Origin: Nitrosopumilus sp.
Lineage (GTDB): Archaea; Thermoproteota; Nitrososphaeria; Nitrososphaerales; Nitrosopumilaceae
Assembly (NCBI GenBank): GCA_963662625.1
Contig: OY759726.1
Location: 1,536,001-1,600,000, forward strand
Length of the DNA stretch: 64,000 bases
Direction of reading: 5' to 3'
Part shown: piece after piece, positions 1 to 64,000 of the stretch
Numbering within the stretch: position 1 is the stretch's first letter
Layout: each line of letters starts with the position of its first letter
The notes under the pieces: model-generated
What the model was told of the DNA's origin: nothing
The model's database searches: none
The model's input: the letters and a program-made list of their open reading frames with translations, nothing else
Made by a program: the position numbers and the translations under genes

Positions 1-150
1 GCCGCAGGCGCAGGTCAAGACCTGCCCTCGCATACAACATGGTGGCACGGTGCTGTGGATGTTTGCTGGGACGGCGTTTCGCTTGCCTTCCCACAATGGC
101 AACCTCGCGCAAGAACAAGGCATTTATGCCCGCCGGGCCGAACCCACAGC

Positions 151-1173
151 TTGGACGAGGGGGTCCCGGGGGGCCGGGCCTACGAGAGGTTCACGGCGGG
201 CCCGGGCCTCAGCTACTACAGGCCGCGCAGGGCGGTAACCGAGGGGGAGTTCGCGCGCGAGGTGTCGGCGTCGCTGGGCCGCGACCCGAAGTCGATCCCC
301 CCGAAGTTCTTCTACGACAGGAGGGGCTCCGGCCTGTTCGAGCGGATATGCTCCCTGCCCGAGTACTACCCCGCCCGCACGGAGATCTCGCTGCTCGGGG
401 GGCTCGCCGGCGGCCTGCCTGGGCACCTGGACGGGGGGTTCAGGCTGGTGGAGCTCGGCAGCGGCTCGTCCGTGAAGACGAGGCTGCTCATCGACGCGCT
501 GGGCGGGTCCCAGTGGCCGGTCGAGTACTTTCCCATAGACGTCTCCGAGGTGCTCGAGGAGAGCTCGAGGCGCCTCATCGCCGACTATGACGGCCTGAGC
601 ATCACGGGGATAGTCGACACGTACGAGGCGGGCATGGAGTTCCTCGGGAAGCTCGACGACAGGCGGAACCTGGTGGCGTTCCTGGGCTCCAGCTACGGCA
701 ACTTCCTCCCCGCGGACGGCGCGGCGTTCCTCGGGGCGCTGCATTCCGCGATGGGGCCGGGCGACCTGTTCCTCATCGGCCTCGACATGGTCAAGGACGC
801 GGCGGTCCTGGAGGCCGCCTACGACGACCCCCTCGGGGTGACCGCGGAGTTCAACCTCAACGTCCTGTCCAGGATGAACCGGGAGCTCGGGGCCGACTTT
901 GACCTGGGGAGGTTCGAGCACCACTCCACGTACAACGCCGCCGAGCGGCGGATCGAGATGTACGTCCGGTCGCTTGCCGACCAGTCGGTCCGCATCCCCG
1001 CGTGCGGCATGACGGTGCGGCTGGGCCGGGGCGAGCTCATCCACACGGAGTACTCTTACAAGTTCACGCCCGGGCAGGTCCGCTCCGTGCTGCGCGGCGC
1101 CGGGTTCGGGGTGAGGCAGACGTGGCGGGACCGCAGGGGCTACTTTTCCCTGACGCTCGCGTCCAGGGACTAG
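151..1173 (+). CDS. egtD: L-histidine N-alpha-methyltransferase (ergothioneine biosynthesis)
   Basis: PKSIPPKFFYD, LPEYYP.RTE, VELGSGSS.KT, GVTAEFNLN and IHTEYSYKF motifs; in-frame TTG at 151 lies downstream of a TTTAT box (ORF track start 55). Confidence 0.93.
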   Translation: MDEGVPGGRAYERFTAGPGLSYYRPRRAVTEGEFAREVSASLGRDPKSIPPKFFYDRRGSGLFERICSLPEYYPARTEISLLGGLAGGLPGHLDGGFRLVELGSGSSVKTRLLIDALGGSQWPVEYFPIDVSEVLEESSRRLIADYDGLSITGIVDTYEAGMEFLGKLDDRRNLVAFLGSSYGNFLPADGAAFLGALHSAMGPGDLFLIGLDMVKDAAVLEAAYDDPLGVTAEFNLNVLSRMNRELGADFDLGRFEHHSTYNAAERRIEMYVRSLADQSVRIPACGMTVRLGRGELIHTEYSYKFTPGQVRSVLRGAGFGVRQTWRDRRGYFSLTLASRD

Positions 1174-2480
1174 GCGTCCCCGGCGCACCTGAACCCGGCG
1201 ATCATCCACCGCTCGTCCAGCCTGAAGAAGTTCCTGTAGCTCCCGCGTATCGACGCCGAGGGCGTCCCGAACGAGCCGCCCCTCAGGACCTTCTGGCCGG
1301 TGAACCACTTGTCGTTGTACTCGTCGAACCCGGACCTGAACCCGGGGTACCCGGAAAACTCCGACGACGTCCACTCCCAGGCGTCCCCCACCATCTGCTG
1401 GCACCCGTAGTGGCTCGCGCCGCCCGGGTACGACCCGGCGCCGGAGCACGCCCAGAGGTGCGACTCCAGCAGGTTGCACCTTTCCGGCGAGGGCGGCCCG
1501 TCCCCCCACGGGAACAGCGTCTTCCTCTGCCCGCCCTCGTCCCAGCAGGCGGCCTTCTCCCACTCCGCCTCCGTCGGCAGCCTCTTTCCGGCCCACCTGC
1601 AGTACGCGTCGGCCTCGTAGTAGCTGACGTGGCACACCGGCTCGTCGGGGTCGATCCTCCTAGATCCGAGGAAGTCCCTGGTCGTCCACCCGCCCCCGTC
1701 CCTCTCCCAGTACATCGGCGCCTCCCACCCGTTGGCCTTGACCTTCTCCCACCCGTCGGCCAGCCAGTGCCTGTAGGTGCCGTACCCGCCGTCCTCGACG
1801 AACTCCGCGTACTGCCGGTTCGTCACGGGGAACAGGTCGATCTCATAGTCCTCCAGGTAGACCGCGTGCTCGGGGAGCTCGATGTCGTAGCAGAACCCGT
1901 CCCCGCCGTACCCCATGGTGTACAGCCCGCCGCCGATCCTGGCCGACCCTTCCCCGGGCGCGGCCCGCGCCGGCGGATCGCTCCTCCTGGCCGGCCTGTA
2001 CAGGTCGGCGAGCATGTGCTGCAGGTCGTACACCAGCAGCTCCTGGTGCTGGCACTCGTGGTGGACGCCCATCGTGAGGAGCCCCGCGCCCTCGGCGCCC
2101 AGGGAGCCCGAGCCGATCAGCCCCTCGACCCGCCGGCTGACCTCCCCAAAGTACTCGAATATCTGGCCGGCCGTCGGCCTGGTGGCGGCGCCGCGCAGCC
2201 CCTTGTCGTTTGGAACGCCGAACTGCTGGTAGTACGAGTTGAGGTACCGGGAGTACTCCTCGGAGTAGAACTCGTACCCCTCGGCCACCTTGCTCATTAT
2301 CGCCTCGTACACCCAGCTCACGTGGCCGACGTGCCACTTTGGCGGGCTGGCAAACGCCGCAGTCTGGACGCCGAGGTCGTCGGCCTCCAGCGTGCCGACC
2401 ATCTCCAGCGTCCTCGCCCTGGTCTCCCTGAACAGTTCCAGCAGGGCGCCGGCCCGCGCCCCCGCCGCGCCGTCCCTCAG
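1170..2480 (-). CDS. egtB: Ergothioneine biosynthesis sulfoxide synthase (DinB_2 + FGE-sulfatase domains)
   Basis: SPPKWHVGH, HHECQHQELL iron-binding motif, RLPTEAEWEKAA, GDAWEWT, GFRCA; start position uncertain (see findings). Confidence 0.92.
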   Translation of the reverse strand: MRDGAAGARAGALLELFRETRARTLEMVGTLEADDLGVQTAAFASPPKWHVGHVSWVYEAIMSKVAEGYEFYSEEYSRYLNSYYQQFGVPNDKGLRGAATRPTAGQIFEYFGEVSRRVEGLIGSGSLGAEGAGLLTMGVHHECQHQELLVYDLQHMLADLYRPARRSDPPARAAPGEGSARIGGGLYTMGYGGDGFCYDIELPEHAVYLEDYEIDLFPVTNRQYAEFVEDGGYGTYRHWLADGWEKVKANGWEAPMYWERDGGGWTTRDFLGSRRIDPDEPVCHVSYYEADAYCRWAGKRLPTEAEWEKAACWDEGGQRKTLFPWGDGPPSPERCNLLESHLWACSGAGSYPGGASHYGCQQMVGDAWEWTSSEFSGYPGFRSGFDEYNDKWFTGQKVLRGGSFGTPSASIRGSYRNFFRLDERWMIAGFRCAGDA

Positions 2481-2502
2481 CGCGGATCGCCGCCCCCCAT
2501 GC

Positions 2503-3942
2503 TCAGTACCCCCGGGCGAACACCGGGACCGACTCGCTTGCCCCCCCGCAGCGCACGCACCTGGAGGAGGCGTCCTCCGAGCCAAACGGTATGACCCTGA
2601 TGTCCGCCCCCGTGTCCTCCTTGATCCCCTCCTCGCACTCCGTCCTGCCGCACCACGGGGCCGAGACGAACCCGCCGGCAGCCACGGCCTCCTTGAGCTC
2701 CCCGTACCCCGACGCGCTCCTCTCCATGCCGGCGGCGCGCTCCCTGGCGGCCCCCAGCATCGCCCCCTGGATCTCCTCGAGCACCCGCGCCACCCCGCCG
2801 ATCCCGGACAGCGGCACGTCCTCCTTCCCGCCGGTCCTCCTCGCCACGACGGCGCTGCCCCTGGCCACGTCCCTGGGGCCTATCTCCACCCTGACCGGGA
2901 CGCCCCTCATCTCCCAGTCGCTGAACTTGTACCCCGGGGTGAGGCCCTCCCTGGAGTCGACGCGGGCCCTGACGCCCGCCGCCTCCAGCGCGGCCCTCGC
3001 CCCCTCGGCCGCCGAGAGGACGCCCTCCCTCATGCTGCCGTCCCCGTGTATCGGTATTATGACGGCCTGGACGGGGGCGACCCTCGGGGGCAGGACCAGC
3101 CCCCTGTCGTCGCCGTGGACCATTATCATCGCGCCTATGAGCCTCCACGACACCCCCCACGACGTCTGCCACGCAAAGTGCTCCACGTTGTCCCTGTCGG
3201 CGAACTTTACCCCGAACGGGACCGAGAAGTTCTGCCCCAAAAAGTGCGACGTGCCCATCTGCAGCGCCCTGCCGTCGGGCATCACGGACTCCATCGTGGT
3301 GGTGTACACCGCGCCGACGAACTTCTCCTTCTCGCTCTTCCTCCCGACGGTCACCGGCACGGCCAGCTCCGACTCGACCGTGTCCCTGTACGCCTCCATG
3401 ATCCCCGCGACCTCGGCCTCGGCCCCCTCGCGGTCGGCGTGGACGGTGTGCCCCTCCTGCCACAGGAACTCCGACGTCCTCAGGAACGGCTTGGTCCCCT
3501 TGATCTCGGCGCGCAGCGCCGTGTTCCAGAAGTTCATCTTCAGCGGCAGGTCCCTCCAGCTCTGGATCCACTTGGAGTACATCGTGTACGCCAGGGTCTC
3601 GGACGTGGGCCGCAGCGCCAGCCTGTCGCCGATCTCGCCCGTCCCGGAGTGCGTCACCCAGAAGACCTCCGGGTTGAACCCCTCGAAGTGGCTCTGCTCC
3701 TTGCCGAGAAGCGACTCGGGTATCAGCACCGGGAGGAACCCGTTCCTGACCCCCCGCCTGGCGAGCCTGGCGTCGAGCGCGGCCCTCAGCGACTCCCATA
3801 CGGCGTACCCGTCGGGCCTCAGCACCATCATGCCCTTGACGGGGGCGTAGTCTGCCAGCTCCGCCTTGAGGACCACCTGCGTGTACCACCCGCTAAAGTC
3901 GCCCTCCTTGGAGGCCGTGACGCCGGCCGCTTCCCTGTTCAA
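2503..3942 (-). CDS. proS: Proline--tRNA ligase (archaeal/eukaryotic type)
   Basis: DFSGWY, LRPTSET, FLRTSEFLWQEGHT, QTSWGVSWRLIGA, C-terminal ARGY; TTG start at 3942 inferred. Confidence 0.97.
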   Translation of the reverse strand: MNREAAGVTASKEGDFSGWYTQVVLKAELADYAPVKGMMVLRPDGYAVWESLRAALDARLARRGVRNGFLPVLIPESLLGKEQSHFEGFNPEVFWVTHSGTGEIGDRLALRPTSETLAYTMYSKWIQSWRDLPLKMNFWNTALRAEIKGTKPFLRTSEFLWQEGHTVHADREGAEAEVAGIMEAYRDTVESELAVPVTVGRKSEKEKFVGAVYTTTMESVMPDGRALQMGTSHFLGQNFSVPFGVKFADRDNVEHFAWQTSWGVSWRLIGAMIMVHGDDRGLVLPPRVAPVQAVIIPIHGDGSMREGVLSAAEGARAALEAAGVRARVDSREGLTPGYKFSDWEMRGVPVRVEIGPRDVARGSAVVARRTGGKEDVPLSGIGGVARVLEEIQGAMLGAARERAAGMERSASGYGELKEAVAAGGFVSAPWCGRTECEEGIKEDTGADIRVIPFGSEDASSRCVRCGGASESVPVFARGY

Positions 3943-3996
3943 ACTGGTATCACGACGCGCGGTCAACTAATGAGCCTTTCGTGTGGGGCCTGCCGC

Positions 3997-4284
3997 TCAC
4001 CCCAGCGGGTCGCCCTTGCAGAGGACCTTCCCGGTCACCCTGCTCTGGAAGTTGGAGCAGACGAAGCACTTTATGAACTGCGTCTCCTCGCCCAGCACCG
4101 GGCAGTCCACGAACTCCTGCTTCATCCTCTTGAGCATCTTGGGGCTGACGCCCTTCAGCTTTATCTTCCCCTTGTCGTCCATCATGCCGGCCGCCTTCAG
4201 CTCGTCCTTGATGTCAGCGGGCAGCCTCTGCCTCTTCTCGGTGGCCACCACGTCGACCTCGAACTTGTATTCAAGCTCGCCCAT
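3997..4284 (-). CDS. Conserved hypothetical protein with Cys motif (CPV..FIKCFVC..C)
   Basis: 95-aa ORF with coding-like codon usage and putative Zn ligands. Confidence 0.8.
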   Translation of the reverse strand: MGELEYKFEVDVVATEKRQRLPADIKDELKAAGMMDDKGKIKLKGVSPKMLKRMKQEFVDCPVLGEETQFIKCFVCSNFQSRVTGKVLCKGDPLG

Positions 4285-4377
4285 GCATGTGCCACGATCC
4301 CCCGTGATTTATTGCTAACGCTTGCGGCCCCGTGATACTTTAATATAATTCGCGCATTTCTGCAGATCAGAAAGCTG

Positions 4378-5010
4378 TTGCTGGTAATTTTTGACGTGGA
4401 GGGGGTCCTTTACGACGCCGAGTACCTCCCGATCCTCGCCGAGAGGGTGAACAGGGAGGACGAGATATGGGAGATCACCAAGAAGGGGATCCAGGGGGCC
4501 ATCGACTGGAAGGAGGGCCTGGAGACCCGGGTCGGCCTCCTCAGGGGCCTCGACTACGAGACGTGCCGGGACGTGGCGGACTCGCTCCCCGTAATGACCG
4601 GCGCCAGGGAGGCCTGCCGCAGGCTCAAGGCGGCGGGGTGGAGGCTCATGGCGATCTCCGGCGGCTTCACGATAATGACCGACAGGCTCAGGCGGGAGCT
4701 CTCGCTCGACCACGTCTTCTCCAACGAGCTGGTCTTCCGGGACGGGAGGCTGGACGGCGTGAGGGTCAGCGTCGACTCGGACAAGGCCCGGTCGGCCAGG
4801 GCGAAGATCGAGGAGTGGGGCGAGAGGCGCGAGGACATAGTGTGCGTGGTGGACGGCGCCAACGACGTGAAGCTCTTCGACGTCTGCGGCCTGGGCATAG
4901 CGTACAGGGCGCAGGACCTGGTGAGGGACAGGGCCACGGCCACGCTGGAGACCAAGGACCTCTCCATGGTGCTCGGGATAATATCTGACCACTACGGGCT
5001 GGACCTGTGA
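4378..5010 (+). CDS. serB: Phosphoserine phosphatase (HAD family)
   Basis: IFDVEGVL motif I, SGGF, DGAND; TATA box TTTAATATA upstream. Confidence 0.9.
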   Translation: MLVIFDVEGVLYDAEYLPILAERVNREDEIWEITKKGIQGAIDWKEGLETRVGLLRGLDYETCRDVADSLPVMTGAREACRRLKAAGWRLMAISGGFTIMTDRLRRELSLDHVFSNELVFRDGRLDGVRVSVDSDKARSARAKIEEWGERREDIVCVVDGANDVKLFDVCGLGIAYRAQDLVRDRATATLETKDLSMVLGIISDHYGLDL

Positions 5011-5060
5011 CCGGCCGGCGCGCGCAACCCATTTTAGTCCCAGGCGCCGACGTACGTTGC

Positions 5061-5786
5061 TTGCAGGTGATCCCGGTTGCGGTTGGAAAGGAGATAGGCC
5101 CCTCGGACGACCTCGCCGGGCTGGTGGCCTCGTCGGCGCGGGTCGAGGACGGCGACGTGCTGGTGGTGGCGCAGAAGGCGGTGTCCAAGGCGGAGGGCAG
5201 GACAGTCGACCTGTCGTCCGTGGAGCCGTCGCTGCTGGCCGAGGGGATCGCCGCCCAGTACGGCAAGGACCCGAGGGTCGTGGAGCTGGTGCTGTCAGAG
5301 TCCGGCAGGATAGTCCGGATGCGCGACGGCGTGCTGATAGTGGAGACGCGCGGGGGGATCGTCTGCGCCAACGCGGGGATCGACGAGAGCAACGTCGCGG
5401 GGGGCCACGCCACGCTGCTCCCCGAGGACCCCGACGCGTCGGCCCGGGGGATCCGGCGCGGCGTGCTGGAGAGGACCGGCATGGACGCGGCCGTGATCGT
5501 GTCGGACACCTTCGGCCGGGCGTTCCGGTCGGGGCAGACCAACTGCGCGATCGGCGTGTCGGGGATGGAGCCCGTCCTCGACTACTCGGGGACGCGCGAC
5601 GCGTTCGGCAGGATCCTGCGCGTGACGGCCATCGCGGTGGCCGACGAGCTCGCGTCGGCGGCCGAGCTGGTCATGCAGAAGACCCTGGGGTGCCCGGCGG
5701 CGCTGGTCCGGGGGTACCGGTACGGCGCCGGCGACGGCACGGCGGCCGGGCTGCTGCGGCCCAGGGGCGAGGACCTCTTCAGGTAG
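5061..5786 (+). CDS. cofE: Coenzyme F420-0:L-glutamate ligase
   Basis: QKAVSKAEGR, CANAGIDESN, DTFGRAFR.G, AVADELASAA. Confidence 0.95.
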   Translation: MQVIPVAVGKEIGPSDDLAGLVASSARVEDGDVLVVAQKAVSKAEGRTVDLSSVEPSLLAEGIAAQYGKDPRVVELVLSESGRIVRMRDGVLIVETRGGIVCANAGIDESNVAGGHATLLPEDPDASARGIRRGVLERTGMDAAVIVSDTFGRAFRSGQTNCAIGVSGMEPVLDYSGTRDAFGRILRVTAIAVADELASAAELVMQKTLGCPAALVRGYRYGAGDGTAAGLLRPRGEDLFR

Positions 5787-5836
5787 CCGGGCCCGGCTTC
5801 AATAGGATTATATCCGCAGGGGGCCCCCCCTTGGAA

Positions 5837-6751
5837 ATGCGCGTCAGGACGGAGCTGCACTGCCACAACTCGTTCTCGAACTTCCACGTGGGCGATGGCG
5901 AGCCGCCGTACGACTGCGGCGTCCCCGTGAGGGACCAGCTGGAGCGCTCCCGCCTGCTGGGGCTCGACGCCATATTCGTGACCAACCACAACACGCTCGA
6001 CGGGTACGCCCAGCTGCTCGAGTGCCAGAGGGACCACGAGAAGTTCGCCGGGATCGGCGTGTACCCGGCCGAGGAGATCACCACGGACGCGGGCGCGCAC
6101 GTCCTGGCGTACGGGATACGCGAGGCGATCCGGCCGGGGCTGCAGCTCGGGGAGGTGATCGACGAGGTCAGGGCGCAGGGGGGCGTCTCGTCGGCGCCGC
6201 ACCCGTTCAGCCTGCTCGACGCGCTCCGCGACCAGGCGAGGCACTGCGACATGGTCGAGGTGTTCAACAGCAACAACGTCGACGTGCTCTCCAACGCGCG
6301 CGCGGCCCACTTTGCCATGGAGAACGGCATGACCCAGGTGGCCGGCAGCGACTCGCACGTCCTCTCGACCCTGGGCAGGTGCGTCAACGTGATAGAGTCG
6401 GAGGGCGGCCTGGACGGCATCCTGGACTCCATGAGGCGCGGGAGGGTCACGATCTCGCAGACCGGCTACGCGCTGCAGGGCGAGACGCTCGAGCACCTGA
6501 GGTACAAGATAAACAACTCGAGGGAGTACCTCGCCGAGTACATGGCCGAGCACTACCCCAACGCCAGGTGGCTCCTGACGCTGCTGCTGCGCATCTACGA
6601 CATGAACCAGGACAGCCACCTGTGGGGCCTGTTCTACAGGGTCGCGGTCTACCTGATGCGGAGGATATCCCGCAAGATAAACTTCCAGGACCAGGACCCG
6701 GGGTTCATGAGGGACCGCGACCTCTGCACGATGTTCAGGATGGCGATGTAG
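5837..6751 (+). CDS. PHP-domain metal-dependent phosphoesterase
   Basis: ELHCHN, TNHN, AEEI, HPF, GSDSH motifs. Confidence 0.9.
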   Translation: MRVRTELHCHNSFSNFHVGDGEPPYDCGVPVRDQLERSRLLGLDAIFVTNHNTLDGYAQLLECQRDHEKFAGIGVYPAEEITTDAGAHVLAYGIREAIRPGLQLGEVIDEVRAQGGVSSAPHPFSLLDALRDQARHCDMVEVFNSNNVDVLSNARAAHFAMENGMTQVAGSDSHVLSTLGRCVNVIESEGGLDGILDSMRRGRVTISQTGYALQGETLEHLRYKINNSREYLAEYMAEHYPNARWLLTLLLRIYDMNQDSHLWGLFYRVAVYLMRRISRKINFQDQDPGFMRDRDLCTMFRMAM

Positions 6752-6951
6752 GGCCGCGCGGGCACGATGCGCGCGTCCGGCCAGGACGCCGATCAGCCAC
6801 GTGCTTCCGGAAACGGGCAGAATTGCACGAGAATAACCGATAGAACGTACGGGAGGGGCGCACAGCGAGAGTTTGGTCCGGGTCGGGTGGCACTTTCAGG
6901 GCTGGCCAGCCGATGGGACTTGTTTCGTTTGGAAAGCACACGGGTTCCGGT

Positions 6952-7218
6952 TTACTTTCTTTTTAGAATTTTTTTCGCGATCAGTTTTTTCTTGGGATTG
7001 ACCTTGACCTTGTAGACTATGGTGTAGTTGGTTAGGTTGACGTTGTTCCTCATGCTCATTTCGTGCACCGACATGCCTGATTTCTCCAGTTTCTCTAGGT
7101 TCTTGGCCGTCACCTTGATGTTTTGGGCCACGCGTTTGTAAGTGACATGATCCTCTGTCTCTTTGATGTACTCCATTTGTTCGTTAAAAAGTTTGGAAAG
7201 GGAAACCTGAAAACTCAC
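6952..7218 (-). CDS. Small basic protein, RelE/ParE-toxin-like (tentative)
   Basis: AT-rich 88-aa ORF; C-terminal NYTIVYKV...LIAKKILKRK resembles the RelE YRIIY...ILxIxHRK end. Confidence 0.5.
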   Translation of the reverse strand: MSFQVSLSKLFNEQMEYIKETEDHVTYKRVAQNIKVTAKNLEKLEKSGMSVHEMSMRNNVNLTNYTIVYKVKVNPKKKLIAKKILKRK

Positions 7219-7335
7219 TTACAGTCTCTTCAGGATTGCTTTCACTGCCTTATCAGCGTTTTGATAGGTGCAGGCAATCTCGTCTTCCCCTTTTTGGTAT
7301 CTGCCTAATCCTGTTCTCGCCACTGTTATAGCCAT
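7219..7335 (-). CDS. 38-aa ORF directly upstream of the RelE-like gene (possible antitoxin)
   Basis: MAITVARTGLGRYQKGEDEIACTYQNADKAVKAILKRL; its TAA abuts the GTG of the next ORF. Confidence 0.35.
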   Translation of the reverse strand: MAITVARTGLGRYQKGEDEIACTYQNADKAVKAILKRL

Positions 7336-7449
7336 GGTTACCTTCGCACATGTTGTTATTTATTCTTTAAGTTTGATGCCATTTTGCACCTGTTCTGGAA
7401 TTCTCACTTTCCAGCGCCGCAATTCCATCATGCTGCCTGCCCCGCTTGG

Positions 7450-7597
7450 TAGCCACCACGGCCAGATCCTTGCGCAGGACTACGGCCTCGGAATCGGCCA
7501 GTATTTGGCCTGGATGTGGCTGGCTCAAGGCACGCCGATCGAGATCTATGGATTACCATATAAATTCGATTAGGCGTGGACCTAGAATGCGCATACT
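7450..7597 (-). mobile_element. Diverged left-end fragment of the GTACA-ended IS family
   Basis: Shares GCGCAGGACyryGGCCTCGGAA and upstream sequence with 36120-36346 and 42700-42922. Confidence 0.5.
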
Positions 7598-7734
7598 GTA
7601 TGCTAGTTTGCACAATCTGCCTAGATCCGTCTTTATGGGGTTGTTTTTCGCGCCTAAAAACCGAGTTACGCAACAAGCTACGCCGTCCGAATAGGTTATA
7701 ACGCGCCGGGCCGGGATCCAGCACGGTAGGGAAA

Positions 7735-7971
7735 TTGTCGGAACCTGATCAGAAGGTATTGGACGCCACCGGGCTGTTCTGCCCGGAGCCGGTGTTCAGG
7801 ACGAAGATCGAGATCGAGAGGATGCAGGCAGGCCAGGTCCTCGCCGTGTCGGCAGACGATCCCGCGGCCGAGGAGGACATCTCCAGGTGGGTCACGCGGA
7901 GCGGCCACGAGCTGCTGGGCACGGAGAAGGACGGCGCCAGGGTCACGCTTCGCATCAGGAAGGTAAAGTAG
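7735..7971 (+). CDS. tusA: Sulfurtransferase TusA/SirA family protein
   Basis: LDATGLFCPEP and DDPAAEEDI motifs. Confidence 0.92.
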   Translation: MSEPDQKVLDATGLFCPEPVFRTKIEIERMQAGQVLAVSADDPAAEEDISRWVTRSGHELLGTEKDGARVTLRIRKVK

Positions 7972-7983
7972 CCGCCGCGCCGG

Positions 7984-8466
7984 CTAGCCGGAGCCGCCCC
8001 CGTCTCCCAGGGCGCCCCTCAGGCGGCTGTCGTAAAACCCCCTGAACGCCTCGCTCATCGCCTTTTCGTGCCCCAGGCACCTGTTGCTGCAGTCGATGAC
8101 CGCCTCCCTGGCGTCCTTGCTCCACCTGCTCTGCTGCCTGTCCCTTGGCTCCATGACGGTGGGGTTCTGCCTGATCCTCTCGAGGGCCTCCATCTGCTCC
8201 TTTCTCAGCCGGTGGAACTTGCCCAGCATCAGCAGGAACGTCCCGGCCTGCCCCGGGTCGACGAGCCTCATCAGCAGGTGCGCCTGCTCGTAGTACTCCT
8301 GGCTCTTCCCAAAGTACTCCCTGTGCTCCGCCAGGCGCCCCTCCCAGTACCCCGGATCGGTGTCCTTCTTGACCTCGTACGAGAACCCCATCCTTGCGAT
8401 GTCCTCCCCGAGCCCCGCCAGCGCCCTCGCGTGCTGCCTGACCACTTCCGTCCCGCCGTCGGCCAC
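7984..8466 (-). CDS. Hypothetical protein
   Basis: 160-aa helical ORF with host codon usage. Confidence 0.75.
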   Translation of the reverse strand: MADGGTEVVRQHARALAGLGEDIARMGFSYEVKKDTDPGYWEGRLAEHREYFGKSQEYYEQAHLLMRLVDPGQAGTFLLMLGKFHRLRKEQMEALERIRQNPTVMEPRDRQQSRWSKDAREAVIDCSNRCLGHEKAMSEAFRGFYDSRLRGALGDGGGSG

Positions 8467-8499
8467 CCCTTCGCTGCGGCGCCGCGTTCTTAAAACGTT

Positions 8500-8766
8500 T
8501 TACGCCCCGCGCCCGGCCGGCAGCGAGTAGTCCCTCAGCCGGTTGTAGTGGGTCCTCAGAAAGTCCATTATCCTCCTGTCCTCGTCCCTCCCGGCACTCG
8601 AGCCGTTCGCCAGTATGCTGAGGTACTTCAGGTCGGACTCCAGCCGGTGCAGCGACTGCTCGATGCCGTCCAGCCGCCCGGCCCCGATGCGCCGGTCGAG
8701 CTCCTCCTCCGCCCGCGCGATGTCGCTCTCCAGGTCGGCGATCTTCTGGCGGGTCCTGTCCTGCAT
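8500..8766 (-). CDS. Hypothetical coiled-coil protein
   Basis: MQDRTRQKIADLE... 88 aa; ATG at 8766. Confidence 0.7.
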   Translation of the reverse strand: MQDRTRQKIADLESDIARAEEELDRRIGAGRLDGIEQSLHRLESDLKYLSILANGSSAGRDEDRRIMDFLRTHYNRLRDYSLPAGRGA

Positions 8767-9064
8767 GGCTTGCGTCCCGCGCCGTCCAAGATAATCTTGT
8801 CCCGGGCGCCCCTTTACACCCGTTGAGGATCGGCCGGGTTTTCTGGACAACCCTGAGCCGGCAACCGACGCGCGTTCATGCGGCCACGTCCGGCATCCGC
8901 CGCCATGGCCCGCGCCGGCACCCTCCCGGGCCACCGCGCCTCGTGCAAGCCCGGCGGCTCCCCCCCCGGGTCCGCCCGCGCAGCCCGCGCACGCCGTCCC
9001 GACTTGCCGTAACGGCCAGAACCCGCCACGCCAACCAGCACTCTATGGCGCCACAGGGCCCACC

Positions 9065-9967
9065 ATGCCTGTGCTGCCCAAATACTGGCAACTCATGGTG
9101 CCGGTCTTGAGAATCTGCGCAAGCAGGCAAGAATGCCATCGACGCGAACTGCCGGGCATCCTCGCAGATCAATTCGGGCTGACAGACGAGGAACGCGGCC
9201 AGCTCAAACCCAGCGGAGGCCAGACATTGCTTGACAACAGGATCGGCTGGGCCGTATTCTACATGAAAAAGGCGGGCCTCGTGCGCAGCGAGAAGGGGGC
9301 CGTCTCCATAACCGACGAGGGTAGGAAGACGCTGGAAGAAAACCCGGAAGGCATTGACAGGAAATACCTGATGACAGTCCCCCGGTACCGGGAGTACCAC
9401 GACAGCATGACGGGTAGGCGGGGAAAGCGCGCGGACGACGAGGGTGCCGAGATTTCAGAACAGACGCCTGAGGACATGCTCCGGTCCGGCCACGGGATGA
9501 TCAGGCGAACCGTCGAAAGCGAACTGCTGGAGAAAATCAAGAAAAACACGCCCAGCTTCTTTGAGACGCTGGTGCTGGAATTGATCAGAAAGATGGGGTA
9601 CGGGATTGACCACAGGGTGCTGGGCAGAACCCGCGACGGCGGGATCGACGGGGTCATCCGGGAGGACAGGCTCGGCTTCAACGAGATTTACTTTCAGGCA
9701 AAAAGATGGGATTCCACCGTCCCGATTCACCAAGTAAGGGACTTCGCGGGGGCTTTGCTGAGCAAAAAGTCCAAGAAGGGGATATTCATCACGTCGTCTG
9801 ACTTCTCAAAGGACGCGTACGAGTTCGTGAAAACTATCGACTCGAAGATCATCCTAGTCAACGGGGACAAGCTTGCCGAGTACATGTATGAATGCGATCT
9901 GGGGGTCAGCGTGGAGGACGCCTTTGAGATAAAGAAGGTCGACGAGGATTACTTCTCAGACGGCTGA
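9065..9967 (+). CDS. mrr: Mrr-family type IV restriction endonuclease
   Basis: Mrr_N (NRIGWA..YMKKAGL) plus catalytic DGGIDG...QAKRW...KGIFIT; lower GC than flanks. Confidence 0.93.
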   Translation: MPVLPKYWQLMVPVLRICASRQECHRRELPGILADQFGLTDEERGQLKPSGGQTLLDNRIGWAVFYMKKAGLVRSEKGAVSITDEGRKTLEENPEGIDRKYLMTVPRYREYHDSMTGRRGKRADDEGAEISEQTPEDMLRSGHGMIRRTVESELLEKIKKNTPSFFETLVLELIRKMGYGIDHRVLGRTRDGGIDGVIREDRLGFNEIYFQAKRWDSTVPIHQVRDFAGALLSKKSKKGIFITSSDFSKDAYEFVKTIDSKIILVNGDKLAEYMYECDLGVSVEDAFEIKKVDEDYFSDG

Positions 9968-10094
9968 CGCAAAGCGGGACTGGCCATCTCCCCGGCGTTC
10001 GGGGCACGCGCCCGGCGCCAGCGCCCCCGGGCTCCGGCCGCCCGCCATCGGGCAGCGGGCCCGGAACGCGCGCCGGGGCCGCGGCGCGCGCGGA

Positions 10095-11087
10095 TCATCC
10101 CCCTTCGGTTAGGTACTTGTCCACGTCTATGGCCGCCATGCAGCCGTACCCCGCGGCGGTGACCGCCTGCCGGTACGTCCTGTCGTGGACGTCCCCGGCC
10201 GCGAACACGCCCTCCACGCTGGTCCTGCTGCCCCCCTTCAGGGAGACGTAGCCGTCGGCGTCGAGGTCTATCTGGTTCCTGAACAGGGCGGTGTTGGGCT
10301 CGTGGCCTATGGCGACGAACAGCCCGCCGACGTCCAGCGTCGCCTCCCGGCCCGTCTTGACGTTCCTGACGGTCGCCTGCCGCACCTTCTGGTCGCCACT
10401 GATCTCCGTCACCTCAGAGTCCCAGTGGAACCTCACCTTCTCGTTGCCAAACGCCCTCTCCTGCATCACCTTGCTGGCGCGCAGCTTGTCCCTCCTGTGC
10501 ACCAGGTGGACCGCGGAGGCGAACTTCGTGAGGAACGTCGCCTCCTCTATGGCCGAGTCGCCGCCGCCCACCACCACCAGCTCCTGGTTCCTGAAGAACG
10601 GCCCGTCGCAGGTGGCGCAGTACGACACGCCCTTCCCGCCGAACTCCCGCTCCCCGTCGAGCCCCAGCTTCCTCGGGTTCGCGCCGGTGGCGATGATCAC
10701 GGCCCTCCCCTCGTACTCCTCGGACGCGGTGAGGACCTTGAACGGCCTCATCCTAAAGTCCACGTTCACGGCCTCGTCGTCGACTATGGCGGCGCCCATC
10801 CTCTGGGTCTGCTTCCTCATCTCGGTCATCAGGTCCGGCCCCATGATCCCGGCCTGGAAGCCCGGGTAGTTCTCGACCTCCGTCGTGTTGACCAGCTGGC
10901 CGCCTGGCAGTATCCCGGAGATTATCGCCGTGTCGTAGCCGGCCCTGGAGCAGTATATCCCGGCCGTGTACCCGGCCGGCCCGGCGCCGATCACCACCAC
11001 GTCGAACCGGGTCTTCTTCTTCTCCGGCATCTTGGGGGGCTCCCCCTTCTCGTCCAGCGCCGACGCCGGCGGGCTAGCTGCCATCAT
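10095..11087 (-). CDS. trxB: Thioredoxin-disulfide reductase
   Basis: GAGPAG, CATCDG, GGGDSA, GVFAAGDV, QAVTAAG.G. Confidence 0.97.
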   Translation of the reverse strand: MMAASPPASALDEKGEPPKMPEKKKTRFDVVVIGAGPAGYTAGIYCSRAGYDTAIISGILPGGQLVNTTEVENYPGFQAGIMGPDLMTEMRKQTQRMGAAIVDDEAVNVDFRMRPFKVLTASEEYEGRAVIIATGANPRKLGLDGEREFGGKGVSYCATCDGPFFRNQELVVVGGGDSAIEEATFLTKFASAVHLVHRRDKLRASKVMQERAFGNEKVRFHWDSEVTEISGDQKVRQATVRNVKTGREATLDVGGLFVAIGHEPNTALFRNQIDLDADGYVSLKGGSRTSVEGVFAAGDVHDRTYRQAVTAAGYGCMAAIDVDKYLTEGG

Positions 11088-11114
11088 CCCACGCGATCTC
11101 CGCCGTCCGAGCAT

Positions 11115-11888
11115 TTAAGTCATTGTCAGCTCCCCCAGCTTCGCCCGGTGCCTCGCGCACAGGGCCCCGATCTCGAGCTGGGAGCGCAGCAGGTCCCTCT
11201 GCCAGTGGGAGTTGTACAGCCGGCAGTCGGGGTCGCCGCAGAACGCCTCCTGCGTCTCGTAGTAGAACAGGGCCTGCATGACGTACCCCTGCACCACCCC
11301 GGCAAGCCTCGGGTCGCGGCGCTCCAGGAACTCCCCCCTGAACCTCTCCCTGATCGCCTCCGCGTCCGCGCCGGTCCTGGCGCGCGCGGCCATCCCCAGG
11401 TAGTACGCCCTGGGCTTCGCCGGCGCCTCCACGATCCCCGTGGTGGATATCACCGACGGGTTGGACCCGATGACGGCCCTCCCGTGGTACCTGCCGTCGG
11501 ACTCGTCGTAGGTGCACGTCATCTTTGCCGTGAACACCACGTGGAACACGTCCTGGCCCAGCTCGTCCCGCGGGACGGCGCCCCCCAGCGCGCCCTGCAG
11601 CTCGAACCCGTCGTAGTAGGCGCCGCCGCCGGCCCCGGGATCCGACGCGCAGAGCCTCTCGAACTCGACCTCCCCGGCAGACGGCTCGCGCCTCTCGAAC
11701 GGGGAGCCGAGCCTGGATATCCTGGACGCGGCGACCCGGCGCAGCACGCCCTCGCCGCACCCCCGCAGGATGGGGCCCCTCCTCTCGGCCGGCACCCCGA
11801 ACGTCTCCTCCACGAACGCCGCCGCGCCGTCGAGGCATATCTCCGGGACCGCGGGCTCGTCGTAAAGTATGACCCTGGACGTCTTCAA
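11115..11888 (-). CDS. Putative archaeal metallopeptidase (DUF6775-like)
   Basis: RYHGRAVI, TTGIVEAPAKP, FC.DPDCRLYNSHWQ, LC..H; TTG start inferred. Confidence 0.75.
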   Translation of the reverse strand: MKTSRVILYDEPAVPEICLDGAAAFVEETFGVPAERRGPILRGCGEGVLRRVAASRISRLGSPFERREPSAGEVEFERLCASDPGAGGGAYYDGFELQGALGGAVPRDELGQDVFHVVFTAKMTCTYDESDGRYHGRAVIGSNPSVISTTGIVEAPAKPRAYYLGMAARARTGADAEAIRERFRGEFLERRDPRLAGVVQGYVMQALFYYETQEAFCGDPDCRLYNSHWQRDLLRSQLEIGALCARHRAKLGELTMT

Positions 11889-11911
11889 CGGCTGGCGTGC
11901 GGCGCCGCGGC

Positions 11912-12730
11912 TTATCTTTCTAGCTCTCTTACCTTCTCGGCCGCGATCTCCGCGGCCTTCTTGCCGGAGAACAGCATGGAGCCGAACGTCGGCCCCATCC
12001 TGGCCAGCCCGTGGGTCTCGGTGACCGACATGCCCGCGGCCACCAGGCCCGGGTACACCTCGCCCGTCTTCGACACCACGTGCTCCTCGCCCTCGTCGAC
12101 GTACATCGGGTTCATGCCCTTCCACTCCGCCAGGCCCCTGTCCACGAGCCTCTTGACCGCCACCGAGTCGTGCCCCGACGCGTCGATGACCACCTTGGAC
12201 TCGAACGCCACGGGGTCCACGCAGGTGATGTTCCTGGGCAGCGCCGACACCGGCATCCAGTTGACCACGATGCCCCTCACCCTGCCCCCCTTCAGGACCA
12301 GGTCGTCGAACTTCGTCAGGTTGAGGAACTTCACCCCGGCGTCGCAGGCCCCGGCGATGAGCTTCGAGACCGCGTGCGGGCCGGGGGTGAGGTACAGCCC
12401 CTCGCCGGCCTTCTTGTACGGCACGCCGAGCTCGTCCCAGATCTTCTGCGCCGGGTCCCTCACCGTCACCGGGTTCATCATGTACCCGCCGAGCCAGTAG
12501 CCTCCGCCGAGGTAGTTGTTCTGCTCGATCACGAGCACCTTGAAGCCCATGTTGGAGAGCTCCCTGCTCGCGGTCAGGCCGGCGGGGCCCGCCCCGATGA
12601 TTATCACGTCGGACTCGGCCCTGTCCATGAGGACGGCGTGGAACTCGTCGGCTATCGCGCGGGTTATCTCCACCTCGCGGACGTCGGCGAACAGCTTTGC
12701 AGGCTTTTCGGCGACGGCTGCCTCTTGCAT
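11912..12730 (-). CDS. thi4: Sulfide-dependent adenosine diphosphate thiazole synthase
   Basis: GAGPAGL, GGGYWLGG, CVDP, RMGPTFGSMLFSG. Confidence 0.95.
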   Translation of the reverse strand: MQEAAVAEKPAKLFADVREVEITRAIADEFHAVLMDRAESDVIIIGAGPAGLTASRELSNMGFKVLVIEQNNYLGGGYWLGGYMMNPVTVRDPAQKIWDELGVPYKKAGEGLYLTPGPHAVSKLIAGACDAGVKFLNLTKFDDLVLKGGRVRGIVVNWMPVSALPRNITCVDPVAFESKVVIDASGHDSVAVKRLVDRGLAEWKGMNPMYVDEGEEHVVSKTGEVYPGLVAAGMSVTETHGLARMGPTFGSMLFSGKKAAEIAAEKVRELER

Positions 12731-12773
12731 GCGTGCCAAGGGCCGCCGAGCCCATTAATACTTTGTCACAAGG

Positions 12774-12816
12774 CGCGGGGGCCGGGGTTAGGATCCCCTA
12801 ACCCGCCGGCCCCGCG
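12774..12816. promoter_or_regulatory. Long imperfect inverted repeat between the divergent thi4 and sir promoters
   Basis: CGCGGGGGCCGGGGTTAGG-ATCC-CCTAACCCGCCGGCCCCGCG, flanked by TATA-like ATTAATA and TTTATAA. Confidence 0.6.
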
Positions 12817-12855
12817 TGAAAAATTTATAACCAAAATCACGCCCCTTTCATTGTA

Positions 12856-14664
12856 TTGACCGTCCCCGATCTCGGGCAGTCCCGCCCCGACCCCGCCATG
12901 CCGAAGACCGACTGGTCCCGGGCCGAGGAGGCCGACAACTTTGCCCGCACCGTGAAGATGTTCCGCCAGGGCGGGTACGACGAGGACAGCTTCCGCAGGT
13001 TCAGGCTGCAGCACGGCGCGTACGGCACCAGGATGACCGGCGACTACGCCATGGTGCGGATAAAGCTTCCCGCCGGCGAGGTGTACCCGCACCAGCTGGA
13101 GAAGATCGCCCAGCTCAGCGAGCAGTTCTCGATAGGCAGCGCCCACGTCTCGACGCGCGAGAACGTCCAGCTGCACTGGGTGGTGCTCGAGGACGTCTCG
13201 GAGGTGTTCCGCGGCCTGGCCGAGGTCGGGCTCACGTCCAGGGAGGCGTGCGGGAACTCCGTGCGCAACGTGATGTGCAGCCCGCTGTCCGGCGTGTGCC
13301 GCGCCGAGGCGTTCGACTCCACGCCCTACGCGCTCGCCACCGCCAGGTTCTTCCTGAGGAACCCGATGGCGCAGAACCTGCCCCGGAAGTTCAAGTTCAA
13401 CTTCACGTGCTGCGAGGAGCACGGCATGGCCAGGATGACCGACGTCGGACTGGTCCCCCACGTCGAGGGCGACGGCGGCGCCGCCCGGAGGGGGTTCAGG
13501 GTGTTCCTCGGCGGGGGGCTCGGGAACAAGTCCTTCGTGGGCCACCAGCTGGAGGACTTTACCAGCGAGGACGACCTGCTGCACACGTCGATCGCCGTGC
13601 TGAGGATATTCGACAGGCTGGGCGACAGGAAGAACATGGCGCGCAACAGGATGCGGTACCTCGTCCACGACATGGGGTGGGACAAGTTCCGGAACCTCGT
13701 GCTCAAGGAGCGGGCCATAGTCAGGGCGACGCAGTCGGTGGTGACGCGGCTGTCCGTGGACCTGGAGCCGGCCGCGATAAGGAGGCCGGTCCGGGTGTCG
13801 GACGGGGGGCCGGCGGCCGCCCCCGACGGCTACGCCAGGTGGCTGCGGTCCAACACCGTCGAGCAGAGGCAGCCGGGCTACCGCTCGGCGTTCGTGGCGC
13901 TGGAGGCCGGCGACGTCACGGCGAGCCAGCTGGTGGCGCTCGCGGGGGCGGTGAGGGACTATTCCCACGAGGGCCGCGCCCGCACGGGCTTCAACCAGAA
14001 CATCGCGCTGCGCCACGTCCACGAGGACGACCTGCCGGGCCTGTACTCGGCGCTGCTGCGGGCCGGCCTGGCAAAGTCCGGCGCGCTGACGATGTCCTCG
14101 CCGATAGGCTGCTCGGGCACCACCTCGTGCAACCTGGCGCTGACCAACTCGCACCGGCTGGCGAAGGAAATCCAGCGCAAGTTCCTGGAGCTGAAGCTCG
14201 ACGAGGACGGCGACCTGGACGGCTCCTCCATAAAGATAAGCGGGTGCCCCAACTCGTGCGGCCAGCACGGGATCGCCACGATCGGGTTCTTCGGCGGCGG
14301 CGCCAGGATGGGCAAGGACATGTACCCCAACTACCAGATGTCGCTCGGCGGGCGCTCCGACGGCGGCACGATGCTGGGCGTCACGTGCATGCGCGTGCCG
14401 GCAAAGAGGGTGATACCCGTGATACTGAAGATCATCGAGACGTTCAGGCAGAACAGGGGGGAGGGCGACACGCTCAGGGACTGGATCCACAGGGTCGTCA
14501 CGGGCCACGAGGGCCCGCCGGTGGCGTCGGTGGCCGACCTCAAGGGGATCCTGGCGCCGCTCGCCGCCCCGCCGGCGATCGACGAGGATCCCGACTTTTA
14601 CGCCGACTACGGCGCCGACACCAGCTACCACACGAAGACCGGAAAGGGCGAATGCGCGGCTTGA
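12856..14664 (+). CDS. sir: Ferredoxin-dependent nitrite/sulfite reductase (siroheme)
   Basis: STRENVQ, CGNSVRN, NLPRKFK, CSGTTSC and SGCPNSCGQH siroheme/Fe-S ligands; linked to a rhodanese. Confidence 0.92.
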   Translation: MTVPDLGQSRPDPAMPKTDWSRAEEADNFARTVKMFRQGGYDEDSFRRFRLQHGAYGTRMTGDYAMVRIKLPAGEVYPHQLEKIAQLSEQFSIGSAHVSTRENVQLHWVVLEDVSEVFRGLAEVGLTSREACGNSVRNVMCSPLSGVCRAEAFDSTPYALATARFFLRNPMAQNLPRKFKFNFTCCEEHGMARMTDVGLVPHVEGDGGAARRGFRVFLGGGLGNKSFVGHQLEDFTSEDDLLHTSIAVLRIFDRLGDRKNMARNRMRYLVHDMGWDKFRNLVLKERAIVRATQSVVTRLSVDLEPAAIRRPVRVSDGGPAAAPDGYARWLRSNTVEQRQPGYRSAFVALEAGDVTASQLVALAGAVRDYSHEGRARTGFNQNIALRHVHEDDLPGLYSALLRAGLAKSGALTMSSPIGCSGTTSCNLALTNSHRLAKEIQRKFLELKLDEDGDLDGSSIKISGCPNSCGQHGIATIGFFGGGARMGKDMYPNYQMSLGGRSDGGTMLGVTCMRVPAKRVIPVILKIIETFRQNRGEGDTLRDWIHRVVTGHEGPPVASVADLKGILAPLAAPPAIDEDPDFYADYGADTSYHTKTGKGECAA

Positions 14665-14672
14665 GCCGGGGA

Positions 14673-15464
14673 ATGACAGCCAAGCCCACCGCGGACGTCG
14701 ACTCCGTGCGCTCCGCCGCGCGGGACGGGAGCGTGCGGGTGGTGGACGTCAGGAGGGAGGATGACTACCGGCGCGGCCACATCCCCACCGCGGTGAACCT
14801 GCCGCTCGCGTCGCTGCTCGCCGACGACAGCACCGACAGCGTCCTGGGGATGGTCAACTCGGCGGGGATCGGCGACGAGACCCCGGTGGTGGTGTACGAC
14901 GACACCTTCGGCGCGCTGGCGTCCAGGATGGCGTGGACGCTGGAGTACCTGGGGCACTCCGACGTCTCCCTGCTGGAGACCACGTACGGCCAGTGGAAGT
15001 CGCTCGGGCTGGAGAGCGACGACGCCGTCCCCGAAGTCAGGGAGGAGCGCCACTCCGTCAGCCTGCGGCCGGGCATACTGGCCACGCACGAGTACCTCGA
15101 CTCGGCGAGGGCCCGGGACGGCGTCGTGCTGCTGGACAACAGGGAGAGGCTGAACTACCTCGAGCAGCACATACCCGGGGCGGTCAGCCTGCCGTACCGG
15201 ACCCTGGCGTCGGCGGGCAGGGTGCTGCGCCCGCGGGCCGACATGAGGCGGCTGCTCGAGAACCGCGGGATAGGGCCGGGCTCCGAGGTGATCACCTACT
15301 GCGGCAGCGTCGGCACCCTGTCGGGGCTGGCGTACTACGCGCTGCGGCAGGCGGGGCTGCGCGACGTGAGGCTCTACGTGAGGTCCTTCAGGGAGTGGAA
15401 GGGCCTGGCAAAGCCCACGGCGAGGCAGGAGGACGCCAGCTACTGGGACCTGTCGGCCGAGTAG
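14673..15464 (+). CDS. Tandem-rhodanese sulfurtransferase
   Basis: GHIPTAV, HIPGA, YCGSVGT active loop. Confidence 0.9.
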   Translation: MTAKPTADVDSVRSAARDGSVRVVDVRREDDYRRGHIPTAVNLPLASLLADDSTDSVLGMVNSAGIGDETPVVVYDDTFGALASRMAWTLEYLGHSDVSLLETTYGQWKSLGLESDDAVPEVREERHSVSLRPGILATHEYLDSARARDGVVLLDNRERLNYLEQHIPGAVSLPYRTLASAGRVLRPRADMRRLLENRGIGPGSEVITYCGSVGTLSGLAYYALRQAGLRDVRLYVRSFREWKGLAKPTARQEDASYWDLSAE

Positions 15465-16580
15465 CTAGGATATCTGGCTGCGGAGCTTCTTCGTGATCGT
15501 CGCCTCCACGTCGTCGAAGAGGCCCAGCATCTTCTCCTTGTTCTCGACCAGGTAGTCCCTGCCGCGGTCCTTCAGCCTGATCTTCCACAGCCTGATCTCC
15601 CTGTGCTCGTCGAAGAACTGCTCGATCATCTGCTCGCCGGACCTCTTGGGCTCGATGAACTCGTCGAAGACCTCGATCGTCTTGTCCACGTCCTCCTCGG
15701 AGATGGCCTCCTTGACGGACTGGATCGCGTGGCTTATCTCCTTGAGGTTCTTGACGGGGGCCGGCAGCCTCTTCCGGGTGATCCCGAACAGGCCCTTCTT
15801 CTCCTTGCCGATCTTCTCGGCCACGTCGGGGGCCAGGTCGTACACGGGGATCTTGCTCAGGCCGTCGCGCTTCTCGTTCTTCACGATCAGCCCCTTCTCG
15901 AGCAGCTTGTTCAGGGACCTGTCCACGTCTGCCTTGTCCAGGAACGTGGTCCACACTATCGAGCCGATGCTGTGGTAGCCCTGCCTGACGGACTCCAGCA
16001 CGACCACCTCCACTATCCTCTTGAAGCCCTCCTCGATCCTCACGTTTACAAAGTCCTTGTCCCTGATCGACTTCCTCGCGTTCTTCACGTCGATCTCTAT
16101 GGAGCGCTTGAGCGCCTCGAGGGCCTCGGGCACCTGGTTGAGCAGCGACAGGTAGCAGGCCTTGTTGTACCACGCCATCCCGTAGGTCGGGTCCGACTCT
16201 ATGGCCTTCTCCACTGCGTTGAGCGCCTTGGAGTGGTTCTTCTGCTCGTAGTGGACCAGGCCCTTGAGGTTCCAGGCCTCCGGGTTGGTCACGTCGATGT
16301 CGAGTATCCTGTCGTACACCTTCAGCGCGTCGTTGTGCTCGTCCAGGTGGAACCTCGCGTACCCCAGCTTCATCAGGGTCTCCACGCTGTCCGGGTCTAT
16401 CCTCAGGGCCTGCTCGAAGACGGCCACCGCCTCCTCGAGCTTCTCGTCGGCCATGAGGTTGATGCCCTTCTTGAACAGCTTCTTGCGGTTATAGTCCGAG
16501 TCGACCAGGGACCGCTCTTCCTTCCCCCCCGCGGGCTCGGCCCCGGGTTCCTTTGGTTTTCTCTGAAACGGCTTCCTCAC
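15465..16580 (-). CDS. Tetratricopeptide repeat protein with C-terminal wHTH-like region
   Basis: TPR consensus (AWNLKG, AWYNKACY) repeated. Confidence 0.9.
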   Translation of the reverse strand: MRKPFQRKPKEPGAEPAGGKEERSLVDSDYNRKKLFKKGINLMADEKLEEAVAVFEQALRIDPDSVETLMKLGYARFHLDEHNDALKVYDRILDIDVTNPEAWNLKGLVHYEQKNHSKALNAVEKAIESDPTYGMAWYNKACYLSLLNQVPEALEALKRSIEIDVKNARKSIRDKDFVNVRIEEGFKRIVEVVVLESVRQGYHSIGSIVWTTFLDKADVDRSLNKLLEKGLIVKNEKRDGLSKIPVYDLAPDVAEKIGKEKKGLFGITRKRLPAPVKNLKEISHAIQSVKEAISEEDVDKTIEVFDEFIEPKRSGEQMIEQFFDEHREIRLWKIRLKDRGRDYLVENKEKMLGLFDDVEATITKKLRSQIS

Positions 16581-16729
16581 TAGGTAAAAGCTGACGATTT
16601 ATCTAGATAAATACTATCCCCAACGGGTGCCTGCTGCCCGGGAGGCGGCCGCGCCTGCCCGGGGAGGGGCGGGGCGCCGGGACGGGGGGCGATCTGTTGA
16701 AAATACAGAAATACCTGAAATTTGCATAC

Positions 16730-18790
16730 ATGCTTATGTCCTCGCCACAGCTGCGCGTCAGGGGGCCGGCCCCGTCCAGAAAGTCCGGCGTATACGAGGT
16801 GGAGATCGCCCTTGCGGGCTCCAGGCCGTCAGACGGCGCCATAAAAGCCAAGGGCTTCCGGCCCCTGTGGAAGGGTTCGTTCCACCTGCGCGTGAGCGAC
16901 GGGACGTTCTCCGAGGTCCTCGGGTCAGGCGACAACCCGATCCCGCCTTCCGTCGGGCAGGCGCCGGAGGTCTGGGTGGTGGTGTCAGACGTCCTTTCCC
17001 CGGCATATTCCGTTTTCAGCGCGCCGACGGGCGCCAAGCCAAAGCCCGGGCCTGCAGGCGGGCAGGATGGGCGGGATCGGCCCCCCGCCGCGGAGGTGCG
17101 CCCGCCGGAGCAGGAACGGCCGGCACCGCCGCCCCCCGCCGCGGAGGTGCGCCCGCCGGAGCAGGAACGGCCGGCACCGCCGCCCCCCGCCGCGGAGGTG
17201 CGCCCGCCGGAGCAGGAACGGCCGGCACCGCCGCCCCCCGCCGCGGAGGCGCGCCCGCCGGAGCAGGAACGGCCGGCACCGCCGCCCCCCGCCGCGGAGG
17301 CGCGCCCGCCGGCGGAAGAGCAGGCGCCTGCCCCCAAGCGCGCCCAGGAAGGCGCCGGCGAGGGGCCGCCGAGGCGGCAGTCCGGGCGCGCCACAAAGGC
17401 AGTCTCAGACGGTGCCGCGCGCCAGGGCGAGAAGGGCCTGGCAGGAGAACAGGGCCCGCCGGGCGACCGCGGCCCCACGGGCCAGCCCGGACTGCAGGGC
17501 GCGCCGGGCCCCAAGGGCTCCCCCGGCCCGCAGGGGCCGCCGGGCGACCGCGGCCCCGCGGGCCACCCGGGAATGCAGGGCCAGCAGGGCCCCAAGGGCC
17601 AGCCTGGAGAGCAGGGCCCTCCCGGGGACCGGGGATCGGTGGGGGAGCGCGGGCCGTCCGGCGACAAGGGAGCCCCGGGCCCCACCGGGATTACCGGCGA
17701 CAAGGGGGACAAGGGGGACAAGGGCCTGACCGGCCCGCCCGGAGACAAGGGGGACAAGGGACTCCACGGCGCGCCCGGAGACAAGGGGGACAAGGGGATC
17801 ACCGGCCCCCCGGGAGAGAAGGGCCAGCAGGGCCCGAGGGGCCCGCCCGGCGACAAGGGGATGACGGGCGCCCCGGGAGACAAGGGCCCGGCCGGCGACC
17901 GGGGGCCGGCGGGGGAGAAGGGCCCCACGGGACATGCCGGAGTCCAGGGCGAGAAGGGCATATCGGGCAAGCCCGGCCCGCAGGGCGAGAAGGGCAACCA
18001 GGGCCCCCCCGGCGACAAGGGCCACGCGGGCATGCAGGGCCCCCCCGGCGACAAGGGGCCGGCGGGAGCCAAGGGCCCCCCCGGCGACAAGGGAATGCGC
18101 GGCCCGCAGGGCCAGGTCGGTGAAAAGGGATCCAAGGGCCAGGAGGGCCCGGTGGGAGAGAAGGGCCCGCAGGGACTGCAGGGGCCCGCCGGCGAGAAGG
18201 GCCTGACCGGGGTACCCGGCCCGCAGGGCGAGAAGGGCCCGCAGGGGTCGCAGGGGCCCGCCGGCGAGAAGGGCCTGACCGGGGTGCCCGGCCCGCAGGG
18301 CGAGAAGGGCCCGCAGGGGTCGCAGGGGCCCGCCGGCGAGAAGGGCCTGACCGGGGTCCCGGGACCTTCCGGCGGGAAGGGCGAGACGGGGCCGGTGGGC
18401 CCGCCAGGAAGCAAGGGCCCCGCAGGCCAGGTCGGGCCCGCGGGGGACAAGGGGCCCAAGGGCCCGGCCGGCCCGCAGGGCGAGCGGGGCCCGGCCGGCC
18501 CGGCAGGAGAGAAGGGCCCGCAGGGCCCGCAGGGGATCCAGGGCCCGCAGGGCGAGCGCGGCCCGGTGGGCCCGGCCGGCCCCGCGGGGGAGCAGGGCCT
18601 GCAGGGAAACCAGGGCCCGGTGGGCCCGGCGGGGCCCAGGGGGCCGCCCGGGCCGCCCGGCGAGAAGGGCGCGGGCGGGGGGATGCCCGCGGAGCAGAAG
18701 GCGCTGCTCAAGGACCTGCTGGAGATTCTCACCGACAAGAACGTCATCACGACGGAGGAGCAGATCAAGCTCATGAGCAACCTGTACTAG
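16730..18790 (+). CDS. Collagen-like protein (globular N-domain, Pro-rich linker, ~138 Gly-X-Y triplets, helical C-terminus)
   Basis: Uninterrupted Gly-X-Y from 17426 to ~18670. Confidence 0.93.
17081..17312 (+). repeat. 51-bp tandem repeat, about 4.5 copies ([17 protein letters not shown])
   Basis: Units start at 17081, 17132, 17183, 17234 and 17285 (partial); near-identical. Confidence 0.95.
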
Positions 18791-18803
18791 GAGGGCATGC
18801 GGG

Positions 18804-19088
18804 ATGAGCGAAAACAGGGAAAAGATCGAGTTCGAGATGCTGGACTACAGGAGGCTCGAGAACGACTTCGTGGCATTCGAGCTGGAGGACGGGACGGTGG
18901 TCAAGGTCAAGGTCGACCTGGACAGGGTCGGGAAGGCAGTGAACTTTACGAACCCCGACGGCACGCCGCACTACGCGATCAACACGGCGGTCAAGCTCTC
19001 CATAATGCCGCCCGGCAAGAGGTTCACGGTGCACAAGAACTCCGCCAAGGGTAAGAACCCGCACCCCCCGGACCAGATGTTCAGCTAG
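18804..19088 (+). CDS. Conserved hypothetical protein, probably co-transcribed with the collagen gene
   Basis: 94 aa, ELEDGTVVKVK; 13 bp after the collagen stop, GGAGG upstream. Confidence 0.8.
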   Translation: MSENREKIEFEMLDYRRLENDFVAFELEDGTVVKVKVDLDRVGKAVNFTNPDGTPHYAINTAVKLSIMPPGKRFTVHKNSAKGKNPHPPDQMFS

Positions 19089-19106
19089 CCGCGCGGCCGG
19101 CGCCGG

Positions 19107-20216
19107 TCACACGCCCCGGGTCTTGACTATGGTCAGCACGTCCTCGTCCTGGAGCACGTGGTCCAGGCCGACGCGCTGCCCGCCGAACTTGACGCTCTTC
19201 CCCCAGACCATGCCGTACCTGAACTCCCTCCTCATCCTCCTGTGCAGCTTGTTGCAGATGTCCTCCACGCTGTCGCCCTCGCGCGCTATCAGCGGCTCCT
19301 CGTAGTCCGTCTCCCCCCCCTTGGGCCTCATGTACACCCTGATGAAGTTGAGCTTCTCGTAGATCTTCTCCTTGAGCAGGCCTATGTTGGTGTTGGAGTT
19401 CGCCGAGACCTCCACGACGTCGGTCGCCAGCTTCGACCTCAGGTCCTCTAGGAACCCCTCGTCCACCAGGTCGATCTTGTTGAGGACGGTCAGCGCCTTG
19501 GAGTAGCTCACGTTCCCGGCGATGTGGTCCGCCAGCTGCTCCGAGGTGACGTCCTCCCTGATCACCACCCTGGCGCTCACTATCCCGTAAAGGTGCAGGA
19601 TGTCCTTGAGGTGCTTCTCGGTGATCCTCTCCATCCGCGCCTGCTGGGCCACGGCGATCCCGCCCATCGCGGCCTTCTCGATCGTGATGTTCGGGGGCAG
19701 CTGGTTCAGCCTGATCCCTATGTTTCCCAGCTCGGTCACCAGCACGCCCTCGTGGTACGGCTGGAAGACGTCCAGGACCAGCAGCACCAGGTCCGCGCTC
19801 CTGGCCACCGACAGTATCCTCTTGCCCAGGCCCTTCCCGGTGGAGGCGCCCTTGATTATCCCCGGCAGGTCCAGAACCTGTATCCTGGCCCCCTTGTACT
19901 CCATCATGCCTGGCACCACCGTCAGCGTGGTGAACTGGAACGCCCCCACGGCGGACTTTGCGTCCGTCAGCCTGTTGAGCAGCGTCGACTTGCCGACGCT
20001 CGGGAGGCCGATGAACACGACCGTCGCGTCGCCCGACCGCCTCACGTCGAAGCCGTCCGACTTTGCGCCGCCCTTCTTCGCCTCCCTGTCCTCCTGCTCG
20101 CGCTTGAGCTTCGCGATCTTCGCCTTGAGGAGCCCTATGTGGTGCTCCGTGGCCTTGTTCAGCTGCGTCTTCGCCATCTCGTCCTGGATGGCCTTGATCT
20201 TCTCGGGGATCCCCAT
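19107..20216 (-). CDS. DRG/OBG-family GTP-binding protein with TGS domain
   Basis: NKATEHH, GLPSVGKS, FTTL, DLPG, NKID, C-terminal TGS. Confidence 0.95.
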   Translation of the reverse strand: MGIPEKIKAIQDEMAKTQLNKATEHHIGLLKAKIAKLKREQEDREAKKGGAKSDGFDVRRSGDATVVFIGLPSVGKSTLLNRLTDAKSAVGAFQFTTLTVVPGMMEYKGARIQVLDLPGIIKGASTGKGLGKRILSVARSADLVLLVLDVFQPYHEGVLVTELGNIGIRLNQLPPNITIEKAAMGGIAVAQQARMERITEKHLKDILHLYGIVSARVVIREDVTSEQLADHIAGNVSYSKALTVLNKIDLVDEGFLEDLRSKLATDVVEVSANSNTNIGLLKEKIYEKLNFIRVYMRPKGGETDYEEPLIAREGDSVEDICNKLHRRMRREFRYGMVWGKSVKFGGQRVGLDHVLQDEDVLTIVKTRGV

Positions 20217-20615
20217 GTCGTCCTCTCCGTATTCGTTTTCCCGTGCGGTATTATTTTTTTTGATTGCCGCGGCCTTCCCAGGAGCGCCCAGCTGGTGCCC
20301 CGGCGGGGGTTCCCGCGGCACCCCGCAGCCAAACACGCGTGACGTGGCGCCTGGCGCGGAGCGCAGAACCCGTGATCCTGCGCACGAAACCGGCCTTGCC
20401 TGCAAGCCAGCGCGGGCATGCGGGGCCCAGTGTCATGCACCCGTTCGCCACAATGCGCCGGATCGCAACGCATCGCCCAAGGACGCGCGCATCGTTCCTG
20501 TGCCTGGCGCGCGCAGGCTCCCTCCGGCAGAGCCCGCCGTACCGTTCCGTTACGTGCATGTTCGCCGCCACGCAGAGCTTCCGGCCCCGCCGGCCAGCCC
20601 CAGCCGTTACGGGAC

Positions 20616-20723
20616 GCGCAGCTGCCGTATTGCCGCACCAGCCATGTGGCCCGTCCACCAGGCTCTGAATCTGGGGTGCTATCCTAATGCGCAGCTGCCG
20701 TATTGCCGCACCAGCCATGTGGC
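20616..20723 (+). repeat. Perfect 35-bp direct repeat, two copies, with a 38-bp spacer
   Basis: GCGCAGCTGCCGTATTGCCGCACCAGCCATGTGGC at 20616-20650 and 20689-20723. Confidence 0.9.
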
Positions 20724-20952
20724 AGCATGCCGCCCCGGGAATGGCCTTGGACGCCACGTCCCGCACCAGCTCGTCACAGGGGCGTCCGCGCCCCGCAGTG
20801 CCGCTTATCCCCTTGGCCGATCTGGCGCATCACGTCACCTGGCTGCCGTAGGCGGCAGCTGGGATCTGGCCGCGGCGGTTGGAACGATGCCCGGATCCGG
20901 CGCGGACAGGCGCCTCGGATGGGAGATCCGTCCGGCAGCCGCGCAATCCCGC

Positions 20953-22461
20953 TTACGTCAAAAGCAGGAATGCCGAGGCCGGGACTACGTATTCCTGCCT
21001 TGTCTCTAGGCGTGACTTTGAGATAACCAGCCCGCTTTTGGCGCCGGTCTTGCCAAGGAAGCTGGCCAGCCCTGCCATCTCCCTGGGGTTGATCCTCCCC
21101 CTGTATTTCACCTCGATTGGGACCTCCATGCCGTTTACTTTAGACAGGACAAAGTCCACCTCCCTTTTTTTTCGTCCTTCCAGTAGAATACGTGGTTGGA
21201 ATGGTCAAATGTCTGTTTTTTGTCACTCAGTGCAAAGGCCCACCCGTTCAGGTGATCTGCCATGATGCCCTCCACGATCTTGCCCCGGTTGCCCTCATCG
21301 TGGACGTATTCCAAGCTGGCATCAAAGCTGCCATCCGTGCTTATCAGGCCATTGAATATGTGCAAAAAATAGGGGTCGCTAAAGTAGATTTTTCTGTCGC
21401 TTCTCGCCATCGGTATTTTCCTGCCCCCGCCATACCTGCAAATGGTTGACAAGACAAACAAGTCCTTTAGGGCATGCGCATAACCAAGAGCTGTGTTTGG
21501 GCTACCCAGATCTGCCTCTTTGGAAAGGTTATTCCACGACGTATGGCTTCCCTGGCTTTTGATTACGGCCCCGCAAAACTGCTTTAGCATAGTCTCGCTT
21601 TTTGAAAGTGCGTTCCATTCGCCTGTAATCCCCTCCAAATGACTCGTATACAGGCTTTCGCCTATGGCAGGTGCCTTGATCTTTTCGTCTACCACCCTTG
21701 GAGTTCCCCCGGCCAGCATGTATTCTTCCAAGAGTCCGCCTAGTTCATTTTGGCATGCGCAAAAGGTGTCCAAGGTCTCGCCAATTTCCCCGCTCAGCAG
21801 TTTCATGAATATGTCCTTTCTGTGATCCAAGGCAGGCACGTGATTTTCCATAACTAAATCATTGATGTCGCTACTCGCCACCGATGCATACTCTGCAAAC
21901 TTCATCGGGAGTAAAATCTTGTCGTAATTGTCGGCAACCCTGCCCCTGCGGCCTGGCAGTCTTTCTGCGGCATTTCTTATGTTGATTGCCTGTGATCCAG
22001 TGGCCATGACTGTGCAATTTTTTAACTTGTCGCCGTCAATTAGCCACTTGATGCCTTTCTGCCATTCAGGCACTGATGAAACCCACCCAAGAATAGGCAG
22101 CAACGATTATCCTTGCGCTGCCTGGAACTTATTCTCAGGTAGGTTTCAATAACATCAACCACGTCCTGCCGCGTACTGGCTAGATCCAGTGCATAGTATA
22201 GAACGTTCCACGGAGAGACATTCTTGTCCAACAAATCCCCTATCTGCAATTTAACCAGAGTTGTTTTGCCTACTTGCCTTGGGCCACGAAGTGAATACAC
22301 CACAGTATTGGAGGGTTCAAAATCAAAAGTAACATTGTGTTTGAGCCTGGGAATGTATCTTATTGCCGAGTCTCCCCATCCCTTGATTTTCGGGTCATTT
22401 TTTATGCTTGCAGGATCTTTCCACCAAGGATTCGAATCCCGTACTTCCTTTCTCGAGTCAT
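20953..22461 (-). pseudogene. AAA_14/DUF4143 ATPase with C-terminal PD-(D/E)XK domain, frameshifted
   Basis: Three fragments: NPWW...GPRQVGKTT; TGS...GGTP...KIYFSDP; DFV...IEVKY. Frameshifts near 22455, 22085 and 21165; Walker B destroyed. Confidence 0.88.
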
Positions 22462-22471
22462 ATTTATGTTG

Positions 22472-22568
22472 ACTGAAAGGTTCTTTATATATTGGGCACA
22501 AAACCACTGAAATGTCCTTTATATATTGGTCGCGAACCCACTGAAAGGTCCTTTGTATAATACGGCCC
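22472..22568. repeat. Three tandem 34-bp units with a conserved ACTGAAAKGTYCTTTRTATA core
   Basis: Units start at 22472, 22506 and 22540. Confidence 0.85.
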
Positions 22569-22678
22569 AAGCGTCCAGCGCCAGTCCAGTGGACACGACT
22601 GGCGCAAGATCGGCCCCGACATCCTTTCGCCCTGCAGTACTTGTTCGGGGCGCATCCGGCACCTTGGCTGATCCCTTT

Positions 22679-23389
22679 TCACGGCCAAGACCTGCGTGGG
22701 TTTGCAATACGTATGCCCCGAGAAGGGTTCCAGCACCCGCGGATTCCCCGGCCGGCCATCACCGGCACTCGCCCTGACTGTTTTGCCACATCTCGGGTTG
22801 TTCTCTGGTGCTTCTGAATGCTGCCAACTGACCTGCGTGGGAGCCGGCGGCCTTTCCCAAACTGTAGCATACGCAAGAGCCCCGCAAGCAGGTTGGTTGG
22901 CAGATCTAGCCATGAACTGGACTTGAGTGATGCCACAAGCCGCTTAAAACTGGCGTAGCCTTGCAGTTTTTCGCAGTCCAGCCTTTCTGCATATCTGGGC
23001 AACTGGTTCTTTGTGTAGTTCTTATGGTGCCTTAGGGCGTCTGATGGTTTCTGGTCACCAAACCGGATGCCTTCTGAATGGCATATCCATTCTTCTATCT
23101 CGTGGTCCAGCAGTACCACTTTGACGAACTCTTTATCCTCGTCTTTAACATGTTTGAGCACTTTCTTCATCTTCTCTTCAAGGCTTTCGCCATCCGCATC
23201 CGCAATCACTATGGCCCGATCCACCTTTCCCACGTTTGCGCTAATCATCCTGCCCATCTTGCTTCCTATTGGACAGCGAATAACGCGTTCCAGCCTGCCG
23301 CCAAGAACCCCCTCGGAATTCTTTTTATGGAAAAACCTTGGAAAAAACACCTGGCCAAAGCAGTCTTCTACCAGAAAACAGAGTTTCAT
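22679..23389 (-). CDS. TOPRIM-like (OLD/DUF4276-type) partner of the ABC ATPase
   Basis: FLVED, IADAD and EIEEW acidic motifs; ATGA overlap with the ATPase; last ~75 aa probably read-through. Confidence 0.65.
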   Translation of the reverse strand: MKLCFLVEDCFGQVFFPRFFHKKNSEGVLGGRLERVIRCPIGSKMGRMISANVGKVDRAIVIADADGESLEEKMKKVLKHVKDEDKEFVKVVLLDHEIEEWICHSEGIRFGDQKPSDALRHHKNYTKNQLPRYAERLDCEKLQGYASFKRLVASLKSSSWLDLPTNLLAGLLRMLQFGKGRRLPRRSVGSIQKHQRTTRDVAKQSGRVPVMAGRGIRGCWNPSRGIRIANPRRSWP

Positions 23390-24693
23390 AACTCACCATA
23401 CAGCCACGATTCGCTAGCAGTAATGCCCTTGCTTTGTAATTCTTTTCTCAGTTCGCCTGGATTTTCAACCTTGCGGCATGTGCTTTCCTCCTTGTTCGTT
23501 TCCAACAGAACCAAGTCGCCAATATCGACATAATCTACGACAAGTGGCGAATGACTCGTGACTATCACGGTGGATTCTGTGTTTTTTAACAAATCCACAA
23601 CGTATTCTATAATCCTCGCGTGCAGTGATGTCTCTATCTCGTCAATCAGAATAATCCTTGGTTTCAGTTCAATGGCTGCAAGAATTGCCAGTAACTTGTA
23701 AAACCCATCGGGTATGGAGGTTGGGGCAAGTGTCATCGTGCCCACATTTACTTCCATTATTATGTTTCCCTCTTGAGTAATTTGGAATGATATCTGCCAG
23801 TTGGGAAACAACGCTTCAAGTGCAAGTGTGAAGATATCAGGAAGCTTACGTTTTTCGTTAAACCATTTGAACAACAAGTTTACCAAACCGTCTCCGTCCT
23901 CATCTAGCTCGTCAGAATAGTTGACGGGAGTTGATTTACGCAGGTAATCATAGTTTAATTGCCTTAGCAGGATGATGTTTCGTGGATCAACCAGATAGCT
24001 TGCAGCTAGCGCATACAGTGATCTAGCAATCCTGTTATTTTTGATGGGGGGTGACGGAAAACTGTACACTTTCAGCTCGTCGCCATCAAACATGCCAGCT
24101 CGTAGCAGAAAAATGGCAGTTTTCCCCATGCGTTCGTGCCACTTTGTGGCGTTGAGAATAGACACGTCGCTGTCATTATGTGGCACCGTGAAGCCTTTTT
24201 CCAAATCAATCGAATCCCTCTCCAGTATTCGCCTAAGCCGTGTTTTTTCGCCAACGGAGTTGACTTCCTTGATGATGGGAGGCTTGAAGTGATAGCCGAC
24301 CTTGTTAACATCAAGCGCCACGTCTAGGTAATCTTCAATCTGTATTCTCTCTTCGAGTATCCCCAACCGGCCGTTGTTTGAGCCCGTTACCGTAAAGTCA
24401 TAAATGACGTTGCGGCCGTCCACAACATAACTGATCTGCGAGTGGATCGTCTCGGATTCGTCACCTCTCCACACTATGTTTCGGTACCCTCCCCAGTCCG
24501 CAAAAGGATATGCGGGAGTCTTTTGCGGCGACACGCATAAATTCACAAATTTAATCAGCTCAAGCACGTTTGTCTTGCCGGACCCGTTTGGCCCAATCAG
24601 CACGTTGAATTGCTTGAGCGGGATCTCGAAATCCTTCAGGCTCTTGAACCTTTTAACCTTGATCTTGGTGAGCGTCTCCATATTGACAAGCAT
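23386..24693 (-). CDS. ABC/AAA_21-family ATPase (defence-associated type)
   Basis: FKSL, IGPNGSGKTN, signature PDG, LIDEIETSLH, TSHSP; AT-rich. Confidence 0.9.
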   Translation of the reverse strand: MLVNMETLTKIKVKRFKSLKDFEIPLKQFNVLIGPNGSGKTNVLELIKFVNLCVSPQKTPAYPFADWGGYRNIVWRGDESETIHSQISYVVDGRNVIYDFTVTGSNNGRLGILEERIQIEDYLDVALDVNKVGYHFKPPIIKEVNSVGEKTRLRRILERDSIDLEKGFTVPHNDSDVSILNATKWHERMGKTAIFLLRAGMFDGDELKVYSFPSPPIKNNRIARSLYALAASYLVDPRNIILLRQLNYDYLRKSTPVNYSDELDEDGDGLVNLLFKWFNEKRKLPDIFTLALEALFPNWQISFQITQEGNIIMEVNVGTMTLAPTSIPDGFYKLLAILAAIELKPRIILIDEIETSLHARIIEYVVDLLKNTESTVIVTSHSPLVVDYVDIGDLVLLETNKEESTCRKVENPGELRKELQSKGITASESWLYGEL

Positions 24694-24916
24694 CCTGATC
24701 TGTTTTCAATATAAATGGAAAACGTCGTTGCCGGCGTTGTAAAGTTTTGTTGATATAAAAAACGCCAGCGTTGCCGGACCGCGCCGTCCGGCAGGCCGGC
24801 CGTGTGCCCGGAAGCCGAGTCCGTGTGCGTGTGCAGGCTGCCGGGGCCGGACGGGGTTGGCAGCCGCGCGCGGGGCCGCCCGCAGTCATTAAATACCGGC
24901 GCGCGCCACTTAACCC

Positions 24917-25048
24917 ATGCCAAGCATGAAATGTACCGCGTGCGGGATCAGCTTCTTCTCGCCCACGGGCTCGGACAGGTGCTCGAGGTGCGTCCCGAAG
25001 GCGGAGCACGCCGGGCACGGCTCCTGCGGCTGCGGCCACGGGCACTGA
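24917..25048 (+). CDS. 43-aa Cys/His-rich zinc-finger or metallothionein-like microprotein
   Basis: MPSMKCTACGISFFSPTGSDRCSRCVPKAEHAGHGSCGCGHGH; TATA box ATTAAATA about 25 bp upstream. Confidence 0.8.
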   Translation: MPSMKCTACGISFFSPTGSDRCSRCVPKAEHAGHGSCGCGHGH

Positions 25049-25065
25049 GCCGGGCCGCCGCGGGG

Positions 25066-26958
25066 TCACATCCTGTCCGGGGCGGATATGCCGAGCAGGC
25101 CCAGCGCCCCCCCGAGCGTGGCCCTGAACGACCCCACCAGGAACAGCCTGGCGTCCTCCAGCTGCGCGTCGCCGGCCCCCAGGACGCGGACCCCCTCGTA
25201 GAACTCGTTGAACGAGACGGCCAGGCCGTGGCAGTACCTGGCAATGACCTTGGGCGACAGGTTCCTCGCGGCGTCGCCCACGTGCATGCCGAACATCCCT
25301 ATGCCCCTGACCAGCCCCAGCTCCGCGGGTTCGGCCAGCAGGGCAAAGTCGGCGTCCTCCGGGGGCGCGCGGCCGGCCTTTTCCATGATGCGGGCCGCCC
25401 TCGCGTTGGCGTACTGCATGTACGACGCGGTGTCCCCCTCGAGGCTCAGCGACCTGGCCAGGTCGAACGTGATCACCTTGTCGAGGTCCTGCCTCACCAT
25501 CTCGTAGCGCAGGGTCCCGACGGACACCTGGTGGGCTATCTCCTCCACCTCCGCGCCGCCCATCCCCGGGTGGCGCCCCGCGGTCTCCTCGGCGGTCCTG
25601 CCCTTCAGCAGGTCGTAGACGGAGTCGGCGTTGACGTACAGGCCCTTCCTGCCGGACATCTGCGCCTGCCTCCCCCGCGTGTCCAGCCCCAGGGTCCTGG
25701 CGGTGTCGGGGCTGAGGGTGACCGACTCGTAGCCCAGGTGGACGTACGCGCCGCCCGGCCTGAACCTGGACATCAGGTCTGCGATGATCTTCTGGAGGCG
25801 CGCCTGCCTGGAGTCTATCACGGTGATCACCCTGTCGCCAGAAAAGCGCGTCGCGCCCCCGCCGGGCCCGCCGCCCCCGCCGAGCGTGGTCTGCCACAGC
25901 GCGCGGCCCCCGGGCTGCCCGCGCTCGTACGGGGCGTACCCGAACGGGTCGTCCAGGACGCCCATCTTCCACGCCGCGTACGGGATGTCCTTTGCGATGT
26001 ACGTGGCGGTGCCGTTGCTCCGGACTATCACCTTGTCCTCCTCGCCGTCCCGGCCGCGGATCACCCAGCACCCGGCGTTCTTGCCGCCCTCCTCCAGCTC
26101 CGCCAGGCCCATCCCCTTTAGCCTCTCGAAGACGCCGCGCCACAGCCCGGAGCGGACTATCTGCGACTCGAAGTTGAGGCAGTCGTACGTCACGCCGAGG
26201 TTCCAGCACGTCTCCAGCTGGCACGCCAGGACCCTCCCCGTCACCCTGCCTGCGAACCGCGCGGTCTCGGACCCCCCGTCCTCGATCTCCTTGAGGGTGT
26301 CCTTCCTGACTGCCTCCAGGCCCGGGTCCTCCACGTACCTCGCGGACGTCCGGACGTAGACGTCGTCGCCGCAGTAGTGGTCGAACTTCTTCCCGTCCGG
26401 GGGCTCCTCGGGGAACCCCAGGTGCCTGAAGCCGATCACGATGTCGGCCACCTGCAGCCCCGAGTCGTCGACGTAGTTCAGGACCTTCACCCTGTAGTTG
26501 GCCTTCCGCAGGATCCTGGCCACGGTGTCCCCCACCACGATGTTCCTGACGTGGCCTATGTGGAGGGCCTTGTTGGGGTTGACGCTGGTGTGCTCCACCA
26601 CCACGGGTGAGCCGCCCCCCAGGTCGACGTCCCCGAACCCGTCGAGGCGAGACCCCCGCAGGATCAGCCCGCAGAGCCTGCCCCAGTCGGCCCGAAAGTT
26701 GACATAGCCCGAGTCGTGCGGCTCGGCCCCCGCCACCAGGGGGCCGGCGCGCCCGCGGTACCTGGCCGCGATCTCCCGGGCCACCTCCCCGGGGCCCTTC
26801 CCGAGGCGCTTGGCCAGCAGGAACGCCGCGTTGCAGCTCGCGTCGCCGAACCCCGGCCTCGAGGGCGACACCGAGAAGCCGGCGTCCCCGGCCCCCATGC
26901 CTGCCAGGACCTCCCTGACGCCGCCCTCGATCTCGTCGAGGAACGCCTGGAACGTCAC
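25066..26958 (-). CDS. argS: Arginine--tRNA ligase
   Basis: EHTSVNPNKALHIGH.RN, MSGRKG, YMQYANAR, C-terminal PDRM. Confidence 0.97.
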   Translation of the reverse strand: MTFQAFLDEIEGGVREVLAGMGAGDAGFSVSPSRPGFGDASCNAAFLLAKRLGKGPGEVAREIAARYRGRAGPLVAGAEPHDSGYVNFRADWGRLCGLILRGSRLDGFGDVDLGGGSPVVVEHTSVNPNKALHIGHVRNIVVGDTVARILRKANYRVKVLNYVDDSGLQVADIVIGFRHLGFPEEPPDGKKFDHYCGDDVYVRTSARYVEDPGLEAVRKDTLKEIEDGGSETARFAGRVTGRVLACQLETCWNLGVTYDCLNFESQIVRSGLWRGVFERLKGMGLAELEEGGKNAGCWVIRGRDGEEDKVIVRSNGTATYIAKDIPYAAWKMGVLDDPFGYAPYERGQPGGRALWQTTLGGGGGPGGGATRFSGDRVITVIDSRQARLQKIIADLMSRFRPGGAYVHLGYESVTLSPDTARTLGLDTRGRQAQMSGRKGLYVNADSVYDLLKGRTAEETAGRHPGMGGAEVEEIAHQVSVGTLRYEMVRQDLDKVITFDLARSLSLEGDTASYMQYANARAARIMEKAGRAPPEDADFALLAEPAELGLVRGIGMFGMHVGDAARNLSPKVIARYCHGLAVSFNEFYEGVRVLGAGDAQLEDARLFLVGSFRATLGGALGLLGISAPDRM

Positions 26959-27653
26959 CCCCTGCCGCCCCCGAGCGACGGCGCCAGCTCGTCGAGCGCC
27001 TCGAGCACCCCGTCCCCCGCGCCGGCGGAGACTGCCATGGTGGCCTCGGACCGCACCCCGCCTGGCGCGTTTCCCAGGGCCACGCTGGTGCCCGCCGCCC
27101 TGAACAGCGGGACGTCCGTGGCGCTGTCCCCGATGGCGATGACGTCCTCCTCCCGTATGGACATCCTCCCCATCAGCTCCCTGAGGCCCGCCCCCTTGTC
27201 TATCCCGCGCGAGTTGATGTGGTACGCGTACCGGCTGTCGGACAGCGCGACGTCCAGGCCCCTCTCCCGGGCCAGGTCCCGGGCCAGGTCCAGGTCGAAC
27301 GTGCGCTGCAGCACGACCTCGGTCATCCTGGGGAACACCGGCTTCTCGACGACCCCGTCGATCCCGGCCCGGATGATCTCCAGCGCGTCCCTGCACTCCT
27401 TCATGTCGCCGAGCAGGACGTGCTCGTTGGCGCCCAGCGTGATGCACCCGCCGTTCTCGCCCACGGCGGCCTTGGTCGTGCCCCCGAAGACGGACAGCAG
27501 GAACCCCTCGACCGACGACCGCCCCGTGACGAAGATCACGTTGTGCCCCGAGTCGGCCAGGTGGCGCAGCGCGGCCAGCGCCCCCAGGTGGATGCGCCCC
27601 CCGCCGTTCTCCGTGATCGTCCCGTCGATGTCCACCGCGAACGTCTTTGCCAT
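26955..27653 (-). CDS. Phosphoglycolate phosphatase (archaeal HAD, SPP-like)
   Basis: DIDGT, TGR, ENGG, DKG.GL, GDSATD. Confidence 0.9.
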   Translation of the reverse strand: MAKTFAVDIDGTITENGGGRIHLGALAALRHLADSGHNVIFVTGRSSVEGFLLSVFGGTTKAAVGENGGCITLGANEHVLLGDMKECRDALEIIRAGIDGVVEKPVFPRMTEVVLQRTFDLDLARDLARERGLDVALSDSRYAYHINSRGIDKGAGLRELMGRMSIREEDVIAIGDSATDVPLFRAAGTSVALGNAPGGVRSEATMAVSAGAGDGVLEALDELAPSLGGGRG

Positions 27654-27848
27654 GATCCGGTACCCAGGAGCCGAATAATATTTGCTACGCATGCCGCCGG
27701 CAGCGTGCGCCAGGCGGGCGCGGCGCCGCCCCGGCGCAAACCCAGATCCCAGTTGGATTCATGCCTACTGGGGCAACGGCCACGCTGATTTTGTGCCTAT
27801 GGCGCCATGGGATCTGAGCATGCACGTAGGGCCTACCCATTAAATTTT

Positions 27849-28819
27849 TTAAGCGTTACTTGGTTGAGGCGGTCCGACATAATCGGCGACGAATTTTTCA
27901 ACTTCTGCGAGGTGGCTTAAACAGAACACGCGGCCGTTGCCTGGGACATCATAAAACTGCTCCTGCCTGTCAGAAGTAAAATACATTAATTTATCGTATG
28001 GGATATTTGCCGCTTGCAAATTTTTGATTTTGCGATTAATTACTTCAAGAATGTTAGAGCTGTCTCCCTGCTTGGTGACTTCTGCAAGAATTAAGCGTTT
28101 ATCTGTAGTTACGGCGATCACATCAATTTCTAAACCGGGTCGAATTTCGCCGTTTTCGTACATTTGAATTTTTTTATGAACATATATCTTTTCAATAAAA
28201 TCTAATTTTGCTAACGCAAACCCAATGAACACTTCATAAATCCAACTGCTGTCAAAAACTAATAGCCCTTCTAATATCTTGGGATAATTAACATCGATTT
28301 TATGTATAACGCCCTTGCCTCCGCACAGCTTACATTCAGAAATCAAGTCCAATTTCTGAATACGGGACACCTGGTAGCTAAACGGCAGTTGGTTATGTTC
28401 GTACCAGCAATCAAGGCACTTGGATTCGATAGATAAAGTAACATGTTTGGCTAACTTACCCAGCGCCGTCGAAATTTGTTGCTTCTGATCAGGCAATTTC
28501 AAGAATTTGTTGCTCATGGAAATGGAGTTTTGTCTTGCTTTTTTGGATAAACTCGCATATTTTTCCACATCAGCTAGGATCTGATGTTCGTAGGCATATT
28601 CACTAAATGTCTGATACGTATCGGTGTTAATGTCTTCTAATTTTTGATTATCTTTCAGAGCTTTTTGAACACTATCTGTAAAATCATCAAAAGTGGACGT
28701 TCTTGATTTTAACACGCGTGAAACTTCAGAATTTGAAGATATGGTATCAAAAGTGGCAGAAAAGATATTTTTCCATACTTCAAAAATTTCCTTTTGGTGT
28801 ATGCTCATTCGTTTCTCTA
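27849..28819 (-). pseudogene. 3' part of an IS630-disrupted gene (Zn-finger + PD-(D/E)XK nuclease-like)
   Basis: CLDC and CKLC motifs, EIDVIA...LAEVTK; joins in frame with 29926-30258 once the IS is removed. Confidence 0.75.
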
Positions 28820-29925
28820 GAGTGACGCTCACAAATAATTTCTCCCCTGGGAGGTCGCACTGCAGAAAAGCCTGTTGATCGCCGGATCGCCGAACCATCC
28901 ATGGACGAGACCGACAGGAAACTACGGGACCTGACGGAGGCCATGCGCGCAGGGAGGGACGCCAGGATCCGCAACAGGACGGTGGCAGTGCGCGGGGTGC
29001 CCGGCGGATACCCCGCGAGTGACGCCGCGTACTTTGCGGACGCGGGACAGCGCACCGTCCGCCTGCGGGCGGGACGGCCCGGCGACGGCGGCGCCGGCGG
29101 CCTCCGGGACATTCCCGGCAGGGGAAGGAACCCGCGCGTCCGGTACGGCCCCATGGGCGGGCCTGCAGGCAGGCCCGGCCGCACGGGCATGCCCGCGCCG
29201 GGGAGGCCCCGCGACGGGACGCGCCGGAAGCCCGGGCGCGCGCACGGCCCGCGCGGCGCGCGCGGGATCACGGGGGAACCGGGGCTCTCCCCCAAGGGGC
29301 CCACGACAGGTTACGCCGCGGCCGCAGACGACGACACGGTGCGGCGGCGGCGGGCCGACGCGGCAGGCGCGGTTGCGTGCGCAAGGAGGCGCAAGACGGC
29401 GACAGTCGCGCAGGACGGGCCCGCCTCCGCCGGGACGGGAACCGACGGCAGGAGGCTCTGGTCCCGCGCAGGGGAGGGGGCCGCCGCCGGCAGGCCCGGC
29501 AGGAGGGACAGGGCAGCCGCGTGCGGCTCCCCCGCGGCCGACGGGACGGGGCCGGTGCGGCCGTGCGGCAGGTCCGGCGGGGACACCTTCCTGACGTACC
29601 CCAGGGAGATCCGGCGCGAGCGGGGGCGCGCGCTGGTGATAACGGGCAACGCGGGGCAGCACAGGGCGGCGGACGTGAGGGAATACCTGCGGGACCACCG
29701 AGAGATCGGGGTGCCGTGCCTTCCCACCGCCACGCCGAAGCCCAGCGCGGTCGAGGCCGTGTGGAAGGAGGCAAAGTACGGGCTGGTCACGTCAAGGCAC
29801 TACGAGACGCTGGATGGACTGAAGCGTGCGGTCTCGGAGTATTTCAGGACGTGCCCGATCAGGGTGGACATCTACAAGTTCCTATACCGTTCCATCTGAA
29901 GGGAAATTTTCAATGATCGTCACTA
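28820..29925 (+). mobile_element. IS630-family element with a degenerate transposase (ORF 28901-29899)
   Basis: Inverted ends GAGTGACG/TAGTGACG...AATTTC; TA duplication at a CTAG target; HTH (GLRDIPGRGR) and DDE remnants (QDG, GNAGQH, LPTATP..SAVE..WK). Confidence 0.9.
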
Positions 29926-30258
29926 TAGTTTCTCGTTTTGTTGTTTGTAGTCAGCTCTTTCTTCCAGGCTTTGCGCAAAATTGTAAGAAGGATCTAAACA
30001 GAAAGGATAGCTCATAACAATGCCAGAAGGCCCATAACCTGTCAAGTTAGAATCGGACTCAAGAAATAAAAATTTCAGCAATATTGGATTATCTGCTACT
30101 TCGAGAACAATTTTAGAACTAATACTTTCTAAACCTTTAAACGATTCAAAAAGAACCTCCTTTTTTGTTTTAACCACGCGTACTCTTTCATTATTTTGTA
30201 GAGTAATGTCAACTTCGGTTAAGAGGTGTGGGATGACCTTTTCATAAGACAATGTCAT
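29926..30258 (-). pseudogene. 5' part of the IS630-disrupted nuclease-like gene
   Basis: Stop codon is supplied by the IS end; reading frame continues into 28819. Confidence 0.75.
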
Positions 30259-30521
30259 CTGTGAGGATTTTTAAGAATAGATTTTCCTCGTTTTGTTAAA
30301 GTCAATTTAAAATCATCGCCCTCTTCATCACTATACACCTTGTTTGATTCAATAATTTTCAGTACCAATAACTTTCTGATCTCGGTTGAAATATTATTTA
30401 CATCTCCATACCTTTCAACAAGCTTAGCGTTATTAATCAGCGTGGAATATGAAACCCCATGGTCAGAAATATACTCCATAATTTGATAAGATAGCAATGG
30501 CGGCTCGCTAATTTCACTCAT
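30255..30521 (-). CDS. Small winged-helix-like protein
   Basis: 88 aa with IRKLLVLKIIE...LTLTKRGK wing; ATGA overlap with the downstream gene; AT-rich. Confidence 0.6.
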   Translation of the reverse strand: MSEISEPPLLSYQIMEYISDHGVSYSTLINNAKLVERYGDVNNISTEIRKLLVLKIIESNKVYSDEEGDDFKLTLTKRGKSILKNPHR

Positions 30522-30683
30522 GTTGAATATTCAAAAAATTACTAATTAAATCTTCGGTAACTGTATGCTAGCCTAATAAACATTGTGTCAATTCTAGTCT
30601 TCTCTATTGTACATAAATTAGGTCGCACTAACTTGAGGAGGCTTGCAAAGGATTACTTTACACTTTACCGATCAAGAAAACCG

Positions 30684-30880
30684 ATGGTAACCAGGCTGAC
30701 CGGAAGGCAGATCAGGTACGCCGTAGCCCAGAGGCAGGAGGGGAGACCGGCTGCGGACATTGCGGCGGAGATCGGGGTGACCGTGAGGCACGCCCGGAGG
30801 CCGTACGCAGAATTCGTCATGACTGGCGCCCCCCACGCGCCGCGCAGGGCCGGGAGGAGGGCGCGCGACATGCCGTTCTC
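30684..30880 (+). mobile_element. Transposase N-terminal HTH fragment (IS481/IS3-like), degenerate
   Basis: MVTRLTGRQIRYAV...DIAAEIGVTVRHARR. Confidence 0.6.
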
Positions 30881-30949
30881 GCTCGTGAACCCGGACGGCG
30901 CCAGGTACAGCGTGTCTGGCGCGCCGGGCCCGTTGCCGGGGACGCCCTG

Positions 30950-31102
30950 CCAGGTGGCCGCCCTTCCCGCACCGCCTGCAGTGCCCGCTCTCCCTGCCGC
31001 TGCTGCATGAGGGCCAGGCGGGTCGGGACGGCGTCAGCCCGCTACTCACCCGTGTTGACCACCCAGGCGTGGTTGCCACGTGCACTGGATCTGATGATGT
31101 AC
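30950..31102 (+). mobile_element. Right-end fragment of the GTACA-ended IS family
   Basis: Homologous to 47765-47908 and 42251-42330; ends CTGGATCTGATGATGTAC. Confidence 0.7.
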
Positions 31103-31170
31103 TCAGTTGAGGGCGGCGCGGCGGATCCTCGTAGGGCCGCCGGTTGCCGACTCTCGCTAGGCGTCCGCGC

Positions 31171-31449
31171 TCACCCTACCCCGTCCCAGTCTACCTCGGG
31201 GAACATCCCCTCTATCCTCCTCTTGTCCCTGTTCACCGCGTCGATCCTGTCCCTGAGGTGCCTGGCCAGCCTCCCGTCGGCCTCGGCGGCCAGCTCCTCC
31301 TCGGCGCCCGCGATTACCGCGTTCAGCGACCTGTAGTACCTGACGTGCTCCTCCCTCGACGCGGCGGACCTGTCCTCGTCCCTCCCGCCGTCCGTGCCGC
31401 CCGCGGCGCCCCCGCCCCCGCCAGTATCGGCCGCCGTGGCGCGCCTCAC
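31171..31449 (-). CDS. Hypothetical protein downstream of EF-2
   Basis: GTG overlaps the fusA stop; EEHVRYYRSL...RIEGMFP. Confidence 0.7.
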   Translation of the reverse strand: MRRATAADTGGGGGAAGGTDGGRDEDRSAASREEHVRYYRSLNAVIAGAEEELAAEADGRLARHLRDRIDAVNRDKRRIEGMFPEVDWDGVG

Positions 31450-33638
31450 TCCTTGTCTATGAACTCGCCGGCGCCCGGGACCTCGGGGGCCAGCCCCTTC
31501 CTCTTCCTGATGTCCGCTATGGCGGCGGCGTGGATGGACTTTGGGACCTCGGTCCACTCCTTGAACGAGGTGTTCCACGTGGCGCGGCCGGCAGTCTGCC
31601 CCCTCATCTCCTCGGACAGGGTGAACGTCTCGGACGCCGGGATCTCGCCGGTCACTATGCTGGCGGCGCCCTTCTGGACCATGTCCATGACCTTCCCGCG
31701 CTTGCCTGAGAGGACAGTCGCGACGCTGCCCACGAGGTCGGTGGGGACGCGCACCTCTATGGCGAGCATGGGCTCCAGCACGGTGGTGCCCGCCGTCAGC
31801 AGGGCCCCCATGCACGCGCGCCTCGAGGCAGGCCCCAGCTGGGACAGCCCCCTGTGGGCGGTGTCCTCGTGGGGGACGAAGTGCGTGAAGACGAACTTGC
31901 AGTCCCTCATCTGCTCCCTGCACAGCGGCCCCTCCTTCATGACCTCGTCAAAGCCGGAGTTTATCGAGTCGGTGGACTCTTGCACGAACTGGACGCCCTT
32001 GGTCCCGTTGATCAGCACGTTGCCCCTGGAGTCCAGCCTCATGACCCTCTTTATCGTGTCGGTGTCCCACCCCGCCCCCTTGAGCAGGTCGGCCACCACC
32101 TTCTTGTCCTTCATGTCGCTGATCTCGCCGGTCCTCAGCATGTGCGCGATCTCCGGCTCCAGCGGCTCCACCCTCATGAATATCTTGTTGTGGCGGTTGG
32201 GAGACTTTGCCATCACCGCCTCGCAGGATCCCTTCACGGTCTCCCTGTAGTTGATGAGCGGCTCGGAGGTGACTATCTCGACCTTGGCGTCCTGGATGCG
32301 GTGGGTCGCGACGTCCAGGTGGAGGACGCCCATGCCTGCCACGATGGTCTCGCCGCTCTCGTCGTCGATCTTCACGACCAGGTTGGGGTCCTCTATGGTA
32401 AGCTGCTTCAGGACGTCCACGAGCTTCGGCAGGTCCTTGGGGTGCTTCGGCTCCACGGCGACCTGGACCACCGGCTCCGAGACGTACTTTACCCCCTCGA
32501 ACATGGGCATGCCCTTGACGGTCGAGACGGTGTTGCCCGCCCGGGCCTCGGTGAGGCCCAGCAGCGCGGGGATGTTGCCCGAGCCGAGCTCGCCGACCTG
32601 CTCCCTCTGGTTCCCCATGAAGAAGTTCACCGACTGGACGCGCCCCTCGCGCTTCTCGTCGATTATGCTGACGGTCTGCCCGTCCCTGATGGTGCCCGAG
32701 AACAGCCTCCCTATGGCCACCGGCCCGGCGGCGGGGTCGAGCACCATGTTGACTATCATCATGATGGTGGGCCCGTCGTCGCTGCACGCCAGCAGCGCCT
32801 TGCCCACGTCGGAGTCCAGGTCGCCCTTCCAGATCTGCGGGATCCTGTATGTCTGGGCCGCGTGCGGCGGCGGGTGGTGCTTTACCACCATGCCAAGCAC
32901 GGCGTCGGCCAGCGGGGCCCTCTCGACTAGATCGGGCACCTTCCCGTTCTGGTACGCGTCGATCACGTCCTTGAACGTGATGCCCTTCTCCTTCATCCTG
33001 TCCACGTTGATGGCCCACCTGTCCTTGGCGGAGCCGAACGTCACGCTGGCGTCCTGTATGGACACCTTCCACTTGTCCCTGTACTCCGGCTCGGCGTAGG
33101 TCTCCACCAGCTGGTTGAAGTTTGACACGACCCCCGCCAGCGTCTCCTGCATCTTCTCGGGCGTCAGCCTCAGCTCCTTTATGAGGCGGTCCACCTTGTT
33201 GATGAACAGCACGGGCTTCACCCTCTCCTCCAGCGCCATCCTCGTCACGGTCTCCGTCTGCGTCATGATGCCCTCCACGGCGTCGCAGACCACCACGGCC
33301 CCGTCTATCGCCCTGAGGCTCCTGATGACCCTGCCGCTAAAGTCCACGTGGCCGGGGGTGTCTATCATGTTGATCACGTACTCCCTGTCCTTCTGGGTGA
33401 AGTGCAGCGTCACGTTTGCCTGGTATATGGTGATGCCCCTCTCCTGCTCCTCCTTGTCAAAGTCCATCGCGAGCGCCTTCCCGGCCGCCGACGGCGCGAT
33501 GATCCCAGAGTACGCCAGCAGGCTGTCGCTCATGGTGGTCTTGCCGTGGTCGACGTGCGCGATCACCCCGAAGTTCCTGATCTGGTCCTTGTTCTTGATG
33601 ATCTTCAGCACCTCGGTGGTGGACTTGAACTTTGCCAT
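31446..33638 (-). CDS. fusA: Translation elongation factor 2 (aEF-2)
   Basis: AHVDHGKTT, DTPGHVDF, NKVD, diphthamide loop HEDTAHRG. Confidence 0.98.
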   Translation of the reverse strand: MAKFKSTTEVLKIIKNKDQIRNFGVIAHVDHGKTTMSDSLLAYSGIIAPSAAGKALAMDFDKEEQERGITIYQANVTLHFTQKDREYVINMIDTPGHVDFSGRVIRSLRAIDGAVVVCDAVEGIMTQTETVTRMALEERVKPVLFINKVDRLIKELRLTPEKMQETLAGVVSNFNQLVETYAEPEYRDKWKVSIQDASVTFGSAKDRWAINVDRMKEKGITFKDVIDAYQNGKVPDLVERAPLADAVLGMVVKHHPPPHAAQTYRIPQIWKGDLDSDVGKALLACSDDGPTIMMIVNMVLDPAAGPVAIGRLFSGTIRDGQTVSIIDEKREGRVQSVNFFMGNQREQVGELGSGNIPALLGLTEARAGNTVSTVKGMPMFEGVKYVSEPVVQVAVEPKHPKDLPKLVDVLKQLTIEDPNLVVKIDDESGETIVAGMGVLHLDVATHRIQDAKVEIVTSEPLINYRETVKGSCEAVMAKSPNRHNKIFMRVEPLEPEIAHMLRTGEISDMKDKKVVADLLKGAGWDTDTIKRVMRLDSRGNVLINGTKGVQFVQESTDSINSGFDEVMKEGPLCREQMRDCKFVFTHFVPHEDTAHRGLSQLGPASRRACMGALLTAGTTVLEPMLAIEVRVPTDLVGSVATVLSGKRGKVMDMVQKGAASIVTGEIPASETFTLSEEMRGQTAGRATWNTSFKEWTEVPKSIHAAAIADIRKRKGLAPEVPGAGEFIDKE

Positions 33639-33771
33639 ATCCGGCAACGAATTCCTTTATCTATTAAATCTTGTGAGGAGTGGGATGCGATCCCGGGCCG
33701 TCCAGGACGCCGCCCCGGCAGGCGCCGCCCCGGCCGAGCCGTTTTTGTAGCAGTTGATCCAACCATACCCC

Positions 33772-34002
33772 ATGGGGCTGCTCTACACGAAGTTCTACCT
33801 GGACTTCGAGCCAGCGGAATGGAGGCAGCTCTCCACCGAGCCCGTGGTGTTCGAGGCCGCCGGCGACGGGGTAAGCCTGGAGATCAGCGACACGTCGCAG
33901 AACTCCTACAAGCTGAAGTTCAGGAAGGGCGGCAGGATACGGGTGTACCGGGTGGTCGGCAAGTTCCGCCTGACGTGGGACGACGACGACCTGGCCGAAT
34001 AA
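33772..34002 (+). CDS. Conserved hypothetical protein
   Basis: 76 aa, MGLLYTKFY...FRLTWDDDD. Confidence 0.75.
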   Translation: MGLLYTKFYLDFEPAEWRQLSTEPVVFEAAGDGVSLEISDTSQNSYKLKFRKGGRIRVYRVVGKFRLTWDDDDLAE

Positions 34003-34033
34003 CAATATTAGGGGCCGCACCGTAACCATACGC

Positions 34034-34267
34034 ATGGCACTCAAGGAGGACGTGGAGGCGGTGCTGCGCGACTTTGACGCGGCCACCTCCGACATGGCAG
34101 TCGGGCTCCTCAGGCAGATCCAGCCCATGTTCCGGAGCGATCACACCAAGGTCTACCTGGAGAGAAAGATCCGCCGGGTCGAGGAGGCCGTGGACGAGGA
34201 CGCGAGGAAGGAGCTGTGCAAGACGCTGCTCCCGTACCTGGACTGGTACGCGCAGGGAAGCTCCTAG
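34034..34267 (+). CDS. Conserved hypothetical protein
   Basis: 77 aa, LCKTLLPYLDWY. Confidence 0.75.
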   Translation: MALKEDVEAVLRDFDAATSDMAVGLLRQIQPMFRSDHTKVYLERKIRRVEEAVDEDARKELCKTLLPYLDWYAQGSS

Positions 34268-34284
34268 CCGCACGTCCCCGGGCC

Positions 34285-35587
34285 CAGTAGCCGAAAATGT
34301 ACTGGCCGCCAGACGCCTGGTTGGGCCCCGCCCGCCCGCCATCCGCCCCGCCCGCGGCCATCCCCGACATGCGCCCCGGCATGATCGCCAGCCGGACCGG
34401 GGCGGTGTCGCGGCTCCCGTACCGCCCGGCAGACCACGCCGCCGACACCGTCCACGGGTTGCACGTCACCGGCGCCATGAAGAACAGGAACGTCCTGACG
34501 GAGGCGTCCGGGCTGGCGGTCCCGGGCCCAGCCTTCCCGGCGTCCCCGTGCCCTGGCCCTGTCCCCCGCCCCTTCCCGTACCCGTCTGGGACGTCGGCGG
34601 CGCGTACCGCCAGCCGGCGTCCGCGTTGGTGGCGTACGCCAGGTGCCACCTCCTGCGCGTCCCCCGGGTCCCGCCAGCCCCCGCCCTCCCCCTTCGGGAC
34701 GATCACCGGGGCGGACGGCTCCCTTGCCCTCCCGTACCGGGGCGTCGGGACGTGCGGGGAGACGGCGTCCCTCTCCCCCCGGCCGTGCTCCCCCGCGGCC
34801 CCCTTCACGCCGGCCGTCCGCGACGCGGGCATGACGAGCCCGTGGTCCGGCCCGGACAGCTCCGCGACTGCCCCTGCCGGGAAGAACCCCCTGCCCGGCA
34901 GGACCAGCCCGGGGCGGGCGCCCAACACCGCGCAGTCCCCCAGCAGTTCACGCACGGCCTCGGCCCCGGTTGGCCCCTTCTTGGGCCTGCACGTCGGGTC
35001 CTGCCCCGGCCCGACCGCCACCTTGGCGGCGGCGTGCCCCCCGGAGCGCGACGTACCGGACCTGTGCCTCGCGCGCACCAGCTGCCCCTCCAGGGCCGCG
35101 GGATCCCTGCCGCGCCTGGGCATCGGGCGGTCGCCGGTGGCCGCCACGCAGCGGATCCGCCCGGGGATCCCCTGCCGCCTGGCATCCAGCACGGTGGCGG
35201 CGAGGGCGCCGGAGCGCCGCTCCCGCATGGAGTCCTGGCCGCTGCACGCCCCTCGTATCCCGGAGGGCACCCGCGCCGACGACGGCATGCGGCCCCGCGC
35301 GTGGCGCACGGCGAGCGTCCCGGTGGCGCCAGCACGCGCACGGGGCCGGCCGTGCCGCACGCGGCGTTGTGCCGGCGGGAGAACCCGATGCCCGCCCTCC
35401 CCGGCAGCCCGGGCAACGTTTCAAGCGCCTTGCCGGCCACCCTGGGCCGGCGCCCCCGCGGTCCGTTTTGGTGAGTCATGGTGGGTTACGGGGGCGCCCG
35501 ACCCGTTGGTTTTTCTGCCCAAAGCGTTCCAGTATCGGGCCAAGACATGTCGGCCGGCGTCCAGCCGGGGTACATTTTCAACTACTA
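34285..35587 (-). mobile_element. ISH3-family element, full length, degenerate transposase
   Basis: 18-bp inverted ends CAGTAGCCGAAAATGTAC / TAGTAGTTGAAAATGTAC; 5-bp target duplication GGGCC at 34280-34284 and 35588-35592; remnants of DRGF and YRKRWGIETGY motifs. Confidence 0.88.
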
Positions 35588-35632
35588 GGGCCGCTTGCCG
35601 CCAGCGGATCGACCTGCACGCGCAGGGGGCAC

Positions 35633-36061
35633 CTAACCGCACGCGCCCATTGGGATCGACTTCCTGGCGCGCTCGATCAGCGCCAGGTCGCCCCTCGCGG
35701 CATCGGCGTCCCCCACCAGGCCCGCAAAGTACCCGTTCCCGGCGTCCAGCGCCTTCCGGATGTCGGACTCGTAGCATGACAGGGCCTTGTCCAGGAACCC
35801 GCAGTCGCCCCGGAGCGACTCCATCTGTCCCCCGTCGTGCAGGGCGCCGTGGATCCTTCCTATGGCCTCGTCGATCTTCGGCACCGTCCTAGCGGCTTCC
35901 TGGCTCAGCACCGACGCGAACATGGCGGCCGCGCCGCTCAGTTCGGGGCTCCGGCCCAGCGTCTTGAGCCTCTTCCTGTAGTGCCTCAGGGCCCTTATGG
36001 CTATCTCGTACCCGCCCTCGTGCTTGAGGAATATGCCGCCCAGCCAAACCCGTCCAGCCAA
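35633..36061 (-). CDS. Hypothetical protein
   Basis: HEGGYEIAIRALRHYRKRL...; start uncertain. Confidence 0.75.
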   Translation of the reverse strand: MAGRVWLGGIFLKHEGGYEIAIRALRHYRKRLKTLGRSPELSGAAAMFASVLSQEAARTVPKIDEAIGRIHGALHDGGQMESLRGDCGFLDKALSCYESDIRKALDAGNGYFAGLVGDADAARGDLALIERARKSIPMGACG

Positions 36062-36119
36062 CCCCTTCGGTCTGCCCGCGGCGTTTTATAATTTTTGGGC
36101 CCCCGGTGGCTTGAACCTC

Positions 36120-36346
36120 TCGTTGCGGGACCCGCGGGGCGTCCTGGGTGGCGTTCTCCGCCCCCGGCGTGGCGCTCTCCACTTCCAGCACCGCAACCCT
36201 GGCATGCATCTTGGCAACCTCCCTGCGCAGGACCGTGGCCTCGGAACCAGACATGCCGTGGCTTGGGAGGTGCAGGATCAAAGCGCAGCGATCTAGATTT
36301 GTGGCTTGTCCGCGTAAATTTGCCTGAGCTGGATCTGAGCATGTAC
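36120..36346 (-). mobile_element. Left-end fragment of the GTACA-ended IS family (IS66-like coiled-coil start)
   Basis: GTACATGCTCAGATCCAG end, then MSGSEATVLRREVAK...; homologous to 42700-42922. Confidence 0.65.
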
Positions 36347-36373
36347 CCGCGACACGGGGGCGCGGGGCGGGCC

Positions 36374-36601
36374 CTACGTCCCCGGATCCGCGTCCGGCAC
36401 CACCCGGTTGCCGCTGATCAGGCGCAGCAGCATCCCTGCGATCGACACCCCTATGCCCATCAGCCCCACGAACGTGCCCGAGTGCTTTACCATGCGGAGC
36501 CCCGGCTCCATGTCGGGCTTTGCCTGGATGGAATAGAACAGCGCGAGGCCAGCCGCCACCATCGCGACGCCAACAAGGATCGTCTTTTTCCCGATCTCCA
36601 T
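36374..36601 (-). CDS. Small two-helix membrane protein
   Basis: Two hydrophobic segments; KHSGTFVGLMGIGV. Confidence 0.75.
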   Translation of the reverse strand: MEIGKKTILVGVAMVAAGLALFYSIQAKPDMEPGLRMVKHSGTFVGLMGIGVSIAGMLLRLISGNRVVPDADPGT

Positions 36602-36672
36602 CCACCTTCGTCCGCGCCCCTGCCTAAAAAACCCCCGCGGCCGGGCGGCGGGCGCGGGTGTTCGGCGAGGTG

Positions 36673-37290
36673 CTACGCCCTGACCGAGATCTCCTCGCCG
36701 TTTCCGACGGGGCACGTTATCGTCTTGATCCCGGGCTTCCCCCTTATGTGCCTGGCGAGCCTCCCCATGTCCTTCCTGTACTTTTCCGGGTACAGCATGT
36801 TGTCGGTCATGATCACACCGCCCCTGCGGACCAGCGGGACCGTCAGGTCAAAGTACCGTATGGCGTTCTCCTTGTCGGCGTCGATCAGCGCAAAGTCGAA
36901 GAATTCCAGGAACCCCCCGTCCCCGTTAAGCCTGCCCAGGACGTCCGCCGCTTCGCCCTCCTCCACGTCGATGATCTCGGAGACGCCCGCGTCCGCGAAA
37001 TTCTTCCGGGCCCGGTCGATCTTGGCCCGGTCCCTCTCGACGGTGACGATCATGCCGTGGCCGCGCCTCACGGCGCCGGCGCACCACAGAGTGGAGTACC
37101 CCGCCGACGTGCCTACCTCCAGGACGTTTTTCGCCCCCATGACGGTCAGGAGCACGTCTATCAGCTCGCCCGTCTCCCTGGTTATGGCCAGCATCCGCTC
37201 CCCCGCCGGCACGTCCACCTTCCGGGCCTTCTCCAGGGCGGATCTCTTGCCGAGCCTGCCGAGGACCCTCGATATGCCGTCGCCTTCCAT
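36673..37290 (-). CDS. Class I SAM-dependent O-methyltransferase
   Basis: LEVGTSAGYS, FDFALIDADK, DNM. Confidence 0.92.
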   Translation of the reverse strand: MEGDGISRVLGRLGKRSALEKARKVDVPAGERMLAITRETGELIDVLLTVMGAKNVLEVGTSAGYSTLWCAGAVRRGHGMIVTVERDRAKIDRARKNFADAGVSEIIDVEEGEAADVLGRLNGDGGFLEFFDFALIDADKENAIRYFDLTVPLVRRGGVIMTDNMLYPEKYRKDMGRLARHIRGKPGIKTITCPVGNGEEISVRA

Positions 37291-37721
37291 TCCCGTCTTG
37301 TGGCTGGCGCGGCCTAATATCTAGTGTGGGCGCGCCGGATCCGGGGCCGCCGCCGGCGCGGAATTCAACGCGGCAAAAACGCGGCGGGCCTTTCGGGGCC
37401 TGCATCTCTTCGCCGGGACCGTGGGCGCGTTCTTGCGGGGAGCCAAGTTTTTCCGCCGCGGGCTTGGGGGCAGCGCGTTACCCCAGCCCGCGGGCCTGCC
37501 ATCCTAAACCCGCACGTCGCGGGCCTTGGAGGAGCCGCTGATAATGCCCCTGCCGCGGGCGCCCGCCATGGCGCCGTCCATATCCCGTGCCATGGCCAGC
37601 CCGCGGGCGTCCTTCCCCGGGGCTTTGTGGCGCAGTTGCTGGCGGCCGCCGCCGACTCAGCCCCTTGCACGAACCGGGCCTCATCCATGACCGGTAAACC
37701 CGGGGACGCGCTTCCTGGCAG

Positions 37722-38453
37722 CTAATCGGTCCCGTGCGCTTGCGGGGCGAGGCGCGGGTCTATCGGCTGCAGCGCGACCGTCCTTCCCACGATGTTGCCG
37801 TTTGCGTCCTTCTCGTCCGTGGACGTGAGTATCGTCGGGAACTCGCTCCCGTCCTTCCTGCGCATCCATATGACTGCCTTGTCCCGGAACCCGGCCCTCC
37901 AGTTCTCCATGTTCGCGTGGAGGTTTCCCTTGCTCCTGGATGCGGTGTGCTCGTAGAGGCTGATTCCTATCACCTCGTCCTTCGTGTAGCCCATGTGGCT
38001 CAGGTACGACTCGCTGCATGCCACGATCGTGCCCATGTAGTCCACGGACCTGCGCATGACGTCGGGCTCCTCGTAGTCCGTCCTCTCGTCGATCCTGTAG
38101 ATATTCTGGATCTTCCTGATCGACGCGACGTCTCTCAGCTCGGTGTCTATGCCCACGACCTTCTCGCCGTCATACTTTTTCCTGACGGATCTCAGCACGG
38201 TCATGACCTCGCCGGTCTTCGTCTTCAGCTGGGTCTTGCGGGATATGTGCGTTGCAGGCTCGACCTTCCACGACTTGAGCATGTCGACTGACTCCTGGCG
38301 GTACTCGTCGGTGGTGTGATCAAGTATGGACGCGCCTATCACCTCCTCGATCGTGTAGCCCAGCCTGACGGCATAGTACTCGTTGCAGTCCTCTATCACG
38401 CCGTCCAGGTCGATTGACCTGTACATGATGGGTATTGCGGCCCTTATCTTCAT
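37722..38453 (-). CDS. Tandem PAS-domain protein without an output domain
   Basis: Two LGY/MGY.k.EVIG.S..dH PAS repeats and an RRKDGS PAC motif. Confidence 0.85.
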   Translation of the reverse strand: MKIRAAIPIMYRSIDLDGVIEDCNEYYAVRLGYTIEEVIGASILDHTTDEYRQESVDMLKSWKVEPATHISRKTQLKTKTGEVMTVLRSVRKKYDGEKVVGIDTELRDVASIRKIQNIYRIDERTDYEEPDVMRRSVDYMGTIVACSESYLSHMGYTKDEVIGISLYEHTASRSKGNLHANMENWRAGFRDKAVIWMRRKDGSEFPTILTSTDEKDANGNIVGRTVALQPIDPRLAPQAHGTD

Positions 38454-38687
38454 TTGAATCAGGTTGGATCGTGCCAATTATAAATATTACACCCCGGGCT
38501 GCGCGTGAGGCCGCCACCCCGCGCCATCGGGGAGTTTCCCGTGGGCCCCTCCCCGCGGCGAGCCGGGAGCGCGGGCAGGCGCATCCGCCGCGCCGCAAAC
38601 GCGGCCGCGCGGCACGACGGCGGGATGGAAGCGGCGGGTGCGCCCGCGCGGGATAAATGGTTTTATTCTAACGACGCGGTGTCTGTC

Positions 38688-40172
38688 ATGATGAAGCTGT
38701 TAGACAGCCGGTTCCGCATCCTGCTCATCCTGGTCTTCAGCACGATGTCGGCGTTTGCCGTAGAGATGTACTTTAGCGTCATCTCCAACAGCATGGCGCT
38801 GGCAGTCGATAGCGTGCACACCCTGATGGACGCCGTGGTAGTGTTCGTCTCGATCATCGCGGCCAGGGTGGCGATGAGGCCCGCCGACGAGAAGCACAGT
38901 TACGGCTACGGGAAGATCGAGCCCCTGGGCTACATGCTGTGCGGCATCGCCATAATCGTGCTCTCCGGCCTGTTCATCTACGAGTCCGCCAACAGGCTGC
39001 AGGCCCCGCCCGTGATCCCGCCCCAGTCCATGATAGACGAGTGGGCGCACGTGGACGTCGTGGCCGCCCTGTTCGCCCCAGCCGACGGGATCCACCTGTC
39101 GCTGATAGGGGTGTGGGGAGGGGTGTACGTGATACTGACGGACGTCTTCAAGATCTACGTGCTGCAGAGGGCCATCAAGGGGTTCGGCGGCGCCACCTTC
39201 AAGTCGGACAGGCAGCACTCATTCATAGACATATCCGCGACGACGCTGACCATATCCAGCATACCGATCACGTTCTTTGGCTTCTACTACATGGACTCGG
39301 TGGCGACGCTGGTGCTGGGCGTGCTGCTCGGGCTGATCAGCATAAGGATCTCGTACAAGGCGGCGCAGGAGCTGCTGGACGTGACGTCGCCCACCATGGT
39401 CAACGAGATCAAGACCATCATACAGTCGATGCCCGAGGTCCTCAGGGTGGGGCCCGTGATGCTGCGGCGGTCCGGGGACAAGCTGTTTGCCGACGCCACC
39501 GCGGTCGTGCGGGGTGACACCAGCGTGGACGCGGCGCACGACCTGAGCGAGGAGATCGAGCGCAGGGTCAAGGACAAGGTCACCACCGGGCCGATCGAGG
39601 AGGATCACAGCCACGGCCTGGCAGAGGAGATCAAGGACGCGATGATCACCATCCGCGTGGAGCCCGACTGGACGGACGTTCCCATAGAGTCGAAGATCGT
39701 CGAGATCGCGAAGACCGTCGACGAGGTGCTCGACGCCAGCCACGCCAGCACGCACAAGATAGACGAGAAGATATACGCGGACCTGCGCGTCAAGGTGGAC
39801 AAGGACACCTCGCTTGCGGCCACCTACGCGATCTCCAACAGGATCGAGGCGCGGATAAAGGACGGGCTGCCGGGGATCGAGCGCACGACCATCCGCCTGG
39901 AACCGCACGACGACCTGGCAGACAAGCCGATCCAGGAGGACTTGGACACGGAGCAGCTGATCAGGTCCATACTGGACAAGCATCCGGAGATACTGGGGAC
40001 GATAAAGATAATATCGCTGAAGTTCGGCAACGTCTACAAGATAGACATAGACTGCATGCTCGACGGCGAGGACACGATCACGCAGACCCACCAGGTGCTC
40101 ACCTCCATCGAGTACGACATAATAAAGGAGATCAAGAACGCGATCATCACCATACACCCCGTCCCGGTATAG
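38688..40172 (+). CDS. Cation diffusion facilitator transporter with three C-terminal dimerisation domains
   Basis: SMALAVDSVH..D, PADEKHSYGYGKIE; repeated I.I..EP ends. Confidence 0.9.
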   Translation: MMKLLDSRFRILLILVFSTMSAFAVEMYFSVISNSMALAVDSVHTLMDAVVVFVSIIAARVAMRPADEKHSYGYGKIEPLGYMLCGIAIIVLSGLFIYESANRLQAPPVIPPQSMIDEWAHVDVVAALFAPADGIHLSLIGVWGGVYVILTDVFKIYVLQRAIKGFGGATFKSDRQHSFIDISATTLTISSIPITFFGFYYMDSVATLVLGVLLGLISIRISYKAAQELLDVTSPTMVNEIKTIIQSMPEVLRVGPVMLRRSGDKLFADATAVVRGDTSVDAAHDLSEEIERRVKDKVTTGPIEEDHSHGLAEEIKDAMITIRVEPDWTDVPIESKIVEIAKTVDEVLDASHASTHKIDEKIYADLRVKVDKDTSLAATYAISNRIEARIKDGLPGIERTTIRLEPHDDLADKPIQEDLDTEQLIRSILDKHPEILGTIKIISLKFGNVYKIDIDCMLDGEDTITQTHQVLTSIEYDIIKEIKNAIITIHPVPV

Positions 40173-40197
40173 CCCGCCTGGGGCCGGGGCGCCGCGC

Positions 40198-41373
40198 TCA
40201 GGTGTCGGGCACCTTGTACCACTTCCTCGGCATGAGGAAGCGCTTGACGACCAGCGCCGTGCCGGTCAGGTAGACCATGATGCCGACCGGCTCCACCCAG
40301 TTCTGGCTGCCGCTGCCCGCCGTGATCCCGAGCGCCGGCTCCACCACGTACATGAACACGACGCCCGCCATGAGCGGCGCCATCCCGACGAAGAACAGCA
40401 TGAGGGTGCCGGTGTCCCTGATGGCCCTGAGCAGGTCGCGGTACGACCCGTGCGGCTTTTTCCACCTGCCCGGGCCGACCCACGTCTGCATGCCCCCGAC
40501 GTACCAGTACACCATCCCCTGCAGTATCATCGCGCCTATTATGTTGCCGAGGGTCACGGGGACGAGGTTCTTGAACCAGGCCTCCCCCCACGTATAGTCG
40601 GCGCCGGCCCATATCCCGGCCGACAGCGCGAAGTGGTTCACTATGCTGTGCTCGAACCCTATGGCAAAGAACACGGACACCGGGATCCCGATCAGGAGGA
40701 TCTTGGAGATGACCTCCTTGGTCCTGTACGCCCCCCAGACGCCCATGGCGATCAGCCAGTTCGCGAAGATCCCGCGGTACAGCAGCTCCTCCCACGTGTG
40801 CTCGTTGACCTTCTTGTTGCCGATGTCGGCGATGACGGTCATCAGGTCCGATCCTATGGCGCCGGCCTGGCCGGCGCCGATTATTATCATCCACCCTATG
40901 ACGAACCCGGCCATCCAGTGGCCCGCGTGCGTGATCGACCACTCCCAGAGGACCTCCCTCCACCTGACCCTGTTGGTCATCATGGCGATCGAGGCGGTCA
41001 TGTAGTCGCCCGTCACCAGGTTCGAGCCGTAGAGTATCACAAGGACCAGGGCAGAGAAGCCGAAAACCATGAACGAGAGGAACTGGCCCAGCCCGAGGGA
41101 CAGGTCCTCGGCGACCGAGAACATTATGGCCCAGGCCAGGAATGCCGCAAAGGCCAGGTAGGCCGTCGCCTGCCACCCCATGATCAGGCCCTGGGCCGGG
41201 TTCACCTTGGTCTTGGCCACGCCCAGGGTGCTCAGCTCCCTGATTGTCCCGGCTATGTCGAACAGCCCCGTCGTCAGGCGCGGGGGGGACTCGCCGCCAT
41301 CGTCCCGCTCCGGAGCGTCGTCCCCCCCGGACGCGCCTTCGCGCCCCGCCGGAATGCCAGTCTTGTCACTCAA
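40198..41373 (-). CDS. Formate/nitrite transporter (FNT) family channel with C-terminal extension
   Basis: LVTGD, GIFANWL, GFEHSIVN, VTLGNIIG. Confidence 0.9.
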   Translation of the reverse strand: MSDKTGIPAGREGASGGDDAPERDDGGESPPRLTTGLFDIAGTIRELSTLGVAKTKVNPAQGLIMGWQATAYLAFAAFLAWAIMFSVAEDLSLGLGQFLSFMVFGFSALVLVILYGSNLVTGDYMTASIAMMTNRVRWREVLWEWSITHAGHWMAGFVIGWMIIIGAGQAGAIGSDLMTVIADIGNKKVNEHTWEELLYRGIFANWLIAMGVWGAYRTKEVISKILLIGIPVSVFFAIGFEHSIVNHFALSAGIWAGADYTWGEAWFKNLVPVTLGNIIGAMILQGMVYWYVGGMQTWVGPGRWKKPHGSYRDLLRAIRDTGTLMLFFVGMAPLMAGVVFMYVVEPALGITAGSGSQNWVEPVGIMVYLTGTALVVKRFLMPRKWYKVPDT

Positions 41374-41405
41374 TTAGCCAACCCGTATAACCCCGCGTCA
41401 CTATA

Positions 41406-41783
41406 TTAGATTGGCGGTGCGCGGCGCGCCGGGGGAGGCCCGCCGCCGGGCGGCCTTGCCATGTCGTAGAGCGCGCCGCAGAAAGAGTCAAGCCTGGAGG
41501 GCGGCACGCCGTCGAACCACGTCAGCTCCCCGTCCACCCGGCTCCCGGCGCGGGGGGCTCCGGACGGACGGAGCCGCGACTCCTCCGCCTCGAAGAGGGC
41601 GGCTATCCCCTCCATCTGGCCGGCTGACAGGGGGGCGCCGCACGTGGCCATGTCGACCTGGACCGCGTAGTTGCCGGTGCCGGGATCGCGCCTGGCCTTC
41701 ACGAAGGGGACGCCCAGGTGGGAGCACCGGCGGAAGAACCTGTCGCGTTCGGGCGCGTTCGAGTCGGCGATGAACTTCTCCAT
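41406..41783 (-). CDS. Hypothetical protein
   Basis: 125-aa ORF. Confidence 0.7.
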   Translation of the reverse strand: MEKFIADSNAPERDRFFRRCSHLGVPFVKARRDPGTGNYAVQVDMATCGAPLSAGQMEGIAALFEAEESRLRPSGAPRAGSRVDGELTWFDGVPPSRLDSFCGALYDMARPPGGGPPPARRAPPI

Positions 41784-41822
41784 GGAGTGTGGTCTGCGGC
41801 CTCACAGATACGTCTTGCGGGG

Positions 41823-42200
41823 CTAGATGCCGGCGGTAATCCTCTTGATCCTGGTGATGATGCGGATCTTGGTGCTTATGGGCATCTCGGGCTCCATCGT
41901 GAAGTAGATGATGTTCCTCCTGGTGTACACCACCATCTGGGTCACCTTCTCCCGCTCCACGTGGACGTACCTGACCTTGCCGAGCGAGCGGTCAAACTCC
42001 CTCCTCATGGAGCGCCTCTGCGCTACCTGCATGCAAAAGTGCTCCTCCTCCCTCTGCGACTTTAGCGACGTCTTGCCCTCCTTCATGATGGCCTCGCGTA
42101 TGTTGCCCTTCGGATCGATGATGGCGGCGAACCTCATCTTGCGGTCCAGGCCGATGATTGCCTCGACTGTGGCCAGGAGGTCGACTTTGGCGCTTGTCAT
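41823..42200 (-). CDS. DUF6659-like (roadblock/profilin-like) thaumarchaeal protein
   Basis: MRFAAIID.KG...EFDRSLGKVRY...REKV. Confidence 0.75.
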   Translation of the reverse strand: MTSAKVDLLATVEAIIGLDRKMRFAAIIDPKGNIREAIMKEGKTSLKSQREEEHFCMQVAQRRSMRREFDRSLGKVRYVHVEREKVTQMVVYTRRNIIYFTMEPEMPISTKIRIITRIKRITAGI

Positions 42201-42250
42201 CACCGTCTGGGGGTTACCGGCTAAATATAATCTATTGAGATGGTGCCGCG

Positions 42251-42922
42251 GTACACCATCAGCCCGAGGGCACACGGCGGCCATCCCCTAGCCGACATGG
42301 GCGATGCGGTTGGCCGGCGCCGCCCGCCTGGCCCTAGTCGAAAATGTACTGGCCGCCAGACGCTGGTTGGGCACGCCCGTCCGCCATCCGCCCCGCCCGC
42401 GGCCATCCCCGCCATGCGCCCCGGCATGATCGCCAGCCGTACCGGGGCGGTGCCGCGCCCTGTTCTGGGATTGGCTGTGGCCGGGGCTCCCGCCGGCATG
42501 ATCGCCAGCCGAACCGGGGCGGTGCCGCGACTCCCGTACCGCCCGGCAGACCGCGCCACCGACATCATCCACGGGTTGCGCGCCACCGGCGCCATGAAGG
42601 ACAGGAACGTCCTGACCGAGGCGTCCGGGCCCCATCGTCCCCGGGCCCCGCCCGCACCGGCACTTCGTGGCGGCGAGGCGGCAGTGGAGCGTCACTGACG
42701 GCCGGGCGATTTCCCTTTCCTGCGCCGCGATCCTCTCGTCCTGCGCCGCGATCCTCTAGTCCTTCTTGATCGACTGGGCAGCCTCCCTTGCAAGCTCCTT
42801 GCGCAGGACCGTGGCCTCGGAACCCGCCACGCTGTGGCTTGGGGGGGTGCAGGATCAAGGCGCGGCGATCTAGACTTGGGGCTGTTCGCGTAAATTCGCC
42901 TGATCTGGACCTGGGCATGTAC
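42251..42922 (-). mobile_element. Composite relic: internally deleted GTACA-ended element containing an ISH3 right-end fragment (42335-42630)
   Basis: Ends GTACACCATCAG... and ...CTGGACCTGGGCATGTAC; internal ISH3 homology to 34288-34520. Confidence 0.75.
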
Positions 42923-43018
42923 GGCGCCTCTCCCCGGCGCCGCCCTCCCGCGGTGGAGCGATCCGCCCCCCGCGGGCCGACCAGTAGATTCTTATCTAAA
43001 ATTTTTTTCTGGAAGCCT

Positions 43019-43843
43019 GTGGAAAAGATAAAGCAGAACTCCCACGTCCTGTTCTGGTACAACAACTCGAAGAAGTGGCTGCTCAAGGTGTCTAGGAACG
43101 AGACGCTGCACACCCACATCGGGGTGATACGGCACGCCGACGCGATCGGCAGGGAGTACGGCTCCCGGGTGGACACGAGCAAGGGCAAGTACGTCTACCT
43201 CCTCAAGCCGACGATGTACGACTACGTGATGAAGCTGCGGCACGGCACCCAGATCGTCTACCCCAAGGACCTGGGGTACATCGTGGCGCGGGCCGGGATA
43301 GGCAGCGGGCAGAAGGTCGTGGAGATCGGCACGGGCAGCGGCGCGCTGACGTCATTCGTGGCGGGGATAGTAAGGCCCCGCGGCCACGTGTACACGTTCG
43401 ACGTCGACGACGGCTTCATGGGGGTCGCCGAGAAGAACATCGCCAAGGCCGGCATGTCAAAGTACGTCACGCAGCGGAACCTCGACATCAAGACGGCCGG
43501 GGAGCTCCCGCTCGAGGGCATGGACGTGGCGCTGATCGACCTGGGGGACCCGTGGACCGTGGTGCCGCAGGCGAGGGGCATGCTCAAGGGGAGCGGCTCG
43601 CTATTCGCGGTCTGCCCCACCATGAACCAGCTGGAAAAGCTTGCGGCGGCCCTGGTGGAAAACGAGTTCACCGACATCGAGTGCACCGAGCACGTCCTGC
43701 GCACGATCGAGGCGCGGGAGGGCAAGACGAGGCACTCGTTCCAGGGGATAGGGCACACGGCGTACCTCTGCTACGCCAGGAAGGCGTTCTTCGGGAGGGG
43801 CGCCGGGACGCCTGCCGGCGGGGACGCCGGGGGCAGGGACTGA
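43019..43843 (+). CDS. trmI: tRNA (adenine(57/58)-N1)-methyltransferase
   Basis: TQIVYPKD, EIGTGSG, DLGDPW, GHTAYL. Confidence 0.94.
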   Translation: MEKIKQNSHVLFWYNNSKKWLLKVSRNETLHTHIGVIRHADAIGREYGSRVDTSKGKYVYLLKPTMYDYVMKLRHGTQIVYPKDLGYIVARAGIGSGQKVVEIGTGSGALTSFVAGIVRPRGHVYTFDVDDGFMGVAEKNIAKAGMSKYVTQRNLDIKTAGELPLEGMDVALIDLGDPWTVVPQARGMLKGSGSLFAVCPTMNQLEKLAAALVENEFTDIECTEHVLRTIEAREGKTRHSFQGIGHTAYLCYARKAFFGRGAGTPAGGDAGGRD

Positions 43844-43880
43844 GCCGGAAACAAGGTTTATCCGTGGACCTGCGATCCAG

Positions 43881-44750
43881 ATGCTGTTGGCAGCAGAAAC
43901 GCTCAGCGAGCCCATGGTGCGCGGGTTCATACCTGCCCGGAGGGCGGACTCGCGCAAGGGCGACAACGGCTCCGTGCTGGTGGTGGGCGGGAGCTACGTC
44001 TACCACGGCGCGCCGGTGCTCTCGTCCCTGGCGGCGCTCCGGTGCGGCGCCGACCTGGTGTACACGGCGGTCCCGAAGATCAACGTCGCCGCCACCCGCT
44101 CCGCGTCGCCCAACCTCATAGTGATACCGCTCGCGGACCAGAAGCTGACCCGCGGCGCCGCGAACAAGCTGCTCGGGGCGGCGCCGCGCGACCTGGACTC
44201 GGCCGCGATAGGGATGGGGCTGGCCGTGCAGGAGCGCGGCGCCCTCCTGCGCCTGGTGGAGTCCCTGCTGGACAGGGACGTCCGCCTGTCCCTGGACGCC
44301 AGCGCGCTGGTCCCAGAGGTGCTGCCGCCTCTGCGGGGCAGGAACGCGGTGGTCACCCCGCACGCCGGGGAGTTCAGGAGGCTGTTCGGGGAGGAGCCGC
44401 CCGGCCCCGAGGGGGAGCGCGCCTCCATGGTCGAGAGGTGCGCCGCGGACAGCGGCGTCACGGTGCTGCTCAAGGGCCCGTCCGACGTGATATCGGACGG
44501 GGCCTCTACGTTCATCAACAGGAAGGGGGCCCCCGGCATGACGGTCGGCGGGACGGGCGACGTCCTGTCGGGGCTGGTGGCCGGGATGCTGGCAAGGAAC
44601 CGCAACGCGGCAGAGTCCGCCGCCGCAGCCGCGTTCGTCAACGGGATGGCGGGGGCGGAGGCCCAGGGGAGGCTCGGGCTTCACATGGCCGCCACGGACC
44701 TCCTGGACGCGCTGCCCGCCGTGATGATGCCGCTTGACAGGATGGAGTGA
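43881..44750 (+). CDS. nnrD: ADP-dependent NAD(P)H-hydrate dehydratase
   Basis: SRKGDNG.V..VGGS..Y.GAP, TPHAGEF, GGTGDVLSG. Confidence 0.93.
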   Translation: MLLAAETLSEPMVRGFIPARRADSRKGDNGSVLVVGGSYVYHGAPVLSSLAALRCGADLVYTAVPKINVAATRSASPNLIVIPLADQKLTRGAANKLLGAAPRDLDSAAIGMGLAVQERGALLRLVESLLDRDVRLSLDASALVPEVLPPLRGRNAVVTPHAGEFRRLFGEEPPGPEGERASMVERCAADSGVTVLLKGPSDVISDGASTFINRKGAPGMTVGGTGDVLSGLVAGMLARNRNAAESAAAAAFVNGMAGAEAQGRLGLHMAATDLLDALPAVMMPLDRME

Positions 44751-44751
44751 G

Positions 44752-46104
44752 ATGGGGCCGGAGGCGTACATAGACTCGCACGTGCCCGGGATGGTGTCCG
44801 ACCTCCAGAGGCTCGTCCGCCAGCCCAGCGTCTCGGCGAGGAACGAGGGGATAGAGGAGTGCGCCGAGCTGGTCGCCGGGATGCTGGAGTCGTCCGGGGC
44901 CGACGCCGAGATCCTCCGCCTCGGGAGGGGCGCCGCGCCGCTGGTATACGGGGAGGTGCGGTCGGCGTCGAACCCGTCGAGGACGCTGCTGTTCTACAAC
45001 CACTACGACGTGCAGCCAGCCGAGCCGCTCGACCAGTGGGACCACCCGCCGTTCAGCGCGACGAGGGTGGGCAACAGGATATACGGCAGGGGGGCGGCCG
45101 ACGACAAGGGGGAGCTAGTCACCAGGATGAGGGCCGTCTCGGCGTGCCTGAAGGCCACGGGCGACGTCCCGTGCAACGTCAAGTTCGTCGTCGAGGGGGA
45201 GGAGGAGACCGGCAGCGGGCACATCGCCGCATACCTGAGGAGGCACCGGAGGAAGTTCTCCTGCGACGGGGTGGTCTGGGAGTTCGGGTACGTGGACACG
45301 CGGGGCAGGCCCATAATAGGGCTGGGCATGAAGGGGCTGCTCTACGTGGAGCTGCGGGCCAGGGAGTCCGTCCGCGACGCGCACTCGAGCCTCGCGGTGC
45401 TGGTGAGGAACCCGGCGTGGAGGCTGGTGTCGGCCCTGGGGACGCTGACGGGGCGCGGCGGCAGGATCCTGATCAGGGACTGGTACAGGGAGGCCCGGCC
45501 GTTCTCTAAGAGGGACCTCGAGATCATCGCCGCCGAGCCCTTCGACGAGGCCGCGTTCAGGAGGGAGTTCGGGATAAGGGAGTTCGTCGGGGGCGTCGGC
45601 GGCATGGGCGCGAAGAAGGCCCTGGCGGGCGGGGCCACGTGCAACATCGCGGGGCTCTCCTCGGGGTACTCCGGGGAGGGGGCGAAGACGGTGCTCCCGG
45701 GGAGCGCGGTGGCCAAGCTGGACTTCCGCCTGGTCCCGGGGATGGATCCCGCGCGGCAGCTCGGGCGGCTCAAGGACCACCTGGCGTCGAAGGGGTTCGG
45801 AGACATCTCCGTCAGGGCCTTCCACAGCGTGGCCGCCTCCAGGACGCCCCCGTCCGATCCCTTCGTGGCCCGCGTGAGGGACGCCGCCGACAGGGCGTTC
45901 GGCTCATCGATCCTCAGCGTCTCGAGCGCCGGGACCGGGCCGATGGACTCCTTCTCGGGCATACTCGGCGCCCCGTGCGTGTCGGTGGGCAGCACCCACG
46001 TCTTTTCCCGGATACACTCCCCCAACGAGTTCGCCAGGATCGACCTGCTCAAGAAGGCCGCAAAGTGCGTCTGCGGGATAATGGGGGGCCTCGGGAGCGG
46101 CTAG
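44752..46104 (+). CDS. M20/M25/M40 metallopeptidase
   Basis: YNHYDVQP, GRGAADDKG, EGEEE.GS, IHSPNE. Confidence 0.93.
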   Translation: MGPEAYIDSHVPGMVSDLQRLVRQPSVSARNEGIEECAELVAGMLESSGADAEILRLGRGAAPLVYGEVRSASNPSRTLLFYNHYDVQPAEPLDQWDHPPFSATRVGNRIYGRGAADDKGELVTRMRAVSACLKATGDVPCNVKFVVEGEEETGSGHIAAYLRRHRRKFSCDGVVWEFGYVDTRGRPIIGLGMKGLLYVELRARESVRDAHSSLAVLVRNPAWRLVSALGTLTGRGGRILIRDWYREARPFSKRDLEIIAAEPFDEAAFRREFGIREFVGGVGGMGAKKALAGGATCNIAGLSSGYSGEGAKTVLPGSAVAKLDFRLVPGMDPARQLGRLKDHLASKGFGDISVRAFHSVAASRTPPSDPFVARVRDAADRAFGSSILSVSSAGTGPMDSFSGILGAPCVSVGSTHVFSRIHSPNEFARIDLLKKAAKCVCGIMGGLGSG

Positions 46105-46520
46105 TGGAGCGGCCTCGGGATCGCCTTGGCCACGTGCGCGATGGACGCCCTTCCGGGGCCGGCCACGATGATCAGCAGCGACGCGGCCAGCAGTATGAGG
46201 TCAAGCTCGACCCCGCCGTCGCCGGTTATGCTGGCGGCCCCCTTGACGTGGAAGATCGCCCCGACCATGATTATGGCCAGCACGGAGGACGACGCCCTCG
46301 TCAGCACGCCCGCCACCAGGAGGATCCCGGGGATCACCTCGGCCATGGCTATCAGGCCGGCCATCTCCGCCGGGATCCCCAGGGTCGGGAGCCAGCCCGC
46401 GAACCCCTCGTTCCCGATCTTGGAATAGCCGTGCAGTATGAAGATCACGCCCACCGCGGCCCTGAGCCCCCAGTTCGCGGCGTCGTGCAGCGCGTTCTGC
46501 CTGATGCTTGCCCCTGCCAT
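46101..46520 (-). CDS. DoxX family membrane protein
   Basis: LR...G.IFI.HG..K, G..TR, GPG..S. Confidence 0.9.
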   Translation of the reverse strand: MAGASIRQNALHDAANWGLRAAVGVIFILHGYSKIGNEGFAGWLPTLGIPAEMAGLIAMAEVIPGILLVAGVLTRASSSVLAIIMVGAIFHVKGAASITGDGGVELDLILLAASLLIIVAGPGRASIAHVAKAIPRPLH

Positions 46521-46739
46521 GGGTCATGCTCCCAACGCATTCTATAAAATGCTTGCCAATCACTTGCACATAGCCGCGGACAGTCGATCCGGGATCATGA
46601 TACGGTGCCCAAGCCCGCTCTGTGGGAGACGGATTCCGGCACATTTCATTTAGTGCATGTTCGGGCTCCGGTGTTGCAGGCACACAAACTGCGCCCAGCT
46701 TCCCCATGGCAAGCGTGAATTCGGCGTGCACCACGGGCC

Positions 46740-47751
46740 CCGCCGCGTGCCGTCGTCGGCGTGGTTACTGTCCAGGACAGGTGGGGCGTGCCGGGACCCC
46801 GGCACCATGGAGGGCAGGTGCAGGGACGCCCTGCGCCCCGCGGTGCGCGGGGCCCGTCGCGCCGGGATCATCGGGGGGGGGGGGCGTCCCACGCCGTGGC
46901 CCTAGACTATCACCCGATGCCCAGGCACGGCAGGAACCCCGCGACCAGGGAGGAGCGGCCGGTGCGCGCGAGGCACGGGAACGGGACGCCGCGCTCCGGG
47001 GGGCACGCCGCCGCCAAGGTGGCGGGCGGGCCGGGGCCGGACCCGGCGCGCGGGCCCAAGAAGGGGAGCAGGGGGGCCGGAATCGTGCGCGGACTGCCGC
47101 GTGACTGCGCGGGGGTGGGCGTCCGCCCCAGGCTGGTCCTGCCGGGCCGGGGGTTCTTCCCGGCAGGGGCAGTCGGGGAGCTGCCCGGGCCGGGCCACGG
47201 GCTCGTCATGCCCGCGTCGCGGACGGCCGGCGCGAAGGGGGCCGTGGGGGAGCACGCCCGCGGGGAGAGGGCCGCGGCGTCCCAGCACGCCCGGCGCCCC
47301 GGGACGGGAGGGCCAGGGAGCCGTCCGCCCTGGCGATGGTCCCGAAGGAGGGCGGGGACGGGCGGGGCCCGGGGGACGCGCGGGAGGGGCACCTGGCGTA
47401 CGCCACCAACGCCGGCGCCGGCGGGGCGGTGCGCGCCGCCGACGTCCCCGACGGGCACGGGAAGGGGCGGGGCACGGGGACGGGGCACGGGGACGCCGAG
47501 AAGGCCGGGCCCAGGACCACCGGCACGAACCCCCCAGTCAGGACGTTCATGTTCTTCATGGCGCTGGTCATGCACGACCCGTGGATGATCTCGGCGGAAT
47601 GGTCCGCCGGGCGGTGCGGGAGGCGCGACGCCGCCCCGGTCCGGCTGGCGATCATGCTGGAGTACGTGGCGAGGCTGGCCGCGTGCGCGGCGTACGGCGG
47701 CCGGGCCTGGCCCAACCAGGCGTCTGCCGGCCAGTACATTTTCAAGTACTG
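46740..47751 (+). mobile_element. ISH3-family element, 5'-truncated and degenerate
   Basis: Homologous to 34285-35290; right end GTACATTTTCAAGTACTG followed by GGGCC. Confidence 0.85.
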
Positions 47752-47764
47752 GGGCCGCCCTGCC

Positions 47765-47908
47765 CGGTGGCCACCCTCCCCGCGCCGCCTGCAGTGCATG
47801 CCCTCCCCGCCGTGGCAGCATGAGGACCGGACGGGGCGGCGCCGGCCGGCCGCATCGCCCGTGCCGGCTAGGGGGTGGCCGCCGTGTGCCCTGGACCTGA
47901 TGATGTAC
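47765..47908 (+). mobile_element. Right-end fragment of the GTACA-ended IS family
   Basis: Ends CTGGACCTGATGATGTAC; matches 30950-31102. Confidence 0.7.
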
Positions 47909-47956
47909 GCCGGCGCGAAAGAAAGCCCTTTATTATGCCCCGGGATGATTCCAACC

Positions 47957-48550
47957 ATGTCAATGTACTTCCCGGGCGCCACGGCCGTGGGCGTCACGTT
48001 CGAGGGCGGCCTGGTGCTTGCCAGCGAGAAGAGGATCGCCCTGGGCAACTTTCTCCTGAGCAAGTCCGCCAAGAAGACGTTCCCGATCACCCCCAGGGTG
48101 GGGGCCACATGCGCGGGGCTGGTGGCGGACATGCAGCTGCTCTCGCTCCAGATAGCCGCGCTGGCCAAGATACGCAAGATGGAGCTCAAGCGCGACATCC
48201 CGCCCAACACCGTCGCCAAGATGATGTCCAACATGATGTACGAGAGGAGGTACTTCCCGCTGCTCACGCAGGTGATAGTGGGCGGGGTCGTGGGCCAGCC
48301 CGTGATGTACACGCTCGACCCGCTGGGCTCGGTGCTCCCGGACCGGTACGCCGCGGTGGGCACCGGCGCCGAGATGGCTCTGGGGGTCCTGGATCCCGGG
48401 TTCCGGGAGGGGATGGGCGAGGACGACGCGGTCGGCCTGGCAAAGAAGGCCGTGCGCTCGGCGTCGCTGCGCGACTCCGCAAGCGGCGACGGGCTCGACG
48501 CCATGGTGATCACGGCAGACGGGGCACGGGAGTTCACCGAAAAGATCTAG
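47957..48550 (+). CDS. psmB: Proteasome subunit beta
   Basis: GATAVG, ASEKR, GLVADMQ, DPLGS, RDSASGDG. Confidence 0.95.
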   Translation: MSMYFPGATAVGVTFEGGLVLASEKRIALGNFLLSKSAKKTFPITPRVGATCAGLVADMQLLSLQIAALAKIRKMELKRDIPPNTVAKMMSNMMYERRYFPLLTQVIVGGVVGQPVMYTLDPLGSVLPDRYAAVGTGAEMALGVLDPGFREGMGEDDAVGLAKKAVRSASLRDSASGDGLDAMVITADGAREFTEKI

Positions 48551-48559
48551 CCGCCCGCG

Positions 48560-49036
48560 CTAGCCGCGGATGGCCTTTGCCGCGTCCCAGAACCTGTCGG
48601 ACACGTAGTGCAGGTTCTCCACCACCTCGCCCCTCTCCATGCCGCCCAGCTCCGAGCTGGCCACCTGGGCCCTCCCCACCGCGAGGAACTTGAGCCTCGA
48701 CTCCTCGGCGACGCACACTATGGCGCCCTCCCCGAACTCCGAGTGTGACCTGATCCCGGGCCTCATCACGTTGGCGCCGTTGCACATGAACTTCACGGCG
48801 CCCATGTCGACCACGACGCGCGGGAACCGCTCCAGCAGGGCCGCCTCCGACAGGAACGGCAGGTACTCGCCGCCGTGCTCCAGGATCCGGATCCCGGCGC
48901 CGGTGTAGAGCCGCGCGCCGTCGGCTACGTGGTACACCATGAGGTTCCTCGCCATGGGAAGGTCCATCCCCCACCTCGCGGTGACGGCCTGCAGGAGGGC
49001 GGCGGTGTCCTTCTTTGAGAGCGGGTTGGACTTCAC
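48560..49036 (-). CDS. PUA-domain RNA-binding protein
   Basis: VVVDMGAVKF..NGANVMRPGI, HYVSD. Confidence 0.9.
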   Translation of the reverse strand: MKSNPLSKKDTAALLQAVTARWGMDLPMARNLMVYHVADGARLYTGAGIRILEHGGEYLPFLSEAALLERFPRVVVDMGAVKFMCNGANVMRPGIRSHSEFGEGAIVCVAEESRLKFLAVGRAQVASSELGGMERGEVVENLHYVSDRFWDAAKAIRG

Positions 49037-50055
49037 TTCCCCGCGATCTCTTGCCTGATGTCCAGCAGGTCCCTGAGGACGGAGCTTGCCGTCTCCATCC
49101 CCCCGGCCCCCTTGCCGATGATAGTCTGAGTCCCAGAGTGCTCCGAGGTGAACGCGATGGCGTTGAGCGTCCCGTTGACGCAGAGCGGGTCGTCTGCAGG
49201 CACCTCCCTCGGCGCCACGCTGAGCTCCCCGTCACACGACGCGATGAGCTTCACGGCCGCGCCGTTCCCGGCGGCCCTCCTGACGTCGGCGGCCGTGACG
49301 CCGCGTATCCCAGTGCAGTCGATGTCCGGCATCGTCACCTTCATGCCCATCACCCAGTTTGCCAGGATCACCAGCTTTGCCGCCGCGTCGAGGCCGTCCA
49401 GGTCGAGGGACTCGTCTGCCTCCACGTACCCCCTGCCCCGCGCGTCCTTGAGGGCGGCGCCAAAGGACATCCCCCGCGCCATGCCGGTCAGGATGTAGTT
49501 GGTGGTCCCGTTCAGGATCCCGGCAAACGACGTGATCTGCTCCCCCTTCAGGCTGTTCTTGGCATAGTTGAGTATCGGCGTGCCCCCTCCAACGGTCCCG
49601 CTGAACCTCAGCATCACCCGGTTGTACGCGGCAAGCTCCGTCAGCGACGGGAACGCCAGGGCGAGCGGGCCCTTGTTCACGGAGACCACGTGCATCCCCT
49701 CCCCCATGGCGGCCGTGATGTGGGTCATGCCGGGCTCGGCGTCCCTGTAGTTGCTCGTGGTGGTCTCGACCAGGACGTCCGCCTCGAGGCCCCTTATCAT
49801 GTCGATCCCCGACATGCTGTCCCCGTGGCCGGGGCGCCCGCGCACGGTCCCGCGCTCCCGCTTGGACCGGATCAGGTCCCCGAGGTCCAGGCCCGACCGG
49901 CTCGCGGCGCCGCCGCCGCTGTCGAACACGCCGACCACGCGGGGCTTTAGCCCGTACTTCGCGTACAGGTCGTCGGCCCGCGAGTCGAAAAGCCTGACCA
50001 GGCTCTGGCCCACCACGCCAAAGCCGCACAGGATTATCCTCACTTCCGGGCGCAC
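49033..50055 (-). CDS. hom: Homoserine dehydrogenase
   Basis: GFGVVG, NKGP, TVGGGTP, GILNGTTN, D.AAKL, GAGG.ETAS. Confidence 0.95.
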   Translation of the reverse strand: MRPEVRIILCGFGVVGQSLVRLFDSRADDLYAKYGLKPRVVGVFDSGGGAASRSGLDLGDLIRSKRERGTVRGRPGHGDSMSGIDMIRGLEADVLVETTTSNYRDAEPGMTHITAAMGEGMHVVSVNKGPLALAFPSLTELAAYNRVMLRFSGTVGGGTPILNYAKNSLKGEQITSFAGILNGTTNYILTGMARGMSFGAALKDARGRGYVEADESLDLDGLDAAAKLVILANWVMGMKVTMPDIDCTGIRGVTAADVRRAAGNGAAVKLIASCDGELSVAPREVPADDPLCVNGTLNAIAFTSEHSGTQTIIGKGAGGMETASSVLRDLLDIRQEIAGK

Positions 50056-50128
50056 CCCCGCGAACAGTCCATACGGTCTTGTTCTGGCCGGTCGCGTTTT
50101 ATTAACAGTTTGGATGGGCGCCGGCGCG

Positions 50129-50524
50129 TCAGCCGCGCTCCAGGTCCAGCGAGGCCGAGTTGATGCAGTACCTGAGGTTCGTCGGCCCGGGCCCGTCGTC
50201 GAAGACGTGCCCCAGGTGCGCGCCGCAGCGCCCGCAGTTGACCTCCGTCCTGACCATCCCGAGCGAGCGGTCCTCCACGTACTCCACCTTCCCCCCGCCG
50301 ATCGCCTCCGTGAAGCTCGGCCATCCCGAGCCCGAGTCGAACTTCGATCCCGAGGCGAACAGCTCCTGCCCGCAGCAGACGCACCGGTACACGCCGTCCT
50401 CCTTGGTGTCGCAGTACGCGCCGGTGAACGGGGGCTCCGTCCCCTTGTTTATGCACACCTCGTACTGCTCCGGGGTCAGCAGCCCCCTCCACTCCTCGGG
50501 GGCCCTGTCGATCTCGCGCGCCAT
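50129..50524 (-). CDS. msrB: Peptide-methionine (R)-S-oxide reductase
   Basis: GTEPPF, KFDSGSGWPSF, HLGHVF.DGP, RYCINS. Confidence 0.97.
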   Translation of the reverse strand: MAREIDRAPEEWRGLLTPEQYEVCINKGTEPPFTGAYCDTKEDGVYRCVCCGQELFASGSKFDSGSGWPSFTEAIGGGKVEYVEDRSLGMVRTEVNCGRCGAHLGHVFDDGPGPTNLRYCINSASLDLERG

Positions 50525-50532
50525 GGTACGGG

Positions 50533-52173
50533 TCAGGGGCGGCCATATTTCTCTCTTTTTTCCCCCGCCCTCTTCTCCGACTCGAACCTCTCCAGGTCGT
50601 ACTCCCCCATGTCGGCGAACCTGATGATCCTGCTGAGGCCCGGGTGCACCCTGCTGATCCGCCGGTACATCTGCTGCGCCACGCGCCTGTAGTCGGAGTG
50701 GCCCTGCGGGACCGTCCTCAGCTCTATGAGGTGGGTCGCCTCCCGCAGGTTCAGCCTCATGTAGTACGGGTAGTTGTACGCAAAGTTCACGACGTACTGC
50801 GCCTGCTCCGGGTGCCCCTCCCGGATCCTCTCGAACGCCTCCCTGGACCTTTCCATGCAGTCCCTGTAGTCCCGCTCGATGCCCATCTCCCTGATCTCGC
50901 CGGGCACGGCGTACCCGTGGTCGGTCGTGAGCAGCTGCCTCTGCATCGTCAGGACGCGGTGCCTGTGCAGGTCCCTGAACATGCCGAAGTTGCTCACCAT
51001 GTCGAACGTGTAGTGGGTCGCCTCGAACGCCCTCGGGGGCCTGTGCCTCCTGTTCGACCTGATCCTCGCAAACGAGTCGATGATCCCGGCCTTCTCGGCG
51101 GGGGGCATCCTCCTCACCTGCGCCAGGACGTCCCTGTAGGAGGCCCCGGGAGCCTCCCCGTACATCGCGGCGGCGACCACCCTGTCCATCGCGGCGCGCT
51201 CGGGCTCCCATTCCGCCAGCGCGGTCGCGGCCCCCACGCGCCTCCCCGGGGAGATCCTCCCAGCCGCCGACGCCGCCGCCGCCCTCGCCCCGCGCAGGTA
51301 CCTGCGGTACTCCTCGCCGTACCTGCCGCCGAACCTCTTCACGAAGGGGCCTATGGTGGCGTCCAGCTCCCCCCTGATCTGGCCCGCCAGCCCGCGCTCC
51401 TCGTCGAGCCCCGACGATCCCAGGACCGTGAGCAGGTACTCGAAGGCGCGGCCGTTCCCCGTGATGCCGACGTTGGTGAGGGCCGAGGCGGGCAGCAGCC
51501 CCCTGAGGATGTCCAGCGCCTTTGCCCTGGTGGATCCCCTGTAGACCGCCTCCGCCGACCTGACGTCGCCCTCCAGCCGCAGCCTGCTGATCGGCTTCTC
51601 CTTCCCGTCCGTGGAGTCCCTGAACCTGTACCTCGACACGGGGTACCTCTCCCTCACGTGGTCCATGGCGCCGTCTACGTTCTCGGAGTAGACGTCGAAC
51701 GAGAGGTTGCACGACTCCTCGTACAGGCCGGAGAGGCCGGAGCCGAGGATGGCGGGGTCCCTGTAGAACCTGTACCTGCCGCCCTCCTTCCTGTCCCACC
51801 GGACGTACCGCGACGACTTTTCCAGGTACGACAGGCCGATGCGCCTGTCCTCGATCTTCTTCACCGCGATGTTCGAGATCCCCTCGATCGCGATCTGGGC
51901 CTCGCCGAGCTCGGCCACCGAGTCGTCGCCGTACTCCAGCAGCACCCTGTCGTAGAACTCCTCCCCGCGGTTCCTGTTCTTGGCGAACTCGTCGAGGAAG
52001 ACGCGGCGCATGCTCTTGTCGGTCCTGCTGTACCTGGACATCAGGGCGCCGCGGTCCACCTGGCGCGGCGTGGTTATGGCAAAGACGTTCCCCGACACGT
52101 TTGAAAAGTGCCGCGAGAGGATCTTCTTCTCGCCGGCAGTGAACTCTGGCAATACCTTCTGCTGGGGGCGCAT
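50533..52173 (-). CDS. thyX: FAD-dependent thymidylate synthase (duplicated-domain form)
   Basis: [29 protein letters not shown]. Confidence 0.92.
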
Positions 52174-52182
52174 GACTATATT

Positions 52183-52476
52183 TTATTTCTTCTTGCCGAT
52201 CTGTATGAGGTCCGGCCCGCCGTCGCGGTCCCCCCGCGCACCCCTTGACTGCCACCTCAGCAGGACGTCCTTGAACGCGTTGGCGTCGGCCTCGTTCTCC
52301 GTGTAGAACAGCGTCGTGACCCAGTACCCCTTGTTGGCCGTCTTGCCGCCCACCGAGTTCATCCAAAAGTCGCTCGGCAGCGTCCGCATCGCCCTGCTGT
52401 CCGGGTCCTTCGCGAGGTCCGCCCACCTCTTCGCGACAAAGCCCATTATCTGCTCCATCTCGCGCCTCTGGATCAC
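52183..52476 (-). CDS. Hypothetical protein
   Basis: FWMNSVGGKT..KGYWVTTLFY; GTG start about 25 bp downstream of a TATA box. Confidence 0.7.
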   Translation of the reverse strand: MIQRREMEQIMGFVAKRWADLAKDPDSRAMRTLPSDFWMNSVGGKTANKGYWVTTLFYTENEADANAFKDVLLRWQSRGARGDRDGGPDLIQIGKKK

Positions 52477-53099
52477 ACTGTACGGTGCCCGCCGCCCGGT
52501 TTTAAGATTTCCCAAGGGGCCGGCAGCGCCACGCGGGCGGGCCGGGCGCCCCCGCGCCGGCGCGCCCTATTCGGGGCGCAAAGCAGAGGGCCAGCTTTTC
52601 AGCGCCGCCGCGATCACCGGCTTGCCGCCCTCTCTTATCTGTCCTTCCGCGTGGTTGACTTGGTCGCGGTCCGGGCGGCCGCGGCCTGCATGCCAGACGG
52701 CGTCCCATCGGCCTCGCCTATGGGCAGGAACGCGCGGCGCTCTTCGACAAAGACCCGGCCCACTTTCCAGACGAGGCGCCCTTGCCTGCCGCCCCCTTCA
52801 GGTCGGACGCCCCCGGGTGCAGGCTGCCCCTTTCCGGCCACGTGCCGCCAAACCCTGCGGGTTTCACGGATGCCGTTCCGGCCAGATCGTGTTTGGCCCT
52901 CTTCCCCTCGGATCGCCCGCCGGATCCTGGGGAGGGCCGCCCGCCGGGGCTCGGCGCCCCCGTCAGGCCGTCCCCGGCGTCGGCCAGCCGGGCCCGGGAG
53001 CCGCCCCGCGTCACGTTCCCAGCTTGTAAAAATTATCTCACCAAAACTGGAAAGCTTTCTAACACCATGTCGGTTATACGAATCCCCCAACCCTTACGC

Positions 53100-54035
53100 A
53101 TGACCCAAGACAACATCGACATCATCGGAAAGAACGTCAAGGACATGTACGGCACGCCCATGGGCAGGATAATAGGGACGTCGACTGACATCGACGGCAG
53201 CATCCAGACCGTGGGGGTCGACTGCGGCTTCCGGGGGCTGGACAGCGTCCCGTACGAGCAGCTGGTGATACAGCCGGACGTAGTGATCTTCGTCCCGAAG
53301 TGGAGGCTCGACTCGCAGAGGCTATGGCGCGAGAAGCAGCTCACGCTACGGCGGCTCAAGGCGCTGCTTGACGTGATATCCGAGGACGACGACGTGAAAG
53401 AGGACGCGGAGATGATCCACGCGAAGTACAGGTCGAAGCTTGCCGAGCTGGACGAGGCGGAGCACATAGTGAAGGCCAAACTCGAGGCCAGGCTGACCGA
53501 GCTGGAAGACCAGGCAAAGGCGGCCAAGATGCTGCTGTTCGACGCCAAGGTGCAGCACAAGGGGGACGAGATATCGCCCGAGACCTTCGAGACGGTCAAG
53601 GCGCGCACGTCCGAGATGCTGGAGCACACGGCCCACGAGGTGGCGGAGCTCCAGAACGTGCAGAAGAGGCTGGCGGACCTGGACGCGGAGGTCCAGGAGG
53701 CAGCATCGCAGCCGCTGCAGGAATCCGCGGTGTCGTACCTGGACTCGCGCGGGCCGCAGGCGGTACAGAGCATACTGCCCGAGGCGCCCACGGAGCCGGT
53801 CAGCTCACGCGAGCCGATCCGCGAGCCGGCAGCCGCCGAGCCCGAGGATTTGTCCGCGGTGCCTGCGTTCGGCCAGGGGGCCGGCGAGACGCCTGCGGGG
53901 CACGAGACGCTGCCGAAGGTGCCTGCGTTCGGCCAGGGGGCCGACGGCGCGAAGGATTCCGCGGAGCCCGGCAAGGACGCCCAAAAGTCCGGGAAGGGCG
54001 ACGGCGACTGGCTCTCCAGGATGGAAGCGCAGTAG
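53100..54035 (+). CDS. cdvA: Cell division protein CdvA
   Basis: IGKNVKDMYG PRC-barrel, coiled coil, C-terminal WLSRM. Confidence 0.9.
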   Translation: MTQDNIDIIGKNVKDMYGTPMGRIIGTSTDIDGSIQTVGVDCGFRGLDSVPYEQLVIQPDVVIFVPKWRLDSQRLWREKQLTLRRLKALLDVISEDDDVKEDAEMIHAKYRSKLAELDEAEHIVKAKLEARLTELEDQAKAAKMLLFDAKVQHKGDEISPETFETVKARTSEMLEHTAHEVAELQNVQKRLADLDAEVQEAASQPLQESAVSYLDSRGPQAVQSILPEAPTEPVSSREPIREPAAAEPEDLSAVPAFGQGAGETPAGHETLPKVPAFGQGADGAKDSAEPGKDAQKSGKGDGDWLSRMEAQ

Positions 54036-54830
54036 ACTCCACACTCTATTTTTTCATCAAACGCGGGGCACGGCGCCCCCGTCGGCGCCGCGCCGGATTT
54101 TCCCACGCTGTCCCGCGGAGCCGGCGCGGCGGATGAATGGGATGCGTCCCGCGGCGGGGCGCAACTGATGCCGCCGCGAGGCAGTGCGGGCGGCGCGCCC
54201 GCCCCGCATGCCCGGGGCTGAATTGCGGCCCCGCCGGGAACCCCGCAAGCCGTCCCTCAACGATCCCGCGGACGGGGCTGGCCGCCGGATCCGGGAAGGC
54301 CGTCGCGCAAGACGCCTGCCCCGGCGCAGGCCCCCAGCGGCGCGGTTTCTTAACCCACGCGTTGTCGGCCGCGCCAATTGCGCCTTGCACGTCCGCGTCG
54401 GTGGCGCGCATGCCGGACGACATGGAACCGGCGAACCTGACCGCCGCCTCGTCTGGCGGGGGCCCAGTGCCGGACCTCCCTTCCCAGAACCGCCTTCTTC
54501 CAGCCTGCGGCCCCCGGCCGCCCCCGCGCGCGGTCCCCATGCCCCGCGCTGCGTCGCCGGCACAATGGGCGTCATGCCGGCTCCGAGCGACGCGGGAGCC
54601 CCCCGTGCGGATCCGCCGCCGGGGATCATCCAGCCGCGGGCGTCCCGCCCGCCGCGCGCCGGGCCAAGCGGAAATATTATAGCGCAAGCAATACAAGGGA
54701 TGGCGGTAAATGTCCCCGCCTGAGACCCCGCGCCCGCGCGGGCCGACCGGATCGAGCGCCGCGCCGCCTGCCGGAGGGGCCGCGCGGACGGCCGCCGCCC
54801 GGGGCCGCGGCGAGGACGGGGTGCGCCCCG

Positions 54831-56738
54831 ATGCCTGAAGCCTTCGAGATCGGCCTGGGGAACAACGACTCGCTCACGCGCAGGCAGGCGGGGGAGGACT
54901 ATGTGCGGTTCTGGGACGGGCAGGCCAAGGGGCTGCACTGGTTCTCGGCCTGGGACAGGACGCTTGACTGGGACCCGCCGTTTGCGCGGTGGTTCGTCGG
55001 GGGGACGATAAACGCGTCGTACAACGCGCTTGACGTGCACCAGGACCGCGCCGAAAAGCCCGCCATCCTGTGGGAGGGCGAGGACGGCTCATCCCGCGTC
55101 CTGACGTACCGCGACATGTGGATCCAGGTCCAGAAGCTGGCCAACTCGCTAAAGTCGCTCGGGGTGCGCAGGGGGGACAGGGTGACGATCTACCTCCCGA
55201 TGGTGCCGGAACTGCCGATCGCGATGCTCGCATGCGCGAGGATCGGCGCGACGCACGCGGTGATATTCTCCGGGTTCAGCTCCTCGTCGGTACGCGACAG
55301 GGTGGCCGACTCCAAGTCGAGGGTCGTGATCACGGCCGACGGGGGGTTCCGCCGCGGGAAGACCGTGCCGCTAAAGCCGGTGGTCGACGAGGCGGTGCGC
55401 GGGCTCGACTTTGTGGAACACGTCATAGTGCTGGAGCGCGCCAAGAACGCGATCGAGCTTGGCCCCCGGGACAGGATGTGGGACGAGCTGGTGGGGGGAT
55501 CGCCCGCCGAGTGCCCGGCCGAGGAGCTCCCCAGCACGCACCCGCTGTTCATCCTGTACACGTCGGGCACCACGGGCAAGCCCAAGGGAGTCCTGCACGG
55601 GACGGGGGGCTACCTCACCCACCTCCGCTCCACGTACAGGTGGGCATTTGACATCAAGGACGACGACGTGTTCTTCTGCACCGCGGACATCGGCTGGGTG
55701 ACGGGGCACAGCTACGTAGTGTACGCCCCGCTGCTGCACGGCGCGACGCAGGTGATGTACGAGGGGGCCCCCGACCACCCCGACGCGTCGCGGATGTGGG
55801 ACATCATATCAAAGTACCGCGTGACGATATTCTACACGACCCCCACCGCCCTGCGGATATTCATGAAGTTCGGCGACGACGTCCCCAACTCGTTTGACCT
55901 GTCCTCGATCCGGCTGCTGGGGACAGTGGGCGAGCCGATAAACCCCGCGGTATGGAAGTGGTACTATGACGTGATAGGGAAGGGGAGGTGCCCGATCATA
56001 GACACCTGGTGGCAGACGGAGACGGGAGGCATGCTGATATCGCCGCTGCCGGGGCTGGAGACAATCCCGCTCAAGCCGGGCTCCGGGACGCTGGCAATCC
56101 CGGGGGTGGACATCGACGTGGTCGACGAGGGAGGCAGGGCCGTCCCCCCCGGCACCAAGGGATACCTCGTCATCAGGAACCCCTGGCCCGGGATGTTCCT
56201 GGGGCTCTGGGGCGACGACGAGAAGTACAGGGACGTGTACTGGTCAAAGTACCCCGGGTGCTACTACCCCGGGGACTATGCCATAAGGGACGAGGACGGG
56301 TACTTTTGGCTGCTCGGCAGGGCCGACGACGTCCTGAAGGTGGCGGGGCACAGGATCGGGACGGCCGAGCTCGAGAGCTGCATAGTGTCCCATGGCAGCG
56401 TGGCCGAGGCGGCAGTCTGCGGCGTGGACGACGAGATAAAGGGGGAGGCGATAATCGCGTTTGCAGTGCTGAGGGAGGGGGCGGAAGGGACCGGCGGCCT
56501 CGAGGGGGATCTCCGCGAGAAGATCAGGCGCGACGTGGGGCCCATCGCCACCCCGCGGCAGATCTACTTCGTGTCGAGGCTCCCGAAGACCCGCAGCGGG
56601 AAGATCATGCGGCGCCTCCTGAAGGCGATCGCGAGCGGCGGGGATGTGGGCGACGTGAGCACGCTCGAGGACGGGGCGGCCGTGTCCGAGGTGCAGTCCG
56701 CCTTTGAGGAGCTGCGCGACTCCGTGGGGCGCCCCTAG
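54831..56738 (+). CDS. acs: Acetate--CoA ligase (AMP-forming)
   Basis: YTSGTTGKPKG, DTWWQTETG, GRADD, PKTRSGK. Confidence 0.96.
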   Translation: MPEAFEIGLGNNDSLTRRQAGEDYVRFWDGQAKGLHWFSAWDRTLDWDPPFARWFVGGTINASYNALDVHQDRAEKPAILWEGEDGSSRVLTYRDMWIQVQKLANSLKSLGVRRGDRVTIYLPMVPELPIAMLACARIGATHAVIFSGFSSSSVRDRVADSKSRVVITADGGFRRGKTVPLKPVVDEAVRGLDFVEHVIVLERAKNAIELGPRDRMWDELVGGSPAECPAEELPSTHPLFILYTSGTTGKPKGVLHGTGGYLTHLRSTYRWAFDIKDDDVFFCTADIGWVTGHSYVVYAPLLHGATQVMYEGAPDHPDASRMWDIISKYRVTIFYTTPTALRIFMKFGDDVPNSFDLSSIRLLGTVGEPINPAVWKWYYDVIGKGRCPIIDTWWQTETGGMLISPLPGLETIPLKPGSGTLAIPGVDIDVVDEGGRAVPPGTKGYLVIRNPWPGMFLGLWGDDEKYRDVYWSKYPGCYYPGDYAIRDEDGYFWLLGRADDVLKVAGHRIGTAELESCIVSHGSVAEAAVCGVDDEIKGEAIIAFAVLREGAEGTGGLEGDLREKIRRDVGPIATPRQIYFVSRLPKTRSGKIMRRLLKAIASGGDVGDVSTLEDGAAVSEVQSAFEELRDSVGRP

Positions 56739-57268
56739 CGCTCCCTCATCCCGCGGAGGTCGATCCCGAGCAGCATCTCGAACATGTCCCTGAGCCCGTC
56801 GTACTCCGACTTTGAGGCCGCGTCCATGGAGCCGTACTCCGCCTCCTTGATCCTGTCCAGCCTCTCCTTCGAGTCCCTGAAGTAGGACTCCAGCCCCGAG
56901 ATCTTCTCCTCGGTGAGGCCCGCCGCGTCAAAGATCACCGTGTTGCTCCCGACCAGGTCCCCGCTCTCGTCGTACGCGCTGGTGGCCTGCAGCAGCCCCG
57001 GGAACACCGTGCCGTCCCGCCTCTTGAACGTGATCTTCCTGTCGGAGACCATGCCAGTCTCGAACCACGCCTTCAGCGAGTCGTTCATCAGCCCCCACGA
57101 CTCCTTGGGGATGTGCTCGAAGATGGCCCTGCCGAGGATCTCGGACTTTGCGTAGCCCAGGTAGGCGGCATACGTGGAGTTGCAGTCCAGGATGACGCCT
57201 ATCGAGTTGATCCGGCGCCACATTATCGGGGCGTCGTTGAGGGTCTTCCTGGCTTCCGTCTGCTCCAT
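56735..57268 (-). CDS. Single PAS-domain protein
   Basis: DCNSTYA..LGY.KSEILG, KRRDGT. Confidence 0.82.
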   Translation of the reverse strand: MEQTEARKTLNDAPIMWRRINSIGVILDCNSTYAAYLGYAKSEILGRAIFEHIPKESWGLMNDSLKAWFETGMVSDRKITFKRRDGTVFPGLLQATSAYDESGDLVGSNTVIFDAAGLTEEKISGLESYFRDSKERLDRIKEAEYGSMDAASKSEYDGLRDMFEMLLGIDLRGMRER

Positions 57269-57356
57269 TTTTCTAGTTCCGCGTGCCTGGTTATTAAGTT
57301 GAAATATCCGGGGCGCTGGACAAAGGTAATATAGAAACCGGCGGGCAGGTTCTAGC

Positions 57357-58499
57357 ATGAGCAAGGATCCACCAGCCCGTGACGCTGGCGGGGATCCCGA
57401 CGGCAGGGACGCCAGCGCCCCCGACGGGACAGGCGGCGGCGATGCCGGTGGAGCCAAAGCCCCCGGCGGGGGTGACGACCGTGCCGGCGCGGGCGGTGGC
57501 GCCGCAGGAGCAGCCGGGGACAAAACCGGCGCGGGCGACGAAGGCCCGGACGCGGTCGGCGACGATCGTGCCGGCGCGGGCGGTGGCGCCGCAGGAGCAG
57601 CCGGGGACAAAACCGGCGCGGGCGACGAAGGCCCGGACGCGGTCGGCGACGATCGTGCCGGCGCGGTCGGTGGCGCCGCAGGGGAACCTGCGGCAGGCGG
57701 CCCTGCGGCTGACGCGCCGGGGAACGCCGCGGACTCCGGGCCCGCGAGGCGGTCCTCCGGCAAACTGGTGGCGGGCCTGGTGGTCGCAATCGCCGCAGCC
57801 GCGTTCTTTGCGGGGTACACCGCCGGCGCCCTTGACGACTCCGGCGGGATGTCCGACGAGCAGCTGCAGGCGATCCTGTCGGCGATCGACTCCAAGATGA
57901 CGGCCCCCTCCGCCGCGCCGGACGAGCACGGCAGCGCCGGCACCGTCCGCGTCTCGGTTGACGACGACCCCATGAAGGGCGATCCTGATGCGGGGCTGAC
58001 CATCGTGGAGTTTTCCGACTTCCAGTGCCCGTTCTGCTTCAGGTTCTACGACCAGACGCTGCCGCTGATAGAGCGGGAATACATCGACACCGGCAAGGTC
58101 AACCTCGTGTACCGCGACTTTCCGCTGCAGAACCACCAGAACGCCGTCCCCACCCACATCGCGGCCGAGTGCGCCGACGAGCAGGGCGCGTTCTGGCCGT
58201 ACCACGACGTCCTGTTCGAGACGCAGGACTCGTGGAAGTCCATGTCGCCGGGCGCGATCTCCGAGCAGCTGGTGCGGTTCGCAGACGGCCTGGGGCTGCG
58301 GACGGCCGACTTTGAGTCGTGCCTGGGATCGGCCGCGCCCGCGCAGGAGATCCAAAAGGACTACCAGGACGGCGTCCAGTACGGGGTCCGCGGGACCCCC
58401 GCGTTCTTCATCGGCAACGAGAGGGACGGGTACGTGCTGCTGTCCGGCGCCCAGCCGTTCGAGTCGTTCCAGCGCGTGATCGAGTCGAGGATCGGCTAG
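57357..58499 (+). CDS. Membrane-anchored DsbA-family oxidoreductase with a repetitive N-terminus
   Basis: EFSDFQCPFC, GTP, GAQP; one transmembrane segment. Confidence 0.92.
   Translation: MSKDPPARDAGGDPDGRDASAPDGTGGGDAGGAKAPGGGDDRAGAGGGAAGAAGDKTGAGDEGPDAVGDDRAGAGGGAAGAAGDKTGAGDEGPDAVGDDRAGAVGGAAGEPAAGGPAADAPGNAADSGPARRSSGKLVAGLVVAIAAAAFFAGYTAGALDDSGGMSDEQLQAILSAIDSKMTAPSAAPDEHGSAGTVRVSVDDDPMKGDPDAGLTIVEFSDFQCPFCFRFYDQTLPLIEREYIDTGKVNLVYRDFPLQNHQNAVPTHIAAECADEQGAFWPYHDVLFETQDSWKSMSPGAISEQLVRFADGLGLRTADFESCLGSAAPAQEIQKDYQDGVQYGVRGTPAFFIGNERDGYVLLSGAQPFESFQRVIESRIG
57474..57683 (+). repeat. 87-bp tandem repeat, about 2.4 copies (DDRAGAGGGAAGAAGDKTGAGDEGPDAVG)
   Basis: Units start at 57474, 57561 and 57648 (partial). 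Confidence 0.9.
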
Positions 58500-58503
58500 G
58501 CCC

Positions 58504-59529
58504 TCAGGCGAACCACTGGTCCAGGCTGTGGCTCTTCTTCTCCAGCGCCTTCTTCAGCCTGTTCAGCGAGGATCTCACCCTGTCCTCGGAGAAGCTCCTC
58601 TCCCCTGCCAGGTAGTCCGTTATGGCCCCGTAGTCGGCATCCCCGAACTCTATCTCGCCCACGTCTGCCACGTCGGGCCTCAGGAATATCCCCCTGATCT
58701 GCTCATAGTCGACCCCCTCCAACTGCCCCTGGATCTGCGGTATGTCCTCCAGCCTCGAGTGCTGCCTTATCATCTTCAGCGCCGTCTTGGGGCCCACCCT
58801 GTCAAACCCGTCGGGGTTGAAGTCGGTCCCGATCAGTATGCCCACGTCCACCAGCTCCTCCCTCGACAGCCCCAGGGCGGCCAGCGTCTTGCCGGTCTCT
58901 ATGATCTCGGGCTCCACCTCGACGTACGTGTTCCTGTTCGGGAGCTTCCGCCTGCCGCTGTTGGTGAAGTTCCTCACCAGCCTCTTCGCGCCAAACAGCA
59001 CGGAGTCAAAGTCCTGGCTTGCGGACGCGAAGGCGTGCCCCGTGTTGGTGAGGTGGGCCGCCATGGCCTCCCCCTCGGAGGGGGCGTCGACGTACGGGAT
59101 CCCAAAGTGCCCCAGCAGGATCTTGGCGTCCTCCACCATGGAGTCCCTCATGCTGGTCGTCTGCTGCGCGAACTTCCTCGCGTCCGGCCAGTTCTTCTCG
59201 GCCACGGCCTTCTCGTACTTCACGGTGGCGTCCCTCTTGACCTGCTTCCTCCTCTCTATCTCCGCCGTCTTCAGCGACGGGGGCCTCCCGTCGAACACGT
59301 ACAGCGGCCTTATCCCCAGGGACAGGAAGTTGACGTTCCGGTACAGCAGCCCGCTGAGGTGGCTCGTGACCCTTCCCTCCGAGTCGGACAGGTGCAGGCC
59401 GTCCGGGCCGCGGATCGTCGCCAGGAACTGGTATATCGCGTTGTACGCGTCGATCGCCACCACCCTGGCGGCAAACGACTCCAGGCTCGTCTTCTCCCTG
59501 GCCACCAGCTGCTTGAGATTCAGCCCCAT
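58504..59529 (-). CDS. fen: Flap endonuclease 1
   Basis: [28 protein letters not shown]...GPKTA, PIP-like SLDQWF. Confidence 0.97.
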
Positions 59530-59612
59530 CGCGTTGTGTGTCGCACGGCGCGCTATTTTGTGTTTGCGCCGGATCGAGTCAGTACAAATACCTCCAGTCC
59601 CAACACCATGAC

Positions 59613-59804
59613 GTGAGGGGTTGGCTGTTCTGGGCCGGGGTCGGGTTCGTCATAGGGGGGCTGGTAAGCTACTCCATGGCCCTCGCAGTCCCTGGCCCCG
59701 GGTTCCAGGCGGACGTGTCGGGGTACGCCCTGGGGTGGATGGGGGCGGGCGCGGTGCTGCTGGCAGCCGGCCTGGTCCTGAAGCCGTCAAAAGCGGCTGG
59801 GTGA
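59613..59804 (+). CDS. Small two-helix membrane protein
   Basis: Two hydrophobic helices; start uncertain. Confidence 0.6.
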
Positions 59805-59857
59805 CCCCCGGCGGCCCCCGTGATCTGCTTTATTACGGTGTTGCCCAGACTAGCATT

Positions 59858-59942
59858 GCCAGGTTAGCCAAGCGGTAAGGCGGCCGTCTCGAAAACGGCT
59901 ACGCGCAAGCGTGCAGGGGTTCGAATCCCTTACCTGGCGCCA
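59858..59942 (+). tRNA. tRNA-Ser(CGA)
   Basis: Acceptor stem GCCAGGT/ACCTGGC, anticodon arm GCCGT-CTCGAAA-ACGGC, long variable arm, GTTCGAATC, encoded CCA. Confidence 0.96.
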
Positions 59943-60269
59943 TACCATTCCAAGACGGCCCGAGGGGCCCGGGGCCGCACGGTACGTCGGCATGGCGCGG
60001 GGCCGCAAGCGGCACCGGCGGGAGTTCATGGCGAATAAGGTGGGCGGCACGAAAAAAATTCCTGGGACTGGCCTATTCGGCGGTCTGCGCCATGCCGACG
60101 TTTTACGGGCTGGGCTGGACGGCGGAACCGCACGGGATCCACGGGGGCGTCCCGCCCGGCACCATGCCGGTCCTGATCGCGGCGTACGCGCTGAGCGGCA
60201 TCACCGCGTTTCTTGCGATCAGGTGCCTCCGGTAGGCCGGCGCGGCCGCGGGCGGGAACGCGGCCACGG

Positions 60270-60465
60270 GGCCGGCCCCTGACTGCCCCATCGATCTCCC
60301 CCGCGACGAACGCCTTGCCCCTGTGGCGCACGTCTGCCCGTTCCAGCATCCCCGCGTCCACCGGTTTCATGACCGCGTTTTTTGCGGACGGGCACGTGAC
60401 GCCGAGGCGCCGCATCGCGCCGGGGACGGTGACGTGCGGGTTTTGAGAAAAGGCGGGCCCCCCGT
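60270..60465 (-). pseudogene. Relic of a C-terminal wHTH resembling that of Fic-family proteins
   Basis: FSQNPHVTVPGAMRRLGVTCPSAKNAVMKPVDAGMLE resembles F.NPYITIP....LGVTY.SA...V.KL.D.GIL. Confidence 0.55.
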
Positions 60466-60469
60466 GGCG

Positions 60470-60973
60470 GAGGCGGCCCGCAACGGCGACGCGGGGCTGC
60501 CGGCCGGCACGGCCGGCGTCGGCGCGCTCGCCGCGGTGCCGACGGCCCCCGGGATGGGGCCGCCTCCAGGGTCCAGTGGGCCAAGGCAGGCGGCGTCGTG
60601 GGCCGGGCCGTGCCCGGCCGCATGCCGGCCGGGGAACCTGCCGCACGCGGGGAGGATCAAGGGGATGGGCCCCGGCAGCCTGGCCAGCCGGGCCGTGCGC
60701 GGGGCCGCGGACACCGCCGCGCGGCACGACGCCGGGACGGAGGCCGCGTACGCGTCAGCGCGCCGGAGGCACGCGGACAGGCACGGGCCGGCCGTAATCG
60801 CGGCGGCCCACAAGGCGGTCACCATGATGCGGCACGGGCCGGCCGCCAGGACGCCCCGAGGATCCAGCAACGAGGGGCCGTGCCGGCGCAGGCCGGCCGG
60901 GACGGGGAAGGCGCGCCGGGGGCGGCCACCCGCGCTGCCCGCATCCGGATCATCTTGCCAGCGCCAGCCATGA
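60470..60973 (+). mobile_element. IS110-family (IS116/IS902) transposase C-terminal relic
   Basis: ASWAGPCP...PGN....GRI (from SWAGLxP...SG), AA..AARHD, A.IAAAHK. Confidence 0.75.
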
Positions 60974-61140
60974 ATCCCATGCCGCGCAACCCAGGCGCGG
61001 ATCGGAAAAGCCGCGGGATGCATTGCGGCAAATACGCCTGGGTGGCTAGCATATGTGACCGGGCAGTACTTTACAGCCGCCGGCAGAGTTATTCCGCGCC
61101 TGCCCCGGCGAGTTAAATACCGTCGGCGCGCCCGGTGGGC

Positions 61141-61950
61141 ATGGAGCTGAGGATCGGGTGCACGGGGTGGGGGTACCCTGAGTGGGGCGGGACGTTCTAC
61201 CCGAGGACCGTGAGGCGGGGGGACTGGCTCAGGCACTACTCCTCCGTCTTCGACTCCACGGAGGTGAACTCCAGCTTTTACCGCGCCGTCCCGAGGCGCG
61301 TGGCAGGCAAGTGGAACGCCGAGACGCCGGACGGCTTTGGCTTCTCGCTGAAGTTCCCGAGGGCGATCACGCACGACCGCAGGCTGGACTACGGGGGATC
61401 GAGGGACGATCTGGCGGAGTTCTTCTCCGGCCTGGAGCCGCTGAGGGAGAAGGTGCGGGTCCTTGTGATGCAGCTGCCGCCGTCGCTGGGGTTCGGGGAG
61501 GCAAGGCCCAGGCTGGAGGAGCTGTCGGGGCACCTGCCGCACTACTGCAGGTTCGCGGTGGAGGGGAGGCACGACAGCTGGTTCTCCCCCGAGGCGCTGG
61601 ACTTCCTGGAGGGGCGCGGGCTGTGCCTCGTGTGGAACGAGGTCCCGATGGTCGAGAACCCCGCGCCGGTAACCACGGACTTTGTGTACGCGAGGCTGAT
61701 CGGGGACAGGGGCCTCCCGCGGGACGCCTACGGCTGCAGGGTGCGGGACGCGACCGGGGCGCTGGAAAAATGGAGGGACAGGCTGCTGGGGATCGGGGGA
61801 GCCCCCGGGATCGGGTTCTCGTGGGTGATGGTCAACAACCACCTGGAGGGCTTTGCCCCCGGCACAGCCAACGCGCTGAGGTCGATGCTCGGGATGGGGG
61901 AGCTGGAGTTCTCCGACAGGAGGCAGGGGTCCGTCCTGGGCTTCGGGTGA
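61141..61950 (+). CDS. DUF72 family protein
   Basis: IGCTGW.Y..W...FYP, EVNSSFY, K.PRAITH, QLPPS, E.RH.SW, NNH. Confidence 0.93.
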   Translation: MELRIGCTGWGYPEWGGTFYPRTVRRGDWLRHYSSVFDSTEVNSSFYRAVPRRVAGKWNAETPDGFGFSLKFPRAITHDRRLDYGGSRDDLAEFFSGLEPLREKVRVLVMQLPPSLGFGEARPRLEELSGHLPHYCRFAVEGRHDSWFSPEALDFLEGRGLCLVWNEVPMVENPAPVTTDFVYARLIGDRGLPRDAYGCRVRDATGALEKWRDRLLGIGGAPGIGFSWVMVNNHLEGFAPGTANALRSMLGMGELEFSDRRQGSVLGFG

Positions 61951-62088
61951 GGGCGCTGCCGGAAAGGGCCATGATCTGAGATCGCCTTCGCGGCATCCGC
62001 GGAGACCGGGCGCCTACGCGGCCAAGATCCCGAACGGCGCGCCCGGCCGGGCGCGCGCGCCGCGCCGCCGCAGATGCTTGCAGTTATA

Positions 62089-62928
62089 ATGGCCAGGCGG
62101 CCTAGGAAAAGGGCGGCAGCGGCCATGGCAAACGTGATCATCCAACGGGCATATGAAATCCTTGAAGGAACCTCCAGTGACAAGTTCGCCAAGGCCTTCC
62201 AGGCATTCATGGTCGCGCTGATCTCCGCGAACGTCCTCGCGGTCATAATAGAGACGGAGGTGTCCGTGCTGGAAGAGTACGGCTACCTGTTCATGCCGTT
62301 CGAGGTCTTCTCCATATCCGTCTTCACCGTGGAGTACGCCGCGAGGCTGGCGCTCTGCAAGATGGACCCGAGGTACCGGGACGCCAGGCACGCGAGGCTG
62401 CGGTTCGCCTTCACCCCGCTGATGCTGGTCGACCTGGCCGCGATACTGCCGTTCTTCGTGCCGTTCGTGGTGGCGGATCTCAGGTTCATACGGATAATCA
62501 GGCTGCTGAGGCTGTTCCGGATATTCAAGCTTGCCAGGTACTCCAAGCCCATGCAGACCATGGGGGACGTGTTCAGGGCAAAGTCGGGCGACCTGGCAGT
62601 CGCGTTCTTCATCCTCTTCATAGTCCTGATCTTCGCGTCGAGCCTGATGTACCACGCCGAGCACAAGGCGCAGCCCGAGGTGTTCTCCAGCATCCCAGAC
62701 TCCATGTGGTGGGGCGTCATCACGCTTACCACGATAGGGTACGGGGACACCTACCCGGTGACGGTCTTCGGGAAGGTGATAGCCGCGGTGGTCTCGATAC
62801 TCGGGATAGCCGTGTATGCCGTCCCGACGGGCATCATGGCCTCGGCGTTTACCGAGGAACTGAGGAAGAAAAAGGCCGGAAAAGCTGGCAGGTGCCCCCA
62901 CTGCGGCAAGGACATAGAGGGTCCCTGA
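62089..62928 (+). CDS. Voltage-gated potassium channel (6TM)
   Basis: S4 LRFIRIIRLLRLFRIFKLAR, filter TTIGYGD, C-terminal CPHCG; start uncertain. Confidence 0.93.
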   Translation: MARRPRKRAAAAMANVIIQRAYEILEGTSSDKFAKAFQAFMVALISANVLAVIIETEVSVLEEYGYLFMPFEVFSISVFTVEYAARLALCKMDPRYRDARHARLRFAFTPLMLVDLAAILPFFVPFVVADLRFIRIIRLLRLFRIFKLARYSKPMQTMGDVFRAKSGDLAVAFFILFIVLIFASSLMYHAEHKAQPEVFSSIPDSMWWGVITLTTIGYGDTYPVTVFGKVIAAVVSILGIAVYAVPTGIMASAFTEELRKKKAGKAGRCPHCGKDIEGP

Positions 62929-63117
62929 CTGCGGAAGCCGGCGCGCCGGCACGTGCGGGCCGCCGGGGCGCGGGCGCGCGGCCCGGCTGATCTAACATTA
63001 AATATGCTCTGCGCCCACCACGATCCAGTCAAAATGACGCGCAGCGACGATCGCCAGAGGATCCGCCCCCGAGGCGGCCCGTGCCAGGGTGGCCGCGGGG
63101 CGCGCGTGCAGCGGGTA

Positions 63118-64000
63118 ATGCACCCGCGCCTCCTCGCGGCCCTGGTGGCCGCCGCGCTGGCCGCATCGTGCGCGGCGCCCGCCGCGTACGCCGACGGCCA
63201 GCCCATCGTGTCGCTGGAATACACGGTGGAGATCGACGGGACGGCCATAAGCGACCTCGCGGACACGAGCTTCGGCCTCTCGGCCGACGTCATCGGGGAC
63301 CTTGACGGCAACGGGGTACCAGACATCGCGGTGGGCGCGCCGAGCGTCCACGGCAGCGCCGGTACCGGCAACCTGTACGTCCTCCTGATGGATCCGGGCG
63401 CCTCCATAAAGAGCACCGTCCAGATCAACGGGGACACGCCAAACGTGCCCGACATGAGGGAGGGGGCCCGCTTTGGCAGCTCCGTGGCGGCGCTGGGAGA
63501 CCTCGACGGCGACGGCGTGCCGGACGTCGCGGTCGGCGCGCCCGACCAGCTGCTGGGCAGCGTGGGCACCGGCGACGTGTACGTGATCTTCCTCAACCCC
63601 GACGCGACCGTAAAGCGCACCGCCGTGATCACGGGCGGCACCCCCAACGGCCCACACCTCGCGGTGGGGGACAACTTTGGCGCGTCTGCCGCCGGCATCG
63701 GCGACGTCGACGGCGACGGCAACGCCGACCTCGCAGTCGGCGCCCCGGGCAGCTACTACTTCAGCCTGGTGCCCGGCGACGTCCACGTCATCTTCCTCAA
63801 CCCGGACGGCACCGTGAAGGGGTCGGCCGAGATCACGGGAGGCGCCCCCAACGGCCCGGCGGTGGGGGCCGGCGCCAACCTCGGCGCCTCGCTGGCCGCC
63901 ACGGGCGACCTAGACGGCGACGGCGTCCCCGACATGGCAGTCGGGGCCCCGCGCAACCTGGGCAACACCACCAGCACGGGCAGCGTCCACGTCATGTTCA
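63118..64000 (+). CDS. Secreted FG-GAP/integrin-alpha beta-propeller repeat protein (runs off the window)
   Basis: Signal peptide MHPRLLAALVAAALAASCAAPAAYA, then at least four FG..S...GDLDGDGVPD.AVGAP repeats; absent from the ORF track. Confidence 0.9.
   Translation, partial: MHPRLLAALVAAALAASCAAPAAYADGQPIVSLEYTVEIDGTAISDLADTSFGLSADVIGDLDGNGVPDIAVGAPSVHGSAGTGNLYVLLMDPGASIKSTVQINGDTPNVPDMREGARFGSSVAALGDLDGDGVPDVAVGAPDQLLGSVGTGDVYVIFLNPDATVKRTAVITGGTPNGPHLAVGDNFGASAAGIGDVDGDGNADLAVGAPGSYYFSLVPGDVHVIFLNPDGTVKGSAEITGGAPNGPAVGAGANLGASLAATGDLDGDGVPDMAVGAPRNLGNTTSTGSVHVMF

Follow-up and report, generated by a model that had tools for sequence, protein, structure and literature searches.

The window analysed here is a stretch of 64,000 nucleotides from Nitrosopumilus sp. 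(contig OY759726.1). It contains an AT-rich accessory island in a genome of 63.4% GC, and the core genes neighbouring the island stand at ~68–70% GC. A gene on the minus strand of this island is interrupted by a GC-rich insertion sequence (IS) of the IS630 family, hereafter copy A, of which intact relatives are present in another genome, G008. The features of the locus are as follows.

27840..30600, no strand: AT-rich accessory island, ~36% GC without the IS (composition profiles)
27849..28817, minus strand: C-terminal 322 codons of the host gene, including a zinc-ribbon-like motif of four Cys and a probable PD-(D/E)xK-type nuclease core (ORF list)
28818..28819, no strand: left copy of the TA target-site duplication (sequence and excision test)
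28820..29925, plus strand: copy A, a dead, hypermutated IS630-family element of 1106 bp and 72% GC
28820..28842, plus strand: left terminal inverted repeat (inverted-repeat pair; near-identical to the end of the intact G008 relative)
28901..29899, plus strand: open but degenerate transposase frame of 332 aa (DDE_3 below cut-off; alignment with the intact G008 copies at 52% identity)
29903..29925, plus strand: right terminal inverted repeat (inverted-repeat search and comparison with the G008 copies)
29926..29927, no strand: right copy of the TA target-site duplication (sequence and excision test)
29928..30258, minus strand: N-terminal 110 codons of the host gene (ORF list, excision test and homologue alignment)
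30255..30521, minus strand: 88-aa partner gene upstream of the nuclease gene, overlapping its start by 4 nt (ORF list)

An earlier note on this DNA had placed the IS at 28820–29925 and proposed that its removal together with one TA restores a frame of about 433 aa, and both the coordinates and the excision are confirmed. Deletion of 1108 bp (copy A and one TA) yields a single minus-strand frame of 433 aa with the terminal stop only; with 1106 bp deleted (copy A without a TA) a frameshift remains in the host gene. Elements of the IS630 family duplicate a TA target site, often within CTAG, and C-TA-G is the target at both copy A and copy C, another member of the family in this genome. Copy A shows the TA duplication, the terminal inverted repeats and the DDE_3 domain of the family (IS630/Tc1-mariner superfamily). 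Its repeats are imperfect, with 26-nt arms that are 77% complementary, and near-identical to the ends of the G008 copies. Both junctions are bridged with 0 differences by contigs of three public runs from one study, possibly the source of the assembly. No joint skipping copy A is seen in the contigs of these three runs, which drop rare variants, may be the assembly's own source and are uninformative on empty alleles. Variant letters inside copy A in the public-run contigs come from other copies of its IS630 family.

Copy A is a dead member of the IS630 family, as previously claimed, and its D-D-E triad is not intact: of the three catalytic residues the first Asp and the Glu remain, and the second Asp has become Gly. 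In copy B the second Asp and the Glu are both Gly and the start codon is lost, while in copy C the catalytic Glu is Gly. The DDE_3 profile scores 27.5 bits on copy A against a cut-off of 28.6 (29.1 bits in the genome scan), 40–42 bits on copy C and 83.8 bits on the intact orthologous G008 copy; despite its borderline own score, copy A is clearly homologous to the family. Gly, Ala, Arg and Pro (G+A+R+P) together make up 54% of the residues of its transposase, compared to 34% in the intact relative.

The interrupted gene may encode a PD-(D/E)xK-type nuclease, a fold with an alpha-beta-beta-beta-alpha-beta core and conserved acidic and Lys residues. Its family has invariant Cys, Asp, Glu and Lys columns. 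The structure model is weak (mean pLDDT 58, with 70–82 in the C-terminal part), and its weak Foldseek matches, none of them at E ≤ 0.001, are nearly all PD-(D/E)xK nucleases, headed by EndoMS/NucS, Can2/Card1, Bax1 and restriction enzymes. The homologue at 56% identity is labelled Cas4/RecB family in one source, and no Pfam or PADLOC family was found for the gene. A search of 5.8 billion proteins returned five homologues at 41–56% identity, and the two halves of the gene are collinear with five uninterrupted homologues of 387–433 aa and gapless at the junction. A sixth homologue, of 423 aa, was added from genome G016, where the same two-gene layout is found (87 aa, then 423 aa). In 60 related genomes searched for an orthologue there was one match, at 38% identity. 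Neither these 60 genomes nor the protein search contain an orthologue close enough for comparison at the nucleotide level (best 56%), and since the homologues are at most 56% identical, mutations in the flanks are not directly countable. Nor can they be polarised within the genome, as the flanks of copy A have no paralogue there beyond short IS relics outside the island. Elsewhere in the window, a high-GC stretch at 17000–19000 was considered as an IS relic and rejected; it is a collagen-like Gly-X-Y repeat gene.

Changes in the element were polarised against the three intact IS copies in G008 (83.8-bit DDE_3, HTH domains and D-D-E present) at the 978 sites where all three agree. This outgroup is distant, with ~70% nucleotide and ~60% amino-acid identity to copy C, and 88 shared transversions on the branch common to the copies reveal much ordinary divergence alongside. 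In copy A, 142 of 395 A/T sites have changed to G/C by transition, as against 17 of 583 G/C sites to A/T. Changes private to one copy are similarly one-sided in copy A (15 A/T-to-G/C, or W>S, transitions, 2 S>W transitions and 4 transversions) and in copy B (38, 2 and 2), and not in copy C (3, 9 and 2). After divergence of the copies, 95 W>S changes were nonsynonymous and 3 synonymous, indicating that they were unfiltered by selection. Of the 51 A/T sites in third codon positions, 32 have changed along the shared branch, which fits ordinary GC-ward amelioration while the IS was still functional.

The changes differ among the copies as independent events. The six classes of partial sharing among A, B and C (15, 38, 3, 31, 5 and 7) match independence on ~124 susceptible sites (chi2 1.18, 2 df, p = 0.55), with estimated per-site change probabilities of 0.47 in A, 0.67 in B and 0.18 in C. 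Thirteen of the 91 changes common to the three copies are still A/T in a fragment copy. Hot sites make parallel and inherited changes hard to separate. The changes are also coupled across the strands: for T..A pairs at a spacing of 3 bp, copy A has 4 against a null mean of 0.4, copy B 9 against 2.1 and copy C 2 against 0.2. This pairing is confined to opposite-strand changes at 2–3 bp, and same-base pairs are not enriched. A motif-depletion test, in which observed/expected T..A and A..T at 2–3 bp were compared for element, outgroup and island, was not discriminating.

The observation that the middle of the element is extreme in GC and its ends far less mutated is borne out by the conversion of copy A in successive 100-bp segments (17, 27, 50, 53, 59, 42, 54, 46, 37, 22 and 10%) and by GC of up to 0.86 inside the element. 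Copy B is changed at 56% of sites in a stretch where copy A, with the same sequence, is changed at 22%. The more A/T there are among the two adjacent bases, the smaller the fraction of sites changed (24% with 0, 14% with 1 and 5% with 2), and none of 42 copy-sites with at least 6 A/T among 8 neighbours has changed; all of the latter lie in the element ends, such that context and position are confounded. Inside element columns 200–900 the context effect is nearly gone (28, 17 and 17%).

The earlier note had held that identical dead copies at other loci, together with an intact helper transposase, would remove the need for targeted mutation. Neither is seen in the IS630 family: the nearest copy to copy A within the genome is 90% identical, and a full-length intact IS630-family transposase was not found in the genome. 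Both are present in an IS110-like family of the same genome, where an intact helper is accompanied by two identical dead copies, and altered dead copies can therefore be moved in trans. However, between an IS110-like copy and the helper there are 44 W>S transitions and no change of any other kind, so that travel in trans does not do away with the need for a special mutator. Sister lineages in this family carry 1 and 45 private changes, and old copies have ordinary private spectra (e.g. 34 transversions, 19 S>W and 20 W>S). The 100%-identical pair has remained unchanged since its duplication, and the intact helper is likewise unaltered. The change sets in the family are nested, which might stem from genealogy or from graded susceptibility of the sites. 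At 718 kb, a heavily altered copy of a 1.28-kb element adjoins the 44-change IS110-like copy; as a single case, this is not counted as evidence for changes made in place.

Outside insertion sequences the spectrum is ordinary. In long non-IS duplicates (6.9 kb at 98.4% identity, 6.1, 3.4 and 2.1 kb) transversions exceed transitions, with no one-sidedness; the 6.9-kb pair has 21 vs 29 transitions and 65 transversions. The suggestion that the mutation targets repeats is not supported by these duplicates. Copies of the same IS in G008 differ from each other by an ordinary spectrum as well, and the signature is specific to the present genome and absent from the same IS family in G008. At least five copies of the IS630 family adjoin DNA of 31–44% GC, and copy C too lies between flanks of 31–44% GC with its TA duplication intact. 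Copy C was tried as a second gene test and rejected, as the frame that spans the junction after its excision is only 89 aa long.

How the host gene fared next to copy A was assessed from composition and conservation. GC in 50-bp windows is 0.28–0.36 to the left of the element and 0.28–0.42 to the right; within 100 bp on either side it is 0.31–0.38, and at the element edge it steps from ~30% to >60% inside 50 bp. Of 78 columns without variation in the six homologues, the gene retains 69, compared to 69 of 77 in its intact sister, and its content of G+A+R+P residues (14.5%) is the same as in the homologues, in agreement with the claim that it shows no GC-ward shift. Single W>S transitions explain only two of its nine departures from invariant columns. 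At a uniform 18% rate, ~14 of the 69 conserved residues would be expected to be lost. With context-specific rates derived from the IS, ~71 changes and the loss of ~6.8 conserved residues are expected (P(≤2) = 0.02). The power of this conservation measure is limited: if only the 15 private changes of copy A (5.4% of sites) postdate the insertion, ~4 of 69 residues would be expected to be lost, which is not clearly excluded.

The gene had also been described as free of any other lesion. Its frame is indeed open, but as a test of exposure this is blind: neither stops nor frameshifts can arise from A:T>G:C transitions, and an open host frame is therefore uninformative on whether the gene was exposed. 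In simulations, whatever W>S rate was tried, runs averaged no more than 1 stop, the terminal one. With composition and conservation versus homologues replacing the lesion count, the locus is nonetheless usable as the natural test it had been proposed to be. Taken as a whole, the earlier reading is partly supported, with four observations right and the lesion test and repeat targeting not.

We conclude that an element-restricted A:T>G:C process probably struck copy A and not the surrounding gene. The events were probably as follows. An IS630-family transposon inserted at a CTAG of an accessory nuclease gene, duplicating the TA. An episodic process would have converted A:T to G:C in element DNA on both strands of the duplex, often in pairs 2–3 bp apart, striking the interior hardest and the terminal 100 bp least; it would have killed the transposase by turning the second catalytic Asp into Gly and raising G+A+R+P from 34% to 54%. 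The host gene would never have been exposed, and would look undecayed because ordinary background mutation alone has acted on it since the insertion. We infer a dedicated element-restricted mutator acting on duplex DNA, possibly through an adenine-to-hypoxanthine activity. As to timing, most of the changes may date from before the move to this site or from the move itself, through attack in the mobile phase and movement of dead copies in trans, to which we give slightly less than an even chance; it is possible, and we put this more tentatively, that they arose in place and within the element only. A speculative extension is that the mutator serves genome defence: it might recognise transposon DNA (perhaps an intermediate or a transposase-engaged element), turn A into G on both strands in pairs ~3 bp apart and kill the element while sparing host DNA. 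In such a defence system, the ~3-bp pair geometry would suit a dimer reaching across one groove.

The same locus might arise without such a mutator if an old dead IS slowly gained GC through genome-wide GC-ward drift (mutation bias or biased fixation), and a helper since lost moved a GC-shifted copy into an AT-rich island acquired by recent transfer. Core genes lie ~25 GC points above those of genus relatives (~68% vs ~40% in two same-genus genomes), implying that some GC-ward force is, or once was, at work across the genome, and the third-position A/T sites are the most changed on the shared branch. The demonstrated movement of dead IS110-like copies in trans and the intact terminal repeats of copy A would also suit this scenario. 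Drift, however, fits poorly with changes coupled across strands at 2–3 bp, with a lineage with 44 W>S and nothing else or sister lineages with 1 vs 45 private changes, with the ordinary private spectra of old resident copies, and with the unequal loads of A, B and C. There is moreover no intact IS630 helper and no copy more than 90% identical, and the copies adjoining AT-rich DNA, at least five in number, would each need a separate late move. We consider this explanation unlikely. Loss of Endonuclease V as the cause of the GC shift was rejected: the enzyme (PF04493) was not found in G000 or G008, nor was it found in the 40%-GC genus relatives G001 and G002.

Somewhat more improbable still is a general process to which AT-rich surroundings are refractory, in which GC-rich tracts run away to GC and the AT-rich host gene and IS ends stay untouched. 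The context effect invoked for it does exist, as seen in the drop of the fraction changed with A/T neighbours and in the unchanged AT-dense sites, and 554 of 812 scored A/T sites in the host gene have at least 5 A/T among 8 neighbours. It is insufficient, though: it nearly vanishes in columns 200–900 and the unaltered AT-dense sites are all in the ends, copies A and B differ on identical sequence, GC-rich non-IS duplicates lack the signature, and context rates still predict ~71 changes in a gene with two transition-type departures. GC-biased gene conversion among dispersed IS copies would explain the spared flanks, which are partnerless, and the spared ends, as repeat edges are rarely in tracts, with no special enzyme. 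Multi-base clusters common to B, C and D and absent from A, including a transversion at the catalytic Glu codon, could in some cases be such tracts. Yet conversion spreads existing variants, while private changes run 15:2 in A and 38:2 in B for W>S; sharing matches independence rather than tracts, pairing is limited to opposite-strand changes, and the 6.9-kb duplicates are unbiased at 98.4% identity. This makes gene conversion very improbable as the main cause.

The preferred reading, an element-restricted mutator, would have several consequences. Fungi (RIP) and animals (APOBEC, ADAR) are known to counter mobile DNA by hypermutation. In the portions of the literature available to our search, prokaryotic insertion sequences were not described as undergoing A:T>G:C hypermutation, and neither a hypermutation defence against mobile DNA in bacteria or archaea nor natural A:T>G:C editing of duplex DNA was described, the RIP-type results being fungal or eukaryotic. 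A defence mutator, if real, would be a prokaryotic counterpart of RIP and APOBEC with a new chemistry, possibly a natural duplex-DNA adenine editor. The copy A locus is the cleanest boundary test so far, with the conserved residues of the host kept and one A/T site in three lost from the element. Should an enzyme be responsible, the process would account for the silencing of elements in a transposon-rich, symbiont-type archaeon, would offer a candidate enzyme for base editing, and may bear on the unusually high GC of some ammonia-oxidising archaea. The available part of one report describes sponge-associated lineages with 47–67% GC and more transposases and gives no cause (PMC7848895). As open frames are blind to A:T>G:C mutation, a GC-rich frame that looks intact in a genome of this kind can belong to a dead gene.

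Several known systems resemble parts of this picture. Diversity-generating retroelements turn adenines into any base while passing from a template repeat to a variable repeat via reverse transcriptase, whereas here the changes are transitions only and on both strands (44 W>S with 0 transversions; 38 of 42 in copy B), and no pair of template and variable repeats was found. Non-autonomous elements, such as MITEs and degenerate Tc1/mariner or IS630 members, share the conserved ends and degenerate interior, and a dead IS110-like copy has likewise been duplicated to a second site in a genome with an intact helper; they usually arise by internal deletion and ordinary decay, and not by one-way paired transitions in their dozens with nothing else changed. 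Under directional mutation pressure and amelioration, as reportedly described by Sueoka and by Lawrence and Ochman, resident DNA drifts to the composition of the host and arrivals keep that of the donor. Part of the shared third-position change in the IS copies fits this, but drift makes independent, clock-like single changes in all neutral DNA, whereas the changes described here are paired, episodic, unequal and found in mobile elements only.

Closer in outcome are APOBEC3 (C>U) and ADAR (A>I), which hypermutate retroelements and viruses on single-stranded cDNA or double-stranded RNA. Clustered one-way transitions of the deaminase type inactivate elements in their mobile phase with host flanks spared, and ADAR further shares A>G on both strands of a duplex. 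Their targets have an RNA stage, whereas IS630 and IS110 elements move as DNA, and we know of no enzyme of this type in archaea. Natural deaminases of duplex DNA in the literature available to us act on cytosine only (DddA), the adenine editors being engineered TadA only. RIP of filamentous fungi is premeiotic, is triggered by duplication and changes C:G to T:A, leaving AT-rich relics in eukaryotes, as opposed to the A:T>G:C changes and GC-rich relics of this archaeon. Duplication sets it off, whereas here long duplicates are untouched, as are the identical IS pair and the intact helper, and paired-change geometry is, to our knowledge, not known for RIP. In both, one-way transitions riddle transposons, kill their genes, shift their composition relative to the flanks and vary from copy to copy.

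Copy A is a dead IS630-family element of an ordinary kind, with imperfect terminal inverted repeats, a TA on either side and a Gly in place of the second catalytic Asp of its transposase. It lies in a complete genome of 1.86 Mb (G000, 63.4% GC) in which an archaeal amoA gene is present, and which also holds two further full-length copies, B and C.

Positions of the island, the host gene and the full-length copies
Window 27840-30600: AT-rich island, ~36% GC
Window 27849-30258, minus strand: host gene interrupted by copy A
Window 28820-29925: copy A, 1106 bp, 72% GC, mid-island, with a peak of 0.86 GC in 50-bp windows
Genome 1665197-1666304, minus strand: copy B, full-length
Genome 399900-401005: copy C, full-length

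The earlier note placed the element inside an AT-rich gene and stated that removing the element restores one frame, and this was confirmed. A 1108-bp deletion restores a single minus-strand frame of 433 aa, while a 1106-bp deletion produces a frameshift; the two halves of the gene match uninterrupted homologues of 387-433 aa with no alignment gap where they join, and both junctions are bridged with 0 differences by contigs of three public runs (one study). The host-gene family is very small: 5.8 billion clustered proteins yielded five homologues, and 60 related genomes yielded one; a 423-aa homologue in the related genome G016 likewise has a small upstream gene. Neither Pfam nor PADLOC assigned a family. 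Four Cys are invariant, as are Asp, Glu and Lys columns, and the structure model is weak, its weak fold matches being nearly all PD-(D/E)xK nucleases. The gene is an orphan of an ordinary kind, and its product is probably a nuclease that has a small protein as its partner.

At least five copies of this IS family adjoin DNA of 31-44% GC. CTAG, the target sequence of copies A and C, occurs 2.05 times per kb in windows below 45% GC, roughly threefold its density in the genome bulk (0.64-0.85 per kb), and insertions into accessory islands are presumably more likely to be tolerated. Three of the 26 composition steps of at least 35 points in the genome fall at the copy A locus and four around copies C and D, the latter a further copy.

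Other features of the window
16697-18790, plus strand: collagen-like protein of 697 aa, with Gly-X-Y repeats and internal tandem repeats; gene 80% GC, strong A-over-T skew
21135-24693, minus strand: second low-GC island (44-53% GC) with a 435-aa ABC/OLD-type ATPase (strong PADLOC matches: PDC-M25A at 117 bits, HEC-01A, AriA), its 236-aa partner, and an ATPase-like gene seemingly in two pieces, with frames of 176 and 322 aa
25066-27447, minus strand: 793-aa arginyl-tRNA synthetase frame, overlapping the next gene by ~490 bp
26955-27692, minus strand: HAD hydrolase gene
30585-31100: ~72-75% GC, directly past the island, similar to short pieces elsewhere in the genome; by eye only, a frame like the N-terminus of an HTH-type transposase

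The composition of the collagen-like gene is due to its codons and not to hypermutation, the long Arg/Gly-rich N-terminal extension of the synthetase is probably a non-coding artefact of stop-poor GC-rich DNA, and the stretch past the island is probably another hypermutated relic.

G000 carries six partial copies of the IS besides A, B and C; B, C and the partial copies are 85-91% identical to A, with differences that are mostly transitions. The related genome G008 holds three copies with intact transposases (DDE_3 at 83.8 bits, HTH domains, D-D-E kept), 57-60% GC and ends nearly identical to those of copy A, and the 978 sites at which all three agree were used to polarise the changes. Since no catalytic residue is missing from all of A, B and C, their common ancestor had the full set of three.

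Polarised changes (W>S, A/T to G/C; S>W, the reverse) and paired hits (T..A, 3 bp apart; null from 2000 position- and base-matched shuffles)
Copy A: W>S transitions 142/395 sites, S>W transitions 17/583; private changes 15 W>S transitions, 2 S>W transitions, 4 transversions; pairs 4, null mean 0.4, reached in 0/2000 shuffles
Copy B: W>S transitions 168/396 sites, S>W transitions 21/583; private changes 38, 2 and 2; pairs 9, null mean 2.1, reached in 0/2000
Copy C: W>S transitions 108/395 sites, S>W transitions 28/583; private changes 3, 9 and 2; pairs 2, null mean 0.2, reached in ~1 in 80

The loads of the three copies are very unequal. In successive 100-bp stretches of copy A, 17, 27, 50, 53, 59, 42, 54, 46, 37, 22 and 10% of sites are converted, bearing out the impression that the ends (10-17%) are less mutated than the middle (peak 59%). 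Changes after the divergence of A, B and C are 95 nonsynonymous vs 3 synonymous, and represent unfiltered damage. On the branch common to all three, changed A/T sites are 32/51 at third positions vs 56/301 at first and second positions, and 88 transversions occur; hypermutation is thus combined on this branch with the ordinary divergence of an element that still worked. Copy B is flanked by CA and GT in place of TA and TA; the CA on its left in its own orientation (genome 1666305-1666306) is the sole possible spill-over noticed, and could be a T>C change just beyond the element.

The W>S transitions ascribed to hypermutation (hits) occur as opposite-strand pairs, typically TGGA>CGGG, TGA>CGG or ACGT>GCGC, with no enrichment of same-base pairs in A, B or C. 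Pairwise differences among the G008 copies (W>S transitions/S>W transitions/transversions) are 18/13/16, 29/42/48 and 12/30/36, an ordinary spectrum, so the signature is specific to G000 and not to the IS family. Endonuclease V (PF04493), present in 13 of 36 related genomes searched, was not found in G000, G008 or the same-genus genomes G001 and G002.

Hits are shared as A only 15, B only 38, C only 3, AB 31, AC 5 and BC 7. These six classes fit independent hits at ~124 susceptible sites (chi2 1.18, 2 df, p = 0.55; fitted probabilities 0.47 for A, 0.67 for B, 0.18 for C), whereas under a strict tree just one of the three pair classes would be filled. Independence predicts just ~7 triple hits by chance. 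Part of the class common to A, B and C is parallel too, since 13 of its 91 W>S transitions are unconverted (A/T) in one or other fragment copy, often at adjacent paired sites; the rest may mix hits inherited from an already-hit ancestor with parallel ones.

The absence of any other lesion in the host gene, taken earlier as evidence, is blind to such a process, as A:T>G:C transitions only swap stop for stop and never shift the frame; under simulated loads the mean number of stops per run was at most 1 (the terminal stop) at all rates tried. That the gene lacks a GC-ward shift was nonetheless upheld by other means. It retains 69/78 columns invariant in six homologues (69/77 in its intact sister P0002), its G+A+R+P content is 14.5% vs 13.4-14.6% in homologues, and single W>S transitions explain just 2/9 of its departures (Lys>Glu, Ile>Val). 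In simulations, a uniform rate of 18% (the post-divergence load of A) would cost ~14/69 residues (5-95% range 8-19) and a rate of 5.4% (private hits of A only) ~4; rates derived from local A/T density in the IS predict ~71 hits on 819 host-gene A/T sites and 6.8 residues lost, with P(2 or fewer losses) = 0.02. The host gene was thus spared most of what struck copy A, the last few per cent of exposure being still possible.

The locus lends support to a paired A:T>G:C process that is episodic and restricted to the element, and speaks against repeat induction, context and drift as sole causes. The proposal that mutation targets repeats was not borne out, and repetition as such was rejected as the trigger: a 6.9-kb non-IS duplicate (98.4% identity) shows 50 transitions and 65 transversions, and in all such duplicates (6.9, 6.1, 3.4 and 2.1 kb) transversions outnumber transitions, without one-sidedness, while in IS-type repeats (1.4-2.7 kb) the transitions are one-sided (108 vs 6 and 65 vs 3). 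A refractory AT-rich context has a real effect in the raw table, but one that is confounded with position, nearly absent in columns 200-900 and insufficient; copy B is 56% converted in a stretch where copy A is 22% converted. Some genome-wide GC-ward force is real, as core genes are ~68% GC in G000 vs ~40% in the two same-genus genomes. General drift is nevertheless disfavoured as the source of the GC-rich copies, for it would yield neither paired hits, nor 1 vs 45 private hits in sister lineages, nor ordinary spectra in the oldest copies, nor the 44:0 spectrum of a second, IS110-like family.

IS110-like elements and the adjoining repeat in G000
G000:C1 1194284-1195705, 719418-720840 and 728463-729885, plus five further full-length copies: IS110-like family, 1423 bp
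G000:C1 718141-719417: one of eight full-length copies of repeat family X, 1.28 kb

Identical dead copies together with an intact helper, which the earlier note had connected with movement in trans, are lacking for the family of copy A and present for the IS110-like one. The former has no copy above 90% identity to A and no full-length intact transposase in G000, where only A, B and C among 18 matches to the copy C protein are full length and the best DDE_3 score (54.6 bits) belongs to a truncated frame. One IS110-like copy encodes an intact 363-aa transposase (two Pfam domains, 98 and 78 bits). Another two, located at separate sites, match each other at 100% identity, which stops at the element ends. 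Relative to the intact copy they carry 44 W>S transitions and neither S>W transitions nor transversions. Of the 44, 40 are nonsynonymous, mostly in adjacent-codon pairs, with an Asp>Gly in the N-terminal Gly-Ile-Asp motif among them. The identical dead pair and the intact copy indicate copying in trans of elements that were already hit and dead; for the hits, a special cause is still needed. The remaining copies carry 89, 97, 144, 186 and 199 hits, and their sets of hits are largely nested (43/44, 88/89, 171/186); in old copies the private spectra are ordinary. At 718, 729 and 1195 kb, the three loci examined, each IS110-like copy adjoins the end of a family X repeat, which suggests site-specific insertion. 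Family X copies show graded W>S loads: of 98 polymorphic columns, between 18 and 75 carry G/C, and the copy with the heaviest load adjoins a 44-hit IS110-like copy.

When copy A was hit cannot be separated at this locus alone. We tentatively lean towards hits made before or during the move to the site, given the IS110-like precedent, where the identical pair and the intact helper both stayed unhit while resident, the ends conserved in all copies, the sharp boundaries with intact TA duplications, and the many hits of A common to B and C. Mutation in place, confined to the element, is a somewhat less probable reading, the remainder being assigned to rivals. It draws on some immobile fragments whose private spectra are of the hypermutation type (in fragment F, W>S makes up 17 of 26 singletons), on loads independent per copy, on a strand bias in the private hits of A (12 T>C vs 3 A>G, P = 0.005) such as a local effect might give, and on the single case of a heavily hit element adjoining a 44-hit IS110-like copy.

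Sponge-associated ammonia oxidisers are reported, in the part of the source seen, to have elevated GC and more transposases, with no cause named there (PMC7848895), and titles and abstract openings in the literature yielded no prokaryotic description of such hypermutation. Of known kinds, RIP, APOBEC/ADAR hypermutation and amelioration come nearest, and each fails on defining features that were tested; the element and the host gene are ordinary, and it is the mutational process that is the unusual part of this locus.

Follow-up and report, generated by a model that had tools for sequence, protein, structure and literature searches.

The window, a stretch of 64,000 nucleotides from the genome of an ammonia-oxidising archaeon of the Nitrosopumilaceae, carries dead copies of several insertion sequence (IS) families. 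An IS630-family relic lies at 28817..29929 on the plus strand (1113 bp; GC 0.72 overall and up to 0.81 per 500 bp). A full-length ISH3-like relic on the minus strand (34276..35593; GC 0.76) has the termini CAGTAG...CTACTG, with GGCCC on its flanks, and a truncated one on the plus strand (46721..47757; GC 0.78, 500-bp peak 0.83) adjoins an intact proteasome gene (Pfam PF00227, E=1.7e-42). Short ISH3-like fragments were detected by blastn and protein matches at 42327..42760 on the minus strand (genome 1578327-1578760), and a 603-bp fragment of an IS110-family element (GC 0.78) occupies 60455..61057 on the plus strand. All five peptides quoted from these relics in a first-pass annotation were located where it had placed them: YGKGRGTGPGH (34548-34580) and APVTCNPW (34452-34475) on the minus strand of the 34.3 kb ISH3-like relic, HGKGRGTGTGH (47456-47488) and ALVMHDPW (47561-47584) on the plus strand of the 47.4 kb relic, and WAGPCP (60599-60616, plus strand) in the IS110 relic. 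That annotation had taken the ancestral motifs from family knowledge. They are present in this genome itself, where intact copies carry YRKRWGIETGYRD and ALVMYNLW (ISH3-like) and WAGLCPVV (IS110).

Family assignments were made on the least-mutated copies, which exceed the NCBIfam curated cut-offs for IS110 (242.9 bits vs. 140), IS630 (111.3 vs. 100) and IS5 (173.2 vs. 140). Scores against the ISH3 model (NF033541) were 116.3 and 93.2 bits, below its curated cut-off of 225, and these elements are therefore called ISH3-like; they match Pfam DDE_Tnp_1 at 32 bits (cut-off 23). The IS630 relic (28901-29899) scores 57.3 bits vs. 111.3 for the least-mutated copy, and the IS110 fragment 31.6 bits vs. 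242.9 for the intact copy. The full-length ISH3-like relic has no match in Pfam or NCBIfam; an intact copy matches ISH3 with E=1.4e-33.

Peaks of GC content (0.78-0.83) coincide exactly with four relics, with TSSA counts of 0-4 and CSSG counts of 47-64 per 500 bp (1 and 62 in the IS630 relic; 0 and 64 at 47001-47500, within the truncated ISH3-like relic). At relic edges GC drops to 0.34-0.68, and TSSA occurs 16-24 times per kb in the flanks of heavy relics vs. 5-10 times inside. Any model predicts sharp edges where, as here, the flanks are mostly functional genes, and in a junction test no relic with a heavy load lay within a recognisable host ORF. Among the non-IS, non-coding stretches examined, only a unique spacer between two convergent genes (9968..10094, 85-88% GC), which lies outside the finding itself, matches the relics in GC; another convergent spacer (18791-19106) has 50-65% GC.

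Dead IS DNA in this genome has been altered by AT>GC transitions in a process that is strong, depends on context and runs one way. In IS110, IS630, IS5 and two ISH3-like families, differences from intact copies are nearly all A>G or T>C, and two additional, unclassified repeat families show the same pattern. Such a spectrum had been claimed in the first-pass annotation, and comparison with intact copies bears it out beyond what was stated there. Relative to the intact IS110 copy, all 44 differences in relic d719 are of this kind (22 A>G and 22 T>C, with no indel), as are 92 of 94 in d476 (47 and 45) and 202 of 216 in d17 (110 and 92); the corresponding W>S to S>W ratios are 44:0, 92:2 and 202:5. 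The IS110 fragment in the window has 46 A>G and 45 T>C out of 118 differences. The IS630 relic differs from the least-mutated copy by 75 W>S transitions, 21 reverse transitions and 21 transversions, and reads VITGNAGQHR for VIMDNAGQHR; the DN>GN change noted previously was thus recovered, along with W>R and L>P.

When ISH3 relic differences were polarised over 1167 sites, A>G and T>C made up 44 of 47 in c1644 and 70 of 77 in c1428, and 89 of 150 (45 A>G and 44 T>C) and 66 of 99 (32 and 34) in the 34.3 and 47.4 kb copies of the window, where the lower share reflects ordinary divergence mixed in, both copies belonging to, or lying near, another subfamily. Outgroup transposases uphold the A:T>G:C direction (30:1 to 127:4). 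As had been noted, relic frames stay open, with 0 stops in the ancestral-frame reading of 5 of 6 IS110 relics. Catalytic residues are altered (three ISH3 copies that are otherwise intact have LLD>LPG, for example), and pristine copies are present alongside heavily changed ones. Many changes are common to several copies, even across subfamilies, and the copies are mosaics: all 44 changes in d719, and 92 of 98 in d1063, also occur in d17. Copy counts therefore do not represent independent events. Each relic also has private changes within its family; two IS630 relics, for example, have 34 and 57 of their own relative to each other.

Susceptibility depends on neighbouring bases, and A residues within A runs tend to survive, as had been proposed: A followed by A changed at 0 of 81 sites in a light copy and 11 of 81 in a heavy copy, and A followed by G at 23 of 156 and 87 of 154, respectively. 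The strongest context signal is a T at position -3 of the changed A, and 5′-TNNA-3′ sites convert jointly to CNNG, a pattern that is new here; no prokaryotic report of it was found in the literature. In one copy, both ends had changed at 11 TNNA sites, one end only at 2 (1+1) and neither at 37; the pooled counts were 362/56/99/1027. At the same 3-bp spacing, A..A (0/6/1/70) and T..T (1/0/5/35) pairs were uncoupled, vs. 11/1/1/37 for T..A. In relics the inner dinucleotide was CG at 20 converted vs. 2 never-converted sites, and GC at 4 vs. 8. An adjacent T had no such effect: in d17, A after T changed at 25 of 60 sites, no more than after C (80 of 204) or G (77 of 171), which departs from editing in a TpA context of the type described in Bigelowiella natans.

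The genome as a whole (99.5% complete) is 63% GC vs. ~42% in same-genus relatives; the three runs examined gave identical sequence, with no close strain among them. Orthologous loci in two AT-rich genomes of the genus, G001 and G002, have 37-45% GC. Across 102 orthologues (39,775 codons), GC1/2/3 is 0.583/0.434/0.887 here and 0.503/0.380/0.415 in G002, which makes the previously suggested link between relic decay and the high GC of the lineage plausible. Intact IS110 (0.56/0.47/0.91) and ISH3 (0.63/0.56/0.91) genes resemble host genes (0.61/0.46/0.87), so dead copies lose only what selection had held. In a composition test, relics at 0.78-0.83 move towards the least constrained host sites (GC3), with the two spacers at 0.85-0.88 and 0.50-0.65. 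Pooled over IS110, 1064 W>S transitions and 162 S>W changes give a per-site ratio of ~12 and, by our arithmetic, an equilibrium GC of ~0.92; single copies give ratios of at least 40. In a further high-GC Nitrosopumilaceae genome, one IS fragment has 74 W>S vs. 6 S>W transitions; no such skew (10 vs. 10) is seen among the IS copies of a genome with 41% GC.

Synonymous sites of host genes gave a mixed picture. T3 and A3 at TNNA spacing show an association (Mantel-Haenszel odds ratio 2.75, rising to 3.77 when the inner bases are CG); for other arrangements the odds ratios are 1.2-1.8, and inner GC shows no excess. TNNA pairs at synonymous positions are no rarer than expected (864 observed, O/E 1.68; TCGA O/E 3.99). 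Conditioned on the state in the relative, TNNA coupling is weak (odds ratio 1.66 overall, 0.92 with inner SS), and no outcome coupling was seen in the orthologue comparison (ratio ~1.1 by our arithmetic). At four-fold sites transversion outcomes nearly match transitions (A>G 2828 vs. A>C 1782), which saturation may explain.

Repeats free of the signature are also present. As controls, ISH3 subfamilies A and B differ by balanced transitions (40 vs. 41) and ~80 transversions, and a 97% identical, 7.4-kb non-IS duplicate by 48 vs. 39 transitions and 110 transversions, with one TA<>CG pair. Seven ISH3 copies of at least 98.5% identity and four identical ISH3-like copies also lack it. RIP-like repeat targeting, raised in the first-pass annotation, is therefore not needed and fits poorly: such a process should mutate every long, similar duplicate, and these were spared. 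Fungal RIP turns C:G into T:A at CpA, and the changes here are A:T>G:C in TNNA. The host-like GC3 of intact IS genes, and a pooled rate ratio that, unlike the ratios of single copies, would predict about the GC3 of the host, weigh against it as well.

Taken together, these data lead us to favour, with some reserve, a lineage-wide AT>GC transition process that erodes anything freed from selection; the process seen in the relics is probably also what drove up the GC content of the genome at large. A genome-wide pressure, mutational rather than a fixation bias, would turn A:T pairs into G:C by transitions, preferring isolated A:T pairs with G/C neighbours, and its elementary event would often be double, converting both end pairs of a 4-bp block from 5′-TNNA-3′ to CNNG together. 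In genes, selection would keep A/T at codon positions 1 and 2 while third positions were pushed to ~89% GC. Once an IS copy died, selection would end and the leftover A/T would erode in place, one way, towards ~85-90% GC, creating no stop codons. On the enzymatic side, the candidates are a skewed dNTP pool combined with a next-nucleotide effect, T:G repair going in the wrong direction, or an enzyme that targets A or T on either strand.

This lineage-wide process is consistent with the GC3 shift relative to G002, the host-like GC of intact IS genes, the single GC-rich unique spacer, and the contrast between the other high-GC genome and the 41% GC genome. IS110, IS630, IS5 and ISH3-like elements are affected alike despite differing transposition chemistry; the most GC-rich copies are truncated fragments (0.77-0.79), which fits accumulation in place over time; the pooled-ratio equilibrium lies close to GC3; and the T3..A3 association of host genes and their inner CG preference are common to the relics. 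Against it, W>S to S>W ratios in single relics are far above the GC3 expectation. The intact IS110 copy shows only 0, 1 and 3 reverse transition differences vs. relics with 44, 92 and 202 forward changes, so its own lineage hardly changed over that time; constraint may act on its non-coding ends. The undepleted host TNNA pairs, weak conditioned coupling and frequent four-fold transversions also count against it, as do the second convergent spacer and the exact placement of GC peaks at relics.

The placement of the GC peaks and the undepleted host TNNA pairs would be accommodated by directed editing of IS or foreign DNA by a host activity, for instance a two-fold symmetric dsDNA enzyme that inactivates copies, in place or on transposition intermediates, as a prokaryotic counterpart of RIP, APOBEC or B. 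natans TpA hypermutation. Editing would also account for the TSSA and CSSG contrast across relic edges, for pristine copies beside heavily changed ones, for an IS110 relic with 44 changes and nothing else, and for the hits on catalytic residues; a precedent exists in B. natans, where 230 of 231 viral-insert mutations are A>G or T>C (bioRxiv 10.64898/2026.01.13.699255). We nevertheless regard it as unlikely, although worth serious consideration. Sharp edges would be seen in any case, as stated above, and the near-identical ISH3 and ISH3-like copies and the 7.4-kb duplicate are essentially unmutated. A genome-wide GC3 of 0.887, which the pooled rate ratio would match by our arithmetic, calls for an AT>GC force of general reach in any event. 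Just one gene for a CDA-fold deaminase was found, and all five genomes compared, AT-rich ones included, have one each. Mutated copies have been recopied unchanged, and mutation is thus not tied to each transposition.

More speculatively, TNNA>CNNG could be the footprint of an undescribed two-fold symmetric dsDNA activity, serving either as a defence or as the engine of GC enrichment. Both ends would have to change in one event and be fixed before replication, because opposite-strand lesions would otherwise segregate into different daughter duplexes. If so, this would be an IS-killing genome defence and the first prokaryotic RIP analogue, of opposite polarity, or alternatively the activity that raised a sponge-type thaumarchaeal lineage from ~42% to 63% GC.

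GC-biased gene conversion among IS copies, in which heteroduplex G.T and A.C mismatches are repaired to G:C so that W>S changes spread and S>W changes are erased, was another suggested cause. It agrees with the mosaic structure and shared changes of the copies and, since transition mismatches alone would be affected, with the spectrum. However, conversion is unable to create changes, paired TNNA>CNNG hits included; it leaves the private changes of relics, the unconverted intact copies and the restriction of coupling to T..A without account. It may have spread changes among copies, and is quite improbable as their source.

A mutator spectrum arising solely from missing mismatch or hypoxanthine repair is least probable of all and disfavoured as a sufficient cause: searches for MutS (MutS_V), NucS (NucS_C) and EndoV gave no match in this genome, but none in G001 and G002 (97% and 99% complete) either, so loss of NucS or EndoV, as first proposed, does not explain the GC shift. 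A partial NucS match was present in only one of two other high-GC genomes compared. Mismatch-repair-deficient Pseudomonas fluorescens does show 97.5% transitions, with AT>GC slightly over GC>AT (ratio 0.67; the two directions are 0.479 and 0.496 of all substitutions) (PMC4316635). The bias is nevertheless ~1.5-fold there and at least 12-fold here, and paired TNNA hits do not appear in the P. fluorescens spectrum in those parts of the report available to us (PMC4316635).

Differences in GC content among prokaryotic genomes are an old open question. Bacterial mutation has been reported to be universally AT-biased, which would leave selection or biased conversion to account for high GC (PMC2936535), and sponge-associated Thaumarchaeota have 47-67% GC vs. 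32.5-34.2%, with more transposases, for which the accessible parts of the report give no explanation (PMC7848895). In the archaeal DNA analysed here, AT>GC exceeds the reverse at least 12-fold where constraint is absent, in a genome ~20 GC points above same-genus relatives. Dead IS copies constitute a natural mutation-accumulation record from which spectrum, context and the double-hit signature are directly measurable, and which limits the enzymes or nucleotide-pool defects that need to be considered as the cause.

Several known systems invite comparison. Under directional mutation pressure, unconstrained DNA ameliorates, drifting towards the neutral base composition of its genome; dead DNA here likewise drifts to the least constrained composition, but by AT>GC changes that are almost all transitions, many of them TNNA>CNNG double hits. 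APOBEC3 deaminates C on single-stranded retroviral DNA, with a one-strand bias. It too leaves graded, context-specific, one-way transition loads in integrated mobile-element copies, whereas the archaeal relics have A>G and T>C in equal numbers (22/22, 47/45) and paired hits that involve both strands. Fungal RIP shares one-way transitions, a context preference, graded loads, restriction to mobile-element copies and their inactivation; it differs in its opposite polarity, its CpA rather than TNNA context, the untouched multi-copy IS and 7.4-kb duplicate, and the lack of a sexual cycle here. Transitions dominate and flanking bases matter in mismatch-repair-deficient bacteria as well, although the two directions are about equal there and one dominates here (PMC4316635). 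The TpA hypermutation of B. natans, in whose preprint RIP is named in the discussion, is similar in producing nearly only A>G and T>C, in a self-complementary T...A context and in non-host DNA, but concerns a eukaryote, with single changes at adjacent TpA and an otherwise AT-biased genome (bioRxiv 10.64898/2026.01.13.699255). The archaeon differs from B. natans in that the T and A are separated by two bases and convert jointly, and in that its entire genome has moved to higher GC.

The window (G000:C1:1536001-1600000) belongs to a genome assembled as one contig (1,858,698 bp, 63.4% GC, 99.5% complete), in which repeats (at least 250 bp, 74% identity) total ~233 kb. Four relics of insertion sequences, an IS630 relic (window 28817-29929), two ISH3-like relics (34276-35593 and 46721-47757) and an IS110 relic (60455-61057), are exactly the GC peaks of the window (0.78-0.83), with GC of 0.34-0.68 at their edges. 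Within these peaks TSSA tetramers (S = G or C) are nearly gone (0-4 per 500 bp), while CSSG rises to as many as 47-64. All five peptides quoted in the first-pass annotation are present where it had placed them. As heavy relics matched no Pfam or NCBIfam profile, intact copies in the same genome were used as the basis for comparison; each relic family is also represented elsewhere in this genome by copies that are intact or carry fewer changes. The ISH3-like element (~1350 bp, ends CAGTAG...CTACTG, GGCCC flanks) has at least 16 copies with GC of 0.685-0.778; the IS110 element (1422 bp) has one intact copy (genome 1194284-1195705, GC 0.631, 363-aa ORF); IS630, IS5 and a second ISH3-like family are also represented. 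AT-rich stretches (GC 0.34-0.48; window 22001-24000, 28001-28500 and 30001-30500) directly adjoin an 81% GC relic, and may reflect recent acquisition or A/T runs that resist the process. A 69 bp segment that adjoins the intact IS110 copy on its right side (genome 1195706-1195765) is repeated at seven other places with 98.6-100% identity, where it adjoins IS5 copies (e.g. 8408-8476, 46072-46140, 731065-731133). This suggests that IS110 uses the ends of the IS5 element as insertion sites.

Two identical IS110 relics differ from the intact copy by 22 A>G and 22 T>C changes, with zero other changes and zero indels. The third relic carries 47 A>G and 45 T>C among 94 differences, the heaviest (GC 0.772) 110 and 92 among 216, and the window fragment 46 and 45 among 118. 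The equality of A>G and T>C counts indicates that strand bias is absent. ISH3 changes were polarised at the 1167 sites that have the same base in seven copies of subfamily A and two of subfamily B; A>G/T>C accounted for 44/47 and 70/77 changes in two relics, and for 89/150 and 66/99 in the two window copies, in which ordinary subfamily divergence is mixed in. Transitions from A/T to G/C (W>S) outnumber the reverse (S>W) by 65 to 7 in IS5 and by 70 to 9 in the second ISH3-like family. Pooled over copies, W>S transitions make up 1064/1305 differences in IS110, 281/399 in IS5 and 165/214 in the second ISH3-like family, figures that are not counts of independent events because many changes are common to several copies. 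Transposase-specific error is ruled out, as four IS superfamilies are alike.

The direction of change was tested at amino-acid positions that differ between relic and intact IS110, using six transposases of further genomes of the Nitrosopumilaceae, the only family whose records yielded close relatives of this transposase. These outgroups agreed with the intact copy over the relic by 30 to 1, 59 to 1 and 127 to 4, which rules out the opposite polarity (C>T at CNNG sites). As controls, ISH3 subfamilies A and B differ by balanced transitions (40 versus 41) and ~80 transversions, and a 7.4-kb duplicate (genome 652423-659842 and 681569-688994; 97% identity, one ORF of 2421 aa whose start resembles a signal peptide) by 48 versus 39 transitions and 110 transversions. 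Non-IS duplicates that lack the signature have little bearing on mutational input, since they are coding and under selection. With spectra that run one way, outgroups that support the intact state and balanced controls, the one-way A>G/T>C decay claimed in the first-pass annotation is borne out.

Changed adenines show a strong preference for T at position -3 of their own strand; in the lightest relic 24/100 adenines with T at this position were changed, versus 2/116 with A, 13/132 with C and 5/171 with G. G or C is preferred at +1 and A is disfavoured at -1 or +1, which matches the earlier claim that A/T bases within A/T runs survive. The two ends of 5'-TNNA-3' change jointly to CNNG: for five IS110 relics, counts of sites with both, T only, A only or neither converted were 11/1/1/37 (Fisher's test, p = 3.8e-9), 18/2/2/28, 22/2/2/24, 29/5/3/12 and 27/2/2/16, and pooling over four families gave 362/56/99/1027. 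At the same 3-bp spacing A..T is weakly coupled (3/3/3/46), and A..A and T..T are uncoupled. Sites ever converted versus never converted numbered 20 versus 2 with an inner CG, 39 versus 11 with CC and GG, and 4 versus 8 with GC. The two adenines of TNNA sit on opposite strands. Because replication would separate independent lesions there, the finding that mostly both ends or neither are converted argues that either one strand gains both changes or both pairs are fixed before replication.

Two further unclassified repeat families, of ~1042 bp (genome 1674241-1675282, 1247126-1248167, 720906-721946 and 1364420-1365464) and ~1480 bp (621396-622878, 401255-402726 and 1050907-1051718), likewise contain numerous paired TA<>CG differences that lie 3 bp apart. 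One TGGA>CGGG double change is common to three otherwise intact ISH3 copies (1275476-1276825, 780292-781640 and 339824-341180); it turns the catalytic LLD into LPG in all three, which suggests renewed mobilisation of an already dead ISH3 copy.

The lineage as a whole has shifted from AT to GC, independently of how the decay of IS copies is explained. Across 102 orthologues GC1/2/3 is 0.583/0.434/0.887 here versus 0.503/0.380/0.415 in G002, an AT-rich genome of the same genus. Nitrosopumilaceae genomes are mostly 0.8-1.9 Mb. Sponge-associated Thaumarchaeota are reported to have 47-67% GC, versus 32.5-34.2% in free-living ones, and more transposases, a contrast left unexplained in the source's account of it (PMC7848895). 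DNA identity of G002 and of G001, a second AT-rich genome of that genus, to this genome is 67-74% (orthologous loci 37-45% GC) and four-fold sites are saturated, with A in G002 retained here at 451/5157 sites, so that the neutral host spectrum could not be polarised. ISH3-like remnants in G002 (contigs C55, C105, C59 and C31; loci L008 and L013) contain TAA and TGA stops but most relic matches in this genome do not, and decay in G002 thus looks different. Another genome, G041, holds identical IS copies only. In high-GC G042, one 596-bp IS110-like relic (L052 versus L027) shows 74 W>S versus 6 S>W transitions; A>G outnumbers T>C in it by 2:1 and TNNA coupling is absent (1/5/5/8), so that context may differ between lineages. 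Three public runs from one study, available as contigs, contain the same sequence, with long contigs over unique parts of window 28001-48000 carrying 0-2 other letters; differences fall inside repeats and probably represent paralogous copies.

We lean towards general AT>GC pressure plus relaxed selection as the explanation of relic decay. GC by codon position in intact IS genes is host-like, the four superfamilies agree, and the highest GC occurs in shortened relic fragments. The per-site W>S/S>W ratio (~12, pooled IS110) implies an equilibrium of ~0.92 GC, and one unique spacer between convergent genes reaches 85-88% GC. Within host genes, the association of synonymous T3 with A3 is strongest at TNNA spacing (Mantel-Haenszel odds ratio 2.75; 3.77 with inner CG, no excess with inner GC; other arrangements 1.2-1.8). 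A candidate source is a G/C-skewed dNTP pool, which with a next-nucleotide effect would direct changes to isolated A/T bases that have G/C neighbours. High GC alone is no marker of a relic, as 116 of the genome's 200 GC islands (at least 0.76) are unique and a 1.85-kb island of 79% GC is a 697-aa ORF (window 16697-18790, +) with long collagen-like G-X-Y repeats. A separate listing gave 79 unique islands that combine high GC with low periodicity.

Directed editing of IS or foreign DNA is a less likely alternative. The W>S:S>W ratio is at least 40 in single relics, and there are 0-3 reverse versus 44-202 forward differences from intact IS110. Host genes show no depletion of synonymous TNNA pairs, the coupling is weak once conditioned on the relative's state, and a second convergent spacer has only 50-65% GC. 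There is also a eukaryotic precedent in B. natans, where A>G/T>C hypermutation is, as the preprint presents it, limited to viral inserts (bioRxiv 10.64898/2026.01.13.699255). A junction test in this genome gave no recognisable case of a host ORF split by a heavy relic, and no single-copy non-IS pseudogene was found in it for comparison with relics. A categorically new editing activity may underlie the pattern.

Biased conversion among copies is improbable, as are the remaining explanations taken together, among which repair loss alone is very improbable. Loss of NucS or EndoV, proposed in the first pass, lacks support as a cause: EndoV, NucS and MutS were not found in this genome, but equally not in AT-rich G001 and G002, and a partial NucS match occurs in one other high-GC genome. 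A mismatch-repair-deficient bacterium is reported to accumulate 97.5% transitions in nearly equal directions (PMC4316635), so repair loss alone does not account for the pattern seen here. Among the candidate genes compared, none is specific to the lineage: among five genomes each has one CDA-fold deaminase and none a dCTP deaminase match (0/5), and HhH-GPD glycosylases number 1 here versus 1-2 in the other genomes compared. The suggested RIP-like repeat trigger fits poorly, since the 7.4-kb duplicate is unaffected, as are seven ISH3 copies that are nearly identical to one another and four ISH3-like copies that do not differ at all.

Supplements left aside, the literature searches turned up no account in prokaryotes of IS copies decaying one way from A:T to G:C, nor of double changes at TNNA. 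The closest case is the A>G/T>C hypermutation described in the B. natans preprint, which concerns viral inserts in a eukaryote. Directional mutation pressure itself is known and is here read in dead DNA; what we rate as new is its signature.
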